Of a DNA stretch of 64,000 nucleotides, positions 1-64,000 are shown piece by piece. The notes under the pieces are model-generated. The model saw only the letters and a list, made by a program, of their open reading frames with translations, searched no databases and was not told where the DNA came from. The translations under genes and the position numbers were made by a program. How positions within the stretch are numbered: position 1 is the first letter of the stretch; every line of letters starts with the position of its first letter. This stretch comes from Eledone cirrhosa (lineage: Eukaryota): assembly GCA_964016885.1 (NCBI GenBank), contig OZ024741.1, positions 239,320,001 to 239,384,000 on the forward strand, read 5' to 3'.

Positions 1-310
1 CTTCAGGCAATATATTACATATTATCAATATAAATATAAAGGTGTCTAGAAATAAAGTTATGCTACCTAAATTTAAATATATTTCACCAGAAATATAACC
101 ATAATTAAATACCTCATTAGAGCAGAACATAAATGTTGAACATATCAATGTCTATAGAAAATGTAGAGCTGAGAATTTCTATCTTAAAATGTCTACTAAC
201 ATAATTTCTATATATATCATTTTATACTAAAATATGGCTAAATATATTTTGTAAGAGATCCATATCATTTGAATAAGTTGGAAATATAATATAAATATTC
301 ATAAACTTAC

Positions 311-720
311 ATTCATTGTGTAAAGTCCTTTGTTATAAACTGTGAGTTGGTCCCAATGTTCTGTTGTTAATGGTTGTCTGTGTCACTGCTGCTGTGGTGT
401 GACAATGGCTTCATGTTGATGGAATAGTGTTGGTAGTGAGTCAGTGGGAACCAGCAGTTCCTCTCAGTCTTTTCTGTGTGTGTGATGTTTACTGAGTGTG
501 AGTATATGTGTGTGTGTAAAAGAGAGTGAAGGATGGGTGATGCTTACTCCAGCCTCACTCAAATTGGAAAGAAGAGGGAGACAGAGACAAAGCACAATAT
601 CAGCTCCACTAATAGTCAGCCATAACCATCATCATCATAGTAATAAGTCTATATAACACCAACATGTCTGATGTAAAGAGACTGATATAGAAATAACCAA
701 TGTTTAAAGGAGATCTTAAA
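311..720 (-). promoter_or_regulatory. Conserved promoter + leader exon (copy 1) for the next Pcdh gene, which lies off the left edge
   Basis: One of 7 copies of a conserved block; minus-strand donor ATGAAT|GTAAGT (plus acttac 305-310); Inr-like TCAGT at 491-495; plus-strand motifs TGAGTCA, GATGCTTACTCCAGC, CAGCTCCACTAA, GTCTATATAA, CAACATGTCTGATGTA. Confidence 0.7.
367..414 (-). other. uORF1 in leader copy 1, MKPLSHHSSSDTDNH*
   Basis: CAAC-ATG start and TAA stop, 48 nt; recurs in the other leaders. Confidence 0.55.
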
Positions 721-1212
721 TTAACAAAATATTACTGATGTTGGTAAATATTTTACTAACTAATAATGTTAATATAATATAGACAATTATATTTAAGATC
801 TATCTGACCTAAATATACACCAAATCTGTAATGGAGGATGTATGAACAAATATTGAAGAAATTCTAGACTTCTCTTAGATGTTTATTTTAGTATTATTTT
901 TTAATATAATTTCTTACATATAATGTTTTAATAATAATGTTCTAAAAATCAAGACATATATTTTAAATATATTCTTTAGATATTTCAAATTTTAAACAAT
1001 CCATATTATTGAGAATATCTGTGTAAATATTAGTTCATATATATATATAAAAAACTTGTATAAAACTCCAGTGTGATCATAGAAGTTGTAATGCTGTGTG
1101 TATATTATTGAAATTGAGGGAGTGAGGAGAAATTGCACATATTTACTTTCTATGTGAAAGTTATATTTAAAATATAGCAGTAAGTGGTCAATATTTAGGA
1201 ACTGGCCAATGG

Positions 1213-1334
1213 TCAGTTAGTAATGACATCTGGTGTTGAAGGTAACTGTCTCTCTGGAGGTTTCACATATCTATCTTGGTATTGTTGTCTATCATTGTTC
1301 ACAACTGATGTATCATGTTGACTACCATAGATCC
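1213..1334 (-). CDS. Pcdh: Pcdh-A exon 4 (terminal): GIYGSQHDTSVVNNDRQQYQDRYVKPPERQLPSTPDVITN*
   Basis: TTTTCCAG acceptor, phase 1, 122 nt to TGA; paralogous exon behind every large exon. Confidence 0.88.
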
Positions 1335-1507
1335 CTGGAAAAGAGACAATGTTTTAGTGTAGCAATGTTAGAGACAATCACTTATCAGAAATACTGTAGT
1401 AATGACATACACACAGGACTAATTACACCAAACTACATAATTACAATTGGTACAATAATTGATAATGAAATAATATAATATTAAATGAGAGTAGTTTGTC
1501 AACATAC

Positions 1508-1661
1508 CTGTCATTGCTGGTATTTCTTCATACTGTCTACTTGACCTTTCACTCCAGCACTGTCCACTACTCTTATGACTGGTCAATGTATCAGTGGGAT
1601 AGTTAGAAGATGGTCTGTTGTCTCCATAAGATGTCACCTCTATAGGTTGACTATATTTCTG
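1508..1661 (-). CDS. Pcdh: Pcdh-A exon 3: QKYSQPIEVTSYGDNRPSSNYPTDTLTSHKSSGQCWSERSSRQYEEIPAMT
   Basis: TTTTACAG|CAG acceptor, G|GTATGT donor, 154 nt (phase 0 to phase 1); conserved in all six genes. Confidence 0.9.
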
Positions 1662-2746
1662 CTGTAAAATATAAGTTACCAGAATGTAAAGATAGCAATT
1701 ATCAATGACAGTGTTATATCTGGTATTGAATAAGTTACTACAGTTTAGTTCACTGAATATAATACCTGTGTAGGAATATATATACAGTGGGATGCCAAGT
1801 GCTGTGACACATTCTATGCTGCTAATCTTGTCACTTTGGTAACAAACACAGACATTGCTGCCAAACACACTGAGAAGCTTGACTGATCACATCTTTTTCA
1901 AGATGGCCTAGACATCCTTGATCTCTGAACTGGTGTTTTCATTCACAAAATATGGAGGTATGTATCCTGTCTGACAAAGGAAACCTGTGAGAGGAAATTG
2001 TCGATGCAGTGTGTGTTGCTTATTGTTGCAATAATTTTGCCATTTAGGGCATAACTGTGATATACTGCCTAGAATTAGGTGAAGAGTCAGACACTACATC
2101 TACCTTCCTCTTACAAAAATTATATAATTTAACTGAAATTTATTGAATAAAAATATTATTGTCATAGATATTAAATATTTTTATTACAGTTAGATAAAGC
2201 ATTCAACACATATGTGTAAATACTTATTTAACATAAAACATTGATGTAAACACAAATTTCATGCTGCACAGACAATTTAAAAAGATACGATCAGAGAATT
2301 TTCAAAGTGGATCTTTTTTTTATGTAGTAGAAACATTATCAATAAATTATTAGAAATTTCAAAATATTCAAATATTTCAAGATTTACAAGGCTATAATTG
2401 ATAGGGGTGCATATCATCAGTTATATAAACCCTCAGTCCTAATTGGTGTTAATTCTATCAATGTTGGGAGGATAAATTGGATTCTGGTGAGAGTTGAACT
2501 CTATACATAAAGAGATGTACCCACAGGTAGCAAGACATTTTGCCCAATACCCCACACACTGTTAAACTAGTCTCCAGTGTTGATTTATTTTTAGTATCTT
2601 GAAGATAAATTGTACACAAAATATAAGACACACAATTCTGTGTGTAAATTTTACTAGATTTACTTAACTAACAATAATATGTACAGAAACAAAACAATTT
2701 AAAGATAAAGATGAGTTACAAAATAGTTACGTAAAATAACACTTAC

Positions 2747-5120
2747 TCTGGTTGATTTCTGAAGAGATCTGTTCATTGTTGATGTCTTCCAGTCTTCAGG
2801 AGAGTAATGACTTCTAGACTGACTATATCTGTCTATCTCTCCTCGATTACCTGACATCACAGATACACTGTTGTTACCTTGATAGATCAACTGTCTCATC
2901 TCATTACGACATTGGTATGCCTGTTTCTCTTCTATTGTTCTAGCTGAGTTATTTCTCACATTGTTACATCTCACAATACACAATGTTATAGAAACTACAA
3001 TAGCTATAGATACTATCACAGCTGCTACTACAATGATAATCAACAATGTTGCATCTATTGTGTTATCAGTTGGTACATGGACAGCTGTGAACATTGGTGA
3101 TGTCTTGTTACTAACAGTCAGTGTTAAAGAGACACTAGTTGTTGCTGACAGAACTGGAGTACCACTGTCTTTCACAACAAACTCCAGTTGATATAATCCA
3201 GCATCATTTTGGTAAACTGTGCGAGAGTAAGATAAGACACCAGTGAATGAGTCCAGTTTAAATAATTGTCTCTCATTACCTGAAAGGATTTCATACCTGA
3301 GAAAAGCATTCATGTGACTGTCTATATCAGAGGCTTTCAGAAGTGTGATGTCATTCTTACTTTGTGGATGATAGTGGACATCAAGAGTGAAAGGGTCAAC
3401 ACTAGGAAATGTAAAATATGGAGCATTATCATTTTTATCTAATACTTCCACTTCAACATTTACTGTGTTATTTAGAGATGGTGTTCCATTGTCTTTGACT
3501 AAAACCTCAAAATCATAGAAATCTCTGTGTTCTCTGTCTAAAGACTGGTTTGTTGAAATAAAGCCAGAGTTGATAATCTGGAATGGTAGATGATATTGGT
3601 GTTTATTTCTCAGATAGTAACTTAATTCACCTCCCTTACCAACATCTGGGTCTGTAGCATTGATAAAACCAATAGGGAAATTAGCTTTGTCATTCTCATA
3701 GGTAAGGAACTTGAATGTATCTTTGGTAAAGTGTGGTTTTACATCATTCACATCTAACACTTGTATTGAGAGATCTTTATCAGTTTTGAGAGGAGGTAAT
3801 CCTTTATCTTGACAGGAGACAGTAAAGTGATAATGTTCCTGTGTCTCTCTGTCTACTGCTTTCTTTAGAACTATTTTATATTCCTTAGATCCCATTGACT
3901 GTAGTTTGAATGTATCATGTTTAATATCACAGCTGACCTCTCCATTGTGTCCAACATCATTGTCAGTGACCATCACATAAGCAATGAAACTACCAACTTT
4001 GATATCTTCCAGAATGGTAGCTGTGTTGTGAATCTCTGTAGAAATATAGTTGACATCAATATTTGGAGGATTGTTCTGTTGGTTGATAACATTTACCATA
4101 ACAGTTGCTATGGAACTGAGAGGTGGGTTGCCTCCATCTCTGGCCTCTATATACAATTTAAAGAATTTCTTCTTTTCTAAAGCAGAATGTTTGGCTAAGA
4201 ATATTTCTCCAGTTTTCTGATCAACCTTGAAATAATTTATTGATTCTTTAGAGGTTAATGAACTGATAAAATAAGAAGTGTTACCATTTTCTCCAATATC
4301 AGTGTCTTTTGCCAACATGACAATAATTGGTATATTTCTTTTGTGGTTATTTTGTATGGAGATATTGTATGTCTTCTCAGAAAATATTGGTCTGTTATCA
4401 TTCTCATCTTTGACAGTAATGTGTACAGTTAAGACACCTTGTTTGGGTGGACTTCCTCCATCTTTAGCTATCACTTCTATGTCATAACTATCTTTTATCT
4501 CTCTATCTAACTTTCCATCTAACACAATTTCTAATGAGAGCAACCTATCTGCTATCTGAAATGTAGACAAAGAAAACTGATTGCTACTACCTTTCAATTC
4601 ATAATTCACTAGTCTGTTTTGTAAACCAACATCATCATCAATTGCATTGGGTATTGATCGTTTTGTCCCCTTGCCCTCAGTTTCATAAAAATCTAAATTA
4701 ATTTCTTCAACAGGAAACTCAGGTGTATGGTCATTGATGTCTTCTATCATTACCTTAATCTTTAATATCTTTATAAATTTCTCTGCTCTATGAACTGCTA
4801 CCTTAATTGTGTGAGAACATTCTTTCTCAAAACTACACAGAGACTCAGCATCCAGTGTTTGTGTAGTATATATCTTTCCATTACTGGTCACATTAAATAG
4901 CTGTGTCCCCTTCTGTTGTAACTGACTAAATGATAATAATGCAATGTCCTGTAACTGTGAATCAGCAGTAATATCTCCTATATTGATAATTCGATGGTTT
5001 TCTTCTTCCACATGATAAACAATGTCTTCTTTAGAGAGTGAATAGTGAAGTAGAGACAGTAATATCCATATCTGTATTAAAACCATCTTTGTTAGTGGAG
5101 TTAGTTGTGAGTTAAGCAAC
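2747..5120 (-). CDS. Pcdh: Pcdh-A exon 2: signal peptide, 6 cadherin repeats, TM, proximal cytoplasmic domain (likely Met at 5086)
   Basis: 812-aa ORF with DINDH/DENDN/LDRE/DxD motifs, EC1 C-X5-C (LCSFEKEC) and hydrophobic TM; acceptor TTTCCAG at 5121-5127, phase-0 donor AGA|GTAAGT at 2741-2746. Confidence 0.95.
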
Positions 5121-6420
5121 CTGGAAATAAGAAACATAACTTTAATTTACTTGGTAGAATCCAATAATAAATAAATAGTATTCAATTAACTAAATTAAAC
5201 ATATTAAAAAATATATTTCATATATTTGTTACTGCTTTATTCTCATTAATCACCATAACATTCAATATTCTACACAGAAAAAATCATTTAAAGAAACATC
5301 ATTTAATTCCTTCTTTTTGTAAATATTTATTTAGAAATCTCAAGCTTCTCATTTTTATATTTTTGCTGTTAATTAACCCTTAATATATACATTATACATG
5401 ATTTCACATGGAATATGAATAATCAAATTTTCCTTCTTTTCTGCGAGTATTTTGTAATTTGTCGATATTCATTGTAAGATCCTGATTAGAAGATAGCAGT
5501 GAGTGATGGCAATATTAGCAGAGGGACTTCATACATGACACTATGATAACCTATGACACTTGAAAGAATTAAAAACTGTAACACTTGGCACTTTCAATAT
5601 CGTTCAATGTCAGATATAGAATATTACACTGATTTAATTTAGATCTGGGTATATATTACCTGCAAGATACTGACAATAATTGTTATTATACAGACACCGA
5701 ACATTTAGGACTGCATATTTTATTATGTGGAACAGATACAATGTATCAGTGAGTTTTAAGAGATGACCAACAGGGTTAGCATTAGAAACGGTATATAGCC
5801 ATGACCCACAATCTAATAAGACCTGCCCAAGCCATAACAGTAAGGAGAAACAGACATTAGAAACAACACTTATACTAATATGACATAATTAAACTTATTT
5901 ACAGATCTCTTTAGGTCTTATCTAGAAAACATTGTCTATAATTGTTATTTACTCAAAAATTGCATCTTGGCTTACATCATCTTATTTTAAGAGTTACTCT
6001 TTGAAATAAGAGGATGGAGTTTGAGAGGGATTTGACTGCTATTTGAGTAAATCAACTGACCACATAATGGCTCAGATGACACACTGTCACCAGAGTTACT
6101 TTCCCTTAATGTCTAACATCTTAGATAAAACATGATTATATAGTGTATATTGTATGTTTTCTCTCTATATTAATTATGTTTACAGCACACATTTTTCTCA
6201 AAAGTATGAAGGGGAAAACCAATACATGACTTATCTATTGCACCTAATAAAACCTCAATTCAAAATATATTATACACTATAAATGTTCCATGTAAAATGG
6301 AGGTGCAACTGATCTGTCAGTGAGAATTAAACACATGTGTATATGGTATATAACAAGAAAAAATGGTGTACACTTTACTATAGTAAATATATGTTTCATA
6401 TAAACATTATACTATTTAAA

Positions 6421-6560
6421 CAATAATAATAATAATAATGAAATTATTGTGTAAAGTGCTCAGGTGCACTACAACTCGTCAATATAGTACATAGAATAAT
6501 ACACAAATGCCAGGGAAGTACATGTTTGTATGTGTTAGCTGTAGTGTTGGCGGATGTTTC
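6421..6560 (-). mobile_element. Degenerate 3' end of a CR1-like LINE
   Basis: (AAT)n tail followed by ctcaggtgcactacaactc, shared with the better-preserved copy at 54342-54650. Confidence 0.5.
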
Positions 6561-7622
6561 TCAAACTAGTGTTTTTACACGATATTACACCTCTATCTGA
6601 AACACAGGAATCGGATAAAAGCGAAAATTGCTACAAAAAGCACAGTAAAAAGTGTTACTCAATAAAATTAACATATTGAAATCAGGAATAACAATTTTTT
6701 AAAATAGTGGAAATAAATGAATTTGAGTAAATATTTATCAAAATTCTTTAACTGTAAGATTACTAATTGTAGATTCAACATAGCACTTTTAACAAGTTCT
6801 AAATAAAAATAATAAAATAAGAAGATTACATTTATCACAATGTTTAACATTCTATTTCATATATAATCCACAATTTATTTAAATATATTTATTATATTGT
6901 AAATTAATACATTTTAAGAAATAAAAGCCTTAATATCTATCAATTTAAATATTATATTTTTTAAAGAAATGAATAAACAAAATTCCATATTAATTGATAT
7001 AGCCTCATTAAACAAGACTAATAAAGACAGTAGTTTTGTATAAAATGTAAAACAGATTTTAAAAATCCCTTAAAACTGAATAGTGACAAATTTAGAAATT
7101 CAATAATGCCACAATACTGTATTGATTATTTATGTTGACACTAAACCACCATCTTAACTATTCTCCTTGTTTCACATTAATATAATATATTAATATAACA
7201 CATGCATTGTTACATATAACTACAATAATGATATGGATGTTTTAAATGATATTTAACATCAAACACTTAATATAAAAATATTCACAACACTATAAAACCT
7301 CAAGAACGTCTTCAGGCAATATATTACACATTATCAATATAAATAATATATAAAAGTGTCTAGAAATAAAGTTATGCTACCTAAATTTAAATATATTTCA
7401 CCAGAAATATAACCATAATTACATAGCTCATTAGAGCAGAACATAAATGTTGAACATATCAATGTCTATAGAAAATATAGAACTGAGAATTTCTATCTTA
7501 AAATGTCTACTAACAATTTCTATGTATATCATTTTATACTAAAATATGGCTGAATATATTTTATAAGAGATCCATATAACTTAAATATGATGGAAATATA
7601 ATATAAATATTCATAAACTTAC

Positions 7623-8050
7623 ATTCATTGTGTAAAATCCTTTGTTATAAACTGTGAGTTGGTCCCAATGTTCTGTTGTTAATGGTTGTCTATGTCACTG
7701 CTGCTATGGTGTGACAATGGCTTCATGTTGATGGAATAGTGTTGGTAGTGAGTCAGTGGGAACCAGCAGTTCCTCTCAGTCTTTTCTGTGTATGTGTGAT
7801 GTTTACTGAGTATGGGCATATAAGTGTGTGTGTATGTAAAAGAGAGTAAAGGATGGGTGATGCTTACTCCAGCCTCACTCAAATTGGAAAGAAGAGGGAG
7901 ACAGAGACAAAGCACAATATCAGCTCCACTAATAGTCAGCCATAACCATCATCATCATAGTAATAAGTCCAACACCAACATGTCTGATGTAAAGAGACTG
8001 ACAGAAATAACCAATGTTTAAAGGAGATCTTAAATTAACAAAATATTACT
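7623..8050 (-). promoter_or_regulatory. Promoter + leader exon 1 of Pcdh-A (copy 2); uORF1 at 7679-7726 (MKPLSHHSSSDIDNH*)
   Basis: Donor ATGAAT|GTAAGT (7617-7622); Inr-like TCAGT 7805-7809; near-identical to copy 1 but lacks the TATAT of GTCTATATAA. Confidence 0.7.
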
Positions 8051-8527
8051 GATGTTGGTAAATATTTTACTAACTAATAATGTTAATATAATATAGACAA
8101 TTATATTTAAGATCTATCTGACCTAAATATACACCAAATCTGTAATGGAGGATGTATGAACAAATATTGAAGAAATTCTAGACTCCTCTGTTTATTTTAG
8201 TATTATTTTTTAATATAATTTCTTACATATAATGTTTTAATAATAATGTTCTAAAAATCAAGATATGTATTTTAAATATATTCTATGTTAATGCTATAGA
8301 AATTTAAAATTTAAAAAAAAATTCACATTATTGAGAATATCTGTGTAAAAATTAGTTCATAAAAAAAACTTGTATAAAAATCCAGTGTGATTATAGAAGT
8401 TGTAATGTGTGTATATTATTGAAATTGGAGAAGGGGAAAGTAAATGTTGTATATATTGTATTTTACATGTGAAAGTTATATTTAGAATATAGCAGTAAGT
8501 GGTCAATATTTAGTAACTGACCAATGG

Positions 8528-8649
8528 TCAGTTAGTAATGACATCTGGTGTTGAAGGTAACTGTCTCTCTGGAGGTTTCACATATCTATCTTGATATTGT
8601 TGTCTATCACTGTTCACAACTGATGTATCATGTTGACTACCATAGATCC
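8528..8649 (-). CDS. Pcdh: Pcdh-B exon 4 (terminal), ends ...RYVKPPERQLPSTPDVITN*
   Basis: 122 nt, CAG acceptor, TGA stop; near-identical to Pcdh-A exon 4. Confidence 0.88.
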
Positions 8650-8824
8650 CTGGAAAAGAGACAATATTTTAGTGTAGCAATGTTAGAGACAATCACTGTT
8701 ATCAGAAATACTGTAGTAATGACATACACACAGGACTAATTACACAACACTACATAATTACAATTGGTACAATAATTAATAATGAAATAGTGTAATACTA
8801 AATGAGAATAGTTAGTCAACATAC

Positions 8825-8978
8825 CTGTCGTTGCTGGTATTTCTTCATACTGTCTACTTGACCTCTCACTCCAGCACTGTCCACTGCTCTTATGACTGGT
8901 CAATGTATCAGTGGGATAGTTAGAAGATGGTTTGTTGTCTCCATAAGATGTCACCTCTATAGGTTGACTATATTTCTG
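8825..8978 (-). CDS. Pcdh: Pcdh-B exon 3 (cytoplasmic, YEEI exon)
   Basis: 154 nt, CAGCAG acceptor, GTATGT donor. Confidence 0.9.
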
Positions 8979-9954
8979 CTGTAAAATATAAGTTACCAGA
9001 ATGTAAAGATATCAATTATCAATGACAGTGTTATATCTGATATTGAATAGGTTACTACAGTTTAGTTCACTGAATATAATACTTCTGTAGGAATATATAT
9101 ACAGTGGGATGCCAAGTGCTGTGACACATTCTATGCTGCTAATCTTGTCACTTTGGTAACAAACAGAGACATTGCTGCCAAAAACACTGAGAAGAGGAAG
9201 ATAACCAAATACCAAAGCTTGACTGATCATATCTTTTCAAGATGGCCAAGACATTAGAAATCCTGTGTCTCTGAACTGGTGTTTTCCTCCACAAAATCAG
9301 GAGGTATGCAACCTGCCTGATGAAGGAAGCCTGTGAGAGGAAGTGGCCGATGCAGTGTGTGTTGCTTATTGTTCTCTGCAGCAAAAATTTTGCAATTTTG
9401 TTCACAGGGCACAGCTGAGATATACTGCCTAGATTTAGGTGTAGAGTCTGACATTAAATCCTCCATCCCCTTACTTTCATATTTTATTATGAAAATTATA
9501 TAATTCAGTTGAAATTTATTGAATAAAAATATTATTGTCGTAGATAATATTTAAAGCATTCCACACATATGTGTTAATACTTATTTAACATAAAATATTG
9601 ATTTACAAGACTATAATTTATAGGGGTGCATATCATCAGTTATATAAACACTCAGTTCTGATTGTTGTTAATACTACCAATATTTGGAGGATACATTGCA
9701 TTCTGGTGAGAGTTGAATTCTATACAAAATGAAATGTACCTACAAGTAGCAAGACATTTTGGCCGACACCCAACACACTGTGTTTAACTACAGTCATCTA
9801 TGTTGAATTATTTCGAGTATCTTGAGAATAAATTACACACAAAATTCTGTATGGAAAATTTATCAGGTTTACTTAACTAACTAATATTTACAGAAACCAA
9901 ACAATACCAAAATAAAGATGAGTTACGACATAGTTATGTAAAGTAAACACTTAC

Positions 9955-12319
9955 CCTTGTAGATTTCTGAAGAGATCTGTTCATTGTTGATGTCTTCCAG
10001 TCTTCAGGATTGTAATGGCTTCTAGACTGACTATATCTGTCTGATATCTCTCCTTGATTACGTGACATCACAGATACACTGTTGTTACCTTGATAGATCA
10101 ACTGTCTCATCTCATTATGACATTGGTATGCCTGTTTCTCTTCTGTTGTTCTAGCTGAGTTATTTCTCACATTGTTACATCTCACAATACACAATGTTAT
10201 AGAAACCACAATAGCTATAGATACTATCACAGCTGCTACTACAATGATAATCAACAATGTTGCATCTATTGTGTTATCAGTTGGTACATGGACAGCTGTG
10301 AACATTGGTGATGTCTTGTTACTAACAGTCAGTGTTAAAGAGACACTAGTTGTTGCTGACAGAACTGGAGTACCACTGTCTTTCACAACAAACTCCAGTT
10401 GATATGATCCAGCATCATTTTGGTAAACTGTGCGAGAGTAAGATAAGACACCAGTGAATGAGTCCAGTTTAAATAATTGTCTCTCATTACCTGAAAGGAT
10501 TTCATACCTGAGAAAAGCATTCATGTGACTGTCTATATCAGAGGCTTTCAGAAGTGTGATGTCATTCTTACTTTGTGGATGATAGTGGACATCAAGAGTG
10601 AAAGGGTCAACACTAGGAAATGTAAAATATGGAGCATTATCATTTTTATCTAATACTTCCACTTCAACATTCACTGTGTTATTTAGAGATGGTGTTCCAT
10701 TGTCTTTGACTAAAACCTCAAAATCATAGAAATCTCTGTGTTCTCTGTCTAAAGATTGGTTTGTTGAAATAAAGCCAGAGTTGATAATCTGGAATGGTAG
10801 ACGATATTGGTGTTTATTTCTCAGATAATAACTTAATTCACCTCCCTTACCAACATCTGGGTCTGTAGCATTGATAAAACCAATAGGGAAATTAGCTTTG
10901 TCATTCTCATAGGTAAGGAACTTGAATGTATCTTTGGTAAAGTGTGGTTTTACATCATTCACATCTAACACTTGTATTGAGAGATCTTTATCAGTTTTGA
11001 GAGGAGGTAATCCTTTATCTTGACAGGAGACAGTAAAGTGATAATGTTCCTGTGTCTCTCTGTCTACTGCTTTCTTTAGAACTATTTTATATTCTTTAGA
11101 TCCCATTGACTGTAGTTTGAATGTATCATGTTTGATATGACAGCTGACCTCTCCATTGTGTCCAACATCATTGTCAGTGACCATCACATAAGCAATGAAA
11201 CTACCAACTTTGATATCTTCCAGAATGGTAGCTGTGTTGTGATTCTCTGTAGAAATATAGTTGACATCAATATTTGGAGGATTGTTGTGTTGGTTGATAA
11301 CATTTACTGTAACAGTTGCTATGGAACTGAGAGGAGGGGTGCCCCCATCCCTAGCCTCTATAAATAATTCATAAACAACTCCTTGTAAATCTCTGTTTTC
11401 TTTTATAAAAATCTCTCCAGTGTCTGGTTTCAATTGAAAATGTTTACTATCCATGTCTGATGTCATTGGACTAAAATAATATAATATTCTGCTATTGTAC
11501 CCACTATCAGAATCCTCTGCTGATATTATAACAATTGGTGTGTTGCTTTTATGTGTTTTTGCCACAGATATATTATATTTCCTTTTTGAAAAGACGGGTC
11601 GATTATCATTTTCATCTTCGACTATAAGCTTTACATTCAACACAGTCTGCTTTGCAGGAACTCCACCATCTTCTGCAATAACTTCTACATTGTATATTTC
11701 TTTTACCTCTCTGTCTAACTTTTCTTGGAGAACAATATCAAGGTATGACACCCCATCAGCACTTTTGAAAACTTCCAGAGAAAAGGAGTGATTAGATTTT
11801 TGTAATTTATAATTAATTAATCTGTTTTTAAAACTGACATCTTTGTCAATGGCATTTGGAATGGATTTTTTCATTCCTTTGCCATCTCCTTCTCTAAAGT
11901 GTAAAGTTATTTCTTTCTCAGGAAACTCAGGTTGATGGTCATTGATGTCTTCTATTATTATTTTAACTTTTAAAATTCTTTCAAAAGTTTTCTCTTTATG
12001 AACAGCAACTTTAACAATTTTAGAACATTCCTTATTATATCTACACAGTGACTCAGCATCTATTGTTTGAACAGTGTATATTTTCCCTGTCTGAGTAACA
12101 TTAAATAATTCTCTCCCCTTCTGATGCAGTTGATTAAATGTAACCATTTTCAGATCGTCTGGTGAAAAGGAGTTCAAAAACTGTTTATTAGTGGCAATAG
12201 ATCCTATATATGTAACAGGACTGTTTTCTTCTTTCACCTGGTAAGTGAGGTTTAGACAGTAGTAACAATGAATTATCAATGATAAAAGCCAGAGAACTCT
12301 CAACATCTTTAACATTTCA
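9955..12319 (-). CDS. Pcdh: Pcdh-B exon 2 (EC1-6, TM; Met at 12315)
   Basis: 804-aa cadherin ORF; acceptor TTTTTTTACAG ending at 12320, donor AGG|GTAAGT. Confidence 0.95.
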
Positions 12320-13560
12320 CTGTAAAAAAAAGTAAAGCCACTATTCAATAAATTCTGTATAAAATTATATCTTCACTTAATGTCACAATACATTTCAAGT
12401 AATAACACCTTAGAATTAATGTATATACTTGTGAATAAGTTGTTCTGGTAGATAAATCACATTTCCATTTTACATACAACATTTACAATGTACCATATAT
12501 TTTGAGTTGAGGTCTTGTAGGGCAGTAGATAGGGTTTTTACACATCATGTTTTCATGGGAAATGGTTTGACTTATACACAAGTATATATATTATATCTCT
12601 CATCTACAAAACAATTCAATTATTGAACAAATGAAAAATGAAATAACAAAAGAGAAGACCAGAATAAAAGCCCTACAAACATGAATCAAAGACAAGGAGC
12701 CAATACAATAATTGACTTCATTAATACTGAAATAACATTAATTTCGAAACAGCCTCCTAATTTACAATGGGAGCACTAGTCTGTCCACCAGGGTCGCAGA
12801 GCAGCCCCCATTTGTTTATAATAGTGAGAGATGGGCAAAGCAAGAGAGACGGAGGCAGTGACAATGGGAATTTGATTCCATTATGTTCAGACCCAATATA
12901 TACATATCTATTTATTTACCACACCACAAATATATACACATATAACAAATATGATTAACCAACTCAGTAGTTGATTAAAATACAGGGTGAGTCATAAGTA
13001 ACCAGGTAGACCAACGTTTATATTCCAAATTATCATATTTACTAAAATTCTGGTCATAGAGTACAAAATCGTAAAAATACATCAAACAAAAATATAATTA
13101 ATAATTTCTAAGTGGAAGAATAGGAAACACTCAGACTGAACTGTAGCTTATGTAATGTATAATTTGGAAAGTATGACAGGTAAGTGTTAAAAGTGTTGGA
13201 TTAAGGACTCAAGGGTCATAATTTTGAACCAAATCCCAAATGTATTACAAGTTCAGTCAGCAATGTGAATGTGTTAGAGAGAAAGAGGCAAGAGAGAGAG
13301 AGACAGAGAAAGTAAGCATGTTGAGGGTCTATTTCTGAAAAGACATTAGATAATAAATATGTAGATATTTGTGAAGTGACTTACAGACAGAATCAATACA
13401 GAGAAATACAAGGAAGACATTTTTGTCATAGATTCTAGTAAAAACTATAAATGGCATGGAAATTTATTCCAAGTTAAATATTATTAAAAATCTATTGAAA
13501 AGACAGCTAATATAGAAATTACTGGATATACAATTTGGTTTTCTACAAATAGTTGTTTAA

Positions 13561-13778
13561 CTCTTTAGCATTTACATTACTCTATATTTACTATTATATT
13601 TTCACAATAAAAGCTTTAACATACATACTTATCTCTCATATCAAATCTATGAAATTTTGATGTTATTTATTTTGATTACAATACCTTAACATCAGTATGA
13701 GCAGACAAATACAGACAGTTTGAACAGGAAGAGGTGAGAGAATTCTGGCCGGATATGGCCGGTTTAAATGCTAAAGGG
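13561..13778. mobile_element. piggyBac-like MITE
   Basis: TTAA on both sides; terminal inverted repeat CTCTTTAGCATTTA ... TAAATGCTAAAGGG. Confidence 0.6.
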
Positions 13779-14413
13779 TTAAAGACCTATTCTCCACCAC
13801 TTGTAAATATATTCCCTAACAACCAAAAGAATCTATCTATTCTTACTACATGCCACAGAAGTATACTTCAAAGCCTAGAATATTTCAGACTTTACAATGT
13901 GAATAATACAACAAAAATATTTGTCTTTATTTTTCAATATCAGACAGAAATATTGAGAAAAACAAAAAATTAAAAAGATTTGGAAATGGGTTTATTATTA
14001 TTTAGAGTTATAAGGGTGGCAGATTGACAAAATCATTAGAGCATCAAACAACATGATTTTTGAGAGCATTGTGCTTGAGACTTAAATTTTCCCAATACTA
14101 TGTTACAGAGATTATATTTGTAAACCGACTACAACAACATCCTGACATGCCACCATCTTGTTTAGATGTAAAAAATTGTGTTAAATAACATTCTACTTGG
14201 AATTAATTATTTTTTTCATCTGAAGTAGAAATAGAAAGATAATATATTTAGAATGATTAATAGCAATAAACCCAAAGAAAAGAATAAAATAAAGACTTCC
14301 GAATATAAAGTCCTCTTCTAAAGAAAATATTGGAAGATTGTCTATGTTCATATAATTTCTTCATTATTTGATTATACAAAAATGAGAATTAGAATAATAT
14401 GGAAACTACTTAC

Positions 14414-14900
14414 ATTCATTGTGTGTAAAAAATCCTTTGTTATAAACTGTGAGTTGGTCCCAATGTTCTGTTAATGGTTGTCTGTGTCACTGCTGCTATG
14501 GTGTGACAATGGCTTCATGTTGATGGAATAGTGTTGGTAGTGAGTCAGTGGGAACCAGCAGTTCCTTTCAGTCTTTTGTGTGTATGTGTGATGTTTACTG
14601 AGTGTGAGTGAGAGAGAGAGAAGGATGGGTGATGCTTACTCCAGCCTCACTCAGACAAGATGATGCTTTCCCCTCTCACAGAAGAGGAGTGGGAGAGAGA
14701 GGTAGGGAATGCTTACTCCAGCACAACTTAAGTTAGATGTTATGTTTCCCCTCAGAAAGAGAGAGTGGGAGAAGGGAGGGGATGTAAATACAATATATCA
14801 GCTCCACTAACAGTCAGCCATAATATGTCTATATAATACTAACATGTCTGATGTAGAGAGACTGACATAGAAATACTGAGAAGATAGAGGTTATATTAAC
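14414..14900 (-). promoter_or_regulatory. Promoter + leader exon 1 of Pcdh-B (copy 3); uORF1 at 14471-14518
   Basis: Donor ATGAAT|GTAAGT (14408-14413); Inr-like 14597-14601; the ATGCTTACTCCAGC...TTTCCCCTC module is duplicated (~14632 and ~14710). Confidence 0.7.
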
Positions 14901-15219
14901 ACAATATGGCTGATGTTGTTAATGTGTGTGACTAACTACAAATCCACAGTGAATAAATATGACCCAATTCTATATTGAGAACATTGCTTCAATATTTTAG
15001 GATGTCTGTTTAAGAGGAAATTAAAGATGGAATAAACTATATTAATTTTGGTAAAACACTTTTGTTTGCAATGTTTCTCTGAAGTTATGAAAATTATAGA
15101 TTTGCAAAAATTGCAATTATATTTGTATCTGTAAATTTAATGTTTTTCATTTTTAAATAAATATAATAAAAGAGGAATTGAAGTTGTTGATTTTAGTGAA
15201 GCTGTTATTGTAATCTGAC

Positions 15220-15332
15220 TTAACTGACATCTGGTGTTGAAGGTAACTGTCTCTCTGGAGGTTTCACATATCTGTCTTGGTAATGGTCTCTCTCATTGTT
15301 GCTTGAGACATCAGGTGGGACACCATAGATTC
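15220..15332 (-). CDS. Pcdh: Pcdh-C exon 4: GIYGVPPDVSSNNERDHYQDRYVKPPERQLPSTPDVS*
   Basis: TTTCAG acceptor, phase 1, 113 nt to TAA. Confidence 0.88.
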
Positions 15333-15639
15333 CTGAAACGTATAGAAATACAAAGCTTAAGGAAGAATTAAAGTGATACTCAGCAAAATGTTTAAACACC
15401 TGCCCAACCTAAGCCAATGGATATTAAATGACGATGTTGATGGTAATATAATCATATCAGAATTAAGATAGACTCACGTAGACCAGTTGGCATGGGCCTA
15501 CAAAGCCTACAAATCTGAGGGGGTTGGGCTCCTCCTCTCTTCTGTTACTTGCAAATACATCATGTACACTACATGTATGTACCCATAACCATTACATTAT
15601 TTATCTCTGATTATATAAATACTTAATGAGCAGTTTGAA

Positions 15640-15980
15640 ATGGGGTCTACACATTACATCTGGCCTAGGCCCGTTACTTTCTTTGAGGGGAAGGACTACA
15701 TTTCACATCTAGCCAAGGTTTATTACCTGTTTTGGAGTGGGAGAGGACTTCCATTTCACATCAGGTCAAGGCTTGTTATCTATTGGTGATGGCATGGTGG
15801 TGGGCTGGGAGTAGGGTTACATTTCACATTTGATCTGGGCCTGTTACCTGCTTAGGTTGGAACATGCTTTTTTCGGGAGGAAGGGGAACTCCTATATTTC
15901 ACATTGGGCCTAGGCCTCTTACTTGCTCAGGGATTGTGTATGTTGGTGGGGTGGGTTACAGTTTACATCTACCTAAGTTT
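15640..15980. repeat. Degenerate tandem repeat, ~55-65 bp unit (ACATTTCACATCT..CCTAGGCCTGTTACC..GGGG)
   Basis: About 6 recurrences of catttcacat / gttacc plus a G-rich segment. Confidence 0.6.
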
Positions 15981-16037
15981 CCATATAATACACACAAATT
16001 AACAACAAACAGATAAAAATACACTAACAATAATAAT

Positions 16038-16220
16038 TGTTTCTACTTTTGGCACAAGGCCAGCAATTACCCAGTACATTACTGGTACTTTATTTTATCG
16101 ACCCCGTAAGGATGAAAGGCAAAGTTGACCTCGGCGGGATTTGAACTCAGAATAGAAAGGGCCGTAACTCTATGCGTCAAAGCATGACGTCCGACCCTCT
16201 GATACTGCCAATCCACCACC
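16038..16220 (-). mobile_element. tRNA-derived SINE (family 1), young copy
   Basis: Minus strand has A-box-like GGTGGATTGGCAG, B-box GAGTTCAAATCCC and central GCCTTTCATCCTTACGGGGTCGATAAAATAAAGTACCAG (resembles the Meta/MESC SINE domain, from memory); direct repeat TACACTAACAATAATAAT at 16020-16037 and 16225-16242. Confidence 0.8.
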
Positions 16221-16674
16221 CTTCTACACTAACAATAATAATGAAGGAGAATATTTAGTTTTCTATTACAATTCTAACCATATCTAGGAAACCTTTGAGG
16301 GTATATTAAAGTGGTACTATTTTATAGGAATATTAAATCATTCCCGGTACTTAATTGGTATTATATTTTATTGAATAGAGAAGGATGAAAAACATAGTTT
16401 ACCCTGACAAGATTTAAACTCAGAAAATATAGAACATAGAATAAACAAATGTCACAGTTATTTTTCCCAATGTTTCTGCCAATCCAGACAATGATGATAA
16501 TAATGGGGAAAAGGTATAATCAGTTATATCAACCTCAGTATATGACTGGTACTCTAATTTGTCAATCCATTTAACCTTTCAGGGTCCTCGGAATGATAAA
16601 TGGCAAAGCTAGCCTCAGAACATAAATAGCTGTTATGATAATGATGATAATAACTTGGGTAAATATTTTTTTAC

Positions 16675-16825
16675 CTGACATTGCTGGTATTTCTTCATAC
16701 TGTCTACTTGACCTTTCACTCCAGCACTGTCCACTACTCTTACGACTGGTCAATGTATCAGTGGGATAGTTAGAAGATGGTCTGTTGTCTCCATAAGATG
16801 TCACCTCTATAGGTTGACTGTATTT
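16675..16825 (-). CDS. Pcdh: Pcdh-C exon 3
   Basis: 151 nt; the upstream CAG of the NAGNAG is mutated to CTG so the second AG must be used; donor G|GTAAAA; frame preserved. Confidence 0.88.
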
Positions 16826-18129
16826 CTGCAGTAAAATATAAAATAAAACATTATATAAGTATTGGAAGGTGATTGTTCTAAAAGGTGTTTATACTGGTGC
16901 CACAAAAATAAAACTCCCAGTACATCCTGTAAAGTGGTTGGCATTAAGAAGAGCATCCAATCATAGAAAACTAAACCAAAATTGGAACATATGAGCAATT
17001 CACAACCATCTGACCTGTCTAACTTCAATGTGACAGCCTATCTAACCCATGCAAACATAGAAAATAAATGTTATATAGTGTTAATTTTGATGAATTGTGA
17101 ATTACCATGGATAGTTTGTGTCATCTACAATAGGAATTTTACATTATGTTTAAATTTTAGTGTTAGATGTTATTTACATCTAGGACAAATAATTATATCA
17201 TGTGACACCTTTCATCAAAAAATCTTAACTTTCTAAATGACCCTCATTTCTTCAGTGAGCCCTCAAATCCAAATGGCAACAAAGAGATACTGTCATGATA
17301 TACAGTGTGTCTTGGGCTTGGGCTCATTAGTCTTCATGTTCGCAAAGAGACAGAGAGAGAGAACAGAAGAATTGGCTCAAGTACTGGCCACGTACTTTAT
17401 CAATCCTGAAAGGATGACAGGCAGAGTTGATATTTGTAACATAACAAAATTTTCTTATTTAAAATTATGTTGAACAATTTTAATTTAAGTAGGAACCCTT
17501 TTAATTTGGTAGTTTTGTTTCACAGAAACAGGCAGTTTGGGGTGGGTTGGTACCAAAAGAGTTACCACCAAGCTGTAATATATAGAGAGTGAAGAAGACA
17601 ATAGGAAATTAGAGTAAACTAAAGTCATTAATTGCAGAAACAGTTTAAACTGGAATAAATTAAGAAAGAGGAAAAGTCTAACATTTCACTAATTAACAAC
17701 ACAGACTATTAATGGTTTCCTCAAATCCTACTGTCTGCTTCTTCAAGTGTTGATGACAGTCTTAATATATAAAAGTGAATGTATGTATATTCCAAGTGGT
17801 AGGCTAAAATATAGCTGAAATGCTACATTTTCTAATACAGTCTATTAACGTAATTAAGTTCAAATATTGCAGCCAGTTCACTGTAACGCAAAGAATTTGC
17901 CAAATTTAATTGTAAACAATAAGACATATAGATTCCAAATGAACATTCAGATCACATGACTGTTTCATATAATATTATTGTGAAATAAATATATAATTAC
18001 ACTTTCATTACTGTTACTTTTATAGATTTTAAAGATATAGGATTATGTGCATCATCTGAAAATTACTACCATTAATCTCAAATAATATTTAAGTTGTAAG
18101 AAAGTAATTATATAATTTTTAACATTTAC

Positions 18130-20534
18130 CTTTGTGGACTTTTGAAGAGATCTGTTCATTGTTGATGTCTTCCAGTCTTCAGGATAGTAATGACTTCTAG
18201 ACTGACTATATCTGTCTGATATCTCTCCTCGATTACCTGACATCACAGATACACTGTTGTTACCTTGATAGATCAACTGTCTCATCTCATTACGACATTG
18301 GTATGCCTGTTTCTCTTCTGTTGTTCTAGCTGAGTTATTTCTTACATTGTTACATCTCACAATACACAATGTTATAGAAACCACAATAGCTATAGATACT
18401 ATCACAGCTGCTACTACAATGATAATCAACAATGTTGCATCTATTGTGTTATCAGTTGGTACATGGACAGCTGTGAACATTGGTGATGTCTTGTTACTAA
18501 CAGTCAGTGTTAAAGAGAGACTAGTTGTTGCTGACAGAACTGGAGTACCACTGTCTTTCACAACAAACTCCAGTTGATATGATCCGGCATCATTTTGGTA
18601 AACTGTGCGAGAGTAAGATAAGACACCAGTGAATGAGTCCAGTTTAAATAATTGTCTCTCATTACCTGAAAGGATTTCATACCTGAGAAAAGCATTCATG
18701 TGACTGTCTATATCAGAGGCTTTCAGAAGTGTGATGTCATTCTTACTTTGTGGATGATAGTGAACATCAAGAGTGAAAGGGTCAACACTTGGAAATGTAA
18801 AATATGGAGCATTATCATTTTTATCTAATACTTCCACTTCAACATTCACTGTGTTATTTAGAGATGGTGTTCCATTGTCTTTGACTAAAACCTCAAAGTC
18901 ATAGAAATCTCTGTGTTCTCTGTCTAAAGATTGGTTTGTTGAAATAAAGCCAGAGTTGATAATCTGGAATGGTAGACGATATTGGTGTTTATTTCTCAGA
19001 TAATAACTTAATTCACCTCCCTTACCAACATCTGGGTCTGTAGCATTGATAAAACCAATAGGGAAATTAGCTTTGTCATTCTCATAGGTAAGGAACTTGA
19101 ATGTATCTTTGGTAAAGTGTGGTTTTACATCATTCACATCTAACACTTGTATTGAGAGATCTTTATCAGTTTTGAGAGGAGGTAATCCTTTATCTTGACA
19201 GGAGACAGTAAAGTGATAATGTTCCTGTGTCTCTCTGTCTACTGCTTTCTTTAGAACTATTTTATATTCCTTAGATCCCATTGACTGTAGTTTGAATGTA
19301 TCATGTTTGATATCACAGCTGACCTCTCCATTGTGTCCAACATCATTGTCAGTGACCATCACATAAGCAATGAAACTACCAACTTTGATATCTTCCAGAA
19401 TGGTAGCTGTGTTGTGATTTGGTGTAGAAATATAGTTGACATCAATATTTGGAGGATTGTTGTGTTGATTGATAACATTTACCATAACAGTTGCTATGGA
19501 ACTGAGAGGAGGACTACCTCCATCTCTAGCTTCAATATATAGTTTGAATGTTTCTATTTCATTCAAGTTTGTAAACTTAGCAAAAAATAACTCTCCAGAC
19601 ATTTTATCCAACTTAAAATATTGTCTGTTTTTTTCCAATGTCTTGGGACTGAAATAGTAAGAAATCTTTCCATTTTCACCAATATCCAAATCTTTAGCCG
19701 ATACAACAACAATAGCTTTGTTTTTGCCATGCATTTTCTTTATGGAAATATTGTACAGTTTTTCATGAAATATGGGTAAATTATCATTTGCATCTTGAAC
19801 TTGTATATTTACATTCAAGATACTTTCTTTGGATGGAGTCCCTCCATCCTTAGCAACAACCTCCAAACTATATTGATCCTTCACTTCTCTATTTAATTTA
19901 CTTTCTAGAACAATCTCTAGCCGAGATATTCCATCAGCTCTTTTAGAAACTAACAATGAAAATATTTTCCCATTCTTCTTTAAATGATAACTGATAACAC
20001 TATTTATAACTCCAACATCTTTGTCAATGGCATTTGGGATGGATTTTTTCATTCCTTTGCCATCTCCTTCTCCAAAGTGTAAAGTTATTTCCTTGTCTGG
20101 AAATTCAGGTTGATAGTCATTGATGTCTTCTATAACGACCTTAATTTTTAAAATTTTCAAGAATGTATTCTTTTCATGAACAGCAACTTTAACCTCCCGA
20201 AAACATTCCTTTTCAAAAGTACAAAGAACTTCAGCATCTAATGTTTGTATTGTATAAAGTTTGCCATTTTCAGACACATTAAATAGTTGTGTTCCTTTAA
20301 GTTTCAGTTGATTAAATGTAATATGACCTACGTCTCCAGGTTGAACTGTATCTTGAAATTGTGGATCAGTTGTAATATCCCCAACAAATGTATGTGGTCT
20401 TGTCTCTTCCTTCACCTTGTAAATTATGTTCAAGCCAAGACAGCAGTGGAAGAAGCTAATTAACAAAAATGAAGTCTGCAACATATTTTCTTTTGTTATT
20501 GGAAACATTGAATAAAATCAAATTTTAACAGATT
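18130..20534 (-). CDS. Pcdh: Pcdh-C exon 2 (EC1-6, TM; Met at 20508 or 20484)
   Basis: 818-aa cadherin ORF; poly-T..TTTCAG acceptor ending at 20535; donor AAG|GTAAAT. Confidence 0.95.
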
Positions 20535-20769
20535 CTGAAATATAAAAAAAAAATATATATTTAGAATTATTCATTTGTTATTATTCATTAGAGAAACTAA
20601 ATATTATAATTTTGTGAATTTATCAATTATTTCAATATATCTACAAGTGATATGTGCCAGATATACATTTTCTATATCAGTCAGTACTTTCAACAATAGT
20701 CTGAAGTGTTTTACTAAGAAAATATATTTTCCTTAAAAACTAGGTAAAATTGTTGTTGTTGTTGCGGTG

Positions 20770-21474
20770 GTAGTGGATTGGCAAAATTGTTCGTGTGTCA
20801 GATGAAATGTAATGTATTGCAAGTATTTCATTACAACCCTCTGTGTTCTGGTTTCAAATCCAGCCAAGGTCAATTTTGCCTTTCATTTTTTCAGGATAGA
20901 TGAAATAAAGTACCAGTCAAGTACTGGGATTGATTTAACCAACTTTACCCTTTCCTAAAATATTTGTTGGCGTTGTGCTTCAATTAGAAATCTATATTAT
21001 ATAAGTTCTGAATTCAAATCCCTCTGAGGTTAACTTTGCTTTTCATCCTTTGGGGAGTTGATAAAATATAGTACCAGTAAAGTACTGGGGTCAATATAAT
21101 CAATTTTCCCTTCCCCGAAAACTGCTGCCCTTGCGCTTATATTAGAATCCATTATTATAGGTGGATTGTCTGAGTTCAAATCCCGCCGAGGTTAAATTTG
21201 CCTTTCATCCTTATGGGGTCGATAAAATAAAGTACCAGTAATACACTGAGAAAATTGCTGGCCTTGTGCCAAAAGTAGAAACAATTATTATAGGTGGATT
21301 GGCAGAGGGTCAGTCGCCATGCTTTGACGCATAGAGTTACGGCCCTTGCCATTCTGAGTTCAAATCCCGCCGAGGTTAACTTTGCCTTTCATCCTTACGG
21401 GGTCGATAAAATAAAGTACCAGTAATGCACTGGGTAATTGCTGGCCTTGTGCCAAACGTAGAAACAATTATTAT
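20770..21474 (+). mobile_element. Head-to-tail array of 4 family-1 SINE copies
   Basis: Four repeats of TTCAAATCC..GAGGT..TTTGCCTTTCATCC..GATAAAATAAAGTACCAG separated by ATTATTATA. Confidence 0.8.
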
Positions 21475-24204
21475 AATATAGAATAAGAAATCATTATTAT
21501 CATGTATAATAACATGTACTTACTGATATTAACAATTATAATATAGAACAAGTACTTACTAATATCATAAAATCAACAATAATAATACACCATATGTGTC
21601 TTTGTACATTTATTTATAAATATGCAATCTTTAACTCTTTAAAATTTACATTCATAATAATTTACACACATTTGAACGTGCATGCTGAACATTTATGTAA
21701 TAAATTATTAAAATATCATTATCTTTAAGCACTCCCATATGCCAGTAATCAACATAAACTATAGGATTTCTCTTATGCAAACCGTCCATTTATCAAAACA
21801 CAAATTTCCTAGTTTGTATTGTATGATTTTTCATATATCTGGTAATCCTGGGATATATGGGCACACCAATCCTGGACTCCAAAAATATCTTTCACACTAC
21901 TGTCATCATTACTGATGGCATGGGTCCACTAGTAAGAATTATATTATAGAATAAGAACTGACAAATATCTTAGATAACAATTATTATAGAGAATAAAAAA
22001 TACTTACCAATATCTTAGAATAATAATTCCAAATTATATTTCTCACTTAGATTGAAAATTAATTCCATACAAAACAAAAGAGAATTTTATAATGGATTAG
22101 TAGAAATGTAGAGATTAAAATAAAATATCTTAGATTGTTCAACATGACTCAAAAATGCAAACCTGCACTAAATTAATATGTATTTGTCACAAAAAGATGA
22201 CAAACCCCAAATCCCTCAATGGCCTCACAGCAGCTACAAATCCTAACATGAAAATATATATTGAATTAAAAACATGTTTTTGTAAAACCTTTGTTGTTTG
22301 TTTGTTTATTTATATCCTAGCAGCTATCTTAGTTGGAAGCAACATATTCTCTCAAAAGGTTTGCTAACATATTGACACAATGATAAGAAAACAATAAGAG
22401 GCTGTTCTAGTTTGCTTGAAGCATTGTGTAAAGTGTAAAAGATAGTGTATTGTTTGAAGGCTATCACAATGTGAAGTGGATGGTAAATGCTAAAAATGAT
22501 GTTGGGATGTTATTTTTCAGCTTTTTAGATGCTCATAAGAGCATCCATTTTGGGATAAAATTCCTTCATCAAAAAAATCAATTAGTTTGGAGCTGTATAT
22601 TTTTGTCACTTTTAAGCTGCCATTTTTTGAAATTATATTTTTCAAAAAATATATTTCGGTTGAGGGCAGTTCTTTAACAGAGTCTTTAGAGTGTCAGACA
22701 AATGCATAGCAATATTTTTCTGGCTCTTTACGTTCTGAGTCCAAATTATGATGAGGTCAATTTTGCCTTTCATCCTTCTGGGATCGATAAAATAAAGTAT
22801 CAGTCAAATTGCTGGGCTTGTGCCAATGTCAGAAATCAATATTGTGGTATTCATTTTAACAGTTCAGCTCTATCTCTGAGATGTTATATACAGATGTAAC
22901 TGACAAATTAACTGTGATAAACTATAATAATAATCTGAAATATTACAGAAGAAATAATATACTTTACAATTGGAGTGATAAGATGAGTTGAATAATTAAT
23001 GTATGACATTGGATTAAAATACCTAACAATTAATATAATTATTCAATATTTTGAACAATGAAAATAAACTAAGAGTCAAATGTAGGTTGTTAAGAGTACT
23101 TCATTGTTTTATGATCATTTCAGAGGGCTGATTGATCATGGTAAATTGAATGATTGAACACCAGGTAGTGGTTATGTCACCACCTATTTTTAGTGCCAAT
23201 ATTTGAGATCAATCACTCCATCTTCCTCATTGGTATTAAAATTAATTTGATAAACTAAATATTCAGGCGGGGTGGGGGGGGGGGGGGGGGGGGGGGCAAT
23301 TATTTATTTTTCTTCTTTTTAGTAAATTGAAAATGTAATATATTTGTTAAACAGAAATATATTCCAACTATTTCAAAACATTTGTTCTTTTAAAAAATCT
23401 TATAATTTAAAAAATGCTGTTCAAAGTCTTTGTAGAGAAAAAATCAGAATAAATATTCAGTAGAAATTATTTGTTATAGGTTTTACAATATATATATAAG
23501 TGAGAGAGAGAGAGAGAATGTAAATACACAAACACATATATATATATATATACATTTGTATTTCAATAACCAAATCAATACCTCAATATTTATGTGATTA
23601 CAAGAATATGAAATAACATTAAACGTATTGAGAGGAGATACTATGAAGATACACTTCATCACTAATGATTATTTTTATAACATACTGCCATTTTATGTAA
23701 AAATACAATTGTAGCTATACCAAAGACCTTAAAAATGTATCACTCTTAGAAGAAGAAAAAAAGGTATCATATTAAAATATTTTAATAAATAAAACTATAT
23801 AATTATTTTACACTATTAAGTTGTCCAAAAATCTCACAAATCTCAAATATAAATAGGCGAGATTTAAAACAACATGCAATCCAAACCTCCCACAGAATCA
23901 ACCATGCCATGACAAATTGTATTAAATGTATGGAAATTTCTTTAATATTTGGAAATGCTGAAACATAATTTGTCTTGCAATTATAATTTAATCCAGTTGA
24001 AATAGAATTATTGAAATTATAAACTGAAAAATCTCATAATAATGTTTCCTTTTCACCATTCCTAAGAAAAATGGTTCGTTGTTCTGTACAATTTTTCAAA
24101 GGAAAAAAATTTAAAAAAAACAAAAACAAAAATGTAAACAGATTTCTCATTTATAATATAGTTATAAGAAATATGAAGAATGTAACATAAATGAGACTAC
24201 TTAC

Positions 24205-24575
24205 ATTCATTGTGTAAAAGCCTTTGTTATAAACTGTGAGTTGGTCCCAATGTTCTGTTGTTAATGGTTGTCTGTCACTGCTGCTATGGTGTGACAATGG
24301 CTTCATGTTGATGGAATAGTGTTGGTAGTGAGTCAGTGGGAACCAGCAGTTCCTCTCAGTCTTCTGTGTATGTGTGATGCTTACTGCAATGTGTCTGTGT
24401 AAGTGCTATTTCCAACCTCAGTCAGGCGAGGTAAGGGTGGGTGATGCTTACTTCAGCCCCAGTCAGACTAGATGTGTTTCCTCTCAGTGTAAAGTGAGAG
24501 AAGACAATAATAGCTCCACTAATATTTTTACTTGATAAGACTATATAACACCAATATGTCTGATGTAGAGAGAAT
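24205..24575 (-). promoter_or_regulatory. Promoter + leader exon 1 of Pcdh-C (copy 4); uORF1 frameshifted and extended (24205-24306)
   Basis: Donor ATGAAT|GTAAGT (24199-24204); 2-nt deletion in uORF1; Inr-like site altered. Confidence 0.68.
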
Positions 24576-25164
24576 TCAGTTGAGACAGTCCATATTAAGA
24601 GAGGCTATATCAACAGAATATAGTCTACAATATCAGATATATTGCTATAAACTACATTTTAGCTACTTTGACCTACTTTTGAAATAACTCCCAATTAATA
24701 CAGAAGATATAGAAAAACGATAAAACATTTTTATGAATATTTCATCGAGTTATTTTTAACTAATTTTTTTAATATTCTCCACATTAAAAAAGGAGGAATT
24801 ACAGAAATATTTTCAATACATCTTTATTTACAAAATTTATGATTATCCATGATTATAATCAAATGTCTTAATGAGAAAACATAAACAGATATTTTATTTT
24901 TTTTTAACATCATATATATAAAAACACTTTAAAATTACAAGGATATTACTTTAACAGAGAGAGAAATTATAATTAAGGACTGTAGGTAATTTAAATTTAT
25001 AATACAGAATATTCAGTGTCAGTGTGTTGACGAAGGAAGCTAAAGTCTTGAAGAAAAGTCTGAAGGTGTGTTTGTGTGGTAAGCAGTTTGTGTTTGGTGG
25101 TGGTGTTTTTGTTATCTGAAGACAGTCTTTAAATGTTTCAGTTTTTTTTTACATTGATCAAGTG

Positions 25165-25289
25165 TCAGTTAATTATTATAACATTTGGTGTTGATGGCAA
25201 TTGTTTTTCTGGTGGTTTTACATACCTATCTTGGTTCTCTAGTAGATCACTGCTGGCTGATGTGTTATTAGACTGTATAGCATAGAGTC
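25165..25289 (-). CDS. Pcdh: Pcdh-D exon 4: GLYAIQSNNTSASSDLLENQDRYVKPPEKQLPSTPNVIIIN*
   Basis: TTTTGTAG acceptor, 125 nt to TGA. Confidence 0.85.
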
Positions 25290-25560
25290 CTACAAAATAG
25301 AGATTAGAAAAACATAGGATAATCTTTAATGTAACGTGTATATTTATGTATGAATCACATGTTTTTCCACAAAAGTATGGAAAAAAATGTGCATAAAACT
25401 TCACTAATCAATCTATTTATATATAAAAATATAACATACACAGTAAATGAATGGAAAACAGAAGTGTGACATATATGGTATCAAGTCTCTAATTGAGCTA
25501 CCTCTCCTGAAATAGATACAACATAACAGACATTATAATGATAAAATAGCCATTCTCTAC

Positions 25561-25696
25561 CTGATACAGCTGGTATTTCTTCATAATATGTACTTGACCT
25601 TTCACTCCAGCATTGATCACTACTCTTGAGACTGGTCACTGTGTCAGTGGGGTAGTTAGAAGATGATGCCACTGCTATTGGTTGACTATATTGCTG
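25561..25696 (-). CDS. Pcdh: Pcdh-D exon 3 (18-nt in-frame deletion; ...SLKSSDQCWSERSSTYYEEIPAVS)
   Basis: TAGCAG acceptor, G|GTAGAG donor, 136 nt. Confidence 0.85.
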
Positions 25697-25934
25697 CTAT
25701 GAAATAGATAATAAAATATGAAATACTAGATATCATGTCAACATTGCAATTCAAATTTAGCTGTAAAAACAATAAAACAAAATATAATGATTTAAAAAGT
25801 ATTAAAAAAATAACACTTTTGAAAGAAAAGAAATACAGCTGATATTTCTTTAAATAATAATAATTATTATTATTATTATCATTATAATTATTATCATTAT
25901 TATTATTATTATTATTATTTCTATACTTAATAAT

Positions 25935-25963
25935 TCTTTCTAGCTTTGGCAGGAGGCCAGTTA

Positions 25964-25994
<31 letters not shown>

Positions 25995-26410
25995 GTGTCG
26001 ATTATAATAACCTCAATACATAACTGGTACTCTATTTTTACCAACCTTGGAAGGATGAAAGACAAAGTTGATCTCAGCAAGATTTGAACTCTAAAATAGA
26101 AAGGGACTTAACTATATAATTGTTTCTACTTTAGGCACAAGGCCAGCAATTTTCCAGTTCATTACTGGTACTTTATTTTATCGACCGCGTAAGGATGAAA
26201 GGCAAAGTCAACCTCTGCGGGATTTGAACTAATGCAAGGCATTTTGTCAGGTGCACTACTGATTCTGCCATCCTACATTAGGCACATGAGTAGAAATATT
26301 AGAAGGGTAAAGTTGATTAAATTGACATCAGTATCTGACTGGTACTGTATTTCTTCAACCCTGGAAGGATGAAAAGCTTAGTTAACATGAGCAATACATA
26401 CTGGGTAATG
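25935..26410 (-). mobile_element. Nested/tandem family-1 SINE copies
   Basis: Repeated ctggtact..ttttat..aggatgaaa..caaagt..gatttgaact blocks. Confidence 0.65.
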
Positions 26411-26679
26411 TTTAAAAATTGCAACCTACTAATGGAAAACGTCTGGTGAACAAATATGTATCAAAGTATTAAATCCTACAGAATTAAAACAGTTGTAGTA
26501 ATCATGGAATTTCTGACAAATGAAGAGTTGATTCCTGTAAAACTCAAGTTTCAAAACTTCCATGAGATTAATAGAATGTATAGTACCAGAATACTACAAT
26601 GGCATTTAATCCAATGCACTACCAATTCTGCAAATCCACCACAATAATAATAACAATAACAACAATTATAAGAATAATA

Positions 26680-26810
26680 ATTGTTTCTACGTTTGGCACA
26701 AGACCACCAATTACCCAGTACATTACTGGTACTTTATTTTATCGATCCCGTAAGGATGAAAGGCAAAGTTGACCTCGGCGGGATTTGAACTCACAATGGA
26801 AAGGGTCGTA
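26680..26810 (-). mobile_element. 5'-truncated family-1 SINE
   Basis: Matches the body of the 16038-16220 copy. Confidence 0.75.
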
Positions 26811-26939
26811 CTGGTGATGTTATATTGGCTGAGAAACAACACTACTCTTTACAACTTTTGAAATTTCAATAATTCAATAAAGTTTCTCAGATAGTACAAC
26901 TGGCAGAAGCAGTAGAGCTCCAAACTAAATATCTGCTCA

Positions 26940-27275
26940 ACTCTGTATGTTGGGTAATGTAGTCTACAAAGTGGTGTACACAGATCTGAATACTGTGTAG
27001 TGTAGTATACAGCATGGTGTACACAACTCTATATATATGTAATGTACTTTACACAGTGGTATACTGTGTAATGTAGTCTACACAGTGGTAAACGCAACTC
27101 TGTTTCCCAGCGTAATGCAGGATACACAGCTCTATATGTTGTGTAATATACTACAGAGTGGTGTATACAACTCTATATACTGTGTAATGTAGTAAACACA
27201 GTGATGTACACAGCTCTGTATAGCATGTATCTGGTATACATAATGATGTAAAGAGCTCTGTATATTGAGTAATGC
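26940..27275. repeat. Degenerate ~40-bp minisatellite (GTGTAATGTAGTCTACACAGTGGTGTACACAACTCTATATACT)
   Basis: About 8 imperfect units. Confidence 0.65.
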
Positions 27276-27422
27276 GACTTTTCAAAATATTACAGTAATG
27301 TAGAACAGTTATAATTTGATAAATTCATTACAGCAATAAGTTTCAATGTTCAAATGAACTTATTAAAATTATTGAAAATTTAGATATGAGATCAAACAGT
27401 TGGAGTAGTTAAACTAACTTAC

Positions 27423-29833
27423 CATTATACATTTTGGTAAACTTCTGTTGATTGCTGATGTATTCCAGTCTTCAGGAGAGTAATGGCTTCTGAACAGACT
27501 ATATCTGTCTGATATCTCTCCTCGATTGCCTGACATCACAGATACACTGTTGTTACCTTGATAGATCAACTGTCTCATCTCATTACGACATTGGTATGCC
27601 TGTTTCTCTTCTGTTGTTCTAGCTGAGTTATTTCTTACATTGTTACATCTCACAATACACAATGTTATAGAAACCACAATAGCTATAGATACTATCACAG
27701 CTGCTACTACAATGATAATCAACAATGTTGCATCTATTGTGTTATCAGTTGGTACATGGACAGCTGTGAACATTGGTGATGTCTTGTTACTAACAGTCAG
27801 TGTTAAAGAGACACTAGTTGATGCTGACAGAACTGGAGTACCACTGTCTTTCACAACAAACTCCAGTTGATATAATCCAGCATCATTTTGGTAAACTGTA
27901 CGTGAGTAAGATAAGACACCAGTGAATGAGTCCAGTTTAAATAACTGTCTCTCATTACCTGAAAGGATTTCATACCTCAGAAGGGCATTTATGTGACTGT
28001 CTAGATCAGAGGCTTCCAGAAGTTTGATGTCATTCTTACTTTGTGGATGATAGTGGACATCAAGGGTGAAAGGGTCAACATTAGGAAATGTAAAATATGG
28101 AGCATTATCATTTTTATCTAATACTTCCACTTCAACATTCACTGTGTTATTTAGAGATGGTGTTCCATTGTCTTTGACAAAAACCTCAAAATCATAGAAA
28201 TCTCTGTGTTCTCTGTCTAAAGATTGGTTTGTTGAAATAAAGCCAGAGTTGATAATCTGGAATGGTAGACGATATTGGTGTTTATTTCTCAGGTAATAAC
28301 TTAATTCACCTCCCTTACCAACATCTGGGTCTGTAGCATTGATAAAACCAATAGGGAAATTAGCTTTGTCATTCTCATAGGTAAGGAACTTGAATGTATC
28401 TTTGGTAAAGTGTGGTTTTACATCATTCACATCTAACACTTGTATTGAGAGATCTTTATCAGTTTTGAGAGGAGGTAATCCTTTATCTTGACAGGAGACA
28501 GTAAAGTGATAATGTTCCTGTGTCTCTCTGTCTACTGCTTTCTTTAGAACTATTTTATATTCCTTAGATCCCATTGACTGTAGTTTGAATGTACCATGTT
28601 TGATATTACAGCTGACCTCTCCATTATGTCCAACATCATTGTCAGTGACCATCACATAAGCAATGAAACTAGCAACTTTGATATCTTCCAGAATGGTAGC
28701 AGTATTGTGATTATGTGTAGAAATAAAATTAACATCAATATTCGGAGACCTGTTGTGTTCGTTGATAACATTTACAATAAGAGTTGCTATGGAACTTAGA
28801 GGAGGAATGCCACTATCTCTGGCTTCTATGAATATTTTCAATGTATCTGTTTTAACTAAATTTGAATATCTAGACAATAAAATTTCTCCACTTGTTTCAT
28901 TTAAGGTAAAATACCTACTTGATATTTCAGATGTGATAGGACTAAAATAGTATGCTACATCACCATTGCTGCCAATATCAAAGTCATGAGCAGATAAAGT
29001 AACTATAGACACAAGTTTTGGATGTGTGCTGTTCACAGTAATTCTATAAGTTTTCTCGGAAAAGATAGGCAAATTGTCATTTTCGTCTGTGATAATTATT
29101 TCAACATTTAGAATTGCTTGTTTGGGGGGAGTTCCTCTATCTTCAGCAATAACCTCAATATTGTAGATAGCCTTAAATTCTCTGTCTAATTTCCTTTCCA
29201 AGTGGATATCTAGGTGAGAAGTTCCATCAGCTCTTTTAAAATCTTTCAAGATAAAGGGATAATTGTTTTTCTTCTTTAACTTGTATGTAATTAAGCGGTT
29301 TTGGCTCCCGACATCATAGTCCATTGCATTTGGAATTGATTTTCTTCTACTTTTGCCATCTGTTTCAGAAAACTGTATGGTTATTTCCTTAACAGGGAAT
29401 TTAGGTGAATGGTCATTGATGTCTTCTATTATGACTTTTATTTTTAGGATTTTTATGAATTGTTTTCCTTTGTGAGCAGCAACATTGATTGTTTCAACAC
29501 AGTCTTTATCAAGAATACAGAGGCTCTCAGCATCCAATGGATTAATAGTGAACATTTTTCCTGGCTTGGTGATATTAAATAGTTGTCTTCCTATCTGTTG
29601 TAGCTGAGTGAATCTAAGTAAATGTCTCTCGTTGTGTTCTAAACTGTCCCAGAGGCCAGAATCTTCAGCAATATCTCCAATGTATGGATTAGCATTGTTT
29701 TCTTCCTCCACAATATAGATAAGCTCTTCATTATAACAACAGCAAATGAAAGACAGGATGATACAGAAATATATTAACATTTTTAGCCAAGTGAGTGAAT
29801 GACTCAACACTCCAAAAAAGTAACTGTCTTCAT
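27423..29833 (-). CDS. Pcdh: Pcdh-D exon 2 (EC1-6, TM; Met at 29780)
   Basis: 798-aa cadherin ORF; acceptor TCTTTCAG ending at 29834; donor ATG|GTAAGT. Confidence 0.95.
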
Positions 29834-30269
29834 CTGAAAGATAAATGAAATAGTGGAAACAAAATTAATATAAACCAAAATTAATATAAACATTTTAAAA
29901 TTAAATCTAGAGTAAAATTTCATAGATTCTAGATAACAGAATTGACTGATGAGTTTAACGTATATCTATGAATAAACCAAGACTTAGATCCTATGGTGCA
30001 GGGAAAATATACTGTCACAAACAAGGCCTATACAAGAAATATGGGTTAAAGCACATTGGGACAAGGTTCGGGAATATTTGATGCCTCCCATCCTCAAAAA
30101 GCCTCAATCCCTTTGAAATTGAAGAGACTCTATCCCACCTTAAAAGATTTTTCTTGAAGGCCATGGTCATAAGGCATAAAGTCACATGAAAACTACATTT
30201 AACAGGAGTTGTAAAAAACAAAATAAAACTCCATAAGTAGGTATTCCTTGTATTATCATTTTATGTTTC

Positions 30270-30530
30270 CATACATGTGGTTTAGTGGTTAGGGTACTGG
30301 GCTCAAAATCGTAAGTTTGATTTCCAACACATTGTGTCCTTGAATAAAACACTTTATTTCACATTGCTTCACTCGACTCAACTGGCAAAAAGGAGTTGTA
30401 CCTGCAATTCTAAGGGTCAGCTTTGTGACATACTGTATCATGCTGAATCTTCCTGAGAACGGTGTTTACGCATACAAGTGTCTGTTGATTGCTCAGCCAC
30501 ATACATGTTAATTTCACGAGCAGACTTCTG
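30270..30530 (+). mobile_element. tRNA-derived CORE-like SINE (family 2)
   Basis: GTGGTTTAGTGGTTAG head and TTGTGTCCTTGA..AA.ACACTTTATTTCAC core; paralog of 34255-34555. Confidence 0.65.
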
Positions 30531-31070
30531 ATAATGAGTAATATAGTTTGAACAACAGAACTTGCTGATGTAGATTGGCTGAATCTTCTATACAATATTT
30601 GACTACCATTTTCAACTATCATCTGTGACACTTCAAATCCTGATATTTGACACTGCACACTGTCTATTTTACACATATCTAAAACATATACAACACCTTT
30701 TCCTCGTACAATAAAACTGTCTGTAGCATTTCTCAAAACTATTATCTCTTGCAATACATTTACAATTCGTAAAGAAAAGAATGACAGTCATGTTAAAATG
30801 ATGATATATCATGATCATTGTATTTTACGTCTGCTTTTACATGGTGACATGCGTCAAACATGATAGGACATTTTTTTAAGCAATACTCTACAATGGGATG
30901 CCTGTCCGCATTCAAACTTTTATTTGTTTTTAAAGTAAGGTACTGCTCTTCACTCAAATGCTGAACTGCAGGATAAAAACAAACATCACTTTCTGTCTAG
31001 ATAGTGTCAATGAGAAACAAAGACACAGGTGGAGACAAACTCTTGTGTGTGTGTCCACATATCTTTGCTT

Positions 31071-31101
<31 letters not shown>

Positions 31102-31619
31102 GATGGGCTTCCATATAGTTTTTGTCAACCAGTTTTACTCCTAAAGCATTGGTCAGTCAGAGGCTATAGTAGACGACACATGCCAACGGTGCTATAAAGG
31201 AGGATTGAGGCCAAAATTATGTGATTGTAAAGTGAACTTCTTAACCACACAGCCCACACATATTTACATTAGGATAATGATTTACACAGTAGTCATTAGG
31301 GTAATTAGAGATAGAACAGATCATCTGAATGTTAGTAAAATATTTGCAAGAATTTGTTCTTAATTAATGAATGGGGAAAATAAGACTCATCACTACCAAC
31401 ACCACCACATTTTTCACAATCTCACCATGCCATTCTCTATAATAGTCAAAACAAATAAGTGTCACTCTCAAAAATCAAGTAATAGTGGTTTAGTTTACAT
31501 AATGAGTGCAGGTATGACTGTGTGGTTAAGAGGTTCACATTATAACTGATTTCAAGTTCGATCCCATTCCATAACACTTTGAAGTGGCATCTACCATGGC
31601 CTCGAGTCGACCAAAGCCG

Positions 31620-32060
31620 TCATCATCATCATCATCATCGTTTAACGTCTATCTTCCACGCTAGCATGGGTTTAGATGGGAATTGTCCCACGTGAGGCAA
31701 GATTGGTCGGGTGACCGTGTCTCGCTTGTATAGGACTGTCTGGCAGGTTTTCTATGGCTGGATGCCCTTCCTAACACCAACCACGTTTACAGTGTGGACT
31801 GGGAGGTTTTTACCGTGTTACCTACAAGGCCACATTACAGCATGGACTGTGTTTTTTGCTGTGACACCTACACGATCTCATTTATTTTGGACTGGATGTT
31901 GTGGTACCAACATAACTTTACAGAGAAAGGGTGGTGTTGGTGGGAGTGATAGGGTGGAGTAGGGGTAGTGGGATGGGGTGTATATTTGGTTAAGAGGTGC
32001 CTACTGACTGTAGGTTTGGCTTTGTATTACTACGTAGCGCCAAAGATCTCGGTCCAGTGA
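31620..32060 (-). mobile_element. Retroposon with (GAT)n tail (family 3, RTE-associated SINE/LINE 3' end)
   Basis: (CAT)n then cgtttaacgtc..gctagcatggg..ggatgcccttcctaacaccaacc; reverse complement of 53175-53556. Confidence 0.65.
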
Positions 32061-32856
32061 CATTGTCTTAGAGAGGTTTAAGTGTGTAAGATCGGAATTT
32101 ATCAAATCGTCCCAGGTTGAATAGAAACCCATCCGATGACCGTTCCTGTTCTTTAGTGAAAAACTTCATGTCAACCACTTCAACACCACCTCATAGCCCT
32201 TGCGTGTCATTAGAGTAGTATACTCTATTGCAAGTATTCGAGTCAGATCTTTAGTCTGAAGATAAATCCCATCTATTCCCTCTCTTATTCGCACCAGTGA
32301 TTGAGGCCTTGAAAAAAAGACAAGGGCGCTGTTCTTTTTCTTCTGACCAAACGATTAAACAAATTTTATCCGTCTGTCATATAAACATCACTATAAAGCT
32401 ATGAAAATAACTATTAGAGTGATCTCCCTTAGACGGTGTGGTCACATGCTTCCGGTTACGAAAAGAAGAAAGAAAGTAAGGCAGCTCATATCTTGACAAT
32501 ATTTTATGTTATGTAACCAAAGTGGATTACTTGAATTTTCCCAGTTGATGGTGTTATACTTTGTTTATATAAAATTGATTGTCCGAAGGTATTTCCTAGA
32601 GCTGAGATCATCTCCCTGGCAGGAGTAATATGTGTTTGTTTTTTGTTCTTTTTCTTCTCGTTTTTGTTCTTTTTTATTCAAAGGCTTAATTAGAAAAAGG
32701 AAAGCAGTGCACACAGCCCTTTCCAGAGCCTCTGTGAGTAGGAGGGAGGAGAAAGAGAAGTTATACTCGATATGGAGACCTAGCCAGAATGCATGCAACC
32801 AGAAATCAGGTGATGGTGATAGAACAGGTATAGACTCCTTGTTTGTAATGAGGGAC

Positions 32857-33720
32857 TGACTATATACTCATCCGCTATACTGACACTATAGACTCATCTC
32901 TATACTGAGACTATAGACTCATCTCTATACTGAGACTATAGGCTCATCCTCTATACTGAGACTATAGGCTCATCCTCTATACTGAGACTATAGACTCATC
33001 CTCTATACTGAGACTATAGACTCAGCTCTATACTGAGACTATAGGCTCATCTCTATACTGACACTAGAGGCTCACCTCTATACTGAGACTATAGGCTCAC
33101 CTCTATACTGACACTAGAGGCTCATCTCTATACTGACACTATAGGCTCATCTCTATACTGACACTAGAGGCTCACATCTATACTGAGACTATAGGCTCAC
33201 CTCTATACTGACACTAGAGGCTCACCTCTATACTGACACTAGAGGCTCATCTCTATACCGACACTAGAGGCTCATCTCTATACCGACACTATAGGCTCAT
33301 CTCTATACCGAGACTATAGGCTCATCTCTATACTGACACTATAGGCTCATCTCTATACTGACACTATAGGCTCATCTCTATACTGACACTATAGGCTCAT
33401 CTCTATACTGACACTATAGGCTCATCTCTATACTGACACTATAGGTTCATCTCTATACTGACACTATAGGTTCATCTCTATACTGACACTATAGGTTCAT
33501 CTCTATACTGACACTATAGGTTCATCTCTATACTGACACTATAGGTTCATCTCTATACTGACACTATAGGCTCATCTCTATACTGACACTATAGGCTCAT
33601 CTCTATACTGACACTATAGGCTCATCTCTATAATGAGACTATAGGCTCATCTCTATACTGAGACTATAGGCTCATCCTCTATAGTGAAATTATAGGTTCA
33701 TCTCTATAATGAAACTATAC
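32857..33720. repeat. 25-bp minisatellite, ~34 units (GACACTATAGGCTCATCTCTATACT)
   Basis: Contiguous units with clustered variants (GAGACT, AGAGG, GGTTC, CACCT). Confidence 0.95.
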
Positions 33721-33820
33721 ATCCTCTACTATGAAGCTAACCTTCCTATAAGGGTTGAGCCTATAGTCTCATTAAGAGCAGGCCTATAGTCTCTCAGAGA
33801 GCTTATAATCCCTCATTATA

Positions 33821-34018
33821 CAAGGGTCAGCTGAAAAGTTCATAGGCTGACAAAGATACTCTCATGTAATGACTAAAAGAGATTTATTTTTCAACATAGT
33901 CCCTGGGAAGAAACAATGCTGTTATTAATTAGAAGAGTTGAAATTAATGCACACAAGATTTCACAAATTTAGTATTACTCCTTTAAAATCAGCCTATGAA
34001 CTTTTCAGCCCACCCTCG
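33821..34018. mobile_element. Tc1/mariner-type MITE
   Basis: TA at both sides; ~30-bp TIR CAAGGGTCAGCTGAAAAGTTCATAGGCTGA ... TCAGCCTATGAACTTTTCAGCCCACCCTCG. Confidence 0.85.
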
Positions 34019-34254
34019 TAGAGTGAGCTGATGGTTTCTCATAGAGAGTGAGCCATAGTACCTCGTTATAAAAAGTGAGCTTATCGACTCATTATAGAGG
34101 ATGAGTCTACAGTCTCACTCTAGAGTTTGTCTTAGTGTCACTATAAAGGATGAGTCTACAGACTCATTATAGAGAGTGTCTTCGCATCCCTATAAGAGAT
34201 GAGCTCATTGTCTCATTATAGAGGGTGTCTTAGCATCACTATAGAGATGAGCTT

Positions 34255-34555
34255 GTGAAGGCATGTGGTTTAGTGGTTAGGATATTCAGCTCACAATCAT
34301 AAGGTTGTGAGTTCAATTCCCAGCAGCGTGTTGTGTCCTTGAGCAAGGCACTTTATTTCACATTGTTCCAGTTCACTCAGCTGGCAATAGTGAGTTGTAC
34401 CTATAATTCAAAGGGCCAACCATGTTACATTCTGTATCACGCTGAATTTTCCTGTGAACTATGTTAGGAGTATGTGTGTCTACGTTAATTTCACAAGCAG
34501 GGTGTTCCGTTGATCATATCAATTGGAACACTTGACGTCATAACTGGTGGAGTGC
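34255..34555 (+). mobile_element. Full-length family-2 SINE
   Basis: A box, B box (GAGTTCAATTCCC), CORE-like segment, 12-bp TSD AGAGATGAGCTT (34243-34254 / 34556-34567). Confidence 0.85.
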
Positions 34556-34839
34556 AGAGATGAGCTTATAGTCTCTTATTATAGAGGGTGAGTGTATAGT
34601 GTTAATATAATGGGCGAGCGTGCAAGTAAACAGAGTGAGTCTCCTGTGATCTCCAGGACCAATGCGTATTGTAACTAGGGTCCAGCCAGTTTCACTTGTA
34701 CCCTCTGAAAAAGTGGCATATTATATAAATGAAGATATTCTTTTAACTGAAGATATGGCATTCTATGCAAATTCTATTTAGAGTTTACTCTCCTAAAGTT
34801 TGTGGCATTGTTTCAATGTAAAAATATCACATTGTCACT

Positions 34840-35048
34840 ATGGATCGGCAGAATCGGTAGAGCGTCAGACACTATGCTTTGCGGCATAGAGTTATGGCCC
34901 TTTATGCTCTTAGTTCAAATCCTGCCAAGGTTAGCTATTCCTTTCATTCTTACTGGGTCGGTAAAATAAAGTACCAGTCACGCACAGGGGTCAATTTAAT
35001 CGACTTTCCCCAAAATTGCTGGCCTTGTGCCTAAACGATTATTATTAT
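34840..35048 (+). mobile_element. Family-1 SINE
   Basis: GGATCGGCAGAATCGGTAGAGCGTCAGAC head, B box, central domain, (ATT)n tail. Confidence 0.78.
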
Positions 35049-35117
35049 TATGTAAATACTGTAGAGAAAGTTCATTCCCAACTGAAACCAGCTTACTTTA
35101 TGTGTGCTAATATGATC

Positions 35118-35325
35118 ACAACATAAACATTACTATAAACAAAACCATAAAAATAAACATTATCATAAATGTTACATAAACATTACATAAACACAACATA
35201 TAAACATAACCATAAACATTATTAGCATAAACATTGGCACAAACATAACCATAAAAATGACCTTAAACATTAGCATAAACATTGCCAGAAACATTCATAA
35301 AAATTATCATAAACGTAAGCATTAC
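35118..35325. repeat. ~12-bp low-complexity tandem repeat (CATAAACATTAC)
   Basis: Repeated cataaacat units. Confidence 0.7.
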
Positions 35326-35739
35326 CAAAGAATCTGTAGCTTGTGATTAAAAAAGACACTTATGTATTAGTCCAAAGAGAAGTGGCAGTGCTCATGTCTA
35401 TTATAAGCATTCCCAGAAATGTGTTTAATTTTAACATCTATAGATGTACTGCAGGGAAAACTTGGGGATGGAAGGAATTTCAAATAGTTGCACTTCTGGG
35501 GAAGATGATTGACTAAGTGTTTAGTTGAGGATTTGGGGGTTAGGCAGTAGGGGGTGACAAGAGAAGGAAGAAAAGAATGAGTGTGTCAAACAAGACAGGA
35601 TGGAGCTAATAATTATTCCAGAATCTGAAGGGCAAAAGTAGTAGATATGCCAAGTGTGGTTGGGTGGAATAATTATGCAAATAGCTTGTAGAGAGAGCAG
35701 AGGTTATTGAGGTAGCCTAGAAGGGAGAGAGAAAGAAAA

Positions 35740-36465
35740 CGACTTTGGAAGGATGAAAGGCAGAATTGACTTTGGTATGACTTGAAATTAGAACATTGAA
35801 GGCCATAACAAAATACCACAAAGTATTTTGTCTGATGCTCTTCTTATACTGACAATCCACAACCCTAAAAACAATAATTGTTTCTACTTTTGGCACAAGG
35901 CCAGCAATTACCCAGTGCATTACTGGTACTTTATTTTATCGACCCCGTAAGGATGACAGGCAAAGTTAACCTCGGTGGGATTTGAACTCAGATTGGAAAG
36001 GGCCGTAACTCTATGCGTCAAAGCATGGCGTCCGACCCTCTACCGATACTGCCAATCCACCTAAAAACAATAATAATGATTTCTAATTTAGGTTCATTTT
36101 GTTGGAAGGAGAAAGTTGATTATACTTGACTGGTACTTTATTGAACACAGGTGGATGAAAGGCAAACTTGGGATTCAGAACATAAAGGGGCATAATTAAA
36201 TGCTGCAAAGTATTTTGTCTGACACTAATGATTCTGCCAATCCACTATTTTATTGGTTACTAATTTAAGCACAGAGCCAATAATTTAGGCGAACAGGAAA
36301 GTTGAGTAAATTGACCACAGTACTTGACAAGTATTTTATTTTATCGACTCCTGAAGGATGAAAGACAAAGCTGACTTTGGCAGGATTTGTATTTAGAACA
36401 TAAAGAGACTCGACTAAATATTGTAAGGCATTTTGTGCAACATTTCTGCCAACCCACAGCCCTCT
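35740..36465 (-). mobile_element. Cluster of family-1 SINEs; youngest copy 35879-36061
   Basis: TSD TAAAAACAATAAT (35866-35878 / 36062-36074) around the young copy, older copies on both sides. Confidence 0.75.
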
Positions 36466-37274
36466 TAATACTAACAACAGCAATAACATTGATACGCACT
36501 CAGTGCTTCTATTTGCTTCTGAGGGATGGCACAGAAAATTGTAGGAAGTGTAATGTTGTATGGAAGTGAAACATAGGCAAGTAAAAGGAGAAGACATGTG
36601 AAGGCTGGAGAAAAATGAAGTAAGTATGCTTCAATGGATATGTGATGTTAATGTGCATGAACAATGAAGCATGGATAAACTGAGAGAGAGACACTGCATG
36701 TAAGAGGAATCAGATGTAGCGTGCAAGAAAGAAAACTGTGCTAGTATGGCCATGTGATGCATATGGAGGATAATTGTTAGGTGAAGAAGGACTAGGTGTT
36801 ACAAAGGGGAGGGAAGCTGTAGTAGAGGAAAACTAAGGTGTGTTTGGACAGAAGTTGTGAGAGTAGATCTCAAAACATTGTAGCTGACAAGGGAAATGAC
36901 AAATGACACAATGGGTGGAGGGAAGCTGTACTGGAAAAAAAAAAACGTCCAAGCTATACAAGCAAGGAAAAGCAGACATAAAACAGATGATAGTGGTGAT
37001 GGTGATGATGAATATTAATATCATGCAAGCAAAAACTCATAGAAATTTAGGAATGGAATATAAATGTAGAGGTATTTATGCTTCACACAAGGTCAATAAG
37101 AAATTTAATACAACAAAACAACAAAAACATAATATGTTGAACAAACAGGTGACAATCGGTCACTGGCACAGCACAGCTTCAAATCGAGCCGTTTGTTTAC
37201 AAACGAATCAAATATTATTATTAATGTTCAATATAGCCCATATGTACATATGTATATGTATATATGTGTGTGTA

Positions 37275-37662
37275 TCATCATCATCATCATCATCGTTTTA
37301 CGTTCATTCTTCCACGCGAGCATAGGTTAGACGGGTTGTCCTGTTGTGGGCAGTGTCCGGTCGGCTGACCTTGTCTTGCTCATACGGGAACTGATTCTGG
37401 CTTGGTTTCTACAGCTGGATGCCCTTCCTAACACCAACCTCATTTACAGTGAGTCCTGGGTGCTTTTTTACCGTGGTGCTTGTTTACCGTGGCACCTCCA
37501 TGACCACTTTGCAGTGGAATGATATGGACCCCAGTCCCTATCATCTCATTTCTACAGCTGAGTAAACTGGAGCAATGGAAACAACACATCACCCGGTCTG
37601 AGAATTGAACTCACAACCTTTCGATTGCAAGGCCAATGCTCTAACCACTAAGTCATATGCCT

Positions 37663-37665
<3 letters not shown>
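37275..37665 (-). mobile_element. Composite SINE (tRNA/CORE head + family-3 (GAT)n tail)
   Basis: (CAT)n; ggatgcccttcctaacaccaacc; ends gaattgaactc..ctctaaccactaag..tgcctcc; paralog at 43545-43882. Confidence 0.7.
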
Positions 37666-37699
<34 letters not shown>

Positions 37700-38498
37700 C
37701 ATATGTGTGTACATGTGCATACTTTATATATATATATAGGCACTTCTAGGTTCACTTTGCAACCATGTGATTTCAGGTTTGATCCCACTCCATGGTTTCA
37801 TAAGTGACTACTGATAACTTATGAGTGAAATTTGGTAGATGGAAACTGTACGGAAGACCATTGCATGTGTGTGGGGGGAGGGGGTCTGTCTTCATGATGA
37901 TAATACTTAAACAATTAGTGCTATTTGTCTTGCATCTTAGCAATTTATTGGTGAAGATCAACAGAATAAGAAGCATACCTAAAAAATAAGTTGTCATCAG
38001 GAAAAGCACCTCGCCATATAATACTGCTTCTAATTCTTTCATTGCCATATTTCGAATGAAATACACTGCTTATATGTTTCAATTAATTTTGAAAATAAAC
38101 AAAAATCTGAAGGAGTTTAATGAAATAACTAAGTTAATATCTAGAACATTACAAACATTTGTAAAATAAATTTATGATGGAAGGTTTTAATATAAACATT
38201 TTAAAATGACCAGTTTTGTATCATAAATAGAGGGCAGTTCCAGATGGTTTAGTATCAAAAAGGCTAAAGGTCTCATCCAAACCCAGGGAAAAGTGAATAT
38301 AAAAACAATGACATCGATGGGGATAAGAGGAGGAGATAAAGTTAATTGAAGTGGCCCAAGTATATGCCTAATATTTATTCTATTGTTCTTGGAAAGAGGA
38401 AAAGCAAAACTGATCCAGAGGTAAGTTGAAAGCTGATCATAGAAAGAGGAAACTAAGTATTGCCAAGTAAGAAAATACTTACAAAAATATAGACTTAC

Positions 38499-38850
38499 AT
38501 TCATCATACGTTCCCAATGTTCTGTTAATGGTTGTCTGTGTCACTGCTGCTATGGTGTGACAATGGCTTCATGTTGATGGAATAGTGTTGGTAGTGAGTC
38601 AGTGGGAACCAGCAGTTCCTCTCAGTCTTCTGTGTGTATGTGTGATGTTTACTGAGTGTGAGTGTATATATACAATATATAAGTGTGAAAGAGATAAGGG
38701 AGTGTGGTTCTTACTCTAGTCTCAATCAGACTAGATGATGTGTTTCCCCTCACAGAGGAGAGAAAGGGAGAGAAGACACACAATATCAGTTCCACTAATA
38801 GTTTGCAATAATAAGCCTATATAATACTAACAGCATGTGTGATATAGAGG
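38499..38850 (-). promoter_or_regulatory. Promoter + leader exon 1 of Pcdh-D (copy 5); uORF1 at 38525-38572
   Basis: Donor ATGATGAAT|GTAAGT (38493-38498) retained despite an internal deletion; Inr-like 38651-38655. Confidence 0.68.
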
Positions 38851-39262
38851 TGATGGTGATCATTTCATGGTAATATCCGTGTGTATATAGAGAGGGATCA
38901 GTAGAAATATTCATTGTTTAGAGATTATTTAAAGTTAACATAGCTGATGATGTAAATGTAAGTTGTAGCTTGTCTAAATATGAGAGGATATTAGCAAAGT
39001 TCTTCATTTAATTTATTTTGTTTAAAACTTCAAAAATTACCAATGACTTGTTAAATTTGTTAAAACTTGAAAGTAAGATAATTGAATAAAATTTAATTAT
39101 TTTTTTTTTAAATATTCATTTTCAAAAATCAAATTATAAATATATTATTATTAATATATTGTCAACTAACTAATTAAAATAAAGTTATGTAACATGTTTA
39201 AGGAAGCAATACTTTCATTGATGGCAATTTGATTAATTGTTACTAAATTAAAGAATATAATA

Positions 39263-39381
39263 TCATTGAGTAACAACATCTGGTGTAGCAGGCAACTGTC
39301 TCTCTGGGTTTTTTACATATCTATCTTGGTACTGTTGTCTTTCAGTATTGGCTGGAAAATCTGATTGTATAGAGTAATGTC
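39263..39381 (-). CDS. Pcdh: Pcdh-E exon 4: GHYSIQSDFPANTERQQYQDRYVKNPERQLPATPDVVTQ*
   Basis: TTTTTCAG acceptor, 119 nt to TGA. Confidence 0.87.
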
Positions 39382-39503
39382 CTGAAAAATAAGATATACC
39401 ATATATCAATATCATTTATTGTTTCATCAAATGTCTTTATATATATATATATATATATATATACGATATTAACAAATGGAAACTATATTTATAAAACCAT
39501 ATT

Positions 39504-39568
39504 TATTTCATTATATATATTTCAAGGATACCAAGTTAAATTATGGTATGCCTTCATCAGACAAAATA
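39504..39568 (-). ncRNA. Minimal type-I hammerhead ribozyme motif, sense to the Pcdh-E pre-mRNA
   Basis: UAUUUUGU-CUGAUGA-[AGGCAUACCA..UGGUAUCCUU]-GAAA-UAUAUA-UA/AUGAAAUA: intact core, stem II, palindromic stem III, stem I with 2 GU pairs. Confidence 0.6.
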
Positions 39569-39652
39569 CATACTATCCTGATGTCTTCCAAAAGTAACGG
39601 TTGCATTTTGAAAGGGTACGTCAATGTTTATTTATAAAACTGGTATATATTG

Positions 39653-39717
39653 TATTTTGTCTGATGAAGGCATACCATAATTTAACTTGGTATCCTTGAA
39701 ATATGTATAATGAAATA
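39653..39717 (+). ncRNA. Mirror copy of the hammerhead motif
   Basis: CTGATGA 39661-39667, GAAA 39698-39701, stem III TATGTA. Confidence 0.55.
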
Positions 39718-39846
39718 AATATGGTTTTATAAATATAGTTTCCATTTGTTAATATCGTATTTCTACTCCAAATACTTGTCGAGTGCTTTATATCAGTTAT
39801 AAAAATATTTGCTTGTTGTATCCCAACAATTTAAATAGAACTTTGC

Positions 39847-39885
<39 letters not shown>

Positions 39886-40141
39886 GGGGGGGGGGGGGCA
39901 TAGTAGTGATCAGATTTCGTTAGGTGAAAACGGAAGACTATATCAACATGCAATGGTTTTTAACTCAACAGGTGAGAGGTTTATCAAGTGTTTCCGTGGT
40001 GGTTAACAGCAGGTACAATGAAGGTAATTCCAGGAGTGTCTATATATAATATAAGTAACATGAACATGAGAACATCACAGTTTCAGGATCCTCTAACTGT
40101 GATGTCATATTTATGTTATTATATTATATATTATATTATAT

Positions 40142-40193
<52 letters not shown>

Positions 40194-40352
40194 GCATTTA
40201 ATTATTTGATTCCATCTTATGTTTGTTTCTTTAATCTAGATGTGTTGATAATGGTTTTATACTTCTATGATGTGTTGACATCTTTGGTGTATGTAAGTTT
40301 TCAGAACATAATCACTGACTGTGAAAGGAGTTACAAATGCAAAAGAAATAAT

Positions 40353-40533
40353 TGTTTCTACTTTAGGCACAAGGCCAGCAATTACCCAGTGCATTACTGG
40401 TACTTTATTTTATCGACCCTGTAAGGATGAAAGGCAAAGTCAACCTCGGCGGGATTTGAACTCAGATCATAAAGGGACGTAACTATGCTGGAAAGCATGG
40501 CGTCCGACCCTCTACCGATACTGCCAATCCACC
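40353..40533 (-). mobile_element. Full-length family-1 SINE
   Basis: 18-bp TSD AAATGCAAAAGAAATAAT (40335-40352 / 40534-40551). Confidence 0.88.
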
Positions 40534-40848
40534 AAATGCAAAAGAAATAATGATATACAAAATGTATATTAATATATTTAAATGAATATAATATGGAATA
40601 CAGTGATGACCAGAGTGACAAGAGGGAGAGGGTCAAGGAAAATCAATAATTCAAGAATCTTTATACAGGATGTTGTAATCAAAGGATTATTAAATATTTT
40701 TTACTATAAACCGCATCGTTTTTGACAGGTGCAACACTAGTATATACCTGTGTGTGTATGTGAGAGAGTGTAATGATTGTTCAACAGTTACAAGGTAGCT
40801 ATTGATATTTACATTTATATGTAAAGAAACAACAACAGAGTTCCTTAC

Positions 40849-41002
40849 CTGACATTGCTGGTATTTCTTCATACTGTCTACTTGACCTTTCACTCCAGCA
40901 CTGTCCACTAGTCTTATGACTGGTCAATGTATCAGTGGGATAGTTACAAGATGGTCTGTTGTCTCCATAAGACGTCACCTCTATAGGTTGACTATATTTC
41001 TG
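40849..41002 (-). CDS. Pcdh: Pcdh-E exon 3
   Basis: 154 nt, CAGCAG acceptor, G|GTAAGG donor. Confidence 0.9.
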
Positions 41003-42469
41003 CTGTAAAATAAAACATTAATTAATAGTTATAAAGCAACTTTACTGTTCTCTGAATAAATGTAAAGTCAATAGGCACAGCTCCTTCCCTCAGACCAAAC
41101 CACTTAAAAAGAAATTGTATTAAGAATATTATGGACAGTGGATTGCTACAGTTATATGTGGCTTATATCAATGTGAGAAAATAATACAACAAAATCATGA
41201 GATATCAAAACAGTATAACAGGTGATAGATGTCTTGTGGTTTTAATGTTTAACTGTATAGGCAGAAATAGGTACATATTTAAATAGATAGATAAATATGA
41301 GGAGAGAGGGGTAGACAGACAGAAATGTATATGTTTAGAAGAGAGAGAGCAGAAGACAATTGCATGATGTATGGGTAGATAGAATAGTATGACAGAATTA
41401 AATAGCACAATACTAAAGTAAAGTAAGTTGAATAAGTAAAATTTAGATTAAATTAACTAACACATTAATAATACTGTACTGACATTAACTCTTTCGTTAT
41501 ATTTGTAATGAAAAGCACTGCCTATTATTTTCAAATAAATTTAAAGATAATAAAGAATTTGGAGGGATTTGATAATATAACTGACTCATTATTAAGCTGG
41601 TGTTTACAGCATAAAGGTTCTTACTTAGAATTATGATAAAGATAAACACTTTAAAACAGTTTTATATTATAGAACCAGAGATGGTTTCAGGTGGTTTCGT
41701 ATAAAAAGGATTAACAGACAATTTTGTAAAGTCAATTCTATTAATTCAATGTAGAAACCAATACCTAAAGTTAAAATTACTCATTCCATTGAATGAATAT
41801 ATTCCATTCCTTCTGTGCTACAGTTAATAGAAATCACCAAAGTTCACTCCAATTTCACCATTTTCTTTTTCTTTCTTATCCCAATCCTTACTAAATTAGA
41901 CTGAACTGAATGGGTGGTCCCAATAAAGCAACAGATGAAATATGTCTTCACCTCACTGTATGAGTCATGCTTGCTAATTGGGTTATACTCAATAAATAAT
42001 CCATTCATAATTATTTCTGTTCATTAAATACACATTATTATGTTTGAGAAAAACTTCCCCTTTTAATTTTATATCTTCTTATGCTTCTGCTTTACCTCTC
42101 CCTAGTTTTATATGAGACCAGGAAATGACAGCAGAGATATAACAGCAGCTCCTGTAGTTATAATCTCTGTCAAATAAGTCACTTCCTCTAAAACTAATAA
42201 ATAGATTTCTTCTTATATGACTAATATTGCCCTTGCACCAACTTCACCCCCACCCTTCCACTCCCACATCTCTATCTGATTCAGCCCCTTGTTACACTAC
42301 ATTGATAACTATCTCCTTGCCACCACCACAATTTGTGGAAATTGTTGATATGGAGACAAACAGGAAATTAAGTTTCTCCTTCCATCCAAGCAGATATATA
42401 GCCTTTGTAAGGGGGCTGGCCCTAGAATTACAATACTAGATCTATCTAGTATTCTTTTCGTTGAAAAGA

Positions 42470-43060
42470 TAGATATAACCAGGTAGACAATGATATCATA
42501 GATAGATAAATAGTGGCAATATCAGATATAACCAAATAGGCAGTGATGATATATTATAACAAGGTAGACTGTGGTGAGGTCAGATATAACAAATAGACAG
42601 TGGTGATAGTATATATAATCAGGTAAACAGTGATAATATATAAACAAGTAGACAGTGGTAATATCATATAAGTAGATAGACAGTGGTAATATCATATAAA
42701 CAGGTAGACTGGTGATATCAGATATCACCAGGTAGATAATTGTGATATCAAACATAACGAGGTAGATAGTGGTGATATCATAAACTGATAGACAATGGTG
42801 ATAATCATAAACAGGTAAACTGTGACAATATCAGATATAACCAAGGCAATATATGTCTCCCTTTATTCCTCCTTTTTTTCCATCCTTCATTCCTTGTTCT
42901 TTCCTTCTCCCATTCCATGACATTCCTCCTTTTCTTCCCTCTCCCATTCCTTATGACATTCCTCCTTTTTTTCCATCCTTCATTCCTTGTTATTTCCTTC
43001 TCCCATTCCTTAAGACATTCCTCCTTTTTCTTCCATACCCACTTCCTTCATTCCATCTGT
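42470..43060. repeat. Two adjacent degenerate minisatellites (~30-bp GTAGACAGTGGTGATATCAGATATAACCAG; ~30-60-bp CT-rich GACATTCCTCCTTTT)
   Basis: About 12 units followed by about 4 pyrimidine-rich units. Confidence 0.7.
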
Positions 43061-43544
43061 TTTTCCTCTCATCTTGCTACCCATCTATCTAGCCTCCTTG
43101 CTTCACCTCCTCCACCCCACACTTTCAGACTGCTTCAAAATGTAAAATACTATAAACAAACTATATTAAATATACAGCATCACAGACAAACACATAGGAC
43201 ACAGGTATATGTACAAAAGAATGGAAAAAAGCAATCAACGCATAATGAGAGTTAAATATGTGCAATAAGTTTGATTATTCTTACACTACCATTGACTTCA
43301 TAAAGGTAAACATATGTCTACAAAACCAATGATATTGCAAGAATAATAAAAATTACTAATGCACACACACACATATATATATCATTATCATCACTGTTTA
43401 ATACCTATTTTCCATGGTTGCAGGGATTATACTGACTGTCATGTTATAAGGCTATACAGGTCAGGTGATTACATCTTGCTCATATGCTCCAATATATATA
43501 TACAATATACATATATATATATATATATGGGGGGGAGGGTATCA

Positions 43545-43882
43545 TCATTTTCATTTCATTTTACGTCCGCTTTTCCCTGCTTGCAAGGGTGGGACGGGAA
43601 CTGATTTTGGCTTGATTTCTACAGCTGGATGCCCTTCCTAACACCAACCTCATTTACAGTGAGTGCTGGGTGCTTTTTTGCCGTGGCACCTCCACGACCA
43701 CTTTGCAGTGGAATGATATGGACCCCAGTCCCTATCATCTCATTTCTACAGCTGAGTAAACTGGAGCAATGTGAAATAAAGTGTCTTGCTCAAGGAAACA
43801 ACACATCACCCGGTCTGAGAATTGAACTCACAACCTTTCGATTGCAAGGCCAATGCTCTAACCACTAAGCCATGTGCCTCCA
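43545..43882 (-). mobile_element. Composite SINE, paralog of 37275-37665
   Basis: Long near-identical stretches; CORE-like aaataaagtgtcttgctcaagg. Confidence 0.72.
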
Positions 43883-44364
43883 TGTTAATAAATATAAAGC
43901 CACAGTTATACATTTCCATACTTCAATTTATTAAATAACAACTGTTACATACATTTCTGAGGCATTACATAATAGCTTATATAAATCTAACTCATCATCA
44001 GACAGGTTTTCATAAAGAAGGTGAGACTCCGGGACATAAGTTGTTAATTATCAAAAACTCAGTCAACATACATCAGAAAATAAGAGTTTCCCACATGTTC
44101 TACTGGTACAAGCAAGGCACCCAATATGCTTCAAATTAATTTCATCATCTATTTCCCTTCCTGCTACACTTACTTCCTACAACCTACACACTCATCATGT
44201 ACAGAATCCTCTACACTGCTACCATGTAGTAAAATGCAGCACATGGCCTGTTTATACTCCATCCCGCCACTGTCACTTATTATTATGCTTTGTTGTTCAT
44301 GCACACTAACTAGCATTACAGATCCACAAGGGAAAATGCATTTCTTTTCTTTCTAGTCTTAAAG

Positions 44365-44578
44365 TGGTGGATTGACAGAATTGTCAGAACATCAGAAGAA
44401 ATGCTTTGAAATATTTATTCAGGCTCTTTATATTCTGAGTTCAAATCCCACCAAGGTTAACTTTGCCTTCCATTCTTCCATAGTTGATAAAATAAAGTAC
44501 CAGTCAAGTACTTGCTCAATTTAATTGATTTACCACTTCCTCTGAATTGATTGCGCCTAAATTAGAAATCATTATTAT
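44365..44578 (+). mobile_element. Older family-1 SINE
   Basis: gtggattgacagaa head, B box gagttcaaatccc, gataaaataaagtaccag. Confidence 0.7.
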
Positions 44579-45406
44579 TTTCATCATCATTAGCACTGCA
44601 CTCATACCATCAGCTATCTATCCATATACAGATTTCCCACCTTGGCAGCATTGCTGTGTATGATGCAGCACTATTAATTATAACTCCCTTTTCTCTGTCC
44701 TGTCATCTATCATACTTCTGGCCTTCATTCTCTCTCACCCATATAGCTCTTGCTTGACATCTAGTACCTACCGTCATCCATTACCTGTGCTCTCCTCTTT
44801 ATGTTTCTATTACTATTTTCTAATAAATCGCCTACCAACAACCAATCAAGTAGCCCTCACTCACTCCATATCATCCCATTACTGTTGATCATGTTTGCCT
44901 TGGAAAAAAGCAACATCCCTTATATTGGTGCCACCATAAAATGCAGTCTGTACATTCTGTAAAGTGGGTGGCATTGTAACAGTAGGAATGTTAGGAAGAG
45001 CAACCAGCCATAAAAAAAACTTGCCAAAAAGGATAGAGCCTACTCCACAGGCACATCAAGAACATGATAACCTCCTTAGTCATGGCACCATTAAACTATG
45101 TAAATCAGTTGGCATTATAAAAGGCCCACAGCAATCAGAAACCATACGGAAAATAGAATATATTGAGCAGGACATGATCCCCTGAATCATCTAGGAAAAT
45201 ACTCAGTCTCATGAAGATTATGCTTGATCTGTAATGATCCATCTCACCCATCATTTAACATCTATTTTCCCATGCTGACATGGGTTGGACAGGTCATCAC
45301 AGATGAAATTAGTACTTAATCATTGCTACAGACAATAGTAGAGACATGAAGATATATATTCATATACACAAAAAGATGTTAATGTAATTATTAGAGTGCA
45401 ACTTAC

Positions 45407-47815
45407 CTTCATAGATTTCTGAAGTGTTCTGTTCATTGTTGATGTCGTCCAGTCTTCAGGATAGTAATGACTTCTAGACTGACTATATCTGTCTGATATC
45501 TCTCCTTGATTACCTGACATCACAGATACACTGTTGTTACCTTGATAGATCAACTGTCTCATCTCATTACGACATTGGTATGCCTGTTTCTCTTCTGTTG
45601 TTCTAGCTGAGTTATTTCTCACATTGTTACATCTCACAATACACAATGTTATAGAAACCACAATAGCAATAGATACTATCACAGCTGCTACTACAATGAT
45701 AATCAACAATGTTGCATCTATTGTGTTATCAGTTGGTACATGGACAGCTGTGAACATTGGTGATGTCTTGTTACTAACAGTCAGTGTTAAAGAGACACTA
45801 GTTGTTGCTGACAGAACTGGAGTACCACTGTCTTTCACAACAAACTCCAGTTGATATGATCCAGCATCATTTTGGTAAACTGTGCGAGAGTAAGATAAGA
45901 CACCAGTGAATGAGTCCAGTTTAAATAACTGTCTCTCATTACCTGAAAGGATTTCATACCTGAGAAAAGCATTCATGTGACTGTCTATATCAGAGGCTTT
46001 CAGAAGTGTGATGTCATTCTTACTTTGTGGATGATAGTGGACATCAAGAGTGAAAGGGTCAACACTAGGAAATGTAAAATATGGAACATTATCATTTTTA
46101 TCTAATACTTCCACTTCAACATTTACTGTGTTATTTAGAGATGGTGTTCCATTGTCTTTGACTAAAACCTCAAAGTCATAGAAATCTCTGTGTTCTCTGT
46201 CTAAAGACTGGTTTGTTGAAATAAAACCAGAGTTGATAATCTGGAATGGTAGATGATATTGGTGTTTATTTCTCAGATGATAACTTAATTCACCTCCCTT
46301 ACCAACATCTGGGTCTGTAGCATTGATAAAACCAATAGGGAAATTAGCTTTGTCATTCTCATAGGTAAGGAACTTGAATGTATCTTTGGTAAAGTGTGGT
46401 TTTACATCATTCACATCTAACACTTGTATTGAGAGATCTTTATCAGTTTTGAGAGGAGGTAATCCTTTATCTTGACAGGAGACAGTAAAGTGATAATGTT
46501 CCTGTGTCTCTCTGTCTACTGCTTTCTTTAGAACTATTTTATATTCTTTAGATCCCATTGATTGTAGTTTGAATGTATCATGTTTGATATTACAGCTGAC
46601 CTCTCCATTGTGTCCAACATCATTGTCAGTGACCATCACATAAGCAATGAAACTACCAACTTTGATATCTTCCAGAATGGTAGCTGTGTTGTGATTTGGT
46701 GTAGAAATATAGTTGACATCAATATTCGGAGGATTGTTGTGTTCATTGATAACATTAACATGAACAGCTGCTATAGAACTCAGTGGGGGATTTCCACCAT
46801 CTCTGGCTTCTATATACAGTGTATACATTATCTTTTCTCTAATATTAATTTCATCAATCAAAAACATATCTCCAGTTGTTTTATTCAAGCCAAAATATGT
46901 TTTGTCGATATCAGAAGTCATTGGACTAAAATAATAAGAGACTATCCCATTTTTTCCACTGTCTTTATCCTTTGCAGCAAGAGTTAATATTGGTTTGTAT
47001 ATTTTATAAATATTTTGAATAGAAATGTTGTATATATCATTAGAGAAGACAGGTAAATTATCATTCTCATCTCCTACTGTTATTTTCACCTCTAAGAGAC
47101 ACTCTTTTGGTGGAGTCCCTCCATCTTTAGCTGTTACTTGAATATGGTAAATGTCTTCTAACTCTCTGTCTAATTTTTCATTCAAAACAATTTCCAATCT
47201 AGATATTCCATCAACTCTTTTAGAAACAGACAATGCAAATTTTGCAGAATCATTTTTTAAATCATATGTAATCAATCTATTTTGATATCCCACATCTTTA
47301 TCAACAGCATTAGGTATGGCCTTTTTCATACCTCTACCATCTCCTTCCCTAAACCCTAGAGTGATGTCTTTCTCAGGAAACTCAGGTTGGTGATCATTGA
47401 TGTCTTCTATTATGACTTTAATTTTTAATATTTGTATAAATGTTTTATGTTTACGGATAGCAATTTTCACAGTTCTATAACATTCAGTATTATACCGACA
47501 CAAAGCTTCAGCATCCAGAGTCTCAGCTGTGTACAATTTTCCTGCTTTTGTGACATTAAATAGCTGTGTTCCTTTTTGTATTAGTTGATTAAATGTAAAC
47601 AGACTGGCATCACCAGTTAAGATAGTTTTGGTGAAATGAGGTTGAATAGCAATGTCACCTATATAAGAATAAGGCAAATTCTCTTCCTTTACATGAAAGA
47701 TAATGTCTTTACATAAACAACAATGTATACACAATAGAAGTATGTAAACTGTTGCAAACATGTTTGACATTTGATGAAGAAGGGCTTTTATATAATAAAA
47801 TTTTATCAACTGCAT
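45407..47815 (-). CDS. Pcdh: Pcdh-E exon 2 (EC1-6, TM; Met at 47815, 47770 or 47761)
   Basis: Cadherin ORF; acceptor TTTCCTTTCAG ending at 47816, so the first 36 codons of the 865-aa ORF are intronic; donor AAG|GTAAGT. Confidence 0.95.
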
Positions 47816-49064
47816 CTGAAAGGAAAGCAAAATAAAATGAAAATCCATTTTCCCAATTTTACTGCAAACTTTCAAGGTTAAAGATTTTGAAAAGTTTGAG
47901 TTCAAGACCAAAAACATGGCCATACTAAAATTAAAATATATAAATATTCAATTGAAGTCCACTGAAGTTTATCATTTTAAAGAAATACCTTAATACCTAA
48001 TCAGTAATAAACAAAACTTGTCACATTTTTTTTTTTACTCCAAGTAATTTAATAAGATATTCAAATATTTTTAGTTTAACCTATTCACTACAATTCAGCT
48101 GTGATAGACTGTTGAGGATTATTAATCTTATTTCAGTATTGATAAACAATAGCATTGTTGGGTATAGGTTTACAAAGAGTCAATTACTCGTCACTGCATT
48201 TCTTATGATTAGGGTAATAAAGGAGTGCCTATAATACAGTGCAGGACAAATATAACAAAGGACTTCATTTGAAGAGCACCTGTTTTTTACCGTTGTTTTC
48301 ACATACACACATGATAAAAGATATGGAACAGATTTATTAACAGATAAATAATCAGTCCTATACTATGTTGAAATATGCAAAAGATATAACAATTATGAAA
48401 AAAATATTGAAACATATCTCACCTATCTTTTTAGATGAAAATGTTCTGTTCTGAGGCTGGGAAAATCTAGCTTCTGTTTTATTCATCTCTTCATTTAGTT
48501 TCAAGATGATCAACCTGCAAGGTTAGCAAAACATTAATGTGATTTAATAAGATCTATATAAATGTTAGATGAAATGCATTGTATCTGAAGCTTTTAAATA
48601 AAATATAATGATATGTAAAATGATGTCAACGGCAATTTGTAGTTTGTTGTAATAGGTTTTTTTTATAATTTATTAACAATGGTTAAGAGCTGGATTAAGC
48701 TGGCATGCCAAACAAAGAAATAAACAAATTAAGATTGCAGAAGGCATGGTCTACTGGCTGAAGTGTTAGCCAGGCCGTGGTTAAATTGTTGTGTTCCATT
48801 TTAGTTAATGGTTGTGGAGCAAAAGCAAAATGGTTGTTTACCTTACCACAGTCAAGCTGCAAGAGAATGAATTTATTAAAAGTCGCGGGGAAAGTCTTAG
48901 TTTGGGTGGAAGTTGAAAATACATATCCGTGCGCGGATAGTGATTGGCCTAACTTAGCCAAATCATGCATGGACAGGGTATCAATGCGCCAAAGAAAAGT
49001 AGCTTGCTACATATCTTTTCTGACTTTTTATATTCTGAGTTCAATTTCCACCTAGGTGCCTAAA

Positions 49065-49262
49065 ACCACCCTCACCAACCTGCAGGCTTAGTGTTGCTAG
49101 TAAGGCAAATCATCATCACCAACCTCAACCTGCAGGTCTAGCATTGCAAGTAAGACAAATCCCCACTTAATAGCCTAAACATGCAGGTCTAGCATTGATA
49201 GTAAGGTAAATTCCCTTCACCAACCCCAACCTGCAGACCTAGTGTGGCTAGTAAGGTAAAGC
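49065..49262. repeat. ~50-55-bp tandem repeat x4 (AACCTGCAGGTCTAGCATTGCTAGTAAGGCAAAT)
   Basis: Four imperfect units. Confidence 0.7.
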
Positions 49263-49617
49263 ACCAAAACAATAGCAATAATAAATAATATTGGGTGGAG
49301 TAGAGATAGAGTTGGAGCAACATGTAACCTGGTGATAATCACCAAATATTTAGAATGTATAATCTATGCATAGAGAAAACATATGTAATATCTGACAATA
49401 CTTAGTAAGTAATATATACCAACATTATAATCATCATTTAACATATGTTTTTTTTTCTTCATGTTAGATTGGATTGGATGGGCCATCATAGACTAAGTCA
49501 GGACTTAATCAGAGTTGCTGTCCTCCCAAATGGGCCAGGTACTCACATTTTGCTTACTTACATTCCAGTTTTGGCATAGTTTCTAAGCTGGATGCCCTTC
49601 ATATATATATATATATA

Positions 49618-50594
49618 CTAGCATTAAAGCCCGGCGTTGCTCGGGGTCAGTAAGTTACCAAAGTTAGGTTGCACCACCCATTTCATGGCAGCACTTTTTT
49701 GTCTGCCAGGCACTGGGTGAATGAATTGCAGACCTGGACTGCCGAAGCAGGAGCTGCGCCAGCAGTGACAATTGTAGTTTCGCCTATGGCTATTATCTCT
49801 GTGCAAAGAAGTGTTGAAATTTATTGTTTCACAGTACTTGCGCAACACGCACATAGACGATGCCAGCCGAACAACAGAGCTGCAATGGAGTTGTTCTGCA
49901 TGGTTGTCTAATGTGTGTTTTCTAAATTTAAGACAGTAGGGAGGGGTATGATATGGGGGAGAGTTAGCTGCTGTTTCTAGCAGGTTTGGTGACCTCATAG
50001 AGGATATGTTTTCTAAATTTAAGACAGTAGGGAGTGGTGTGATATGGGGGAGAGTTAGCTGCTGTTTCTAGCAGGTTTAGTGACCTCATAGAGGATATTG
50101 TGTATAGTAAATGAACTGATACTTCTTTCTTCCACGTTCGTTGATAGATGTTTTAAAAAAGATTTATCGCTATTTTTTTTGTTGTTGAATAAATTTATCT
50201 GTTGCTTTTGAATAATTGTTTCGTATGAAATGTAATAAGTGCTTTGTCATTGAAGTAAATAAATGTTTGACCGTTCCACACTCAAAAACAAACTTCCCTC
50301 TCTCTCTCTCCCTCTCACTCTCTCTTAAAGTTTGTAAGTTTAATCGTATATCAGAGAAAGTTGCAGCATGTATGTAGTTTTATCGAATTTTAAGAGGAGT
50401 AGAGAGAGGTAAACTGATTGTATTAGAGGGCTAAAGCGTCATGTATTTAGTTTTATCGATTATTTCCATAATTGTGGGTGAGTTTGAATGAAATAAATAG
50501 TCATTGACCTAAGTTAGACCATTTACAACATTCTTACAGACTTTGAGTCGAATCGGTTTGAAATTGTGCAAATGTATAAACATGGAACATGCAT

Positions 50595-50629
<35 letters not shown>

Positions 50630-50663
50630 ACAACAACAACAATCTGCCTTTTATAGATAATGA
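49618..50663 (-). mobile_element. Non-autonomous Helitron
   Basis: Minus strand starts A|TC and ends with hairpin CCCG-AGCAACGC-CGGG then CTAG|T; no TSD, inserted in (TA)n; internal (CA)n and a ~95-bp tandem duplication near 49915-50097. Confidence 0.75.
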
Positions 50664-50865
50664 TATATATATTTAACAGCCAACATTTATCCAACAATGT
50701 CTTTTTTTAAAAATGTAACTGGCATTGTAAAAACAGAACGTAAAAAATATGAGAGAATTTGATTCAAATATTTAAATATTTCACACGTATAAATCTATTA
50801 TTTTGGTAGAGAAGTTGTCACTATCTAAATTTACTTGCACAAGATTTTGTTAGGCAATACAATCA

Positions 50866-51204
50866 TGTAATGTGTATAGAGTGTGTAGCTTGGAGATCAG
50901 AGAGTCACTCCAGGTAGAGCCGCTACTGCTCCGAGTTGAGAGATTACAGCTCCAGTACTATGAGCATGTGGTTAGAATGTTTCGGGGAAAGAATCGCTGG
51001 ACAGATTTTACGGGCAAAACCAACCGGCAAGAGACCCAGTGGTAGACTCCGAGGAAGATGGTTGGATAACATCCATGAGCTTGGCTGGTCTTGCTTAGGG
51101 ATCCAACCAGATCAGTTGGAGAGGCTGCTTCTGACAGGCCCCACTGGAAGGAATGATTGAGGCCTCTGCCCCCTGACCCTCTCAGGATTAAGTGGGTGAA
51201 GAAG
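50866..51204 (+). mobile_element. 5'-truncated RTE-like LINE
   Basis: Translation ...KPTGKRPSGRLRGRWLDNI (RTE-type C-terminal GxRPxGRxxxRWxD), (GAA)n tail, TSD AATACAATCA (50856-50865 / 51205-51214). Confidence 0.8.
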
Positions 51205-52848
51205 AATACAATCACATGGAAATCAGGAATTTTTTATTTCAGCTTTAGCTAAATGTTGAAAATGCATAATTATCATTTTCCTTGGATAAACCTTAATTTT
51301 TAGATTTTTAACTGAAATTCGGTTTCTATTTTGGCAATAATTTTTATTTTTTTGAAGGGTGGGGAGTTGATTAAATCAACAACTACTTCACTGACACTTT
51401 ATTTTCTCAACCCCTCCTCTCCAGACACAAAAAAAGATATATATATATATAGAGAGAGAGAAAGAGAAAGGTAACGTTAACCTCAGTAACATTTGAGCAC
51501 ACAAAATAAAGAACTGGAACAAATACAGCTACGCATTTGTCTGATACCCTAACAACTCGGCCAAACAACTGCCCTCAACTGAAATATATATGAAATTTAT
51601 AAAATATAAAAAATTAGTTTTGGGGAGAAAACAGCCAAACAACTGGTAGAATGTTAAAGTAAATTATATAAATATTTGTGGTGAATCAAGTGGAGTGATG
51701 GTAAGGATATCAGTGAAATGATTCCTGGTTGAAATAATTTAAGCTTACTTATGATACTATAAACCATGGAAGAATCAAACAAATCCCTTTTTCTTTCTTC
51801 TAGGAAAACAATAGAATTGGCTGCTCATCGATGGATATAACTGATTATGAAAATAGAGGAATAATTACAAAGATTTGATTGACAATATTTGTGTAAAAAA
51901 GAAAAATGCAAATGCCTAATAAAATATATAAAAATATTAATAAACGAATGAAAAGTACTATCATTGATCTAATATTTGTAGATTCAGTTCCATTTTATAA
52001 GCCTAGACAGGAGAATACCAAACTAAATTCTATACAGTACAAGATCAAATCTAAATGTTGATGACATCCATTTCAATTAGACTACAGGATTTATGAAAAA
52101 TACCACTAATATATTGGTGTTGATTCAAACAAATCTAAACTACACCTAAAACATTGCCAATATCATCTAGTCTAAAGAAAATAATCTTTGAGATATTAAA
52201 AACAAAAACACTCATTCAAGTTTCAATTAGCCAACATCGTTTTAATGGTTAAAAAACACTAATTAATTGAAACCTGAATAAAATATGAGGAAATGTTAGA
52301 TTTAAGGAAAATACATCTATGTAGAAGAATGCAATAAAGCTGATTAAATTATAAAGTAGAAATATTTTTCCTTTCAGCAGTTTTTCCTTCCATATTGAGG
52401 CTATACTCTACAGAAAAGCAATTATCTCATGAAGACACTACACGAAAATAATATTAGAAATATTTGAATTTAGTTATATATATATATATCTTAACTTAAT
52501 AAAATTACACTAAAACAATCTGAAGTCTGAAAAACAAAAGTGAAGTGTTACTAATCAGAAAAGACAATTTGTAAAGTGAAAGAAATGTGAATATATTAAC
52601 ATAGTTAATAGGAAATTTGTGGAAAGCTGAACTGCACTAACACTAACTGCTGGTAATATTAAACAACAACAGAAGGATATGGAGAAATCTAGAATAATAA
52701 AGATGGAAAATTACAGGAAATTATGAAAAGTATTCAGAAAACTCTCCTCTGAGAATCTACAAATTTGGATTTTTAGTTTTGCAATAAAGACAATTTAAGG
52801 ATTTCATGAGTAATATTTATATGAATAAAATACCAAAGACAGACTTAC

Positions 52849-53620
52849 ATTGACTGTGTGTTGGTCCCAATGTTCTGTTGTTAATGGTTGTCTGTGGACA
52901 ATGGCTTCATGTTGATGGAATAGTGTTGGTAGTGAGTCAGTGGGAACCAGCAGTTCCTCTCAGTCTTCTCAATGTATTTGTGATGTTTACTGAGTGTGTG
53001 TGTGTATATATATATACATATGTGTGTATGTGTAAGAGAGAGAGAGAAAAGGATGGGTGATGCTTACTCCAGCCTCACACAGACTAGATGTTATTTCCTT
53101 CACAGAGAAAAAGGAGAGAGAGAAGACAATAACAGCTCCACTAACAGTTAGCCATAATATGTCTATATAATACCCGCCTTACCTAAATATATAGTAAAAC
53201 CTACTCCAGCCAGTAGGCATCTCTAACAAATACACCCCGTCCCACCACCACCACCCCGTTCTATGTAAAGTTATGTTGGTGCCGCGCCATCCAGGCCGAA
53301 ACAAATGAGATCGTGTAGGTGTCACGACAAAAAAACACACAGTCCACGCTGTAATGTGGCCGTGTAGGCAACACGGTAAAAACCTCCCAGACCCACACTG
53401 TAAATGTGGTTGGTGTTAGGAAGGGCATCCAACTGTAGAAAACCTGCCAGGCAGTCCTATGCGAGCAAGACAATCACTCTTGCCTCAAGTGGGACTACCC
53501 CCGTCCAAACCCATGCAAGCGTGGAACACGGACGTTAAACGTTGATGATGATGATGAATACCAACATGTCTGATGTAGAGGGACTGACATAGAAATAGAG
53601 AATGTTTTAAGATGTTATAT
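52849..53620 (-). promoter_or_regulatory. Promoter + leader exon 1 of Pcdh-E (copy 6), split by a retroposon; uORF1 at 52881-52910 (MKPLSTDNH*)
   Basis: Donor GTCAAT|GTAAGT (52843-52848); Inr-like 52989-52993; conserved motifs resume at 53557. Confidence 0.68.
53175..53556 (+). mobile_element. Family-3 retroposon inserted in the Pcdh-E promoter block
   Basis: (GAT)n tail, TSD AATACC (53169-53174 / 53557-53562); removing it restores GTCTATATAATACCAACATGTCTGATGTAG. Confidence 0.85.
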
Positions 53621-54208
53621 TAACAAAATATCATTAATTGATGATGTTAATATAATATAGACAATTGTACTCAAGATGTGTGTAACCTAAATATACACCA
53701 AATTCGAAATAGAAGTTATTGGTAAATATATTTCTAACAAAGGATGAATAGAATATTTAATAACAATAAATATTTGATGACCTAATTTCTGAAAATTATC
53801 AGTTACCATGATAGATATGGAGGGAATGTTTAATATATAAATGTTCTGTGGTAAGTGGTTTCTTGATAAAATCAAATTTCCTCCATTAAAAAAAAATCTA
53901 AACACAAAATCAATTTTTCAGAAATGATATTTTAGAAAAATATTGTGACTTATTTTACTTTCTGATTATCGATCTAAACCACAAATACAAAAACTATCGT
54001 GTCACACTATCTTACACCCTACATGTCACAATACCTGTTTATGTCAAATGTCTTTATTGCTATTTTCTTACATATAGTGGTCAAATGAAATATGGTTCAA
54101 AGCAGCAGAAAATTATTTGTGATACTAGAATACTGAGATTAACGATCTACTATTAAATTTTGATATTATCTGAAAGAACAGAAGTTTGCTTGTAATAACA
54201 AGAATTGA

Positions 54209-54324
54209 TTAGTTGTTTATAACATCAGGAACAGCCGGGAGTTGTCTTTCTGGAGGTTTGACATATCTGTCTTGGTACAGTTTGTCAGTGTTGGCTGAGC
54301 TATCCTGTTGTGTACCATAGATAA
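54209..54324 (-). CDS. Pcdh: Pcdh-F exon 4: VIYGTQQDSSANTDKLYQDRYVKPPERQLPAVPDVINN*
   Basis: TTTCAG acceptor, 116 nt to TAA. Confidence 0.87.
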
Positions 54325-54341
54325 CTGAAACATAGATGATA

Positions 54342-54650
54342 ATAATAATAATGAAATATTGTGTACAATGCTCAGGTGCACTACAACTCATCAAAAAGTG
54401 AATGTATAGTACATAGGGTAATGTACAAACGTCAGGAAAATGAACAGTGCATGAGTCATGATATACACGTGTGCATGTGTATGGAAGGGGTACATCAGGT
54501 GTAGTTTGGGCGTATTTCGGGAAGCATGAGGGTTTTAAAGGATGCTGTGTCTCGGCAGCTAACAACTGACGCAGGCAGTTTGTTCCATGCTTCAGCAACT
54601 TTGAGCGTGAAAAAATGTTTACGAAAGTCATGGGAGCTGTGCTGACTTTG
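54342..54650 (-). mobile_element. 5'-truncated CR1-like LINE
   Basis: Minus-strand translation FRKHFFTLKVAEAWNKLPASVVSCRDTASFK (CR1-type FF..V..WN.LP C-terminus), (ATT)n tail, TSD TAGATGATA (54333-54341 / 54651-54659). Confidence 0.82.
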
Positions 54651-54770
54651 TAGATGATATACAGAGTTAAGTTATTAATAAACATGTTATATAATTTAAC
54701 TATATTAGTATGTTATATTTTCTTCATGCTATTCTCTATTAAATATACAATAAATTTATACTGCTCTTAC

Positions 54771-54924
54771 CTGACATTGCTGGTATCTCTTCATACTGTC
54801 TGCTTGACCTTTCACTCCAGCACTGTCCACTACTCTTACGACTGGTCAATGTATCAGTGGGATAGTTAGAAGATGGTCTGTTGTCTCCATAAGATGTCAC
54901 CTCTATAGGTTGACTATATTTCTG
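54771..54924 (-). CDS. Pcdh: Pcdh-F exon 3
   Basis: 154 nt, CAGCAG acceptor, G|GTAAGA donor. Confidence 0.9.
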
Positions 54925-55667
54925 CTGTAAAATATAGTTACAATATAGGATGTAAAAATATCCTTTCATTGGTGACAGAGCAATGTATAGTATTGGTTAA
55001 ATCACAAATTTCTCTGTAGTTGTGTGAGTGTGTGTGTATGTGTATGGGTGGATGGATGTGTATTGTATTTATGAATGTATCCAGCGATAGAAAATCTATC
55101 AAACAAATGGTCAGGAAAACTCTAGTGGTGTCAAAGACATAATCCCCACTAGTGTCAGTGACCTACACAATAAACACACCTAGTACACTCTGCAAAGTGG
55201 TCAGTAGTAGGAAAGAATCTAGCCAAACAAAGGGTCAGGATGGCTCTTCAGCAGTGTCAAAGGTTTGACAACATTCCTAGTGCAGGTATAATAATAAAAT
55301 GTACTCGGTAAAGTGTGGGAATGTATGTAAGCAAAATGCAGGCATCCAGCCCATCTGACAGCTTGGTATAGTATGGGAATGTATGTCAATTAGTAACACA
55401 TTGGCAGTAAATTCATATTCACAGCAACTATTGACTATTGGAATTTCACTATTAATGTTACAGATGGAAAGAGAAATCAACAAAATATTGACTAATTTAA
55501 CAGCCTAATTAAGGTAATGTAATTATATATATTAAGTGAAACCTGTTGATGGTGTGGCCTATTAAGTCTTTTGTTACCATATTTCTAATTAAAAACACTG
55601 CCAATGTGTTTCAATTGATTTTTTTCAACAATCAAAGATATGTAGGAATTCAGTAAAATAACTCTCA

Positions 55668-55911
55668 TTGGCAGTATCGGTAGAGGGTCGGACGCCATGC
55701 TTTCCAGCATAGTTACGTCCCTTTACGATCTGAGTTCAAATCCCGCCGAGGTTGACTTTGCCTTTCATCCTTACGGGGTCGATAAAATAAAGTACCAGTA
55801 ATGCACTGGGTATTTGCTGGCCTTGTGCCAAAAGTAGAAACAATTATTAATAAAGCACCAGTAATGCACTGGGTAATTGCTGGCCTTGTGCCAAAAGTAG
55901 AAACAATTATT
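55668..55911 (+). mobile_element. Family-1 SINE with duplicated 3' end, nested in a degenerate TTAA-type MITE (~55562-56057)
   Basis: Reverse complement of the 40353-40533 copy; accagtaatgcactggg..agaaacaattatt occurs twice. Confidence 0.8.
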
Positions 55912-56745
55912 AAACTGATGCTTGAAATATTACTTGAAAAAAGTTTTAAATAAAATTATGACAGAGGGTTTTGATATAAGTATGAACTCTTTAAAATTAA
56001 CAGTTTTGTATCAAAGAACAAAGGCACTTTGAGGTACATTAGTATCAAAAAGGTTAAGGACTCAACAATTGGAAAAACTGAGAAAACAATAAAAGAGAAA
56101 TTTCAAGCAAAGCTCCTAATGAACACCACAACAGAATGAAAGAAATTATTATTACAATGAAAAAAAAAAAAAAAAAAAAAAAGAGAATGCTAGATACCAT
56201 GAATATAATTATTATAAGTTGAAATAAAGAGCAGAAATCTAAACACAATATTATTTAACTAGTGACAAGTACAGTCAATAATTACAGCAATAGCATTCAG
56301 TATATTTAATTTTTGTGGTCCAAATTTGGCATGCCATATATACCATGATTACCAGATATATGAACAATACAAATTGAGAAATTTCCGTTCTGATAAATTT
56401 ATGGTTTACATAAAAGAAACCCAATAGTAAATGTTGATTATTGACCCGTGGAAGTGATTAAACATAAAAATGATATTTTAATAATTTATTTTTAGGTTAT
56501 AATTGCATGAATTATCAAATGACATGCTGAATAACTTTGGAGAAATAACCATTTACAGAGACCTGTTTTGGTAAGCATACTTCTTATTGAACAACATGAC
56601 CGAAACAGGAAAATATGTTGTGGGAAGGTGTATGTTTGTGTGAGTAAATTTTAAAGAATTACATAGAGAAATATATGTCAATATACAAATGCACATAGCA
56701 TTTTATGGTCACTCATGACCGACATTTACATTAAAGACAACTTAC

Positions 56746-59156
56746 CCTTGTGGATTTTTGGAGAGATCTGTTCATTGTTGATATCTTCCAGTCTTCAGGA
56801 TAGTAATGGCTTCTAGACTGACTATATCTGTCTGATATCTCTCCTTGATTACCTGACATCACAGATACACTGTTGTTACCTTGATAGATCAACTGTCTCA
56901 TCTCATTACGACATTGGTATGCCTGTTTCTCTTCTGTTGTTCTAGCTGAATTATTTCTTACATTGTTACATCTCACAATACACAATGTTATAGAAACCAC
57001 AATAGCTATAGATACTATCACAGCTGCTACTACAATGATAATCAACAATGTTGCATCTATTGTGTTATCAGTTGGTACATGGACAGCTGTGAACATTGGT
57101 GATGTCTTGTTACTAACAGTCAGTGTTAAAGAGACACTAGTTGTTGCTGACAGAACTGGAGTACCACTGTCTTTCACAAGAAACTCCAGTTGATATGATC
57201 CAGCATCATTTTGGTAAACTGTACGAGAGTAAGATAAGACACCAGTGAATGAGTCCAGTTTAAATAATTGTCTCTCATTACCTGAAAGGATTTCATACCT
57301 GAGAAAAGCATTCATGTGACTATCTATATCAGAGGCTTTCAGAAGTGTGATGTCATTCTTACTTTGTGGATGATAGTGGACATCAAGAGTGAAAGGGTCA
57401 ACACTAGGATATGTAAAATATGGAGCATTATCATTTTTATCTAATACTTCCACTTCAACATTCACTGTGTTATTTAGAGATGGTGTTCCATTGTCTTTGA
57501 CTAAAACCTCAAAGTCATAGAAATCTCTGTGTTCTCTGTCTAAAGATTGGTTTGTTGAAATAAAGCCAGAGTTGATAATCTGGAATGGTAGACGATATTG
57601 GTGTTTATTTCTCAGATAATAACTTAATTCACCTCCCTTACCAACATCTGGGTCTGTAGCATTGATAAAACCAATAGGGAAATTAGCTTTGTCATTCTCA
57701 TAGGTAAGGAACTTGAATGTATCTTTGGTAAAGTGTGGTTTTACATCATTCACATCTAACACTTGTATTGAGAGATCTTTATCAGTTTTGAGAGGAGGTA
57801 ATCCTTTATCTTGACAGGAGACAGTAAAGTGATAATGTTCCTGTGTCTCTCTGTCTACTGCTTTCTTTAGAACTATTTTATATTCTTTAGATCCCATTGA
57901 CTGTAGTTTGAATGTATCATGTTTAATATTACAGCTGACCTCTCCATTGTGTCCAACATCATTGTCAGTGACCATCACATAAGCAATGAAACTACCAACT
58001 TTGATATCTTCCAGAATGGTAGCTGTGTTGTGATTCTGTGTAGAAATATAGTTGACATCAATATTTGGAGGATTGTTGTGTTGGTTGATAACATTTACCA
58101 TCACAGTTGCTATGGAACTGAGAGGTGGGTTGCCTCCATCTCTGGCTTCAATATATAATTTTAAAGAGTTCTTTGTCTCAATTTCTAATGATTGTGTTAA
58201 GAATATTTTTCCACTATATTCTTCTAAATTAAAATATCTTTTCATTTTCTCTGAAGTTTTCCTTGCAAAATAGAAAGCTATATTACCATTCCTACCAATA
58301 TCTAAATCATTGGCAGATAATGTCACTACTGGAATATTCTTTTTATGTTTATGTTCTATGGAGACATTATAGATACTTTGGGAAAATTGTGGTCTGTTGT
58401 CATTTTCATCTTTCACAGATATATTAACATTTAAAATACTTTGCTTTGGTGGAGTTCCTCCATCTTTAGCAATGACCTCAATATTATAGCTGTCTTTCTT
58501 TTCTCTGTCTAATTTATCTTCTAAGATAATTTCTAATGTTGACATTCCACCTGCTTGTTTGGCAACTGCCAAAGAAAAATGCCCATTATCTTTTTTTAAC
58601 TCATATTTAATTAAGCTGTTTTGATATCCAATGTCTTTGTCAGCAGCATTGGGTATTGATAGTTTTGATCCTTTGCTGTCTCGCTCTGAAAACTGTATAT
58701 TTACTTGTTCAGTTGGAAACTCAGGTTGGTGGTCATTGATGTCTTCTATTATGACTTTAATTTTTAATATCTTCATAAATGTCTTGGATTTGTGAACAGC
58801 AACTTTCACTATTTCAAAACATTCTTTCTCATAACTACACACAGACTCAGCATCCAATGTCTGAACAGTGTACAGTTTACCTGTTTTTGTCACATTGAAC
58901 AATTGTTCTCCCTTTTGTTGTAGTTGACTAAATGTAATTAAATCCTTTTTCTTTAAGAAGGAGTTATCTGATGTCTGTAAGTCAGGAGCAATGTCCCCTA
59001 TATAAGTATAGGGATTACTCTCTTCTTTAACATGGTATGTGATATGTTCACTTAGATAACAGTGGAAGAAAGTCAGTAAAATACACAGAAATAACAACAT
59101 CTCTGCTCTTGATGTTAATACAGTATACAGAGGAAACACAGCTTCAAATATTTAAT
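56746..59156 (-). CDS. Pcdh: Pcdh-F exon 2 (EC1-6, TM; Met at 59100)
   Basis: 802-aa cadherin ORF; acceptor TTTATTTCAG ending at 59157; donor AGG|GTAAGT. Confidence 0.95.
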
Positions 59157-60468
59157 CTGAAATAAACAAAAATATTACATTACTGAGAGTTAAAAATATA
59201 ACTTGCTGAAATATTTAGCCATCTACTCTAAATTTTCTTTTCTTTAGTTCTTGTCACATTTAAAACATGTCACATAATGTTCATATTACTCCAGGTATAT
59301 ATTGAGAAATGTTAGGTTTGCAAGGTCTACAAAATGAGGCCATGTAATGATGTTTTTTATTGTTCAAATGAAGCTAAAAGATTTGTATTCAATAAGGATA
59401 TCATTCATACCAGAAGCAATAATAGCAGTGTTAATCATTATAATTCAAATTAGCTGACATTAATATACCAAGTTCTTTTTAACTATCTCCACTACACCCC
59501 ATTTAAACACACAGACTATTGGCCCCAATTAAATTGAAGCATATGATAGTCATTGCAGACGAATTATGGGTTATACTTGAGCAATTTATCTACTACACCA
59601 TGTCACAATTATATCTAAGCAGAAATAATAAGGAATATTACAAAACTGTACTTATTTAAGAAGAATATAATAAACATTGATTAGAGAAAAAATGTTATAA
59701 CAATTACTGGCTACTCTATAATTATTATACTCAAGTAAAATAATAGTGTTAGTGTCATGATAAAATGCACTCTGTAATGTGGTTGATGTTAAGAAGGGGA
59801 TTAAACTGTAGAAAATGTGCTAAAATTGGAACATACAGGTGTGATGAGGTCCCCTGAAGGTAGTAGCAACATTGGATAAAAACTGGTTTAGCCCATAATC
59901 ACCTACAATAGCATATGTGGTTGTGAAATGATGATATTGATTATATTATTATACTTGTCCAAAAAGAATATAATAGACATTGATTGGAGAAAAATACTAT
60001 AACAGTAACTGGATACTGTAAGACAGCTTATCTGGCTGATCATTTCCAATCTATTTCCAGATATTTCAAATATTACCAACATAATATCATATGGAACACT
60101 TTGCAGAGAATCACTAACCACAAAAACTTTCCATTATACTGACTTGGAATATTATTTTCTGAACCTAAGTTATCATTCACTACTTGAGAAATTAGTGGGT
60201 AAACTCTCACCCCTATCAGCATTATAATAAGGAGTAAAGACCTCCCCTTGCTCACGAATGACCATGGGACTTGTACCTAGAAAGTTCCCCACTGAGGCAC
60301 AAGTGCAGACAGGGTTGTCTGTGGAACATCAGCAGTCGCCCATGCATACAAGTCTCCCCTCTCCACACCACCGATGTGTCTCGCTCAAGAAAACCTGGCA
60401 ATCAAACTCACAACCTTATGATTGAAAGCCCAACTACTAAGCCATGTGCCTTCACCAGCACTATAATA

Positions 60469-60508
<40 letters not shown>

Positions 60509-61401
60509 TACTCCCCTTGGGCAAGTGTGAAGAAATATGACCCAGTCTAAATATTCACTATCATCATCATTTTACGTCCGCTTTTCCTTGCTTGCAAGGG
60601 TGGGACTAAAACAAAGCTAAATTATCAAATATATATATATATCCTCCATCACATATAATCCATAACAATATTGTGAAAAATAACATCAACAAATGTTAAT
60701 ACAGAATATGTATAATATTATGGGATATGAGAAAATTGTTATATATTTTGTGTATTATTTGAAAATAAAAAAACAAAATTAAAAAATAATGCTGTATTCT
60801 TAATAACAATTCAAAATATGAAGTATGTATGTTTAAATTTTTCATAAGTGATCTACTCAAAATATGTTTAGTGGACCAAAATATTAATATTTTAATGGAG
60901 TTGATCTCAATATACACAGACATATATATGTTCCACTGTAAATGCAACTATATGTGTGTGTATGTATATATAAGTTATTTGTTCTTAATGTTCATGCATT
61001 CAGTGCAGAAGTTTAAATTTACATTCACATCACATTATACTGTAAAACCTAACAAATTTATTTTCAATGATTTCCTTTAAAGGTAATTAATAGGAATATA
61101 AAAAAGGTCAGCTTCAGCCTATAAAATATAAGAAGGAAATTTATGAAGCAGATAAATCCTATATAATAAAAATAATTATTAATACAGGAAAATAAGTTGA
61201 AACAAATATTCCTTTTCCTTATTATTACCCTACAATTGTAAGCAAAATACTTAAACCATGTTGGTAAAGAAGACATTCAATGAGAACTAATACACATCTA
61301 ATATGGCCACCATTACAATATTATATTTTGATGTTATAAAATAGCTACATATGAAGTTATTTTACATGACTGGATAAATAATATAGAATAATAAAACTTA
61401 C

Positions 61402-61800
61402 ATTCATTGTGTAAAATCCTTTGTTATAAACTGTGAGTTGGTCCCAATGTTCTGTTGTTAATGGTTGTCTGTGTCACTGCTGCTATGGTGTGACAATGGT
61501 TTCATGTTGATGGAATAGTGTTGGTAGTGAGTCAGTGGGAACCAGCAGTTCCTCTCAGTCTTCTGTGTATGTGTGATGTTTACTGAGTGTGAGTGTGTGT
61601 GAGAGAGAGGTGGGGGAGGGTGATGCTTACTCCAGCTTCACTCAGACTAGATGTGTTTCCCCTCACAGAGAAGAGGGAGAGAGAGAGAAGATGCAATATC
61701 AGCTCCACTAACAGTCAGCCATAATATATCTATATAATACCAACATGTCTGATGTAGAGAGAGGTTATATTAACAAAATATGGCTGATGTTGTTAATGTG
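61402..61800 (-). promoter_or_regulatory. Promoter + leader exon 1 of Pcdh-F (copy 7); uORF1 at 61458-61505
   Basis: Donor ATGAAT|GTAAGT (61396-61401); Inr-like 61582-61586; full motif set. Confidence 0.7.
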
Positions 61801-62268
61801 TAATATATAATATAAATACAATATTGACAATAATAGTTACTGCATGTCTGACCTAATTATAAACTCTCTTATGTGGGATATATTTACAAAAATTTACACA
61901 TATGTAAACTATGTAAAATATATTTTCTGAAATGTTAACATTTAATAATTAATTACTATAAAACTTATTTAGCTATATCATAATCAAACAAAACATTTAA
62001 AAATTTAAATTGGATTTTTCCAGAAAGAATATTTAGTTTTTAATTCTTAGCTCAGTTTACATAACTACAGTCTTAGCATTTAAGTGAAATTGTTCATGTC
62101 TAAAAATATCAATTTATACTTCCTCTCTAGAAACCTTCCTTATATACATATATATAACATATTGTCTGTAACAACATAAAGATATAGGCAATATTGTAAA
62201 AGTTTTATGTTTTTCTATATATTGAGTGTATGTTGAAGGTGATATTCTTGTTAACTTCTCAGTCTAAC

Positions 62269-62387
62269 TTAACTTACAACAACATCTGGTGTTGAAGGTA
62301 ACTGTCTCTCTGGAGGTTTCACATATCTGTCTTGGTAATGGTCTCTCTCATTGTTGCTCGACACATCAGGTGGGACACCATAGATTC
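62269..62387 (-). CDS. Pcdh: Terminal exon of upstream gene Pcdh-G: GIYGVPPDVSSNNERDHYQDRYVKPPERQLPSTPDVVVS*
   Basis: TTTCAG acceptor, 119 nt to TAA; rest of the gene lies beyond the right edge. Confidence 0.85.
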
Positions 62388-63857
62388 CTGAAACAAGTAC
62401 ATCAACTCAACTTACTACAGAGTTCACAAACAGACAATAGTTATTTACTCATGACAATACTCAATCTCTTGTACACACATTCAACTAATATATAAAATAA
62501 AATTTAAAAATTCCTTTTACAACAAAAAGCACCCAGTCAACCTTGCAAGGTAGTTGTGTTGGTGTCATGTAAAATGGGTTCCATTATACACTGTAAGGCT
62601 GGTGGTACTATGAATGGCTTTCAGCTATAGAAAACCAAGCCAAAAGCAGGGCATTTGAACAAGATGTCACCTGACTTGTATGGACTCATAACATGACAGG
62701 GTGTCTAACCCATGCAAGTATGGAAAATGGATGTTAAATGATGATGCTGATGACACTAGACAATATTTTGATATCTTAGAATACCTTTGCATCTGCAAAT
62801 CCAACAGAAACAATCCCCATCATAATAATAATAATAGCTGCCATGAGAATTATTATAAACACTGTAGAGAAACACATAGCCAAAATCACAGGAATCATAC
62901 AAATATGTCATCATTATCATCTTATGTCTGCTTTCCATGATAGCATAAGTTGGAAGTGTTGGTATGGTCTATGTTAATGCTCACCTAGACAGGTCAGAGA
63001 TATACACCTCACTCATGCATTCCATTGTTTCTATGGTCAGATGCCCTTTCTAACACCAACAACTTTACATGGGGTAGTGGGTGCATTTTACCATGGTGTT
63101 GGCACTAGAAAGATTGTCATTTACTCAACAAAACTAAAATCCTCTCTCCCCTACATTGTCTTTGTTCAATTGCAAACCACTTTACAAATTGTACTGAGTT
63201 CATTTTAAGTGAGACCAACACTAGAGAGGTTGCCTTGTTCACTGCATAGCTAAAGAGTCCTCTGCTATCCATGTAAATTCCATTCCTCCAAGGTACCTGA
63301 GAGTGTGATTAGAAAGGGTGTAATTGATGGCCAAGAAGTTCTAAAAAGTATGAAAATTATTATCATTGGGGAAACTGAGCGATAAGATGGTAAGGATGAA
63401 GAGGAACAGCGGAGGCTTTATTTTGGTTGTTGGTAGGAGGTTGTCAAGGAAACAGCATGGACAATGTAATGGGATAGCAGTAGAGATGAGTCATGGTAGG
63501 AAAGAGCAAGTGATGGATAGCAACAGATGTTTGATAATAAGTGAAAGTAGTATAAAAGTAGCTAAAAGTTTCATATGAAAAAGAGAAAGATGGTTAATGG
63601 TAAAAGGTAACAGAACTGACGATGGACTTGAGTGACGGATATCAACGGATATGAGTTGTAAATGTCAACTGCCTTATAAAGTAGAGGGTGATGAAACTGA
63701 ATATGGACCAATCTAATACTGAATTTGTGGGGTATTGGTGAGTGAGAGTGATAAAGATAATGGGTGATGAACAAGAAATTGAGTACAGATAGATAGAATG
63801 CTCTCCCTTGAAAACCAGTCAGTATTTATGTAATAAAGGACATGGATAATAAAAATA

Positions 63858-64000
63858 ATTGTTTCTACTTTTGGCACAAGGCCAGAAAATAACCAGTGTA
63901 TTACTGGTACTTTATTTTATCGACCCCATAAGGATGAAAGGCAAAGTTAACCTCGGCGAGATTTGAACTCAGAATGGCAAGGGCCGTAACCCTATGCGTC
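63858..64000 (-). mobile_element. Family-1 SINE truncated by the window edge
   Basis: Matches the 35879-36061 copy. Confidence 0.8.

Follow-up and report, generated by a model that had tools for sequence, protein, structure and literature searches.

What is the near-identical block of ~180 bases that stands before each gene of a 43-gene tandem protocadherin array in the octopod Eledone cirrhosa, and what keeps it alike among old paralogues? We addressed this in the window, a stretch of 64,000 nucleotides whose positions are used below unless a coordinate begins with C2 or G000:C2, and in a survey of 664 kb around it. The reading we favor, and hold to be probable though well short of certain, is that the block is each gene's own promoter together with a non-coding first exon that splices onto the large exon next to it, that it is homogenised by conversion, and that it carries a selected 25-base element. 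Papers are cited for the sections consulted.

The first-pass annotation had described a block of ~400 bp recurring seven times in the window, and the recurrence was borne out by a 48-nt core that matched exactly in all seven copies (starts at 415, 7727, 14519, 24307, 38573, 52911, and 61506), with none in 100 shuffles. Each copy had also been said to end at a minus-strand donor, AAT followed by GTAAGT, beyond which, one recently copied pair aside, similarity is lost. This is what we found in 7/7 copies (donor GT at 310, 7622, 14413, 24204, 38498, 52848, and 61401, minus strand), with an ungapped identity of 0.25-0.40 among seven old lineages from 10 nt beyond the donor. All six large exons in the window have the expected pyrimidine/AG acceptor ahead of the signal peptide (5120, 12319, 20534, 29833, 47815, and 59156 for genes 1-6, minus strand), and their leaders lie 2.1-8.7 kb upstream, in agreement with the 2-9 kb claimed. 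The statement that the block precedes every protocadherin in seven copies needed trimming, as there are seven blocks but only six large exons; copy 1 of the leader (311..493, minus strand; donor GTAAGT at 305-310, 5′ end assumed at TCAGT) serves a gene ~5 kb outside the window on the left. The other leaders and the large exons that they serve, all on the minus strand, are copy 2 (7623..7807) for gene 1 (2747..5120; signal peptide, six cadherin repeats, and transmembrane segment), copy 3 (14414..14599) for gene 2 (9955..12319), copy 4 (24205..24385, without an exact TCAGT) for gene 3 (18130..20534), copy 5 (38499..38653, shortened in its 3′ part) for gene 4 (27423..29833), copy 6 (52849..52991, with a unique end via two deletions) for gene 5 (45407..47815), and copy 7 (61402..61584, with contig cover in three RNA-like runs) for gene 6 (56746..59156).

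The survey of 664 kb yielded 48 blocks, 47 of which have a GT(A/G)AG donor, and a block lies upstream of all 46 full large protocadherin exons. The annotation had proposed searching the genome with the core as a check of protocadherin specificity. A 41-nt core gave 39 matches in 3.0 Gb, all on one strand, within 390 kb, and in this array, against 0 for the reversed control; BLAST of the block returned 47 candidates, and 40/40 scored matches were inside the array. Both the donors (47/48) and the array-only core matches support a protocadherin-specific leader exon, and a genome-wide repeat, named in advance as an outcome that would undo the idea, was not what we found. We rejected a dispersed repeat or mobile element, since 39/39 core matches and 77/77 matches of the 25-nt element fall on one strand at protocadherin genes. 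A coding exon was likewise rejected, given frame-breaking indels and peptides that occur in none of the listed homologues. The block probably comprises a promoter followed by a non-coding first exon. Individual copies vary: a 2-nt deletion in leader copy 4 (24205-24385) opens the upstream frame through the donor, and the block near G000:C2:239619973 (L066) has no donor and its gene has an intact large exon. At G000:C2:239262191-239275477 (L037, L038), three consecutive blocks stand before one diverged gene 5-19 kb downstream, possibly as alternative promoters or orphan leaders.

In transcription order the repeated unit is block, large exon, exon 2, and terminal exon. Each of the 43 units has its own exon 2 and its own exon 3, on which the earlier annotation was silent, and shared constant exons are absent. 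For gene 1 these are a second, cytoplasmic coding exon (1508..1661, minus strand), with homologues near 8822, 16672, 25558, 40846, and 54768, and a terminal coding exon with the stop codon (1213..1334, minus strand) that matches the C-terminus of octopod homologues, as the 3′ exons of the other units also do. The genes are head-to-tail, multi-exonic, and full-length, as in other coleoid and octopod protocadherin arrays. Their products have cadherin repeats, an N-terminal Cadherin_2 domain, and a transmembrane segment (Pfam, six minus-strand frames); over their 3′ halves, the top homologues, from Argonauta hians, Octopus sinensis, and O. vulgaris, share 88-93% identity with them. At 1658-1665 and at homologous exon-2 acceptors, two acceptors stand in tandem (ACAG-CAG); some homologous proteins include one glutamine that others omit (QKYSQ/KYSQ), in keeping with alternative use of the two sites. 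Within the array the leader is 1-15 kb upstream of the coding exon across an intron, with outliers up to 57 kb, and the stop codon of one gene precedes the next block by a median of 662 nt (range 516-1834 nt).

Four runs were compared over 46950-63000 on contigs, none recorded as RNA and giving no starts, strand, or level. Run X17 had a depth of 1.4-5.9 in three clean intron bins versus 133 in the leader bin, and the much larger run X14 had 25-98 in those same intron bins; X17 behaves like RNA in being intron-poor. In two X17 contigs the match to the genome breaks off precisely at 47815 and at 59156, which the pyrimidine/AG scan also chose as the acceptors of genes 5 and 6 (2/2 covered acceptors). 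Beyond these points the contigs have 133 and 30 extra letters, respectively, known by their lengths. Counts of 31-letter words across the array predict an overhang of 30 for leader 7 and of 41 for leader 6, with its unique end. For gene 5 this leaves 92 of the 133 letters to explain, and an intron scan found a 92-nt exon as one of five strong candidates of 60-135 nt. This predicted additional 5′ UTR exon (48423..48514, minus strand) has a CTAAC branch word, a TTGCAG acceptor, and a GTGAGA donor after TAG, and the depth of its bin is 8.3 versus 8.5 expected. The possibility that the 133 letters are the entire leader 6 up to the start site was dropped because the word counts permit only 41. The overhang lengths support splicing from the adjacent leader, including the 92-nt exon for gene 5, and we infer that the extra letters are that leader. 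The leader has cover as well in X1 and X5, two runs from other organisms; in X1, from a relative, contigs have 4 mismatches in 159 leader letters versus 46 in 1171 letters of EC4-tail coding contigs, so the leader is at least as conserved there as coding sequence.

The same contigs bear on a very unlikely alternative, in which the upstream last exon runs into the block and is spliced to the next gene or in which leaders join distant genes. Stop codons are only 516-1834 nt from the next block, PCDH read-through fusions were curated out in O. vulgaris (PMC9712504), and RNA-like contigs from upstream terminal exons reach the promoter-side zone, extending to 53536 and 61760. Some read-through is likely, and because these contigs enter the zone and depth is present at 61637, any start placed near TCAGT is a putative one. 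Against read-through as the general arrangement, AATAAA is enriched before the block, with 57 in stop-to-block intervals versus 21 in an equal length of intron and at least one in 30/41 intervals. Diverged blocks also stay with downstream genes 5-57 kb away and up to 17.5 kb from any upstream terminal exon, and the overhang of 41 letters is specific in its fit to leader 6, the adjacent one. Where the array begins at its 5′ end, a decayed gene fragment lies ahead of the first block, so this end is no clean test.

To follow divergence along the unit, we compared 42 of the 48 units, all but five outlying blocks and one without a donor, and defined as old the 381 of 861 pairs with an EC1-3 protein divergence >0.3. 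In old pairs, fourfold-site divergence was 0.533 in EC1-3 versus 0.049 from EC4 to the tail, a contrast with the same trend in the sister array described below (array B). Divergence was 0.033 in the leader, 0.060 in exon 2, 0.259 in the 230 nt upstream, and 0.504 in the intron, meaning that the upstream zone diverges about half as much as the intron. Near the YIEARDGG motif, nucleotide identity between old paralogues switches sharply from ~60-70% to ~98-100%; the switch can be seen at 45407-46900 and in the matching 3′ halves of the six large exons, silent sites included. Exon 2 of gene 4 (25558-25725) is the least homogenised in the array (0.145). Homogenisation of silent sites in one part of a gene is an accepted sign of gene conversion in vertebrate arrays (PMC4978886), and conversion has been suggested for coleoid protocadherins (PMC9068888). 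Since the leader diverges about as much as converted silent sites while EC1-3 is saturated, it is likely that gene conversion, and not recent duplication, keeps the leaders of old paralogues alike. Co-conversion through cDNA was rejected, as being an outlier in one of the leader, the 3′ coding half, and exon 2 showed no significant correlation with being one in the others (rho 0.15-0.25, p > 0.1; computed with leader boundaries that were afterwards corrected for the divergence figures).

These numbers also suit a plainer account, in which the block is an ordinary 5′ end that was copied by tandem duplication, homogenised by conversion, and has no role beyond that of a basal promoter. Leader divergence equals that of converted silent sites, two further arrays (B and C, below) each have their own homogenised cassette, and full-gene duplication with conversion has already been proposed for coleoids (PMC9068888). 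We regard this account as possible but somewhat unlikely, given that divergence in the upstream 230 nt is half that of the intron, that the leader is conserved at least like coding sequence in the relative, and that the 25-nt element persists in seven lineages despite differing flanks and spacer.

Upstream of every copy lies a conserved promoter-side zone. In copy 1 it spans 494..720 (minus strand), with motif blocks separated by variable CA/CT spacers, and overlaps the 3′ flank of the upstream gene. The motifs that the annotation had placed in all copies are present, but not in every one: TCAGTAAACA occurs in 6/7 window copies, exact GCTTACTCCAGC and CAGCTCCACTAA are both missing from copies 4 and 5, copy 2 is without CTATATAA, and an insertion of ~350 nt splits the upstream part of copy 6. 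This insertion is a GC-richer repeat (53200-53560) that separates the ATGTCTGATGTAG word from the rest of the zone, and RNA-like cover of gene 5 persists despite it. Transcription may start near the TAAACATC/TCAGT word, although TCAGT is missing from 8/48 blocks. The identical core lies ~30-80 nt downstream of this proposed start and is therefore exon sequence, not promoter. A TATA-like word was rejected as a TATA box, since it lies ~155 nt upstream of the proposed start, not at -30, and copy 2 has lost it by deletion. On sequence grounds we also rejected a mini-intron that would run from GTAAGC to the CAG within TCAGT; it would be 34-88 nt long, under 50 nt in 12/34 cases, and its AG is absent in diverged copies.

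Core identity had been taken as a sign of equivalent, competing promoters. As stated, that argument was not supported, because the identical part is exon and the promoter-side 230 nt diverge along the gene tree, tracking EC1-3 divergence with a rho of 0.73, compared with 0.19 for the leader. The promoter side is under constraint without being equivalent.

The annotation had further pointed to a GGAAC-N5-GTTCC hairpin and an AP-1 word; both exist in the window cores, but neither is retained in diverged copies or in the sister array. The hairpin was rejected as the conserved feature because it is missing from 4/48 blocks, including the three most diverged, and from array B. RNA folding energy in the leader was no better than that of shuffles (z +0.28 and +0.79; array B -1.03). 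AP-1 was rejected as the key element because TGACTCA, although found in 44/48 blocks and in a single diverged outlier, does not occur in two other lineages. In array B the word becomes TGACGTG. We take TGACTCA and TGACGTG to resemble bZIP sites, CATTGT a Sox site, and TAAACA a forkhead site. Neither the hairpin nor the AP-1 word, TCAGT, or the upstream ATG is kept in every lineage.

What persists is a bipartite element, CCATCAACAT-N5-CATTGTCACA, which forms the peak of invariant columns across seven lineage representatives while its spacer and flanks vary. In copy 1 it occupies 398..422 (minus strand), and in other copies 7710-7734, 14502-14526, 24290-24314, 38556-38580, and 61489-61513; in copy 6 it is interrupted by a deletion. 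At ≤1 mismatch the genome holds 77 matches (control 0), all on the minus strand within C2:239.14-240.23 Mb and all before protocadherins: 46 in array A, to which the window belongs, 30 in array B, and one ahead of a lone gene situated between the arrays. Array B (C2:239.91-240.28 Mb), identified by protein search and then surveyed, has 33 large exons and its own homogenised cassette before 30 genes, which a profile of the window's block finds at E ~1e-8. This cassette contains CCAAT words and TGACGTG, and the array (G000:C2:239910000-240282000, L092-L129) has its own 3′ exons. At fourfold sites of the 3′ half, arrays A and B differ by only 0.27-0.32, and for this reason the A-B pair alone is no proof of selection on 20 bases. 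The element was not found within 30 kb upstream of 6/7 dispersed protocadherins. Array C (C2:252.3-252.5 Mb), the third array, did not yield it either; its cassette is of another kind, with a donor and a second exon at the 5′ end. An apparent likeness of the array-A core to the array C 3′ UTR (E 7e-6 one way) was rejected, the reciprocal search being no better than reversed controls. The 25-nt element inside the exon is likely under selection as a shared regulatory site and may bind a common factor.

A location inside the exon also admits an effect in the mRNA, with the core acting through an upstream frame (MKPLSHHSSSDTDNH) or as a site for an RNA-binding protein and throttling translation of all isoforms. 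All 48 array-A blocks have an upstream ATG, and a 15-codon length of the frame is kept in 39/42 units. Yet array B and the singleton lack the upstream ATG and keep both 10-mers, the leader has no folding signal, and the upstream-frame peptide is in no homologue among the 120 proteins listed, which together make this role distinctly unlikely.

A final alternative sees the blocks as equivalent promoters in competition for a shared enhancer, such that each neuron expresses a random subset, convergent with vertebrates but without CTCF. There is one module per gene in the same orientation, the element is common to 77 genes, and private EC1-3 with a common EC4-tail mirrors vertebrate arrays (PMC4978886). 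A 13-nt CTCF-like core, however, needed 3-4 mismatches in 42/42 cassettes, no better than shuffles and with none within 2 mismatches; CGCT occurs in 2/42; and 36/42 cassettes have at most one CpG (none in 480 nt in 21/42, one in 15/42), counts that do not provide for the CpG-methylation switch of the vertebrate CSE. Moreover, the promoter side is not homogenised (0.26), and O. vulgaris neurons each express ~21 PCDH, of which some are ubiquitous and others enriched by cell type (PMC9712504). We consider competition for an enhancer unlikely. The full octopod version, a CTCF-independent choice among the interchangeable promoters of ~77 genes in two sister arrays, placing a random EC1-3 subset on a common EC4-to-tail chassis, is equally doubtful; random promoter choice is possible, with no support of its own.

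Several known systems share parts of this layout. Vertebrate clustered Pcdh genes are also tandem and co-oriented, each with its own promoter and a shared short element, use one large exon for six cadherin repeats and the transmembrane segment, and have homogenised EC4-6 with diverse EC2-3 (PMC7811963, PMC4978886). Pcdh-beta genes are similarly complete and independent, with no constant region (PMC7811963). Pcdh-beta genes, however, are single variable exons, whereas the octopod genes have a leader exon and two near-identical 3′ exons of their own. The vertebrate CSE lies ~200 bp before the start codon, whereas the octopod element is in a separate non-coding exon 1-15 kb off, has no CGCT/CTCF match and almost no CpG, and is not followed by shared constant exons. 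The octopod module resembles the vertebrate layout of one element per gene; by the tests run, it is not the CSE system. In chelicerate sDscam genes, alternative promoters feed shared exons. They belong to an unrelated protein family, and the octopod genes, unlike them, are complete; both are invertebrate tandem arrays of recognition receptors with many promoters (PMC6339937). A further parallel is found in the octopod sub-arrays of O. bimaculoides, A. fangsiao, as well as O. sinensis; these are multi-exonic full-gene duplicates in one orientation with gene conversion likewise suspected (PMC9068888, PMC9795677). In the consulted sections of these two papers, no promoter, leader exon, or shared upstream element is described, and "promoter" has 0 occurrences in those of PMC9795677. 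In the sections consulted, the octopus protocadherin literature that we searched (public transcript models may already show a 5′ exon) reports counts, layout, and expression, including PCDH cell-type markers (10.1101/2022.06.11.495763, 10.1101/2022.05.26.490366). In that literature, promoters and leader exons are not reported, and a conserved promoter/leader module of full-gene duplicates is not found described.

Under the favored reading of a promoter plus non-coding first exon, transcription of each gene would begin at the block from a promoter of its own, splicing would join the leader to the adjacent large exon, and most transcripts would end before the next block. Conversion would hold the leader, EC4-tail, and exon 2 in common and leave EC1-3 private; in this way the array would combine a front end and an EC4-to-tail part shared among the genes with recognition domains that are private to each. 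The bipartite element may give the genes shared regulatory input, as a DNA site or in the mRNA. If a common factor acts there, this shared input would lead to co-expression in overlapping sets, and expression differences would be set by the more divergent 230 nt upstream. The vertebrate pattern of private EC1-3 and converted EC4-tail arises here without constant exons or a CTCF box. The finding supplies positions for ~77 candidate promoters and a 25-nt element, a concrete handle on how arrays of neuronal identity are switched on, and the shared leader offers a universal 5′ primer site for reading the isoform of each neuron. It carries two warnings: these promoters would escape a scan limited to the 2 kb ahead of the start codon, and gene models can become fused through the leaders and 3′ exons that genes share.

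Other features were observed around the arrays. Array C (G000:C2:252320000-252520000, L131-L150) has 18 large exons and two 5′ exons that are non-coding, along with a leader rich in CAG/AAC and a very small terminal exon that encodes seven residues. The first intron of gene 4 contains a tandem array of a 25-nt unit in 33.6 copies (32875-33719). Lastly, a dispersed, SINE-like repeat of ~180 nt occurs in both orientations at 16021-16244, 21298-21475, 35862-36079, 40347-40534, 55667-55849, and 63847-64000 and is extremely abundant in all four runs.

Follow-up and report, generated by a model that had tools for sequence, protein, structure and literature searches.

A repeated leader exon with a short upstream open reading frame in an octopod protocadherin array

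A short exon is present in seven near-identical copies, one per gene unit, in the 64-kb window (the whole stretch of DNA that was analysed), and most of these copies carry a short open reading frame that begins at the same conserved ATG. This raises the question of why the copies are so alike, and in particular whether the likeness reflects selection on the encoded peptide, which an earlier note on this DNA had described as a conserved uORF micropeptide, inferring from it a translational control shared by the whole family.

The leader exons and their host genes

The window consists of AT-rich animal DNA, in which six long open frames, of 806 to 873 codons, run on the minus strand. All six of these large exons matched the Pfam families Cadherin and Cadherin_2, the array is tandem and head-to-tail, and a hydrophobic (transmembrane) segment is visible in the large-exon translations. 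A protein search with residues 1 to 340 of one large exon as the query returned 651 proteins; the best-ranked named matches among those listed were Octopus and Argonauta protocadherins, and two Octopus sinensis proteins were 79 to 82% identical to the query. In the gene layout, a large exon with a terminal GT donor is followed by a 170-nt exon and then by the last coding exon. Judged by these features, the window represents an octopod protocadherin array and fits the coleoid clustered type. Coleoid clustered protocadherins are described as having originated by whole-gene duplication and as being homogenised through gene conversion (PMC9068888).

All of the large protocadherin coding exons lie on the minus strand. 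The one served by leader copy 2, a stop-to-stop open frame, spans positions 2699 to 5146 (predicted acceptor at 5120). Those downstream of copies 3, 4 and 5 span 9934 to 12372 (predicted acceptor 12319), 18052 to 20534 (predicted acceptor 20534) and 27414 to 29864 (predicted acceptor 29833). Downstream of copy 6 the large exon spans 45326 to 47947, with an ambiguous acceptor for which 47815 is the best candidate, and downstream of copy 7 it spans 56731 to 59156, with a candidate acceptor at 59156. Copies of exon 3, the tracts of which are homogenised, lie at 1505-1674, 8822-8991, 16672-16841, 25558-25725, 40846-41015 and 54768-54937. A search for last exons over 18052-27414 gave no match between exon 3 (25558-25725) of the gene at 27414-29864 and leader 4, and the last exons at 15225-15340 and 62282-62394 possibly end in a further donor in place of a stop. 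A short interspersed repeat of ∼200 nt was seen in many introns and spacers (16021-16244, 20770-21475, 26006-26813, 35862-36079, 40347-40534, 55667-55912 and 63847-64000), and a tandem array with 34 copies of a 25-nt unit occupies 32859-33719.

Six of the seven leader copies sit 2.1 to 8.7 kb ahead of a protocadherin coding exon; the coding exon of copy 1 would fall to the left of the window. Every copy terminates in AAT-GTAAGT, a splice donor, and the upstream ATGs of copies 1 to 7 lie at 414, 7726, 14518, 24306, 38572, 52910 and 61505 on the minus strand. Copy 1 of the leader exon occupies 311 to 493 (minus strand), from an Inr-like TCAGT to the GTAAGT donor at 310, and its 5' end may be further upstream. 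Its upstream open reading frame (uORF), at 367 to 414 on the minus strand, has 15 codons followed by TAA and translates to MKPLSHHSSSDTDNH-stop. The other copies, likewise on the minus strand, are found at 7623 to 7807 (copy 2, uORF 7726-7679, with a predicted splice to 5120), 14414 to 14599 (copy 3, uORF 14518-14471, with a duplicated block upstream), 24205 to 24385 (copy 4, frame shifted after the ATG at 24306), 38499 to 38653 (copy 5, uORF 38572-38525, the 3' part of the exon being shortened), 52849 to 52991 (copy 6, with a 9-codon uORF at 52910-52881, no second in-exon ATG and an insertion in its upstream module) and 61402 to 61584 (copy 7, uORF 61505-61458). The longest run that is invariant in all seven copies is 53 nt long (410 to 462, minus strand, in copy 1); it consists of 48 nt upstream of the ATG plus ATGAA and includes TGACTCA at 437-443. 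A second upstream ATG (ATGAAT; 311 to 316, minus strand, in copy 1), located directly at the donor, is present in exon 1 of six of the seven copies and yields ORFs of 2 to 15 codons across the predicted junctions.

The description of these copies in the earlier note was accurate. The CAAC-ATG-A start claimed for all leaders is present in seven of seven in the window sequence, and the 15-codon ORF claimed for five copies was found in exactly that number (copies 1, 2, 3, 5 and 7). The synonymous variants CAC/CAT (copy 1) and AAG/AAA (copy 7) are present, as is the T>I change in copy 2. Copy 6 shows the 18-nt in-frame deletion, with the product MKPLSTDNH, and in copy 4 a 2-nt deletion brings the ORF into frame with the ATGAAT at the donor. 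Using the predicted acceptor at 20534, we obtained the 46-aa spliced uORF that had been proposed for copy 4; a second candidate acceptor would extend it to 63 aa.

We compared the region from 4800 to 8050, which takes in copy 2 with its intron and the first part of the coding exon that follows, with contigs from four of 15 listed runs of related organisms, designated here X13 (DNA) and X1, X2 and X5 (only guessed to be RNA, and carrying no information on start sites or levels). The element is covered by contigs of X1, X2 and X5. The cross-species detail comes from the 40 of 265 differences and 12 of 54 indels that were listed. Joints of the leader to the coding exon were observed in X1 (5115-7628 and 4858-7623) and in X5 (4857-7629), the latter two running into cadherin sequence. 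At the X1 joint 7628/5115, 13 letters lie between the two parts, which we read as the exon end with three extra letters followed by the start of the coding exon, with five differing first coding-exon letters; the junction falls on the predicted donor and on the predicted acceptor of copy 2. Loose contig ends at the donor (X1, X2 and X5) continue into other exon sequences. Since the contigs join the element to protocadherin coding exons, in one case at the predicted splice sites, we conclude that it is a spliced leader exon, and the earlier designation as leader exons is thus borne out by splicing of the copy 2 type in relatives.

Two further observations concern individual copies. An X1 loose end at 7628 has a full-length-type leader running into sequence that resembles the exon start at 29833, and the copy 5 leader, which lies ahead of the 29833 exon, may therefore have been shortened recently. 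At position 7692, the site of the T>I change in copy 2, the majority letter is present in the X13 (DNA run), X1 and X2 contigs; the copy 2 letter could represent either a private allele or an assembly variant.

The AUG at 7726 is covered by an X1 contig (7643-7805) and an X2 contig (7631-7780), well inside the exon, so that some translational dampening is plausible. The frame that enters from the 5' end of the exon is broken by 2-nt length differences between copies upstream of the AUG. No exon-derived peptide of convincing length was found in 120 cephalopod protocadherin matches, and a permissive tblastn search of these 120 matches against the leaders gave 7 short matches at chance level, 0 of them in the uORF frame. 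Given the broken 5' frame and the absence of exon-derived residues from the 120 annotated relatives, the leader is likely non-coding. An internal coding exon was considered separately and ruled out because the 2-nt length differences upstream of the AUG destroy the frame.

A conserved module lies upstream of the exon. In copy 1 it spans 494 to 690 (minus strand) and contains the TATA-like TATTATATAG, the TTAGTGGAGCTG and GAGGCTGGAGTAAGCA blocks and CT/CA tracts. The corresponding modules of copies 2 to 4 lie at approximately 7808-8003, 14600-14867 and 24386-24573, and those of copies 5 to 7 at approximately 38654-38849, 52992-53174 and 61585-61762. The module blocks are conserved in all seven units, with almost no CpG, and their make-up suggests that the module is likely a promoter or a distal 5' UTR. 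In copies without an insertion, TTAGT is found 28 to 30 nt downstream of the TATA-like box, and a second motif, TCAGT, lies nearer the exon. There may be two candidate starts, the Inr-like TCAGT ∼80 nt upstream of the AUG or the distal TTAGT behind the TATA-like box. In copies 1 and 2 an insertion of 18 nt separates the TATA-like box from TTAGT, and copy 3 has a duplicated block. In the module of copy 6, a ∼380-nt repeat that is also found at 31623-31945 is inserted at 53175-53557, immediately ahead of the TATA-like box, with what appears to be a duplicated GGTATT on either side. TGASTCA occurs 15 times in the window versus 14.1 expected, with 7 of these occurrences in leaders; the AP-1 label for this motif was assigned post hoc. 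A consensus scan with a 12-letter core that we take to represent CTCF gave, at 2 mismatches, 10 matches versus 14 expected and none in the module, and the CGCT core was absent from all six modules counted (copy 6 left out).

Likely gene conversion, probable nucleotide constraint and the upstream AUG

When the six coding exons were aligned by codon, differences at four-fold sites amounted to 55% in the 5' (N-terminal) half versus 3.2% in the 3' (C-terminal) half, a contrast of ∼17-fold with a sharp switch near the EC3/EC4 border (alignment columns 400 to 850). This contrast points to gene conversion, and the seven leader copies are thus not independent of one another. In vertebrate Pcdh clusters, low synonymous divergence is an accepted sign of conversion, and EC4-6 are reported to convert more than EC2-3 (PMC4978886). 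The mean pairwise identity of the leader exon (96.8%) equals that of the homogenised four-fold sites (96.8%), so that retention in seven of seven copies does not represent seven independent trials. After the donor, similarity falls to the level of shuffled controls for most intron-1 pairs (mean control 0.58), with the exception of copies 1 and 2, which belong to a recent 2.3-kb duplication. The case illustrates how a uORF can appear conserved as a result of gene conversion.

Around copies 1 and 2, positions 1-2248 versus 7310-9605 and 2370-2727 versus 9593-9950 are 89% identical including introns, and cover the 3' ends of two neighbouring genes together with leaders 1 and 2. The region would be either a recent duplication or a long conversion tract, the 5' coding halves being old paralogs. 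The homogenised tracts stop at splice sites and the introns are unalignable, which raises the idea that conversion may be RNA-templated.

Divergence between species was significantly lower in the leader than in the adjacent coding exon in two of three runs. Assuming that the relatives' contigs are orthologous, the leader differed at 5 of 163 positions in X1 (3.1%) and at 5 of 150 in X2 (3.3%), versus 28 of 316 (8.9%) and 26 of 222 (11.7%) in the coding exon (P = 0.02 for X1 and 0.004 for X2); in X5 the difference was not significant (3 of 52 versus 30 of 290, P = 0.44). Ten of the 14 changed codons among the listed X1 differences were non-synonymous, and EC1 may evolve fast under diversifying selection, by which the contrast between leader and coding exon would be inflated. 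Since conversion alone should not slow divergence between species, the leader exon is probably under constraint at the nucleotide level. What survives is a 0.4-kb promoter-plus-leader cassette, which appears more conserved than the adjacent coding exon in two of three runs. At each of positions 7675, 7747 and 7772 (copy 2), the main leader contig of one related organism differs, with no such difference listed for the others, a pattern that gives a weak hint of species-level concerted evolution.

We consider it fairly probable that we are dealing with a first exon, spliced and likely non-coding, whose copies are alike through conversion combined with nucleotide constraint, and that its AUG acts as a generic dampener with a product that is likely not selected. 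This explanation would build on an exon present in the sequence in seven copies, each with a GTAAGT donor and six of them ahead of protocadherin coding exons, to which it is seen joined in the relatives' contigs. Conversion, as suggested by the four-fold sites, would homogenise tracts of the protocadherin genes, and the cross-species divergence points to constraint on the nucleotide sequence with its centre in the 53 nt that end at the AUG; most simply, this would be a promoter-proximal protein-binding or RNA element. Dampening by leaky scanning and reinitiation would be predicted from the scanning model. A share of the ribosomes would initiate at the upstream AUG and terminate 15 codons later, and the signal-peptide AUG would be reached by reinitiation or leakage; the predicted outcome is an output lowered much alike in all paralogs.

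Only 4.1% of the 1437 minus-strand ATGs fall into the start-context class of the upstream AUG, a context that we take to agree with the fly consensus. Inside the uORF of copy 1, beginning 11 nt into it, lies the inverted repeat TGTCAC-N12-GTGACA (381 to 404; -6.2 kcal/mol). The stem reported there is indeed present in six of seven copies, but it is weak and lost in copy 6; the hairpin reaches z scores of -0.9 to -1.3, and a 6-bp inverted repeat was found in 25% of 1000 shuffles. No unusually stable fold was seen (z of 0.69 and 0.29), and Rfam covariance models gave 0 matches over positions 1-9000 at E values up to 1.

A divergent X1 contig of 370 nt has only 45 nt in common with the window (7742-7698, or -16 to +29 around the AUG), with 5 differences, and it diverges from the window on both sides of this core. 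Its 45 nt are the best hint that the start region may be an old core. The 5' loose end of this contig carries TGACGT roughly where the window carries TGACTCA, and its 3' loose end contains seven letters complementary to uORF positions +7 to +13, a possible alternative hairpin; either may be due to chance.

It is possible, if rather unlikely, that selection acts on the upstream AUG as such, together with its context and the hairpin 11 nt downstream, making it a family-wide translational control cassette, with initiation required and the peptide sequence free. Such selection would account for the presence of the AUG and its 8-nt context in seven of seven copies, where they close the invariant block on its 3' side, for the rarity of the context class and for the divergent X1 contig having kept nothing but the stretch from -16 to +29. 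In uORFs generally, constraint on the start codon is common even though the codons that follow evolve neutrally (PMC7889888). However, the invariant block extends 48 nt upstream, far past the start context, the divergent contig with its 5 differences may have lost its AUG, and the weak hairpin is deleted in copy 6. In neutral simulations (star tree, calibrated on four-fold sites or on the uORF, 4000 runs), moreover, the 8-nt context was retained in all seven copies in 26 to 40% of the runs.

A likeness due solely to conversion or to recent duplication of the copies, free of any special constraint and with a uORF of no appreciable effect, seems improbable to us. The exon is no more alike than the four-fold sites of the converted tracts (96.8%), and composition alone predicts uORFs of such size: a closed uORF of at least 15 codons was found in 49% of 5000 dinucleotide shuffles of the leader exon, and an ATG in (A/C)AA(A/C) context in 15% of the exon shuffles. 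The exon's repetition exceeds chance; the ORF inside the exon does not. Against conversion as the sole cause, however, homogenisation ends at the donor, the introns being at chance level except in copies 1 and 2, and in two of three runs the leader has diverged roughly one third as much as the coding exon next to it.

The predicted product of the uORF

Pairwise identity in the uORF was 98.3%, versus 99.5% in the 53 nt upstream and, in five copies, 98.6% downstream, which does not support the description as a conserved micropeptide. The 48 nt of the uORF have acquired 3 substitutions and 2 internal deletions, whereas the preceding 53 non-coding nt have 1 substitution and no gap. Five events versus one correspond to P = 0.088 under equal rates, in the direction opposite to peptide selection. 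The uORF was thus not better conserved than its non-coding flanks, and its frame and length were not kept either, copy 4 being frameshifted and copy 6 lacking 6 of the 15 residues. Microhomology was considered as the reason why the copy 6 deletion is in frame and was rejected, since the spacing of the two CACA repeats (19 nt) does not equal the 18 nt that were deleted.

It is therefore very unlikely that the uORF encodes a functional peptide selected for its sequence, whether a micropeptide or one that stalls ribosomes. Two of the three substitutions are synonymous, no nonsense change has occurred in the uORF, one of the 2 deletions is in frame, and the main X1 and X2 contigs have no gap in the uORF; this pattern is nevertheless expected by chance. 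The synonymous share gave P = 0.07 (uniform mutation) to 0.29 (transitions only), with little power from 3 substitutions, all of which are transitions, and at least one of two deletions is in frame with P = 0.56. The neutral chance of at least five of seven uORFs remaining intact was 0.60 to 0.66 in simulation. If the divergent X1 contig has kept the AUG, its peptide differs after residue 10, which counts against a fixed peptide. The uORF frame of copy 4 matched neither longer proteins nor proteins of similar length, in a search that is weak for so short a query, given how seldom protein collections include 15-codon ORFs.

We also found no evidence for the proposal that the uORF is tuned per paralog, since the neutral model reproduces the same pattern in 20 to 31% of 4000 simulations (the 8-nt start context in all seven copies together with a 15-codon ORF in at least five occurred in 20% and 31% of runs under the two calibrations). 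Genome-wide, uORF codons are reported to evolve neutrally, with less than 1% encoding conserved peptides, and start codons to be constrained (PMC7889888). The 15-residue product is thus likely not selected: the earlier observation was accurate, but a selected micropeptide is not supported.

A last reading assigns the element to the preceding protocadherin gene, as a downstream exon or a piece of the 3' UTR, or takes it for a non-coding RNA gene. This reading could draw on the element's position only 0.7 to 0.9 kb after the preceding gene's last coding exon in several units, but it is already largely refuted and has next to no likelihood left, because a donor ends seven of seven copies, the element is joined to coding-exon starts in relatives, AATAAA or ATTAAA lies between the preceding stop and the module in all six units examined, no Rfam match was found in 1-9000 and the folding is not unusual (z of 0.69 and 0.29).

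Comparison with known systems

For the question of how cephalopod neurons select among their more than 100 protocadherins and set their dose, a cassette common to every gene of a sub-array provides a concrete handle for promoter and translation assays; PMC9068888 attributes the diversity of these proteins to whole-gene duplication. We found no description of an octopod protocadherin leader or uORF in the literature, which does not by itself establish its absence from print, and no mention of a leader or a conserved 5' motif was found in the portion of PMC6339937 that was examined. The shared leader cassette is real and modestly interesting. The micropeptide as such has little importance on present evidence.

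Conserved-peptide uORFs and micropeptides form one class for comparison. As in that class, a short ORF with an identical peptide is present here in most copies. In contrast to it, no clear synonymous excess is seen (P = 0.07 to 0.29), the frame is lost in one of seven copies and six residues in another, and the flank is better conserved than the uORF.

The ORF starts with an AUG upstream of the main start, and in the relatives (guessed RNA) it lies within the mature leader; we regard it as a putative canonical uORF. It shares with canonical animal regulatory uORFs an AUG-started short ORF in a spliced leader with a purine at -3, as well as a start codon that is kept while the codons drift and take indels (PMC7889888). 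It differs from them in that members of a gene family carry repeats of a single uORF, which makes the apparent conservation one among non-independent paralogs.

The array resembles the coleoid clustered protocadherins in its head-to-tail multi-exon genes, which run in one direction and have their own downstream exons (PMC9068888). The shared promoter-plus-leader cassette seen in the window is, however, absent from the description in the examined part of PMC9068888, and the window additionally reveals which tracts are homogenised. The domain-biased conversion of vertebrates offers a further parallel, in that N-terminal ectodomains diverge and C-terminal ones are homogenised at synonymous sites (PMC4978886). 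The mollusc cluster is nevertheless independent, and its homogenisation seems to extend to the leader exon and exon 3.

The conserved sequence element (CSE) of vertebrate clustered Pcdh genes is a CTCF site with a CGCT box (PMC7811963). Like the octopod element, it is a conserved non-coding element in a similar position ahead of each tandem gene, a comparison that concerns only how such elements work (PMC7811963). Unlike it, the octopod element lacks CGCT in all six modules counted and has no match to the CTCF core used in our scan; it is also ∼0.4 kb long and partly transcribed, with an intron between the element and the coding exon. The cassette is not a CSE, although it may work as a shared control element. 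As a tentative and rather doubtful extension of this idea, selection could have kept the cassette as a control element for the whole family, convergent with the CSE but lacking its CGCT or CTCF core. A shared promoter and a conserved upstream AUG would then cap how much protein is made of each isoform, and more distant transcripts would share the core from -16 to +29.

What the first reader, a model, noticed from the sequence alone, without database searches (positions are those of the whole stretch)
2747..59156. Variable EC1-EC3 / homogenised EC4-EC6-TM within a single exon
Seen: in all six genes the ~1.35 kb from ...PPLSSIA/NNPPNIDVNY to ...STMNRSLQK is almost identical even at synonymous sites, while the signal peptide and EC1-EC3 differ extensively. 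Identity ends at the splice donor (except A/B). The 5' boundary lies inside the exon at the end of EC3 (~4150, 11350, 19530, 28830, 46810, 58150). Established: gene conversion homogenises membrane-proximal repeats of vertebrate clustered Pcdhs, where EC2-3 carry specificity and EC5-6 mediate promiscuous cis-dimers. Inference: a variable/constant receptor code is maintained here by concerted evolution rather than by shared constant exons. EC4, a trans-binding partner of EC1 in vertebrates, is invariant.
Basis: partly seen in the sequence, partly recalled or inferred. Interest (0 to 1): 0.8.

Follow-up and report, generated by a model that had tools for sequence, protein, structure and literature searches.

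The report
Octopus protocadherins homogenised except recognition domains
Six neighbouring octopod protocadherin genes are nearly identical in their membrane-near half but keep old, gene-specific outer domains, likely because DNA copying between the genes erases differences except where selection would preserve distinct cell-recognition tags, a pattern known from vertebrate brains and here arisen separately.

Summary
Real, not an assembly artefact. Six tandem octopod protocadherin genes have dS about 1.4-1.6 in EC1-EC3 but 0.02-0.12 from EC4 to the cytoplasmic stub; no two are identical. All six have EC1-3 orthologs in Octopus or Argonauta, four in the same gene order, while their EC4-TM parts group by lineage (AU p 1.7e-5 and 5.7e-45). 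This is concerted evolution. Corrections: identity resumes in each gene's own exon 2 and in a likely non-coding leader exon; exon 3 is ortholog-specific again; in the larger expansions EC1 is homogenised too, leaving an EC2-EC3 island (O. sinensis 97/75/76/99/100/99%). The gradient recurs in other octopod arrays and in non-octopod, cuttlefish-like arrays. The vertebrate cis-dimer residue V560 is K/R here, so vertebrate-type cis pairing is not supported. Vertebrate domain-biased conversion is known; for cephalopods I found only whole-gene remarks (two key papers unavailable). Recognition function is inferred, untested. New variant of a known kind.

The parts
2747..5120 (-). Gene A large exon (ATG 5086); variable EC1-3 4070-5023, homogenised EC4-stub 2753-4069
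1508..1661 (-). Gene A exon 2, homogenised
   Evidence: spliced joint
1213..1334 (-). Gene A exon 3 to stop
7623..7808 (-). Likely non-coding leader exon of gene A (Inr-like CAGTAA to GTAAGT donor), homogenised
   Evidence: role inferred
9955..12354 (-). Gene B large exon (ATG 12315); EC1-3 11281-12249, constant 9961-11280
8825..8978 (-). Gene B exon 2
8528..8649 (-). Gene B exon 3 to stop (near-identical to A)
14414..14600 (-). Likely leader exon of gene B
18130..20534 (-). Gene C large exon (ATG 20484); EC1-3 19456-20427, constant 18136-19455
16675..16825 (-). Gene C exon 2
15220..15332 (-). Gene C exon 3 to stop
24205..24386 (-). Likely leader exon of gene C
27423..29833 (-). Gene D large exon (ATG 29780); EC1-3 28749-29723, constant 27429-28748; least homogenised gene (32 of 77 variable sites private to it)
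25561..25696 (-). Gene D exon 2, divergent (about 75%), escaped homogenisation
25165..25289 (-). Gene D exon 3 to stop
38499..38654 (-). Likely leader exon of gene D
45407..47815 (-). Gene E large exon (ATG 47770 or 47761); EC1-3 46733-47704, constant 45413-46732
40849..41002 (-). Gene E exon 2
39263..39381 (-). Gene E exon 3 to stop
   Evidence: E-type splice letters
52849..52992 (-). Likely leader exon of gene E
56746..59156 (-). Gene F large exon (ATG 59100); EC1-3 58072-59043, constant 56752-58071; member of the clade expanded in Octopus and Argonauta
54771..54924 (-). Gene F exon 2
54209..54324 (-). Gene F exon 3 to stop
61402..61585 (-). Likely leader exon of gene F
62269..62387 (-). Exon 3 of a seventh gene (G) whose other exons lie beyond the window; 98% to C exon 3
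311..494 (-). Likely leader exon of the next gene, beyond the left end of the window

Best explanation
These are six complete tandem octopod protocadherin genes whose EC4-EC6, transmembrane, cytoplasmic stub and exon 2 group by lineage while EC1-EC3 group by ortholog, which recurrent gene conversion between paralogs most likely produced, with selection likely keeping EC2-EC3 distinct as predicted trans-recognition surfaces. Shown: the split in dS, the opposite trees, mosaic variation in the constant block, staggered tract ends, each gene's own downstream exons. Inferred: conversion (plus occasional unequal crossover in the constant block) is the default for every exon that stays alignable, including the likely leader exon; tracts that overwrite EC2-EC3 would merge two specificities and are purged; EC1 is homogenised in young copies and has escaped in old ones. 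Predicted, untested: each protein binds itself through an antiparallel EC1-4 dimer, with conserved EC1:EC4 giving affinity and EC2:EC3 giving specificity, on a shared stalk and shared intracellular signalling.
For: dS about 25-fold lower in EC4-stub than in EC1-3. All 6 of 6 genes have EC1-3 orthologs; the fused O. sinensis model P0132 has units in the window's order F,E,D,C. Over 19 quartets, ortholog:species-pattern sites are 1012:25 in EC1-EC3 up to strand E, 2:342 in EC4-TM, 15:116 in the stub, 107:17 in exon 3 (sites reused across quartets). AU tests on 18 sequences reject lineage grouping for EC1-3 (p 1.7e-5) and ortholog grouping for EC4-stub (p 5.7e-45). 106 of 153 pairs of informative sites in the constant block are incompatible. 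EC2-3 island: O. sinensis 19 units 97/75/76/99/100/99, Argonauta 20 units 88/72/67/99/98/99, second Argonauta array 10 units 86/69/68/97/99/99; third O. sinensis set of 8 82/67/65/85/100/98; 4 of 4 non-octopod groups EC2 64-80, EC6 95-99. 21 reciprocal-best Argonauta-Octopus pairs outside this subfamily are flat, 84-91% over EC1-6, so EC2-3 is not loosely constrained by nature. EC1 position matching gammaB3 F86 is I (I/V in one set) in all six sets. Vertebrate EC2/EC3 specificity and EC1/EC4 affinity: PMC5001838.
Against: No binding, expression or structure data for these proteins. Paralog dN/dS in EC1-3 is about 0.2, so no direct sign of positive selection; no ortholog DNA was available for site tests. 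Variation at 14 hand-mapped vertebrate EC2:EC3 interface positions beat matched controls in 1 of 6 sets only (O. sinensis, 0 of 5000 draws; others p 0.10-1.0). No GC rise in converted DNA (GC4 0.20-0.22 vs 0.20-0.25). Even distant paralogs show a gradient (EC1-3 52-56%, EC4-6 60-72%), which a neutral divergence threshold could amplify. In some non-octopod groups EC3 is also homogenised (89-94%) and in others EC4 only partly (78-85%). No Octopus ortholog of B and no Argonauta ortholog of C or E was among the proteins fetched.
Confidence: 0.72

Rival explanations
1. Conversion is real but its boundary is neutral: EC1-3 drifted past the identity threshold for recombination long ago, while the better-conserved EC4-6 stayed convertible; the variable part is no selected code.
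For: Old gradient among distant paralogs; dN/dS about 0.2; gene D drifting out of exon 2 conversion; interface enrichment in 1 of 6 sets.
Against: In young expansions EC2-3 is an island of 60-76% between EC1 at 97% and EC4 at 99%; single-copy-like ortholog pairs are flat across domains; the same island recurs in separate arrays.
Confidence: 0.17
2. Only unequal crossover or a one-off spread of one 3' half, without ongoing conversion, made the genes chimeric.
For: A and B share 84-100% from EC4 through introns, exon 3 and the next leader element to the window edge.
Against: For the other 14 of 15 pairs the introns do not align though exons on both sides are near-identical; exon 3 still follows orthology; constant-block sites are mosaic; three lineages each fixed their own version.
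Confidence: 0.04
3. Conversion is templated by reverse-transcribed mRNA, which is why identity follows exons.
For: Homogenised tracts coincide with exons: leader, 3' half of the large exon, exon 2.
Against: No intron lost in 6 of 6 genes; no 3' polarity, the last exon is least homogenised; identity fades before the donor and includes intronic acceptor bases.
Confidence: 0.04
4. Purifying selection, including on synonymous sites or RNA structure, holds EC4-TM constant.
For: Constant part is well conserved between lineages, 90-95% amino acids.
Against: Paralogs within a lineage (96-100%) are closer than orthologs between lineages, with many lineage-fixed replacements.
Confidence: 0.02
5. Assembly or polishing collapse made the copies look alike.
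For: Near-identical kilobase repeats are prone to it; raw long reads were not seen.
Against: No pair identical, each gene has 3-32 private sites; same split in separately assembled O. sinensis, O. vulgaris and Argonauta with their own residues; short-read contigs from 4 runs merge the constant part into long high-depth pieces carrying the majority letters of B-F, while intron pieces of run X2 match gene A with 0 differences at low depth (depth is only a hint).
Confidence: 0.01

Closest known systems
Vertebrate clustered protocadherins with domain-biased gene conversion (Noonan et al. 2004, not read; summarised with a dS table in PMC4978886)
   Same: Tandem head-to-tail genes, one large exon for EC1-6 plus TM, highest dS in EC2-3, lowest in EC5-6. 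Zebrafish Pcdh2ab1-12 is the nearest match (dS 1.67/1.13/2.91/1.13/0.12/0.01).
   Different: Independent expansion; EC4 is homogenised here (0.06 vs 1.1-2.6 in mouse and zebrafish); no shared constant exons, each gene carries and homogenises its own exon 2; likely separate leader exon; V560 equivalent is K/R; no CTCF-like motif excess.
Coleoid protocadherin sub-arrays (PMC9068888; PMC6339937)
   Same: These genes are members: best hits 85-87% to O. sinensis and Argonauta protocadherins, multi-exon, same direction, full-gene duplicates; both papers suggest gene conversion.
   Different: The passages read treat similarity at whole-gene level; none gives a per-domain split, hidden cross-genus orthology of EC1-3, or an EC2-3 island.
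Vertebrate non-clustered delta protocadherins
   Same: Best PDB match to EC1-4 is 6VG1 (E 1.3e-94; recalled as a delta-2 protein), which also has K at the 560 position; reported not to interact in cis and to share the EC1-4 dimer.
   Different: Delta genes are dispersed and not a homogenised array; delta-1 cytoplasmic motifs are reported absent in octopus.

Membership tests
Coleoid clustered protocadherins | Six cadherin repeats, TM, tandem same-strand multi-exon genes, closest to cephalopod protocadherins | tested here: met
Concerted evolution by paralog gene conversion | Converted part groups by lineage, unconverted part by ortholog | tested here: met
   (O. vulgaris and O. sinensis are not separated from each other)
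Concerted evolution by paralog gene conversion | Low synonymous divergence, mosaic sites and staggered tract ends | tested here: met
Concerted evolution by paralog gene conversion | Raised GC3 in converted tracts (recalled for vertebrates) | tested here: not met
Vertebrate clustered protocadherins (alpha/beta/gamma) | Common descent from the vertebrate cluster | not tested
   No tree with vertebrate sequences built; literature reports independent expansion
Vertebrate clustered protocadherins (alpha/gamma) | Variable exons spliced to shared constant exons | tested here: not met
   6 of 6 genes have their own exons 2 and 3
Vertebrate clustered protocadherins | EC6 cis-dimer surface (gammaB7 Y532, L555, V560, A570) | tested here: not met
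   V560 equivalent K/R in 103 of 104 and 118 of 118 proteins; L555 equivalent D/E/N (alignment has a gap there, less sure); 532 F/Y and 570 A kept. Sequence test only; another cis surface is not excluded
Vertebrate clustered protocadherins | Homophilic antiparallel EC1-4 trans dimer with EC2:EC3 specificity | tested here: inconclusive
   Variation concentrates in EC2-3; interface-position test positive in 1 of 6 sets; no complex or fold prediction was available
Vertebrate clustered protocadherins | CTCF-bound promoter element and stochastic promoter choice | tested here: inconclusive
   A recalled CTCF-like pattern gave 7 hits against 7.0 expected, none in the elements; a different conserved element precedes each gene; single-cell choice not testable here

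The most novel reading that the evidence does not exclude
Octopods and, separately, squid/cuttlefish evolved a vertebrate-like neuronal identity code in EC2-EC3 on a stalk, tail and promoter-leader kept interchangeable by gene conversion instead of shared exons, and it works without the vertebrate cis-dimer zipper; conversion also hides old one-to-one orthologs, so 'lineage-specific' cephalopod protocadherin expansions are partly a tree artefact.
Probability: 0.35. Interest if true: 0.85.

Novelty: new variant of a known kind. Interest (0 to 1): 0.6.

Why it matters
Whether cephalopod protocadherins act as self-recognition tags is open: PMC6339937 says nothing is known of their adhesion specificity. 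These arrays are natural chimera series with one constant backbone and different EC2-3 (or EC1-3), which names the domains to swap in an assay. They show convergence with vertebrates down to which domains resist homogenisation, while lacking the shared exons and a key cis residue. They also warn that whole-gene trees of these genes mix two histories.

Tried and rejected
No whole genome was held, so genes beyond the window were not seen. The careful tree did not finish and its constant tree failed; FastTree and IQ-TREE fast searches replaced them. The 50%-representative search returned mostly Fat/Dachsous-sized proteins; 7 of 8 full-length candidates were Octopus, one unnamed. Rfam: 0 matches. 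CTCF-like motif: chance level. GC-bias signal: none. Interface-position enrichment: 5 of 6 sets not significant. Earlier scan findings: none. Albertin 2015 and Wang and Ragsdale 2017 were not held; the one supplement file searched for PMC9068888 had no hits.
Full report
Observation. The window holds six long ORFs, all on the minus strand, A (left) to F (right), each a cadherin-repeat protein. Best database hits are Octopus sinensis (86-87%) and Argonauta hians (85%) protocadherins, so the source is an octopod other than those; I did not identify it further. Codon alignment confirms the split: mean dS 1.57, 1.46, 1.39 in EC1, EC2, EC3 against 0.063, 0.043, 0.053, 0.019 and 0.124 in EC4, EC5, EC6, stalk/TM and cytoplasmic stub (15 pairs; 4 saturated domain pairs omitted). 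Pairs differ at 17-55 bases over about 1.32 kb; none is identical. Change points of identity lie inside the exon and are staggered from EC3 strand F to early EC4.

Anatomy. Every gene has its own exon 2 and exon 3 with canonical splice sites and an open spliced frame; contigs of runs X1 and X7 show family members spliced across both introns. Exon 3 of a seventh gene lies at 62269-62387. Exon 2 is homogenised among A, B, C, E, F (1-4 synonymous differences in about 30 sites) but not D; exon 3 is divergent (pS 0.5-0.7) except within A/B (0.04), C/G (0.13) and, partly, between those pairs (0.20-0.34). First introns do not align except A/B and shared interspersed repeats. A non-coding element occurs 7 times, once per intergenic gap (26-mer exact 7 times, 0 in 100 shuffles), 93-99% identical over aligned bases, from an initiator-like CAGTAA to a GTAAGT donor; an AATAAA or ATTAAA lies between it and the previous stop in 7 of 7 cases, and each large exon has an acceptor 34-56 nt before its ATG. 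I infer a leader exon and promoter of the next gene; this is not shown by reads. A and B are 84-100% alike from EC4 through both introns, exon 3 and the next leader element to the window edge, though their EC1-3 differ at dS 1.28: this fits an unequal crossover within the constant block followed by continued exchange (inference; Argonauta has two A-like genes).

The decisive test. EC1-3 trees pair every window gene with a gene of another genus or species: A with O. sinensis P0030 and Argonauta P0025/26, B with Argonauta P0027, C, D, E, F with units 4, 3, 2, 1 of the fused O. sinensis model P0132 (the window's own order), D, E, F also with O. vulgaris, D with Argonauta P0033 (support 1.0 for B-E, 0.999 for A, 0.96 for F). 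The EC4-stub tree puts the six window genes in one clade (1.0) and the Argonauta copies, bar the divergent P0034, in another (0.98); O. vulgaris and O. sinensis intermix. On 18 sequences (6 window, 12 orthologs; Argonauta P0014 taken as F's ortholog and its exon 3), quartet sites favour orthology 1012:25 in EC1-3 up to strand E, lineage 342:2 in EC4-TM and 116:15 in the stub, and orthology again 107:17 in exon 3; exon 2 is 18:8 for orthology, the 18 involving D by inspection (19 quartets, columns reused). AU tests reject the lineage tree for EC1-3 (p 1.7e-5) and the ortholog tree for EC4-stub (p 5.7e-45). Within the window 106 of 153 pairs of informative constant-block sites are incompatible with one tree. 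This is recurrent exchange between paralogs, running separately in three lineages.

Artefact. Rejected: private variants in each gene, the same split with different fixed residues in other assemblies, and short-read contigs that merge the constant part into long high-depth pieces (X1: 726 nt at depth 293 against 14 for an EC1-3 piece; X2: intron pieces identical to gene A at depth 8-9) (the tool warns depth is no copy number). Raw long reads were not seen.

Generality. In the expanded F-like part of this array EC1 is homogenised too: O. sinensis 19 units EC1-6 97/75/76/99/100/99%, Argonauta 20 units 88/72/67/99/98/99% (units hand-picked from annotated models, likely duplicates dropped). A second Argonauta array (10) gives 86/69/68/97/99/99, a third O. 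sinensis set (8) 82/67/65/85/100/98. Four groups of unnamed proteins (13, 15, 7, 5, grouped by equal contig length) fall outside the octopod clade, are nearer to cuttlefish proteins (62-65% vs 56-59%), and give EC2 64-80 against EC6 95-99 and TM 96-100; EC3 and EC4 vary between groups. Databases list one protein per 90% cluster, which removes the most similar pairs. Twenty-one reciprocal-best Argonauta-Octopus pairs outside this subfamily are flat at 84-91% (a few of these belong to other arrays).

Mechanism. Shown: opposite histories of the two halves. Inferred: conversion homogenises each exon that remains alignable, and EC2-3 resists it because overwriting would merge specificities. In vertebrates EC1-4 dimers are antiparallel, EC1/EC4 gives non-selective affinity and EC2/EC3 specificity (PMC5001838, passages; bioRxiv 10.1101/493106, passages; PMC5106212 argues specificity is spread over the whole interface, passages). 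That fits a constant EC4, a conserved hydrophobic EC1 position matching F86, and an EC2-3 island. Against: dN/dS about 0.2 among the six, and interface-equivalent positions more variable than matched controls in only 1 of 6 sets. The constant half is thus better read as a shared stalk and tail than as a vertebrate-type cis module.

Prior work. Domain-biased conversion is established for vertebrate clusters (PMC4978886, passages and section 17); mouse and zebrafish EC4 is not homogenised there. For cephalopods, PMC9068888 (passages, one supplement file) and PMC6339937 (passages, part 1 of section 7) mention conversion at whole-gene level only. Searches listed no per-domain analysis; PMC10084454, PMC7811963 and PMC13218726 (passages) add none. 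Albertin 2015, Wang and Ragsdale 2017 and Noonan 2004 were not read, and the first two may already describe it.

Verdict. Real; cause established as concerted evolution (about 0.95); selective and functional reading likely but untested (0.72 overall). New variant of a known kind; interest 0.6.

Noticed in passing
window 311-494, 7623-7808, 14414-14600, 24205-24386, 38499-38654, 52849-52992, 61402-61585 (minus): Seven near-identical non-coding elements ending in a splice donor, with shorter conserved motifs about 100-200 nt upstream; likely homogenised promoter plus leader exon of each gene, a candidate analogue of the vertebrate conserved promoter element.
   Followed up: partly
window 1-4120 vs about 7300-11330: A and B share 84-100% identity through introns, 3' region and the next leader element; suggests a duplication with break points in the constant block and predicts an A-like gene left of the window.
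   Followed up: partly
exon 2 of all genes, e.g. window 1508-1661: Conserved YEEIP motif, resembling the Src-family SH2 ligand pYEEI (recalled, untested); present also in distant octopod paralogs.
   Followed up: no
exon 2 acceptors, e.g. window 1659-1664: Tandem CAGCAG acceptor in A, B, E, F (TAGCAG in D, single CAG in C) giving plus/minus Gln isoforms, matching 877/876-aa isoform pairs in O. sinensis.
   Followed up: no
O. bimaculoides proteins P0001, P0057, P0136, P0149, P0163-P0166: Models of this subfamily keep EC1-3 but have no full EC4-stub match, as expected if the constant block collapsed in that assembly; may explain why the split was overlooked (inference).
   Followed up: partly
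window 62269-62387 and 15220-15332: Exon 3 of genes G and C, 47 kb apart, are 98% identical with unrelated flanks; this is the majority exon 3 type of the F-like expansion in Octopus.
   Followed up: partly
window 16020-16240, 20830-21480, 26000-26810, 35850-36090, 40340-40550, 55670-55910, 63850-64000: Dispersed 120-220 nt repeat family at 88-98% identity on both strands, SINE-like; not identified.
   Followed up: no
window 32859-33719: 25-bp minisatellite, 34 copies, 94% matches, in the likely first intron of gene D.
   Followed up: no
window 6423-6517 vs 54336-54439: About 100 nt of intron-like sequence upstream of gene A's large exon is 79% similar to the intron just before F exon 3; unexplained.
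   Followed up: no
O. sinensis P0121, P0132, P0143, P0148, P0348; O. vulgaris P0153, P0155: Public annotations fuse 2-7 tandem genes into single 'Fat/dachsous-like' or uncharacterised proteins, so gene counts for these arrays are likely understated.
   Followed up: partly
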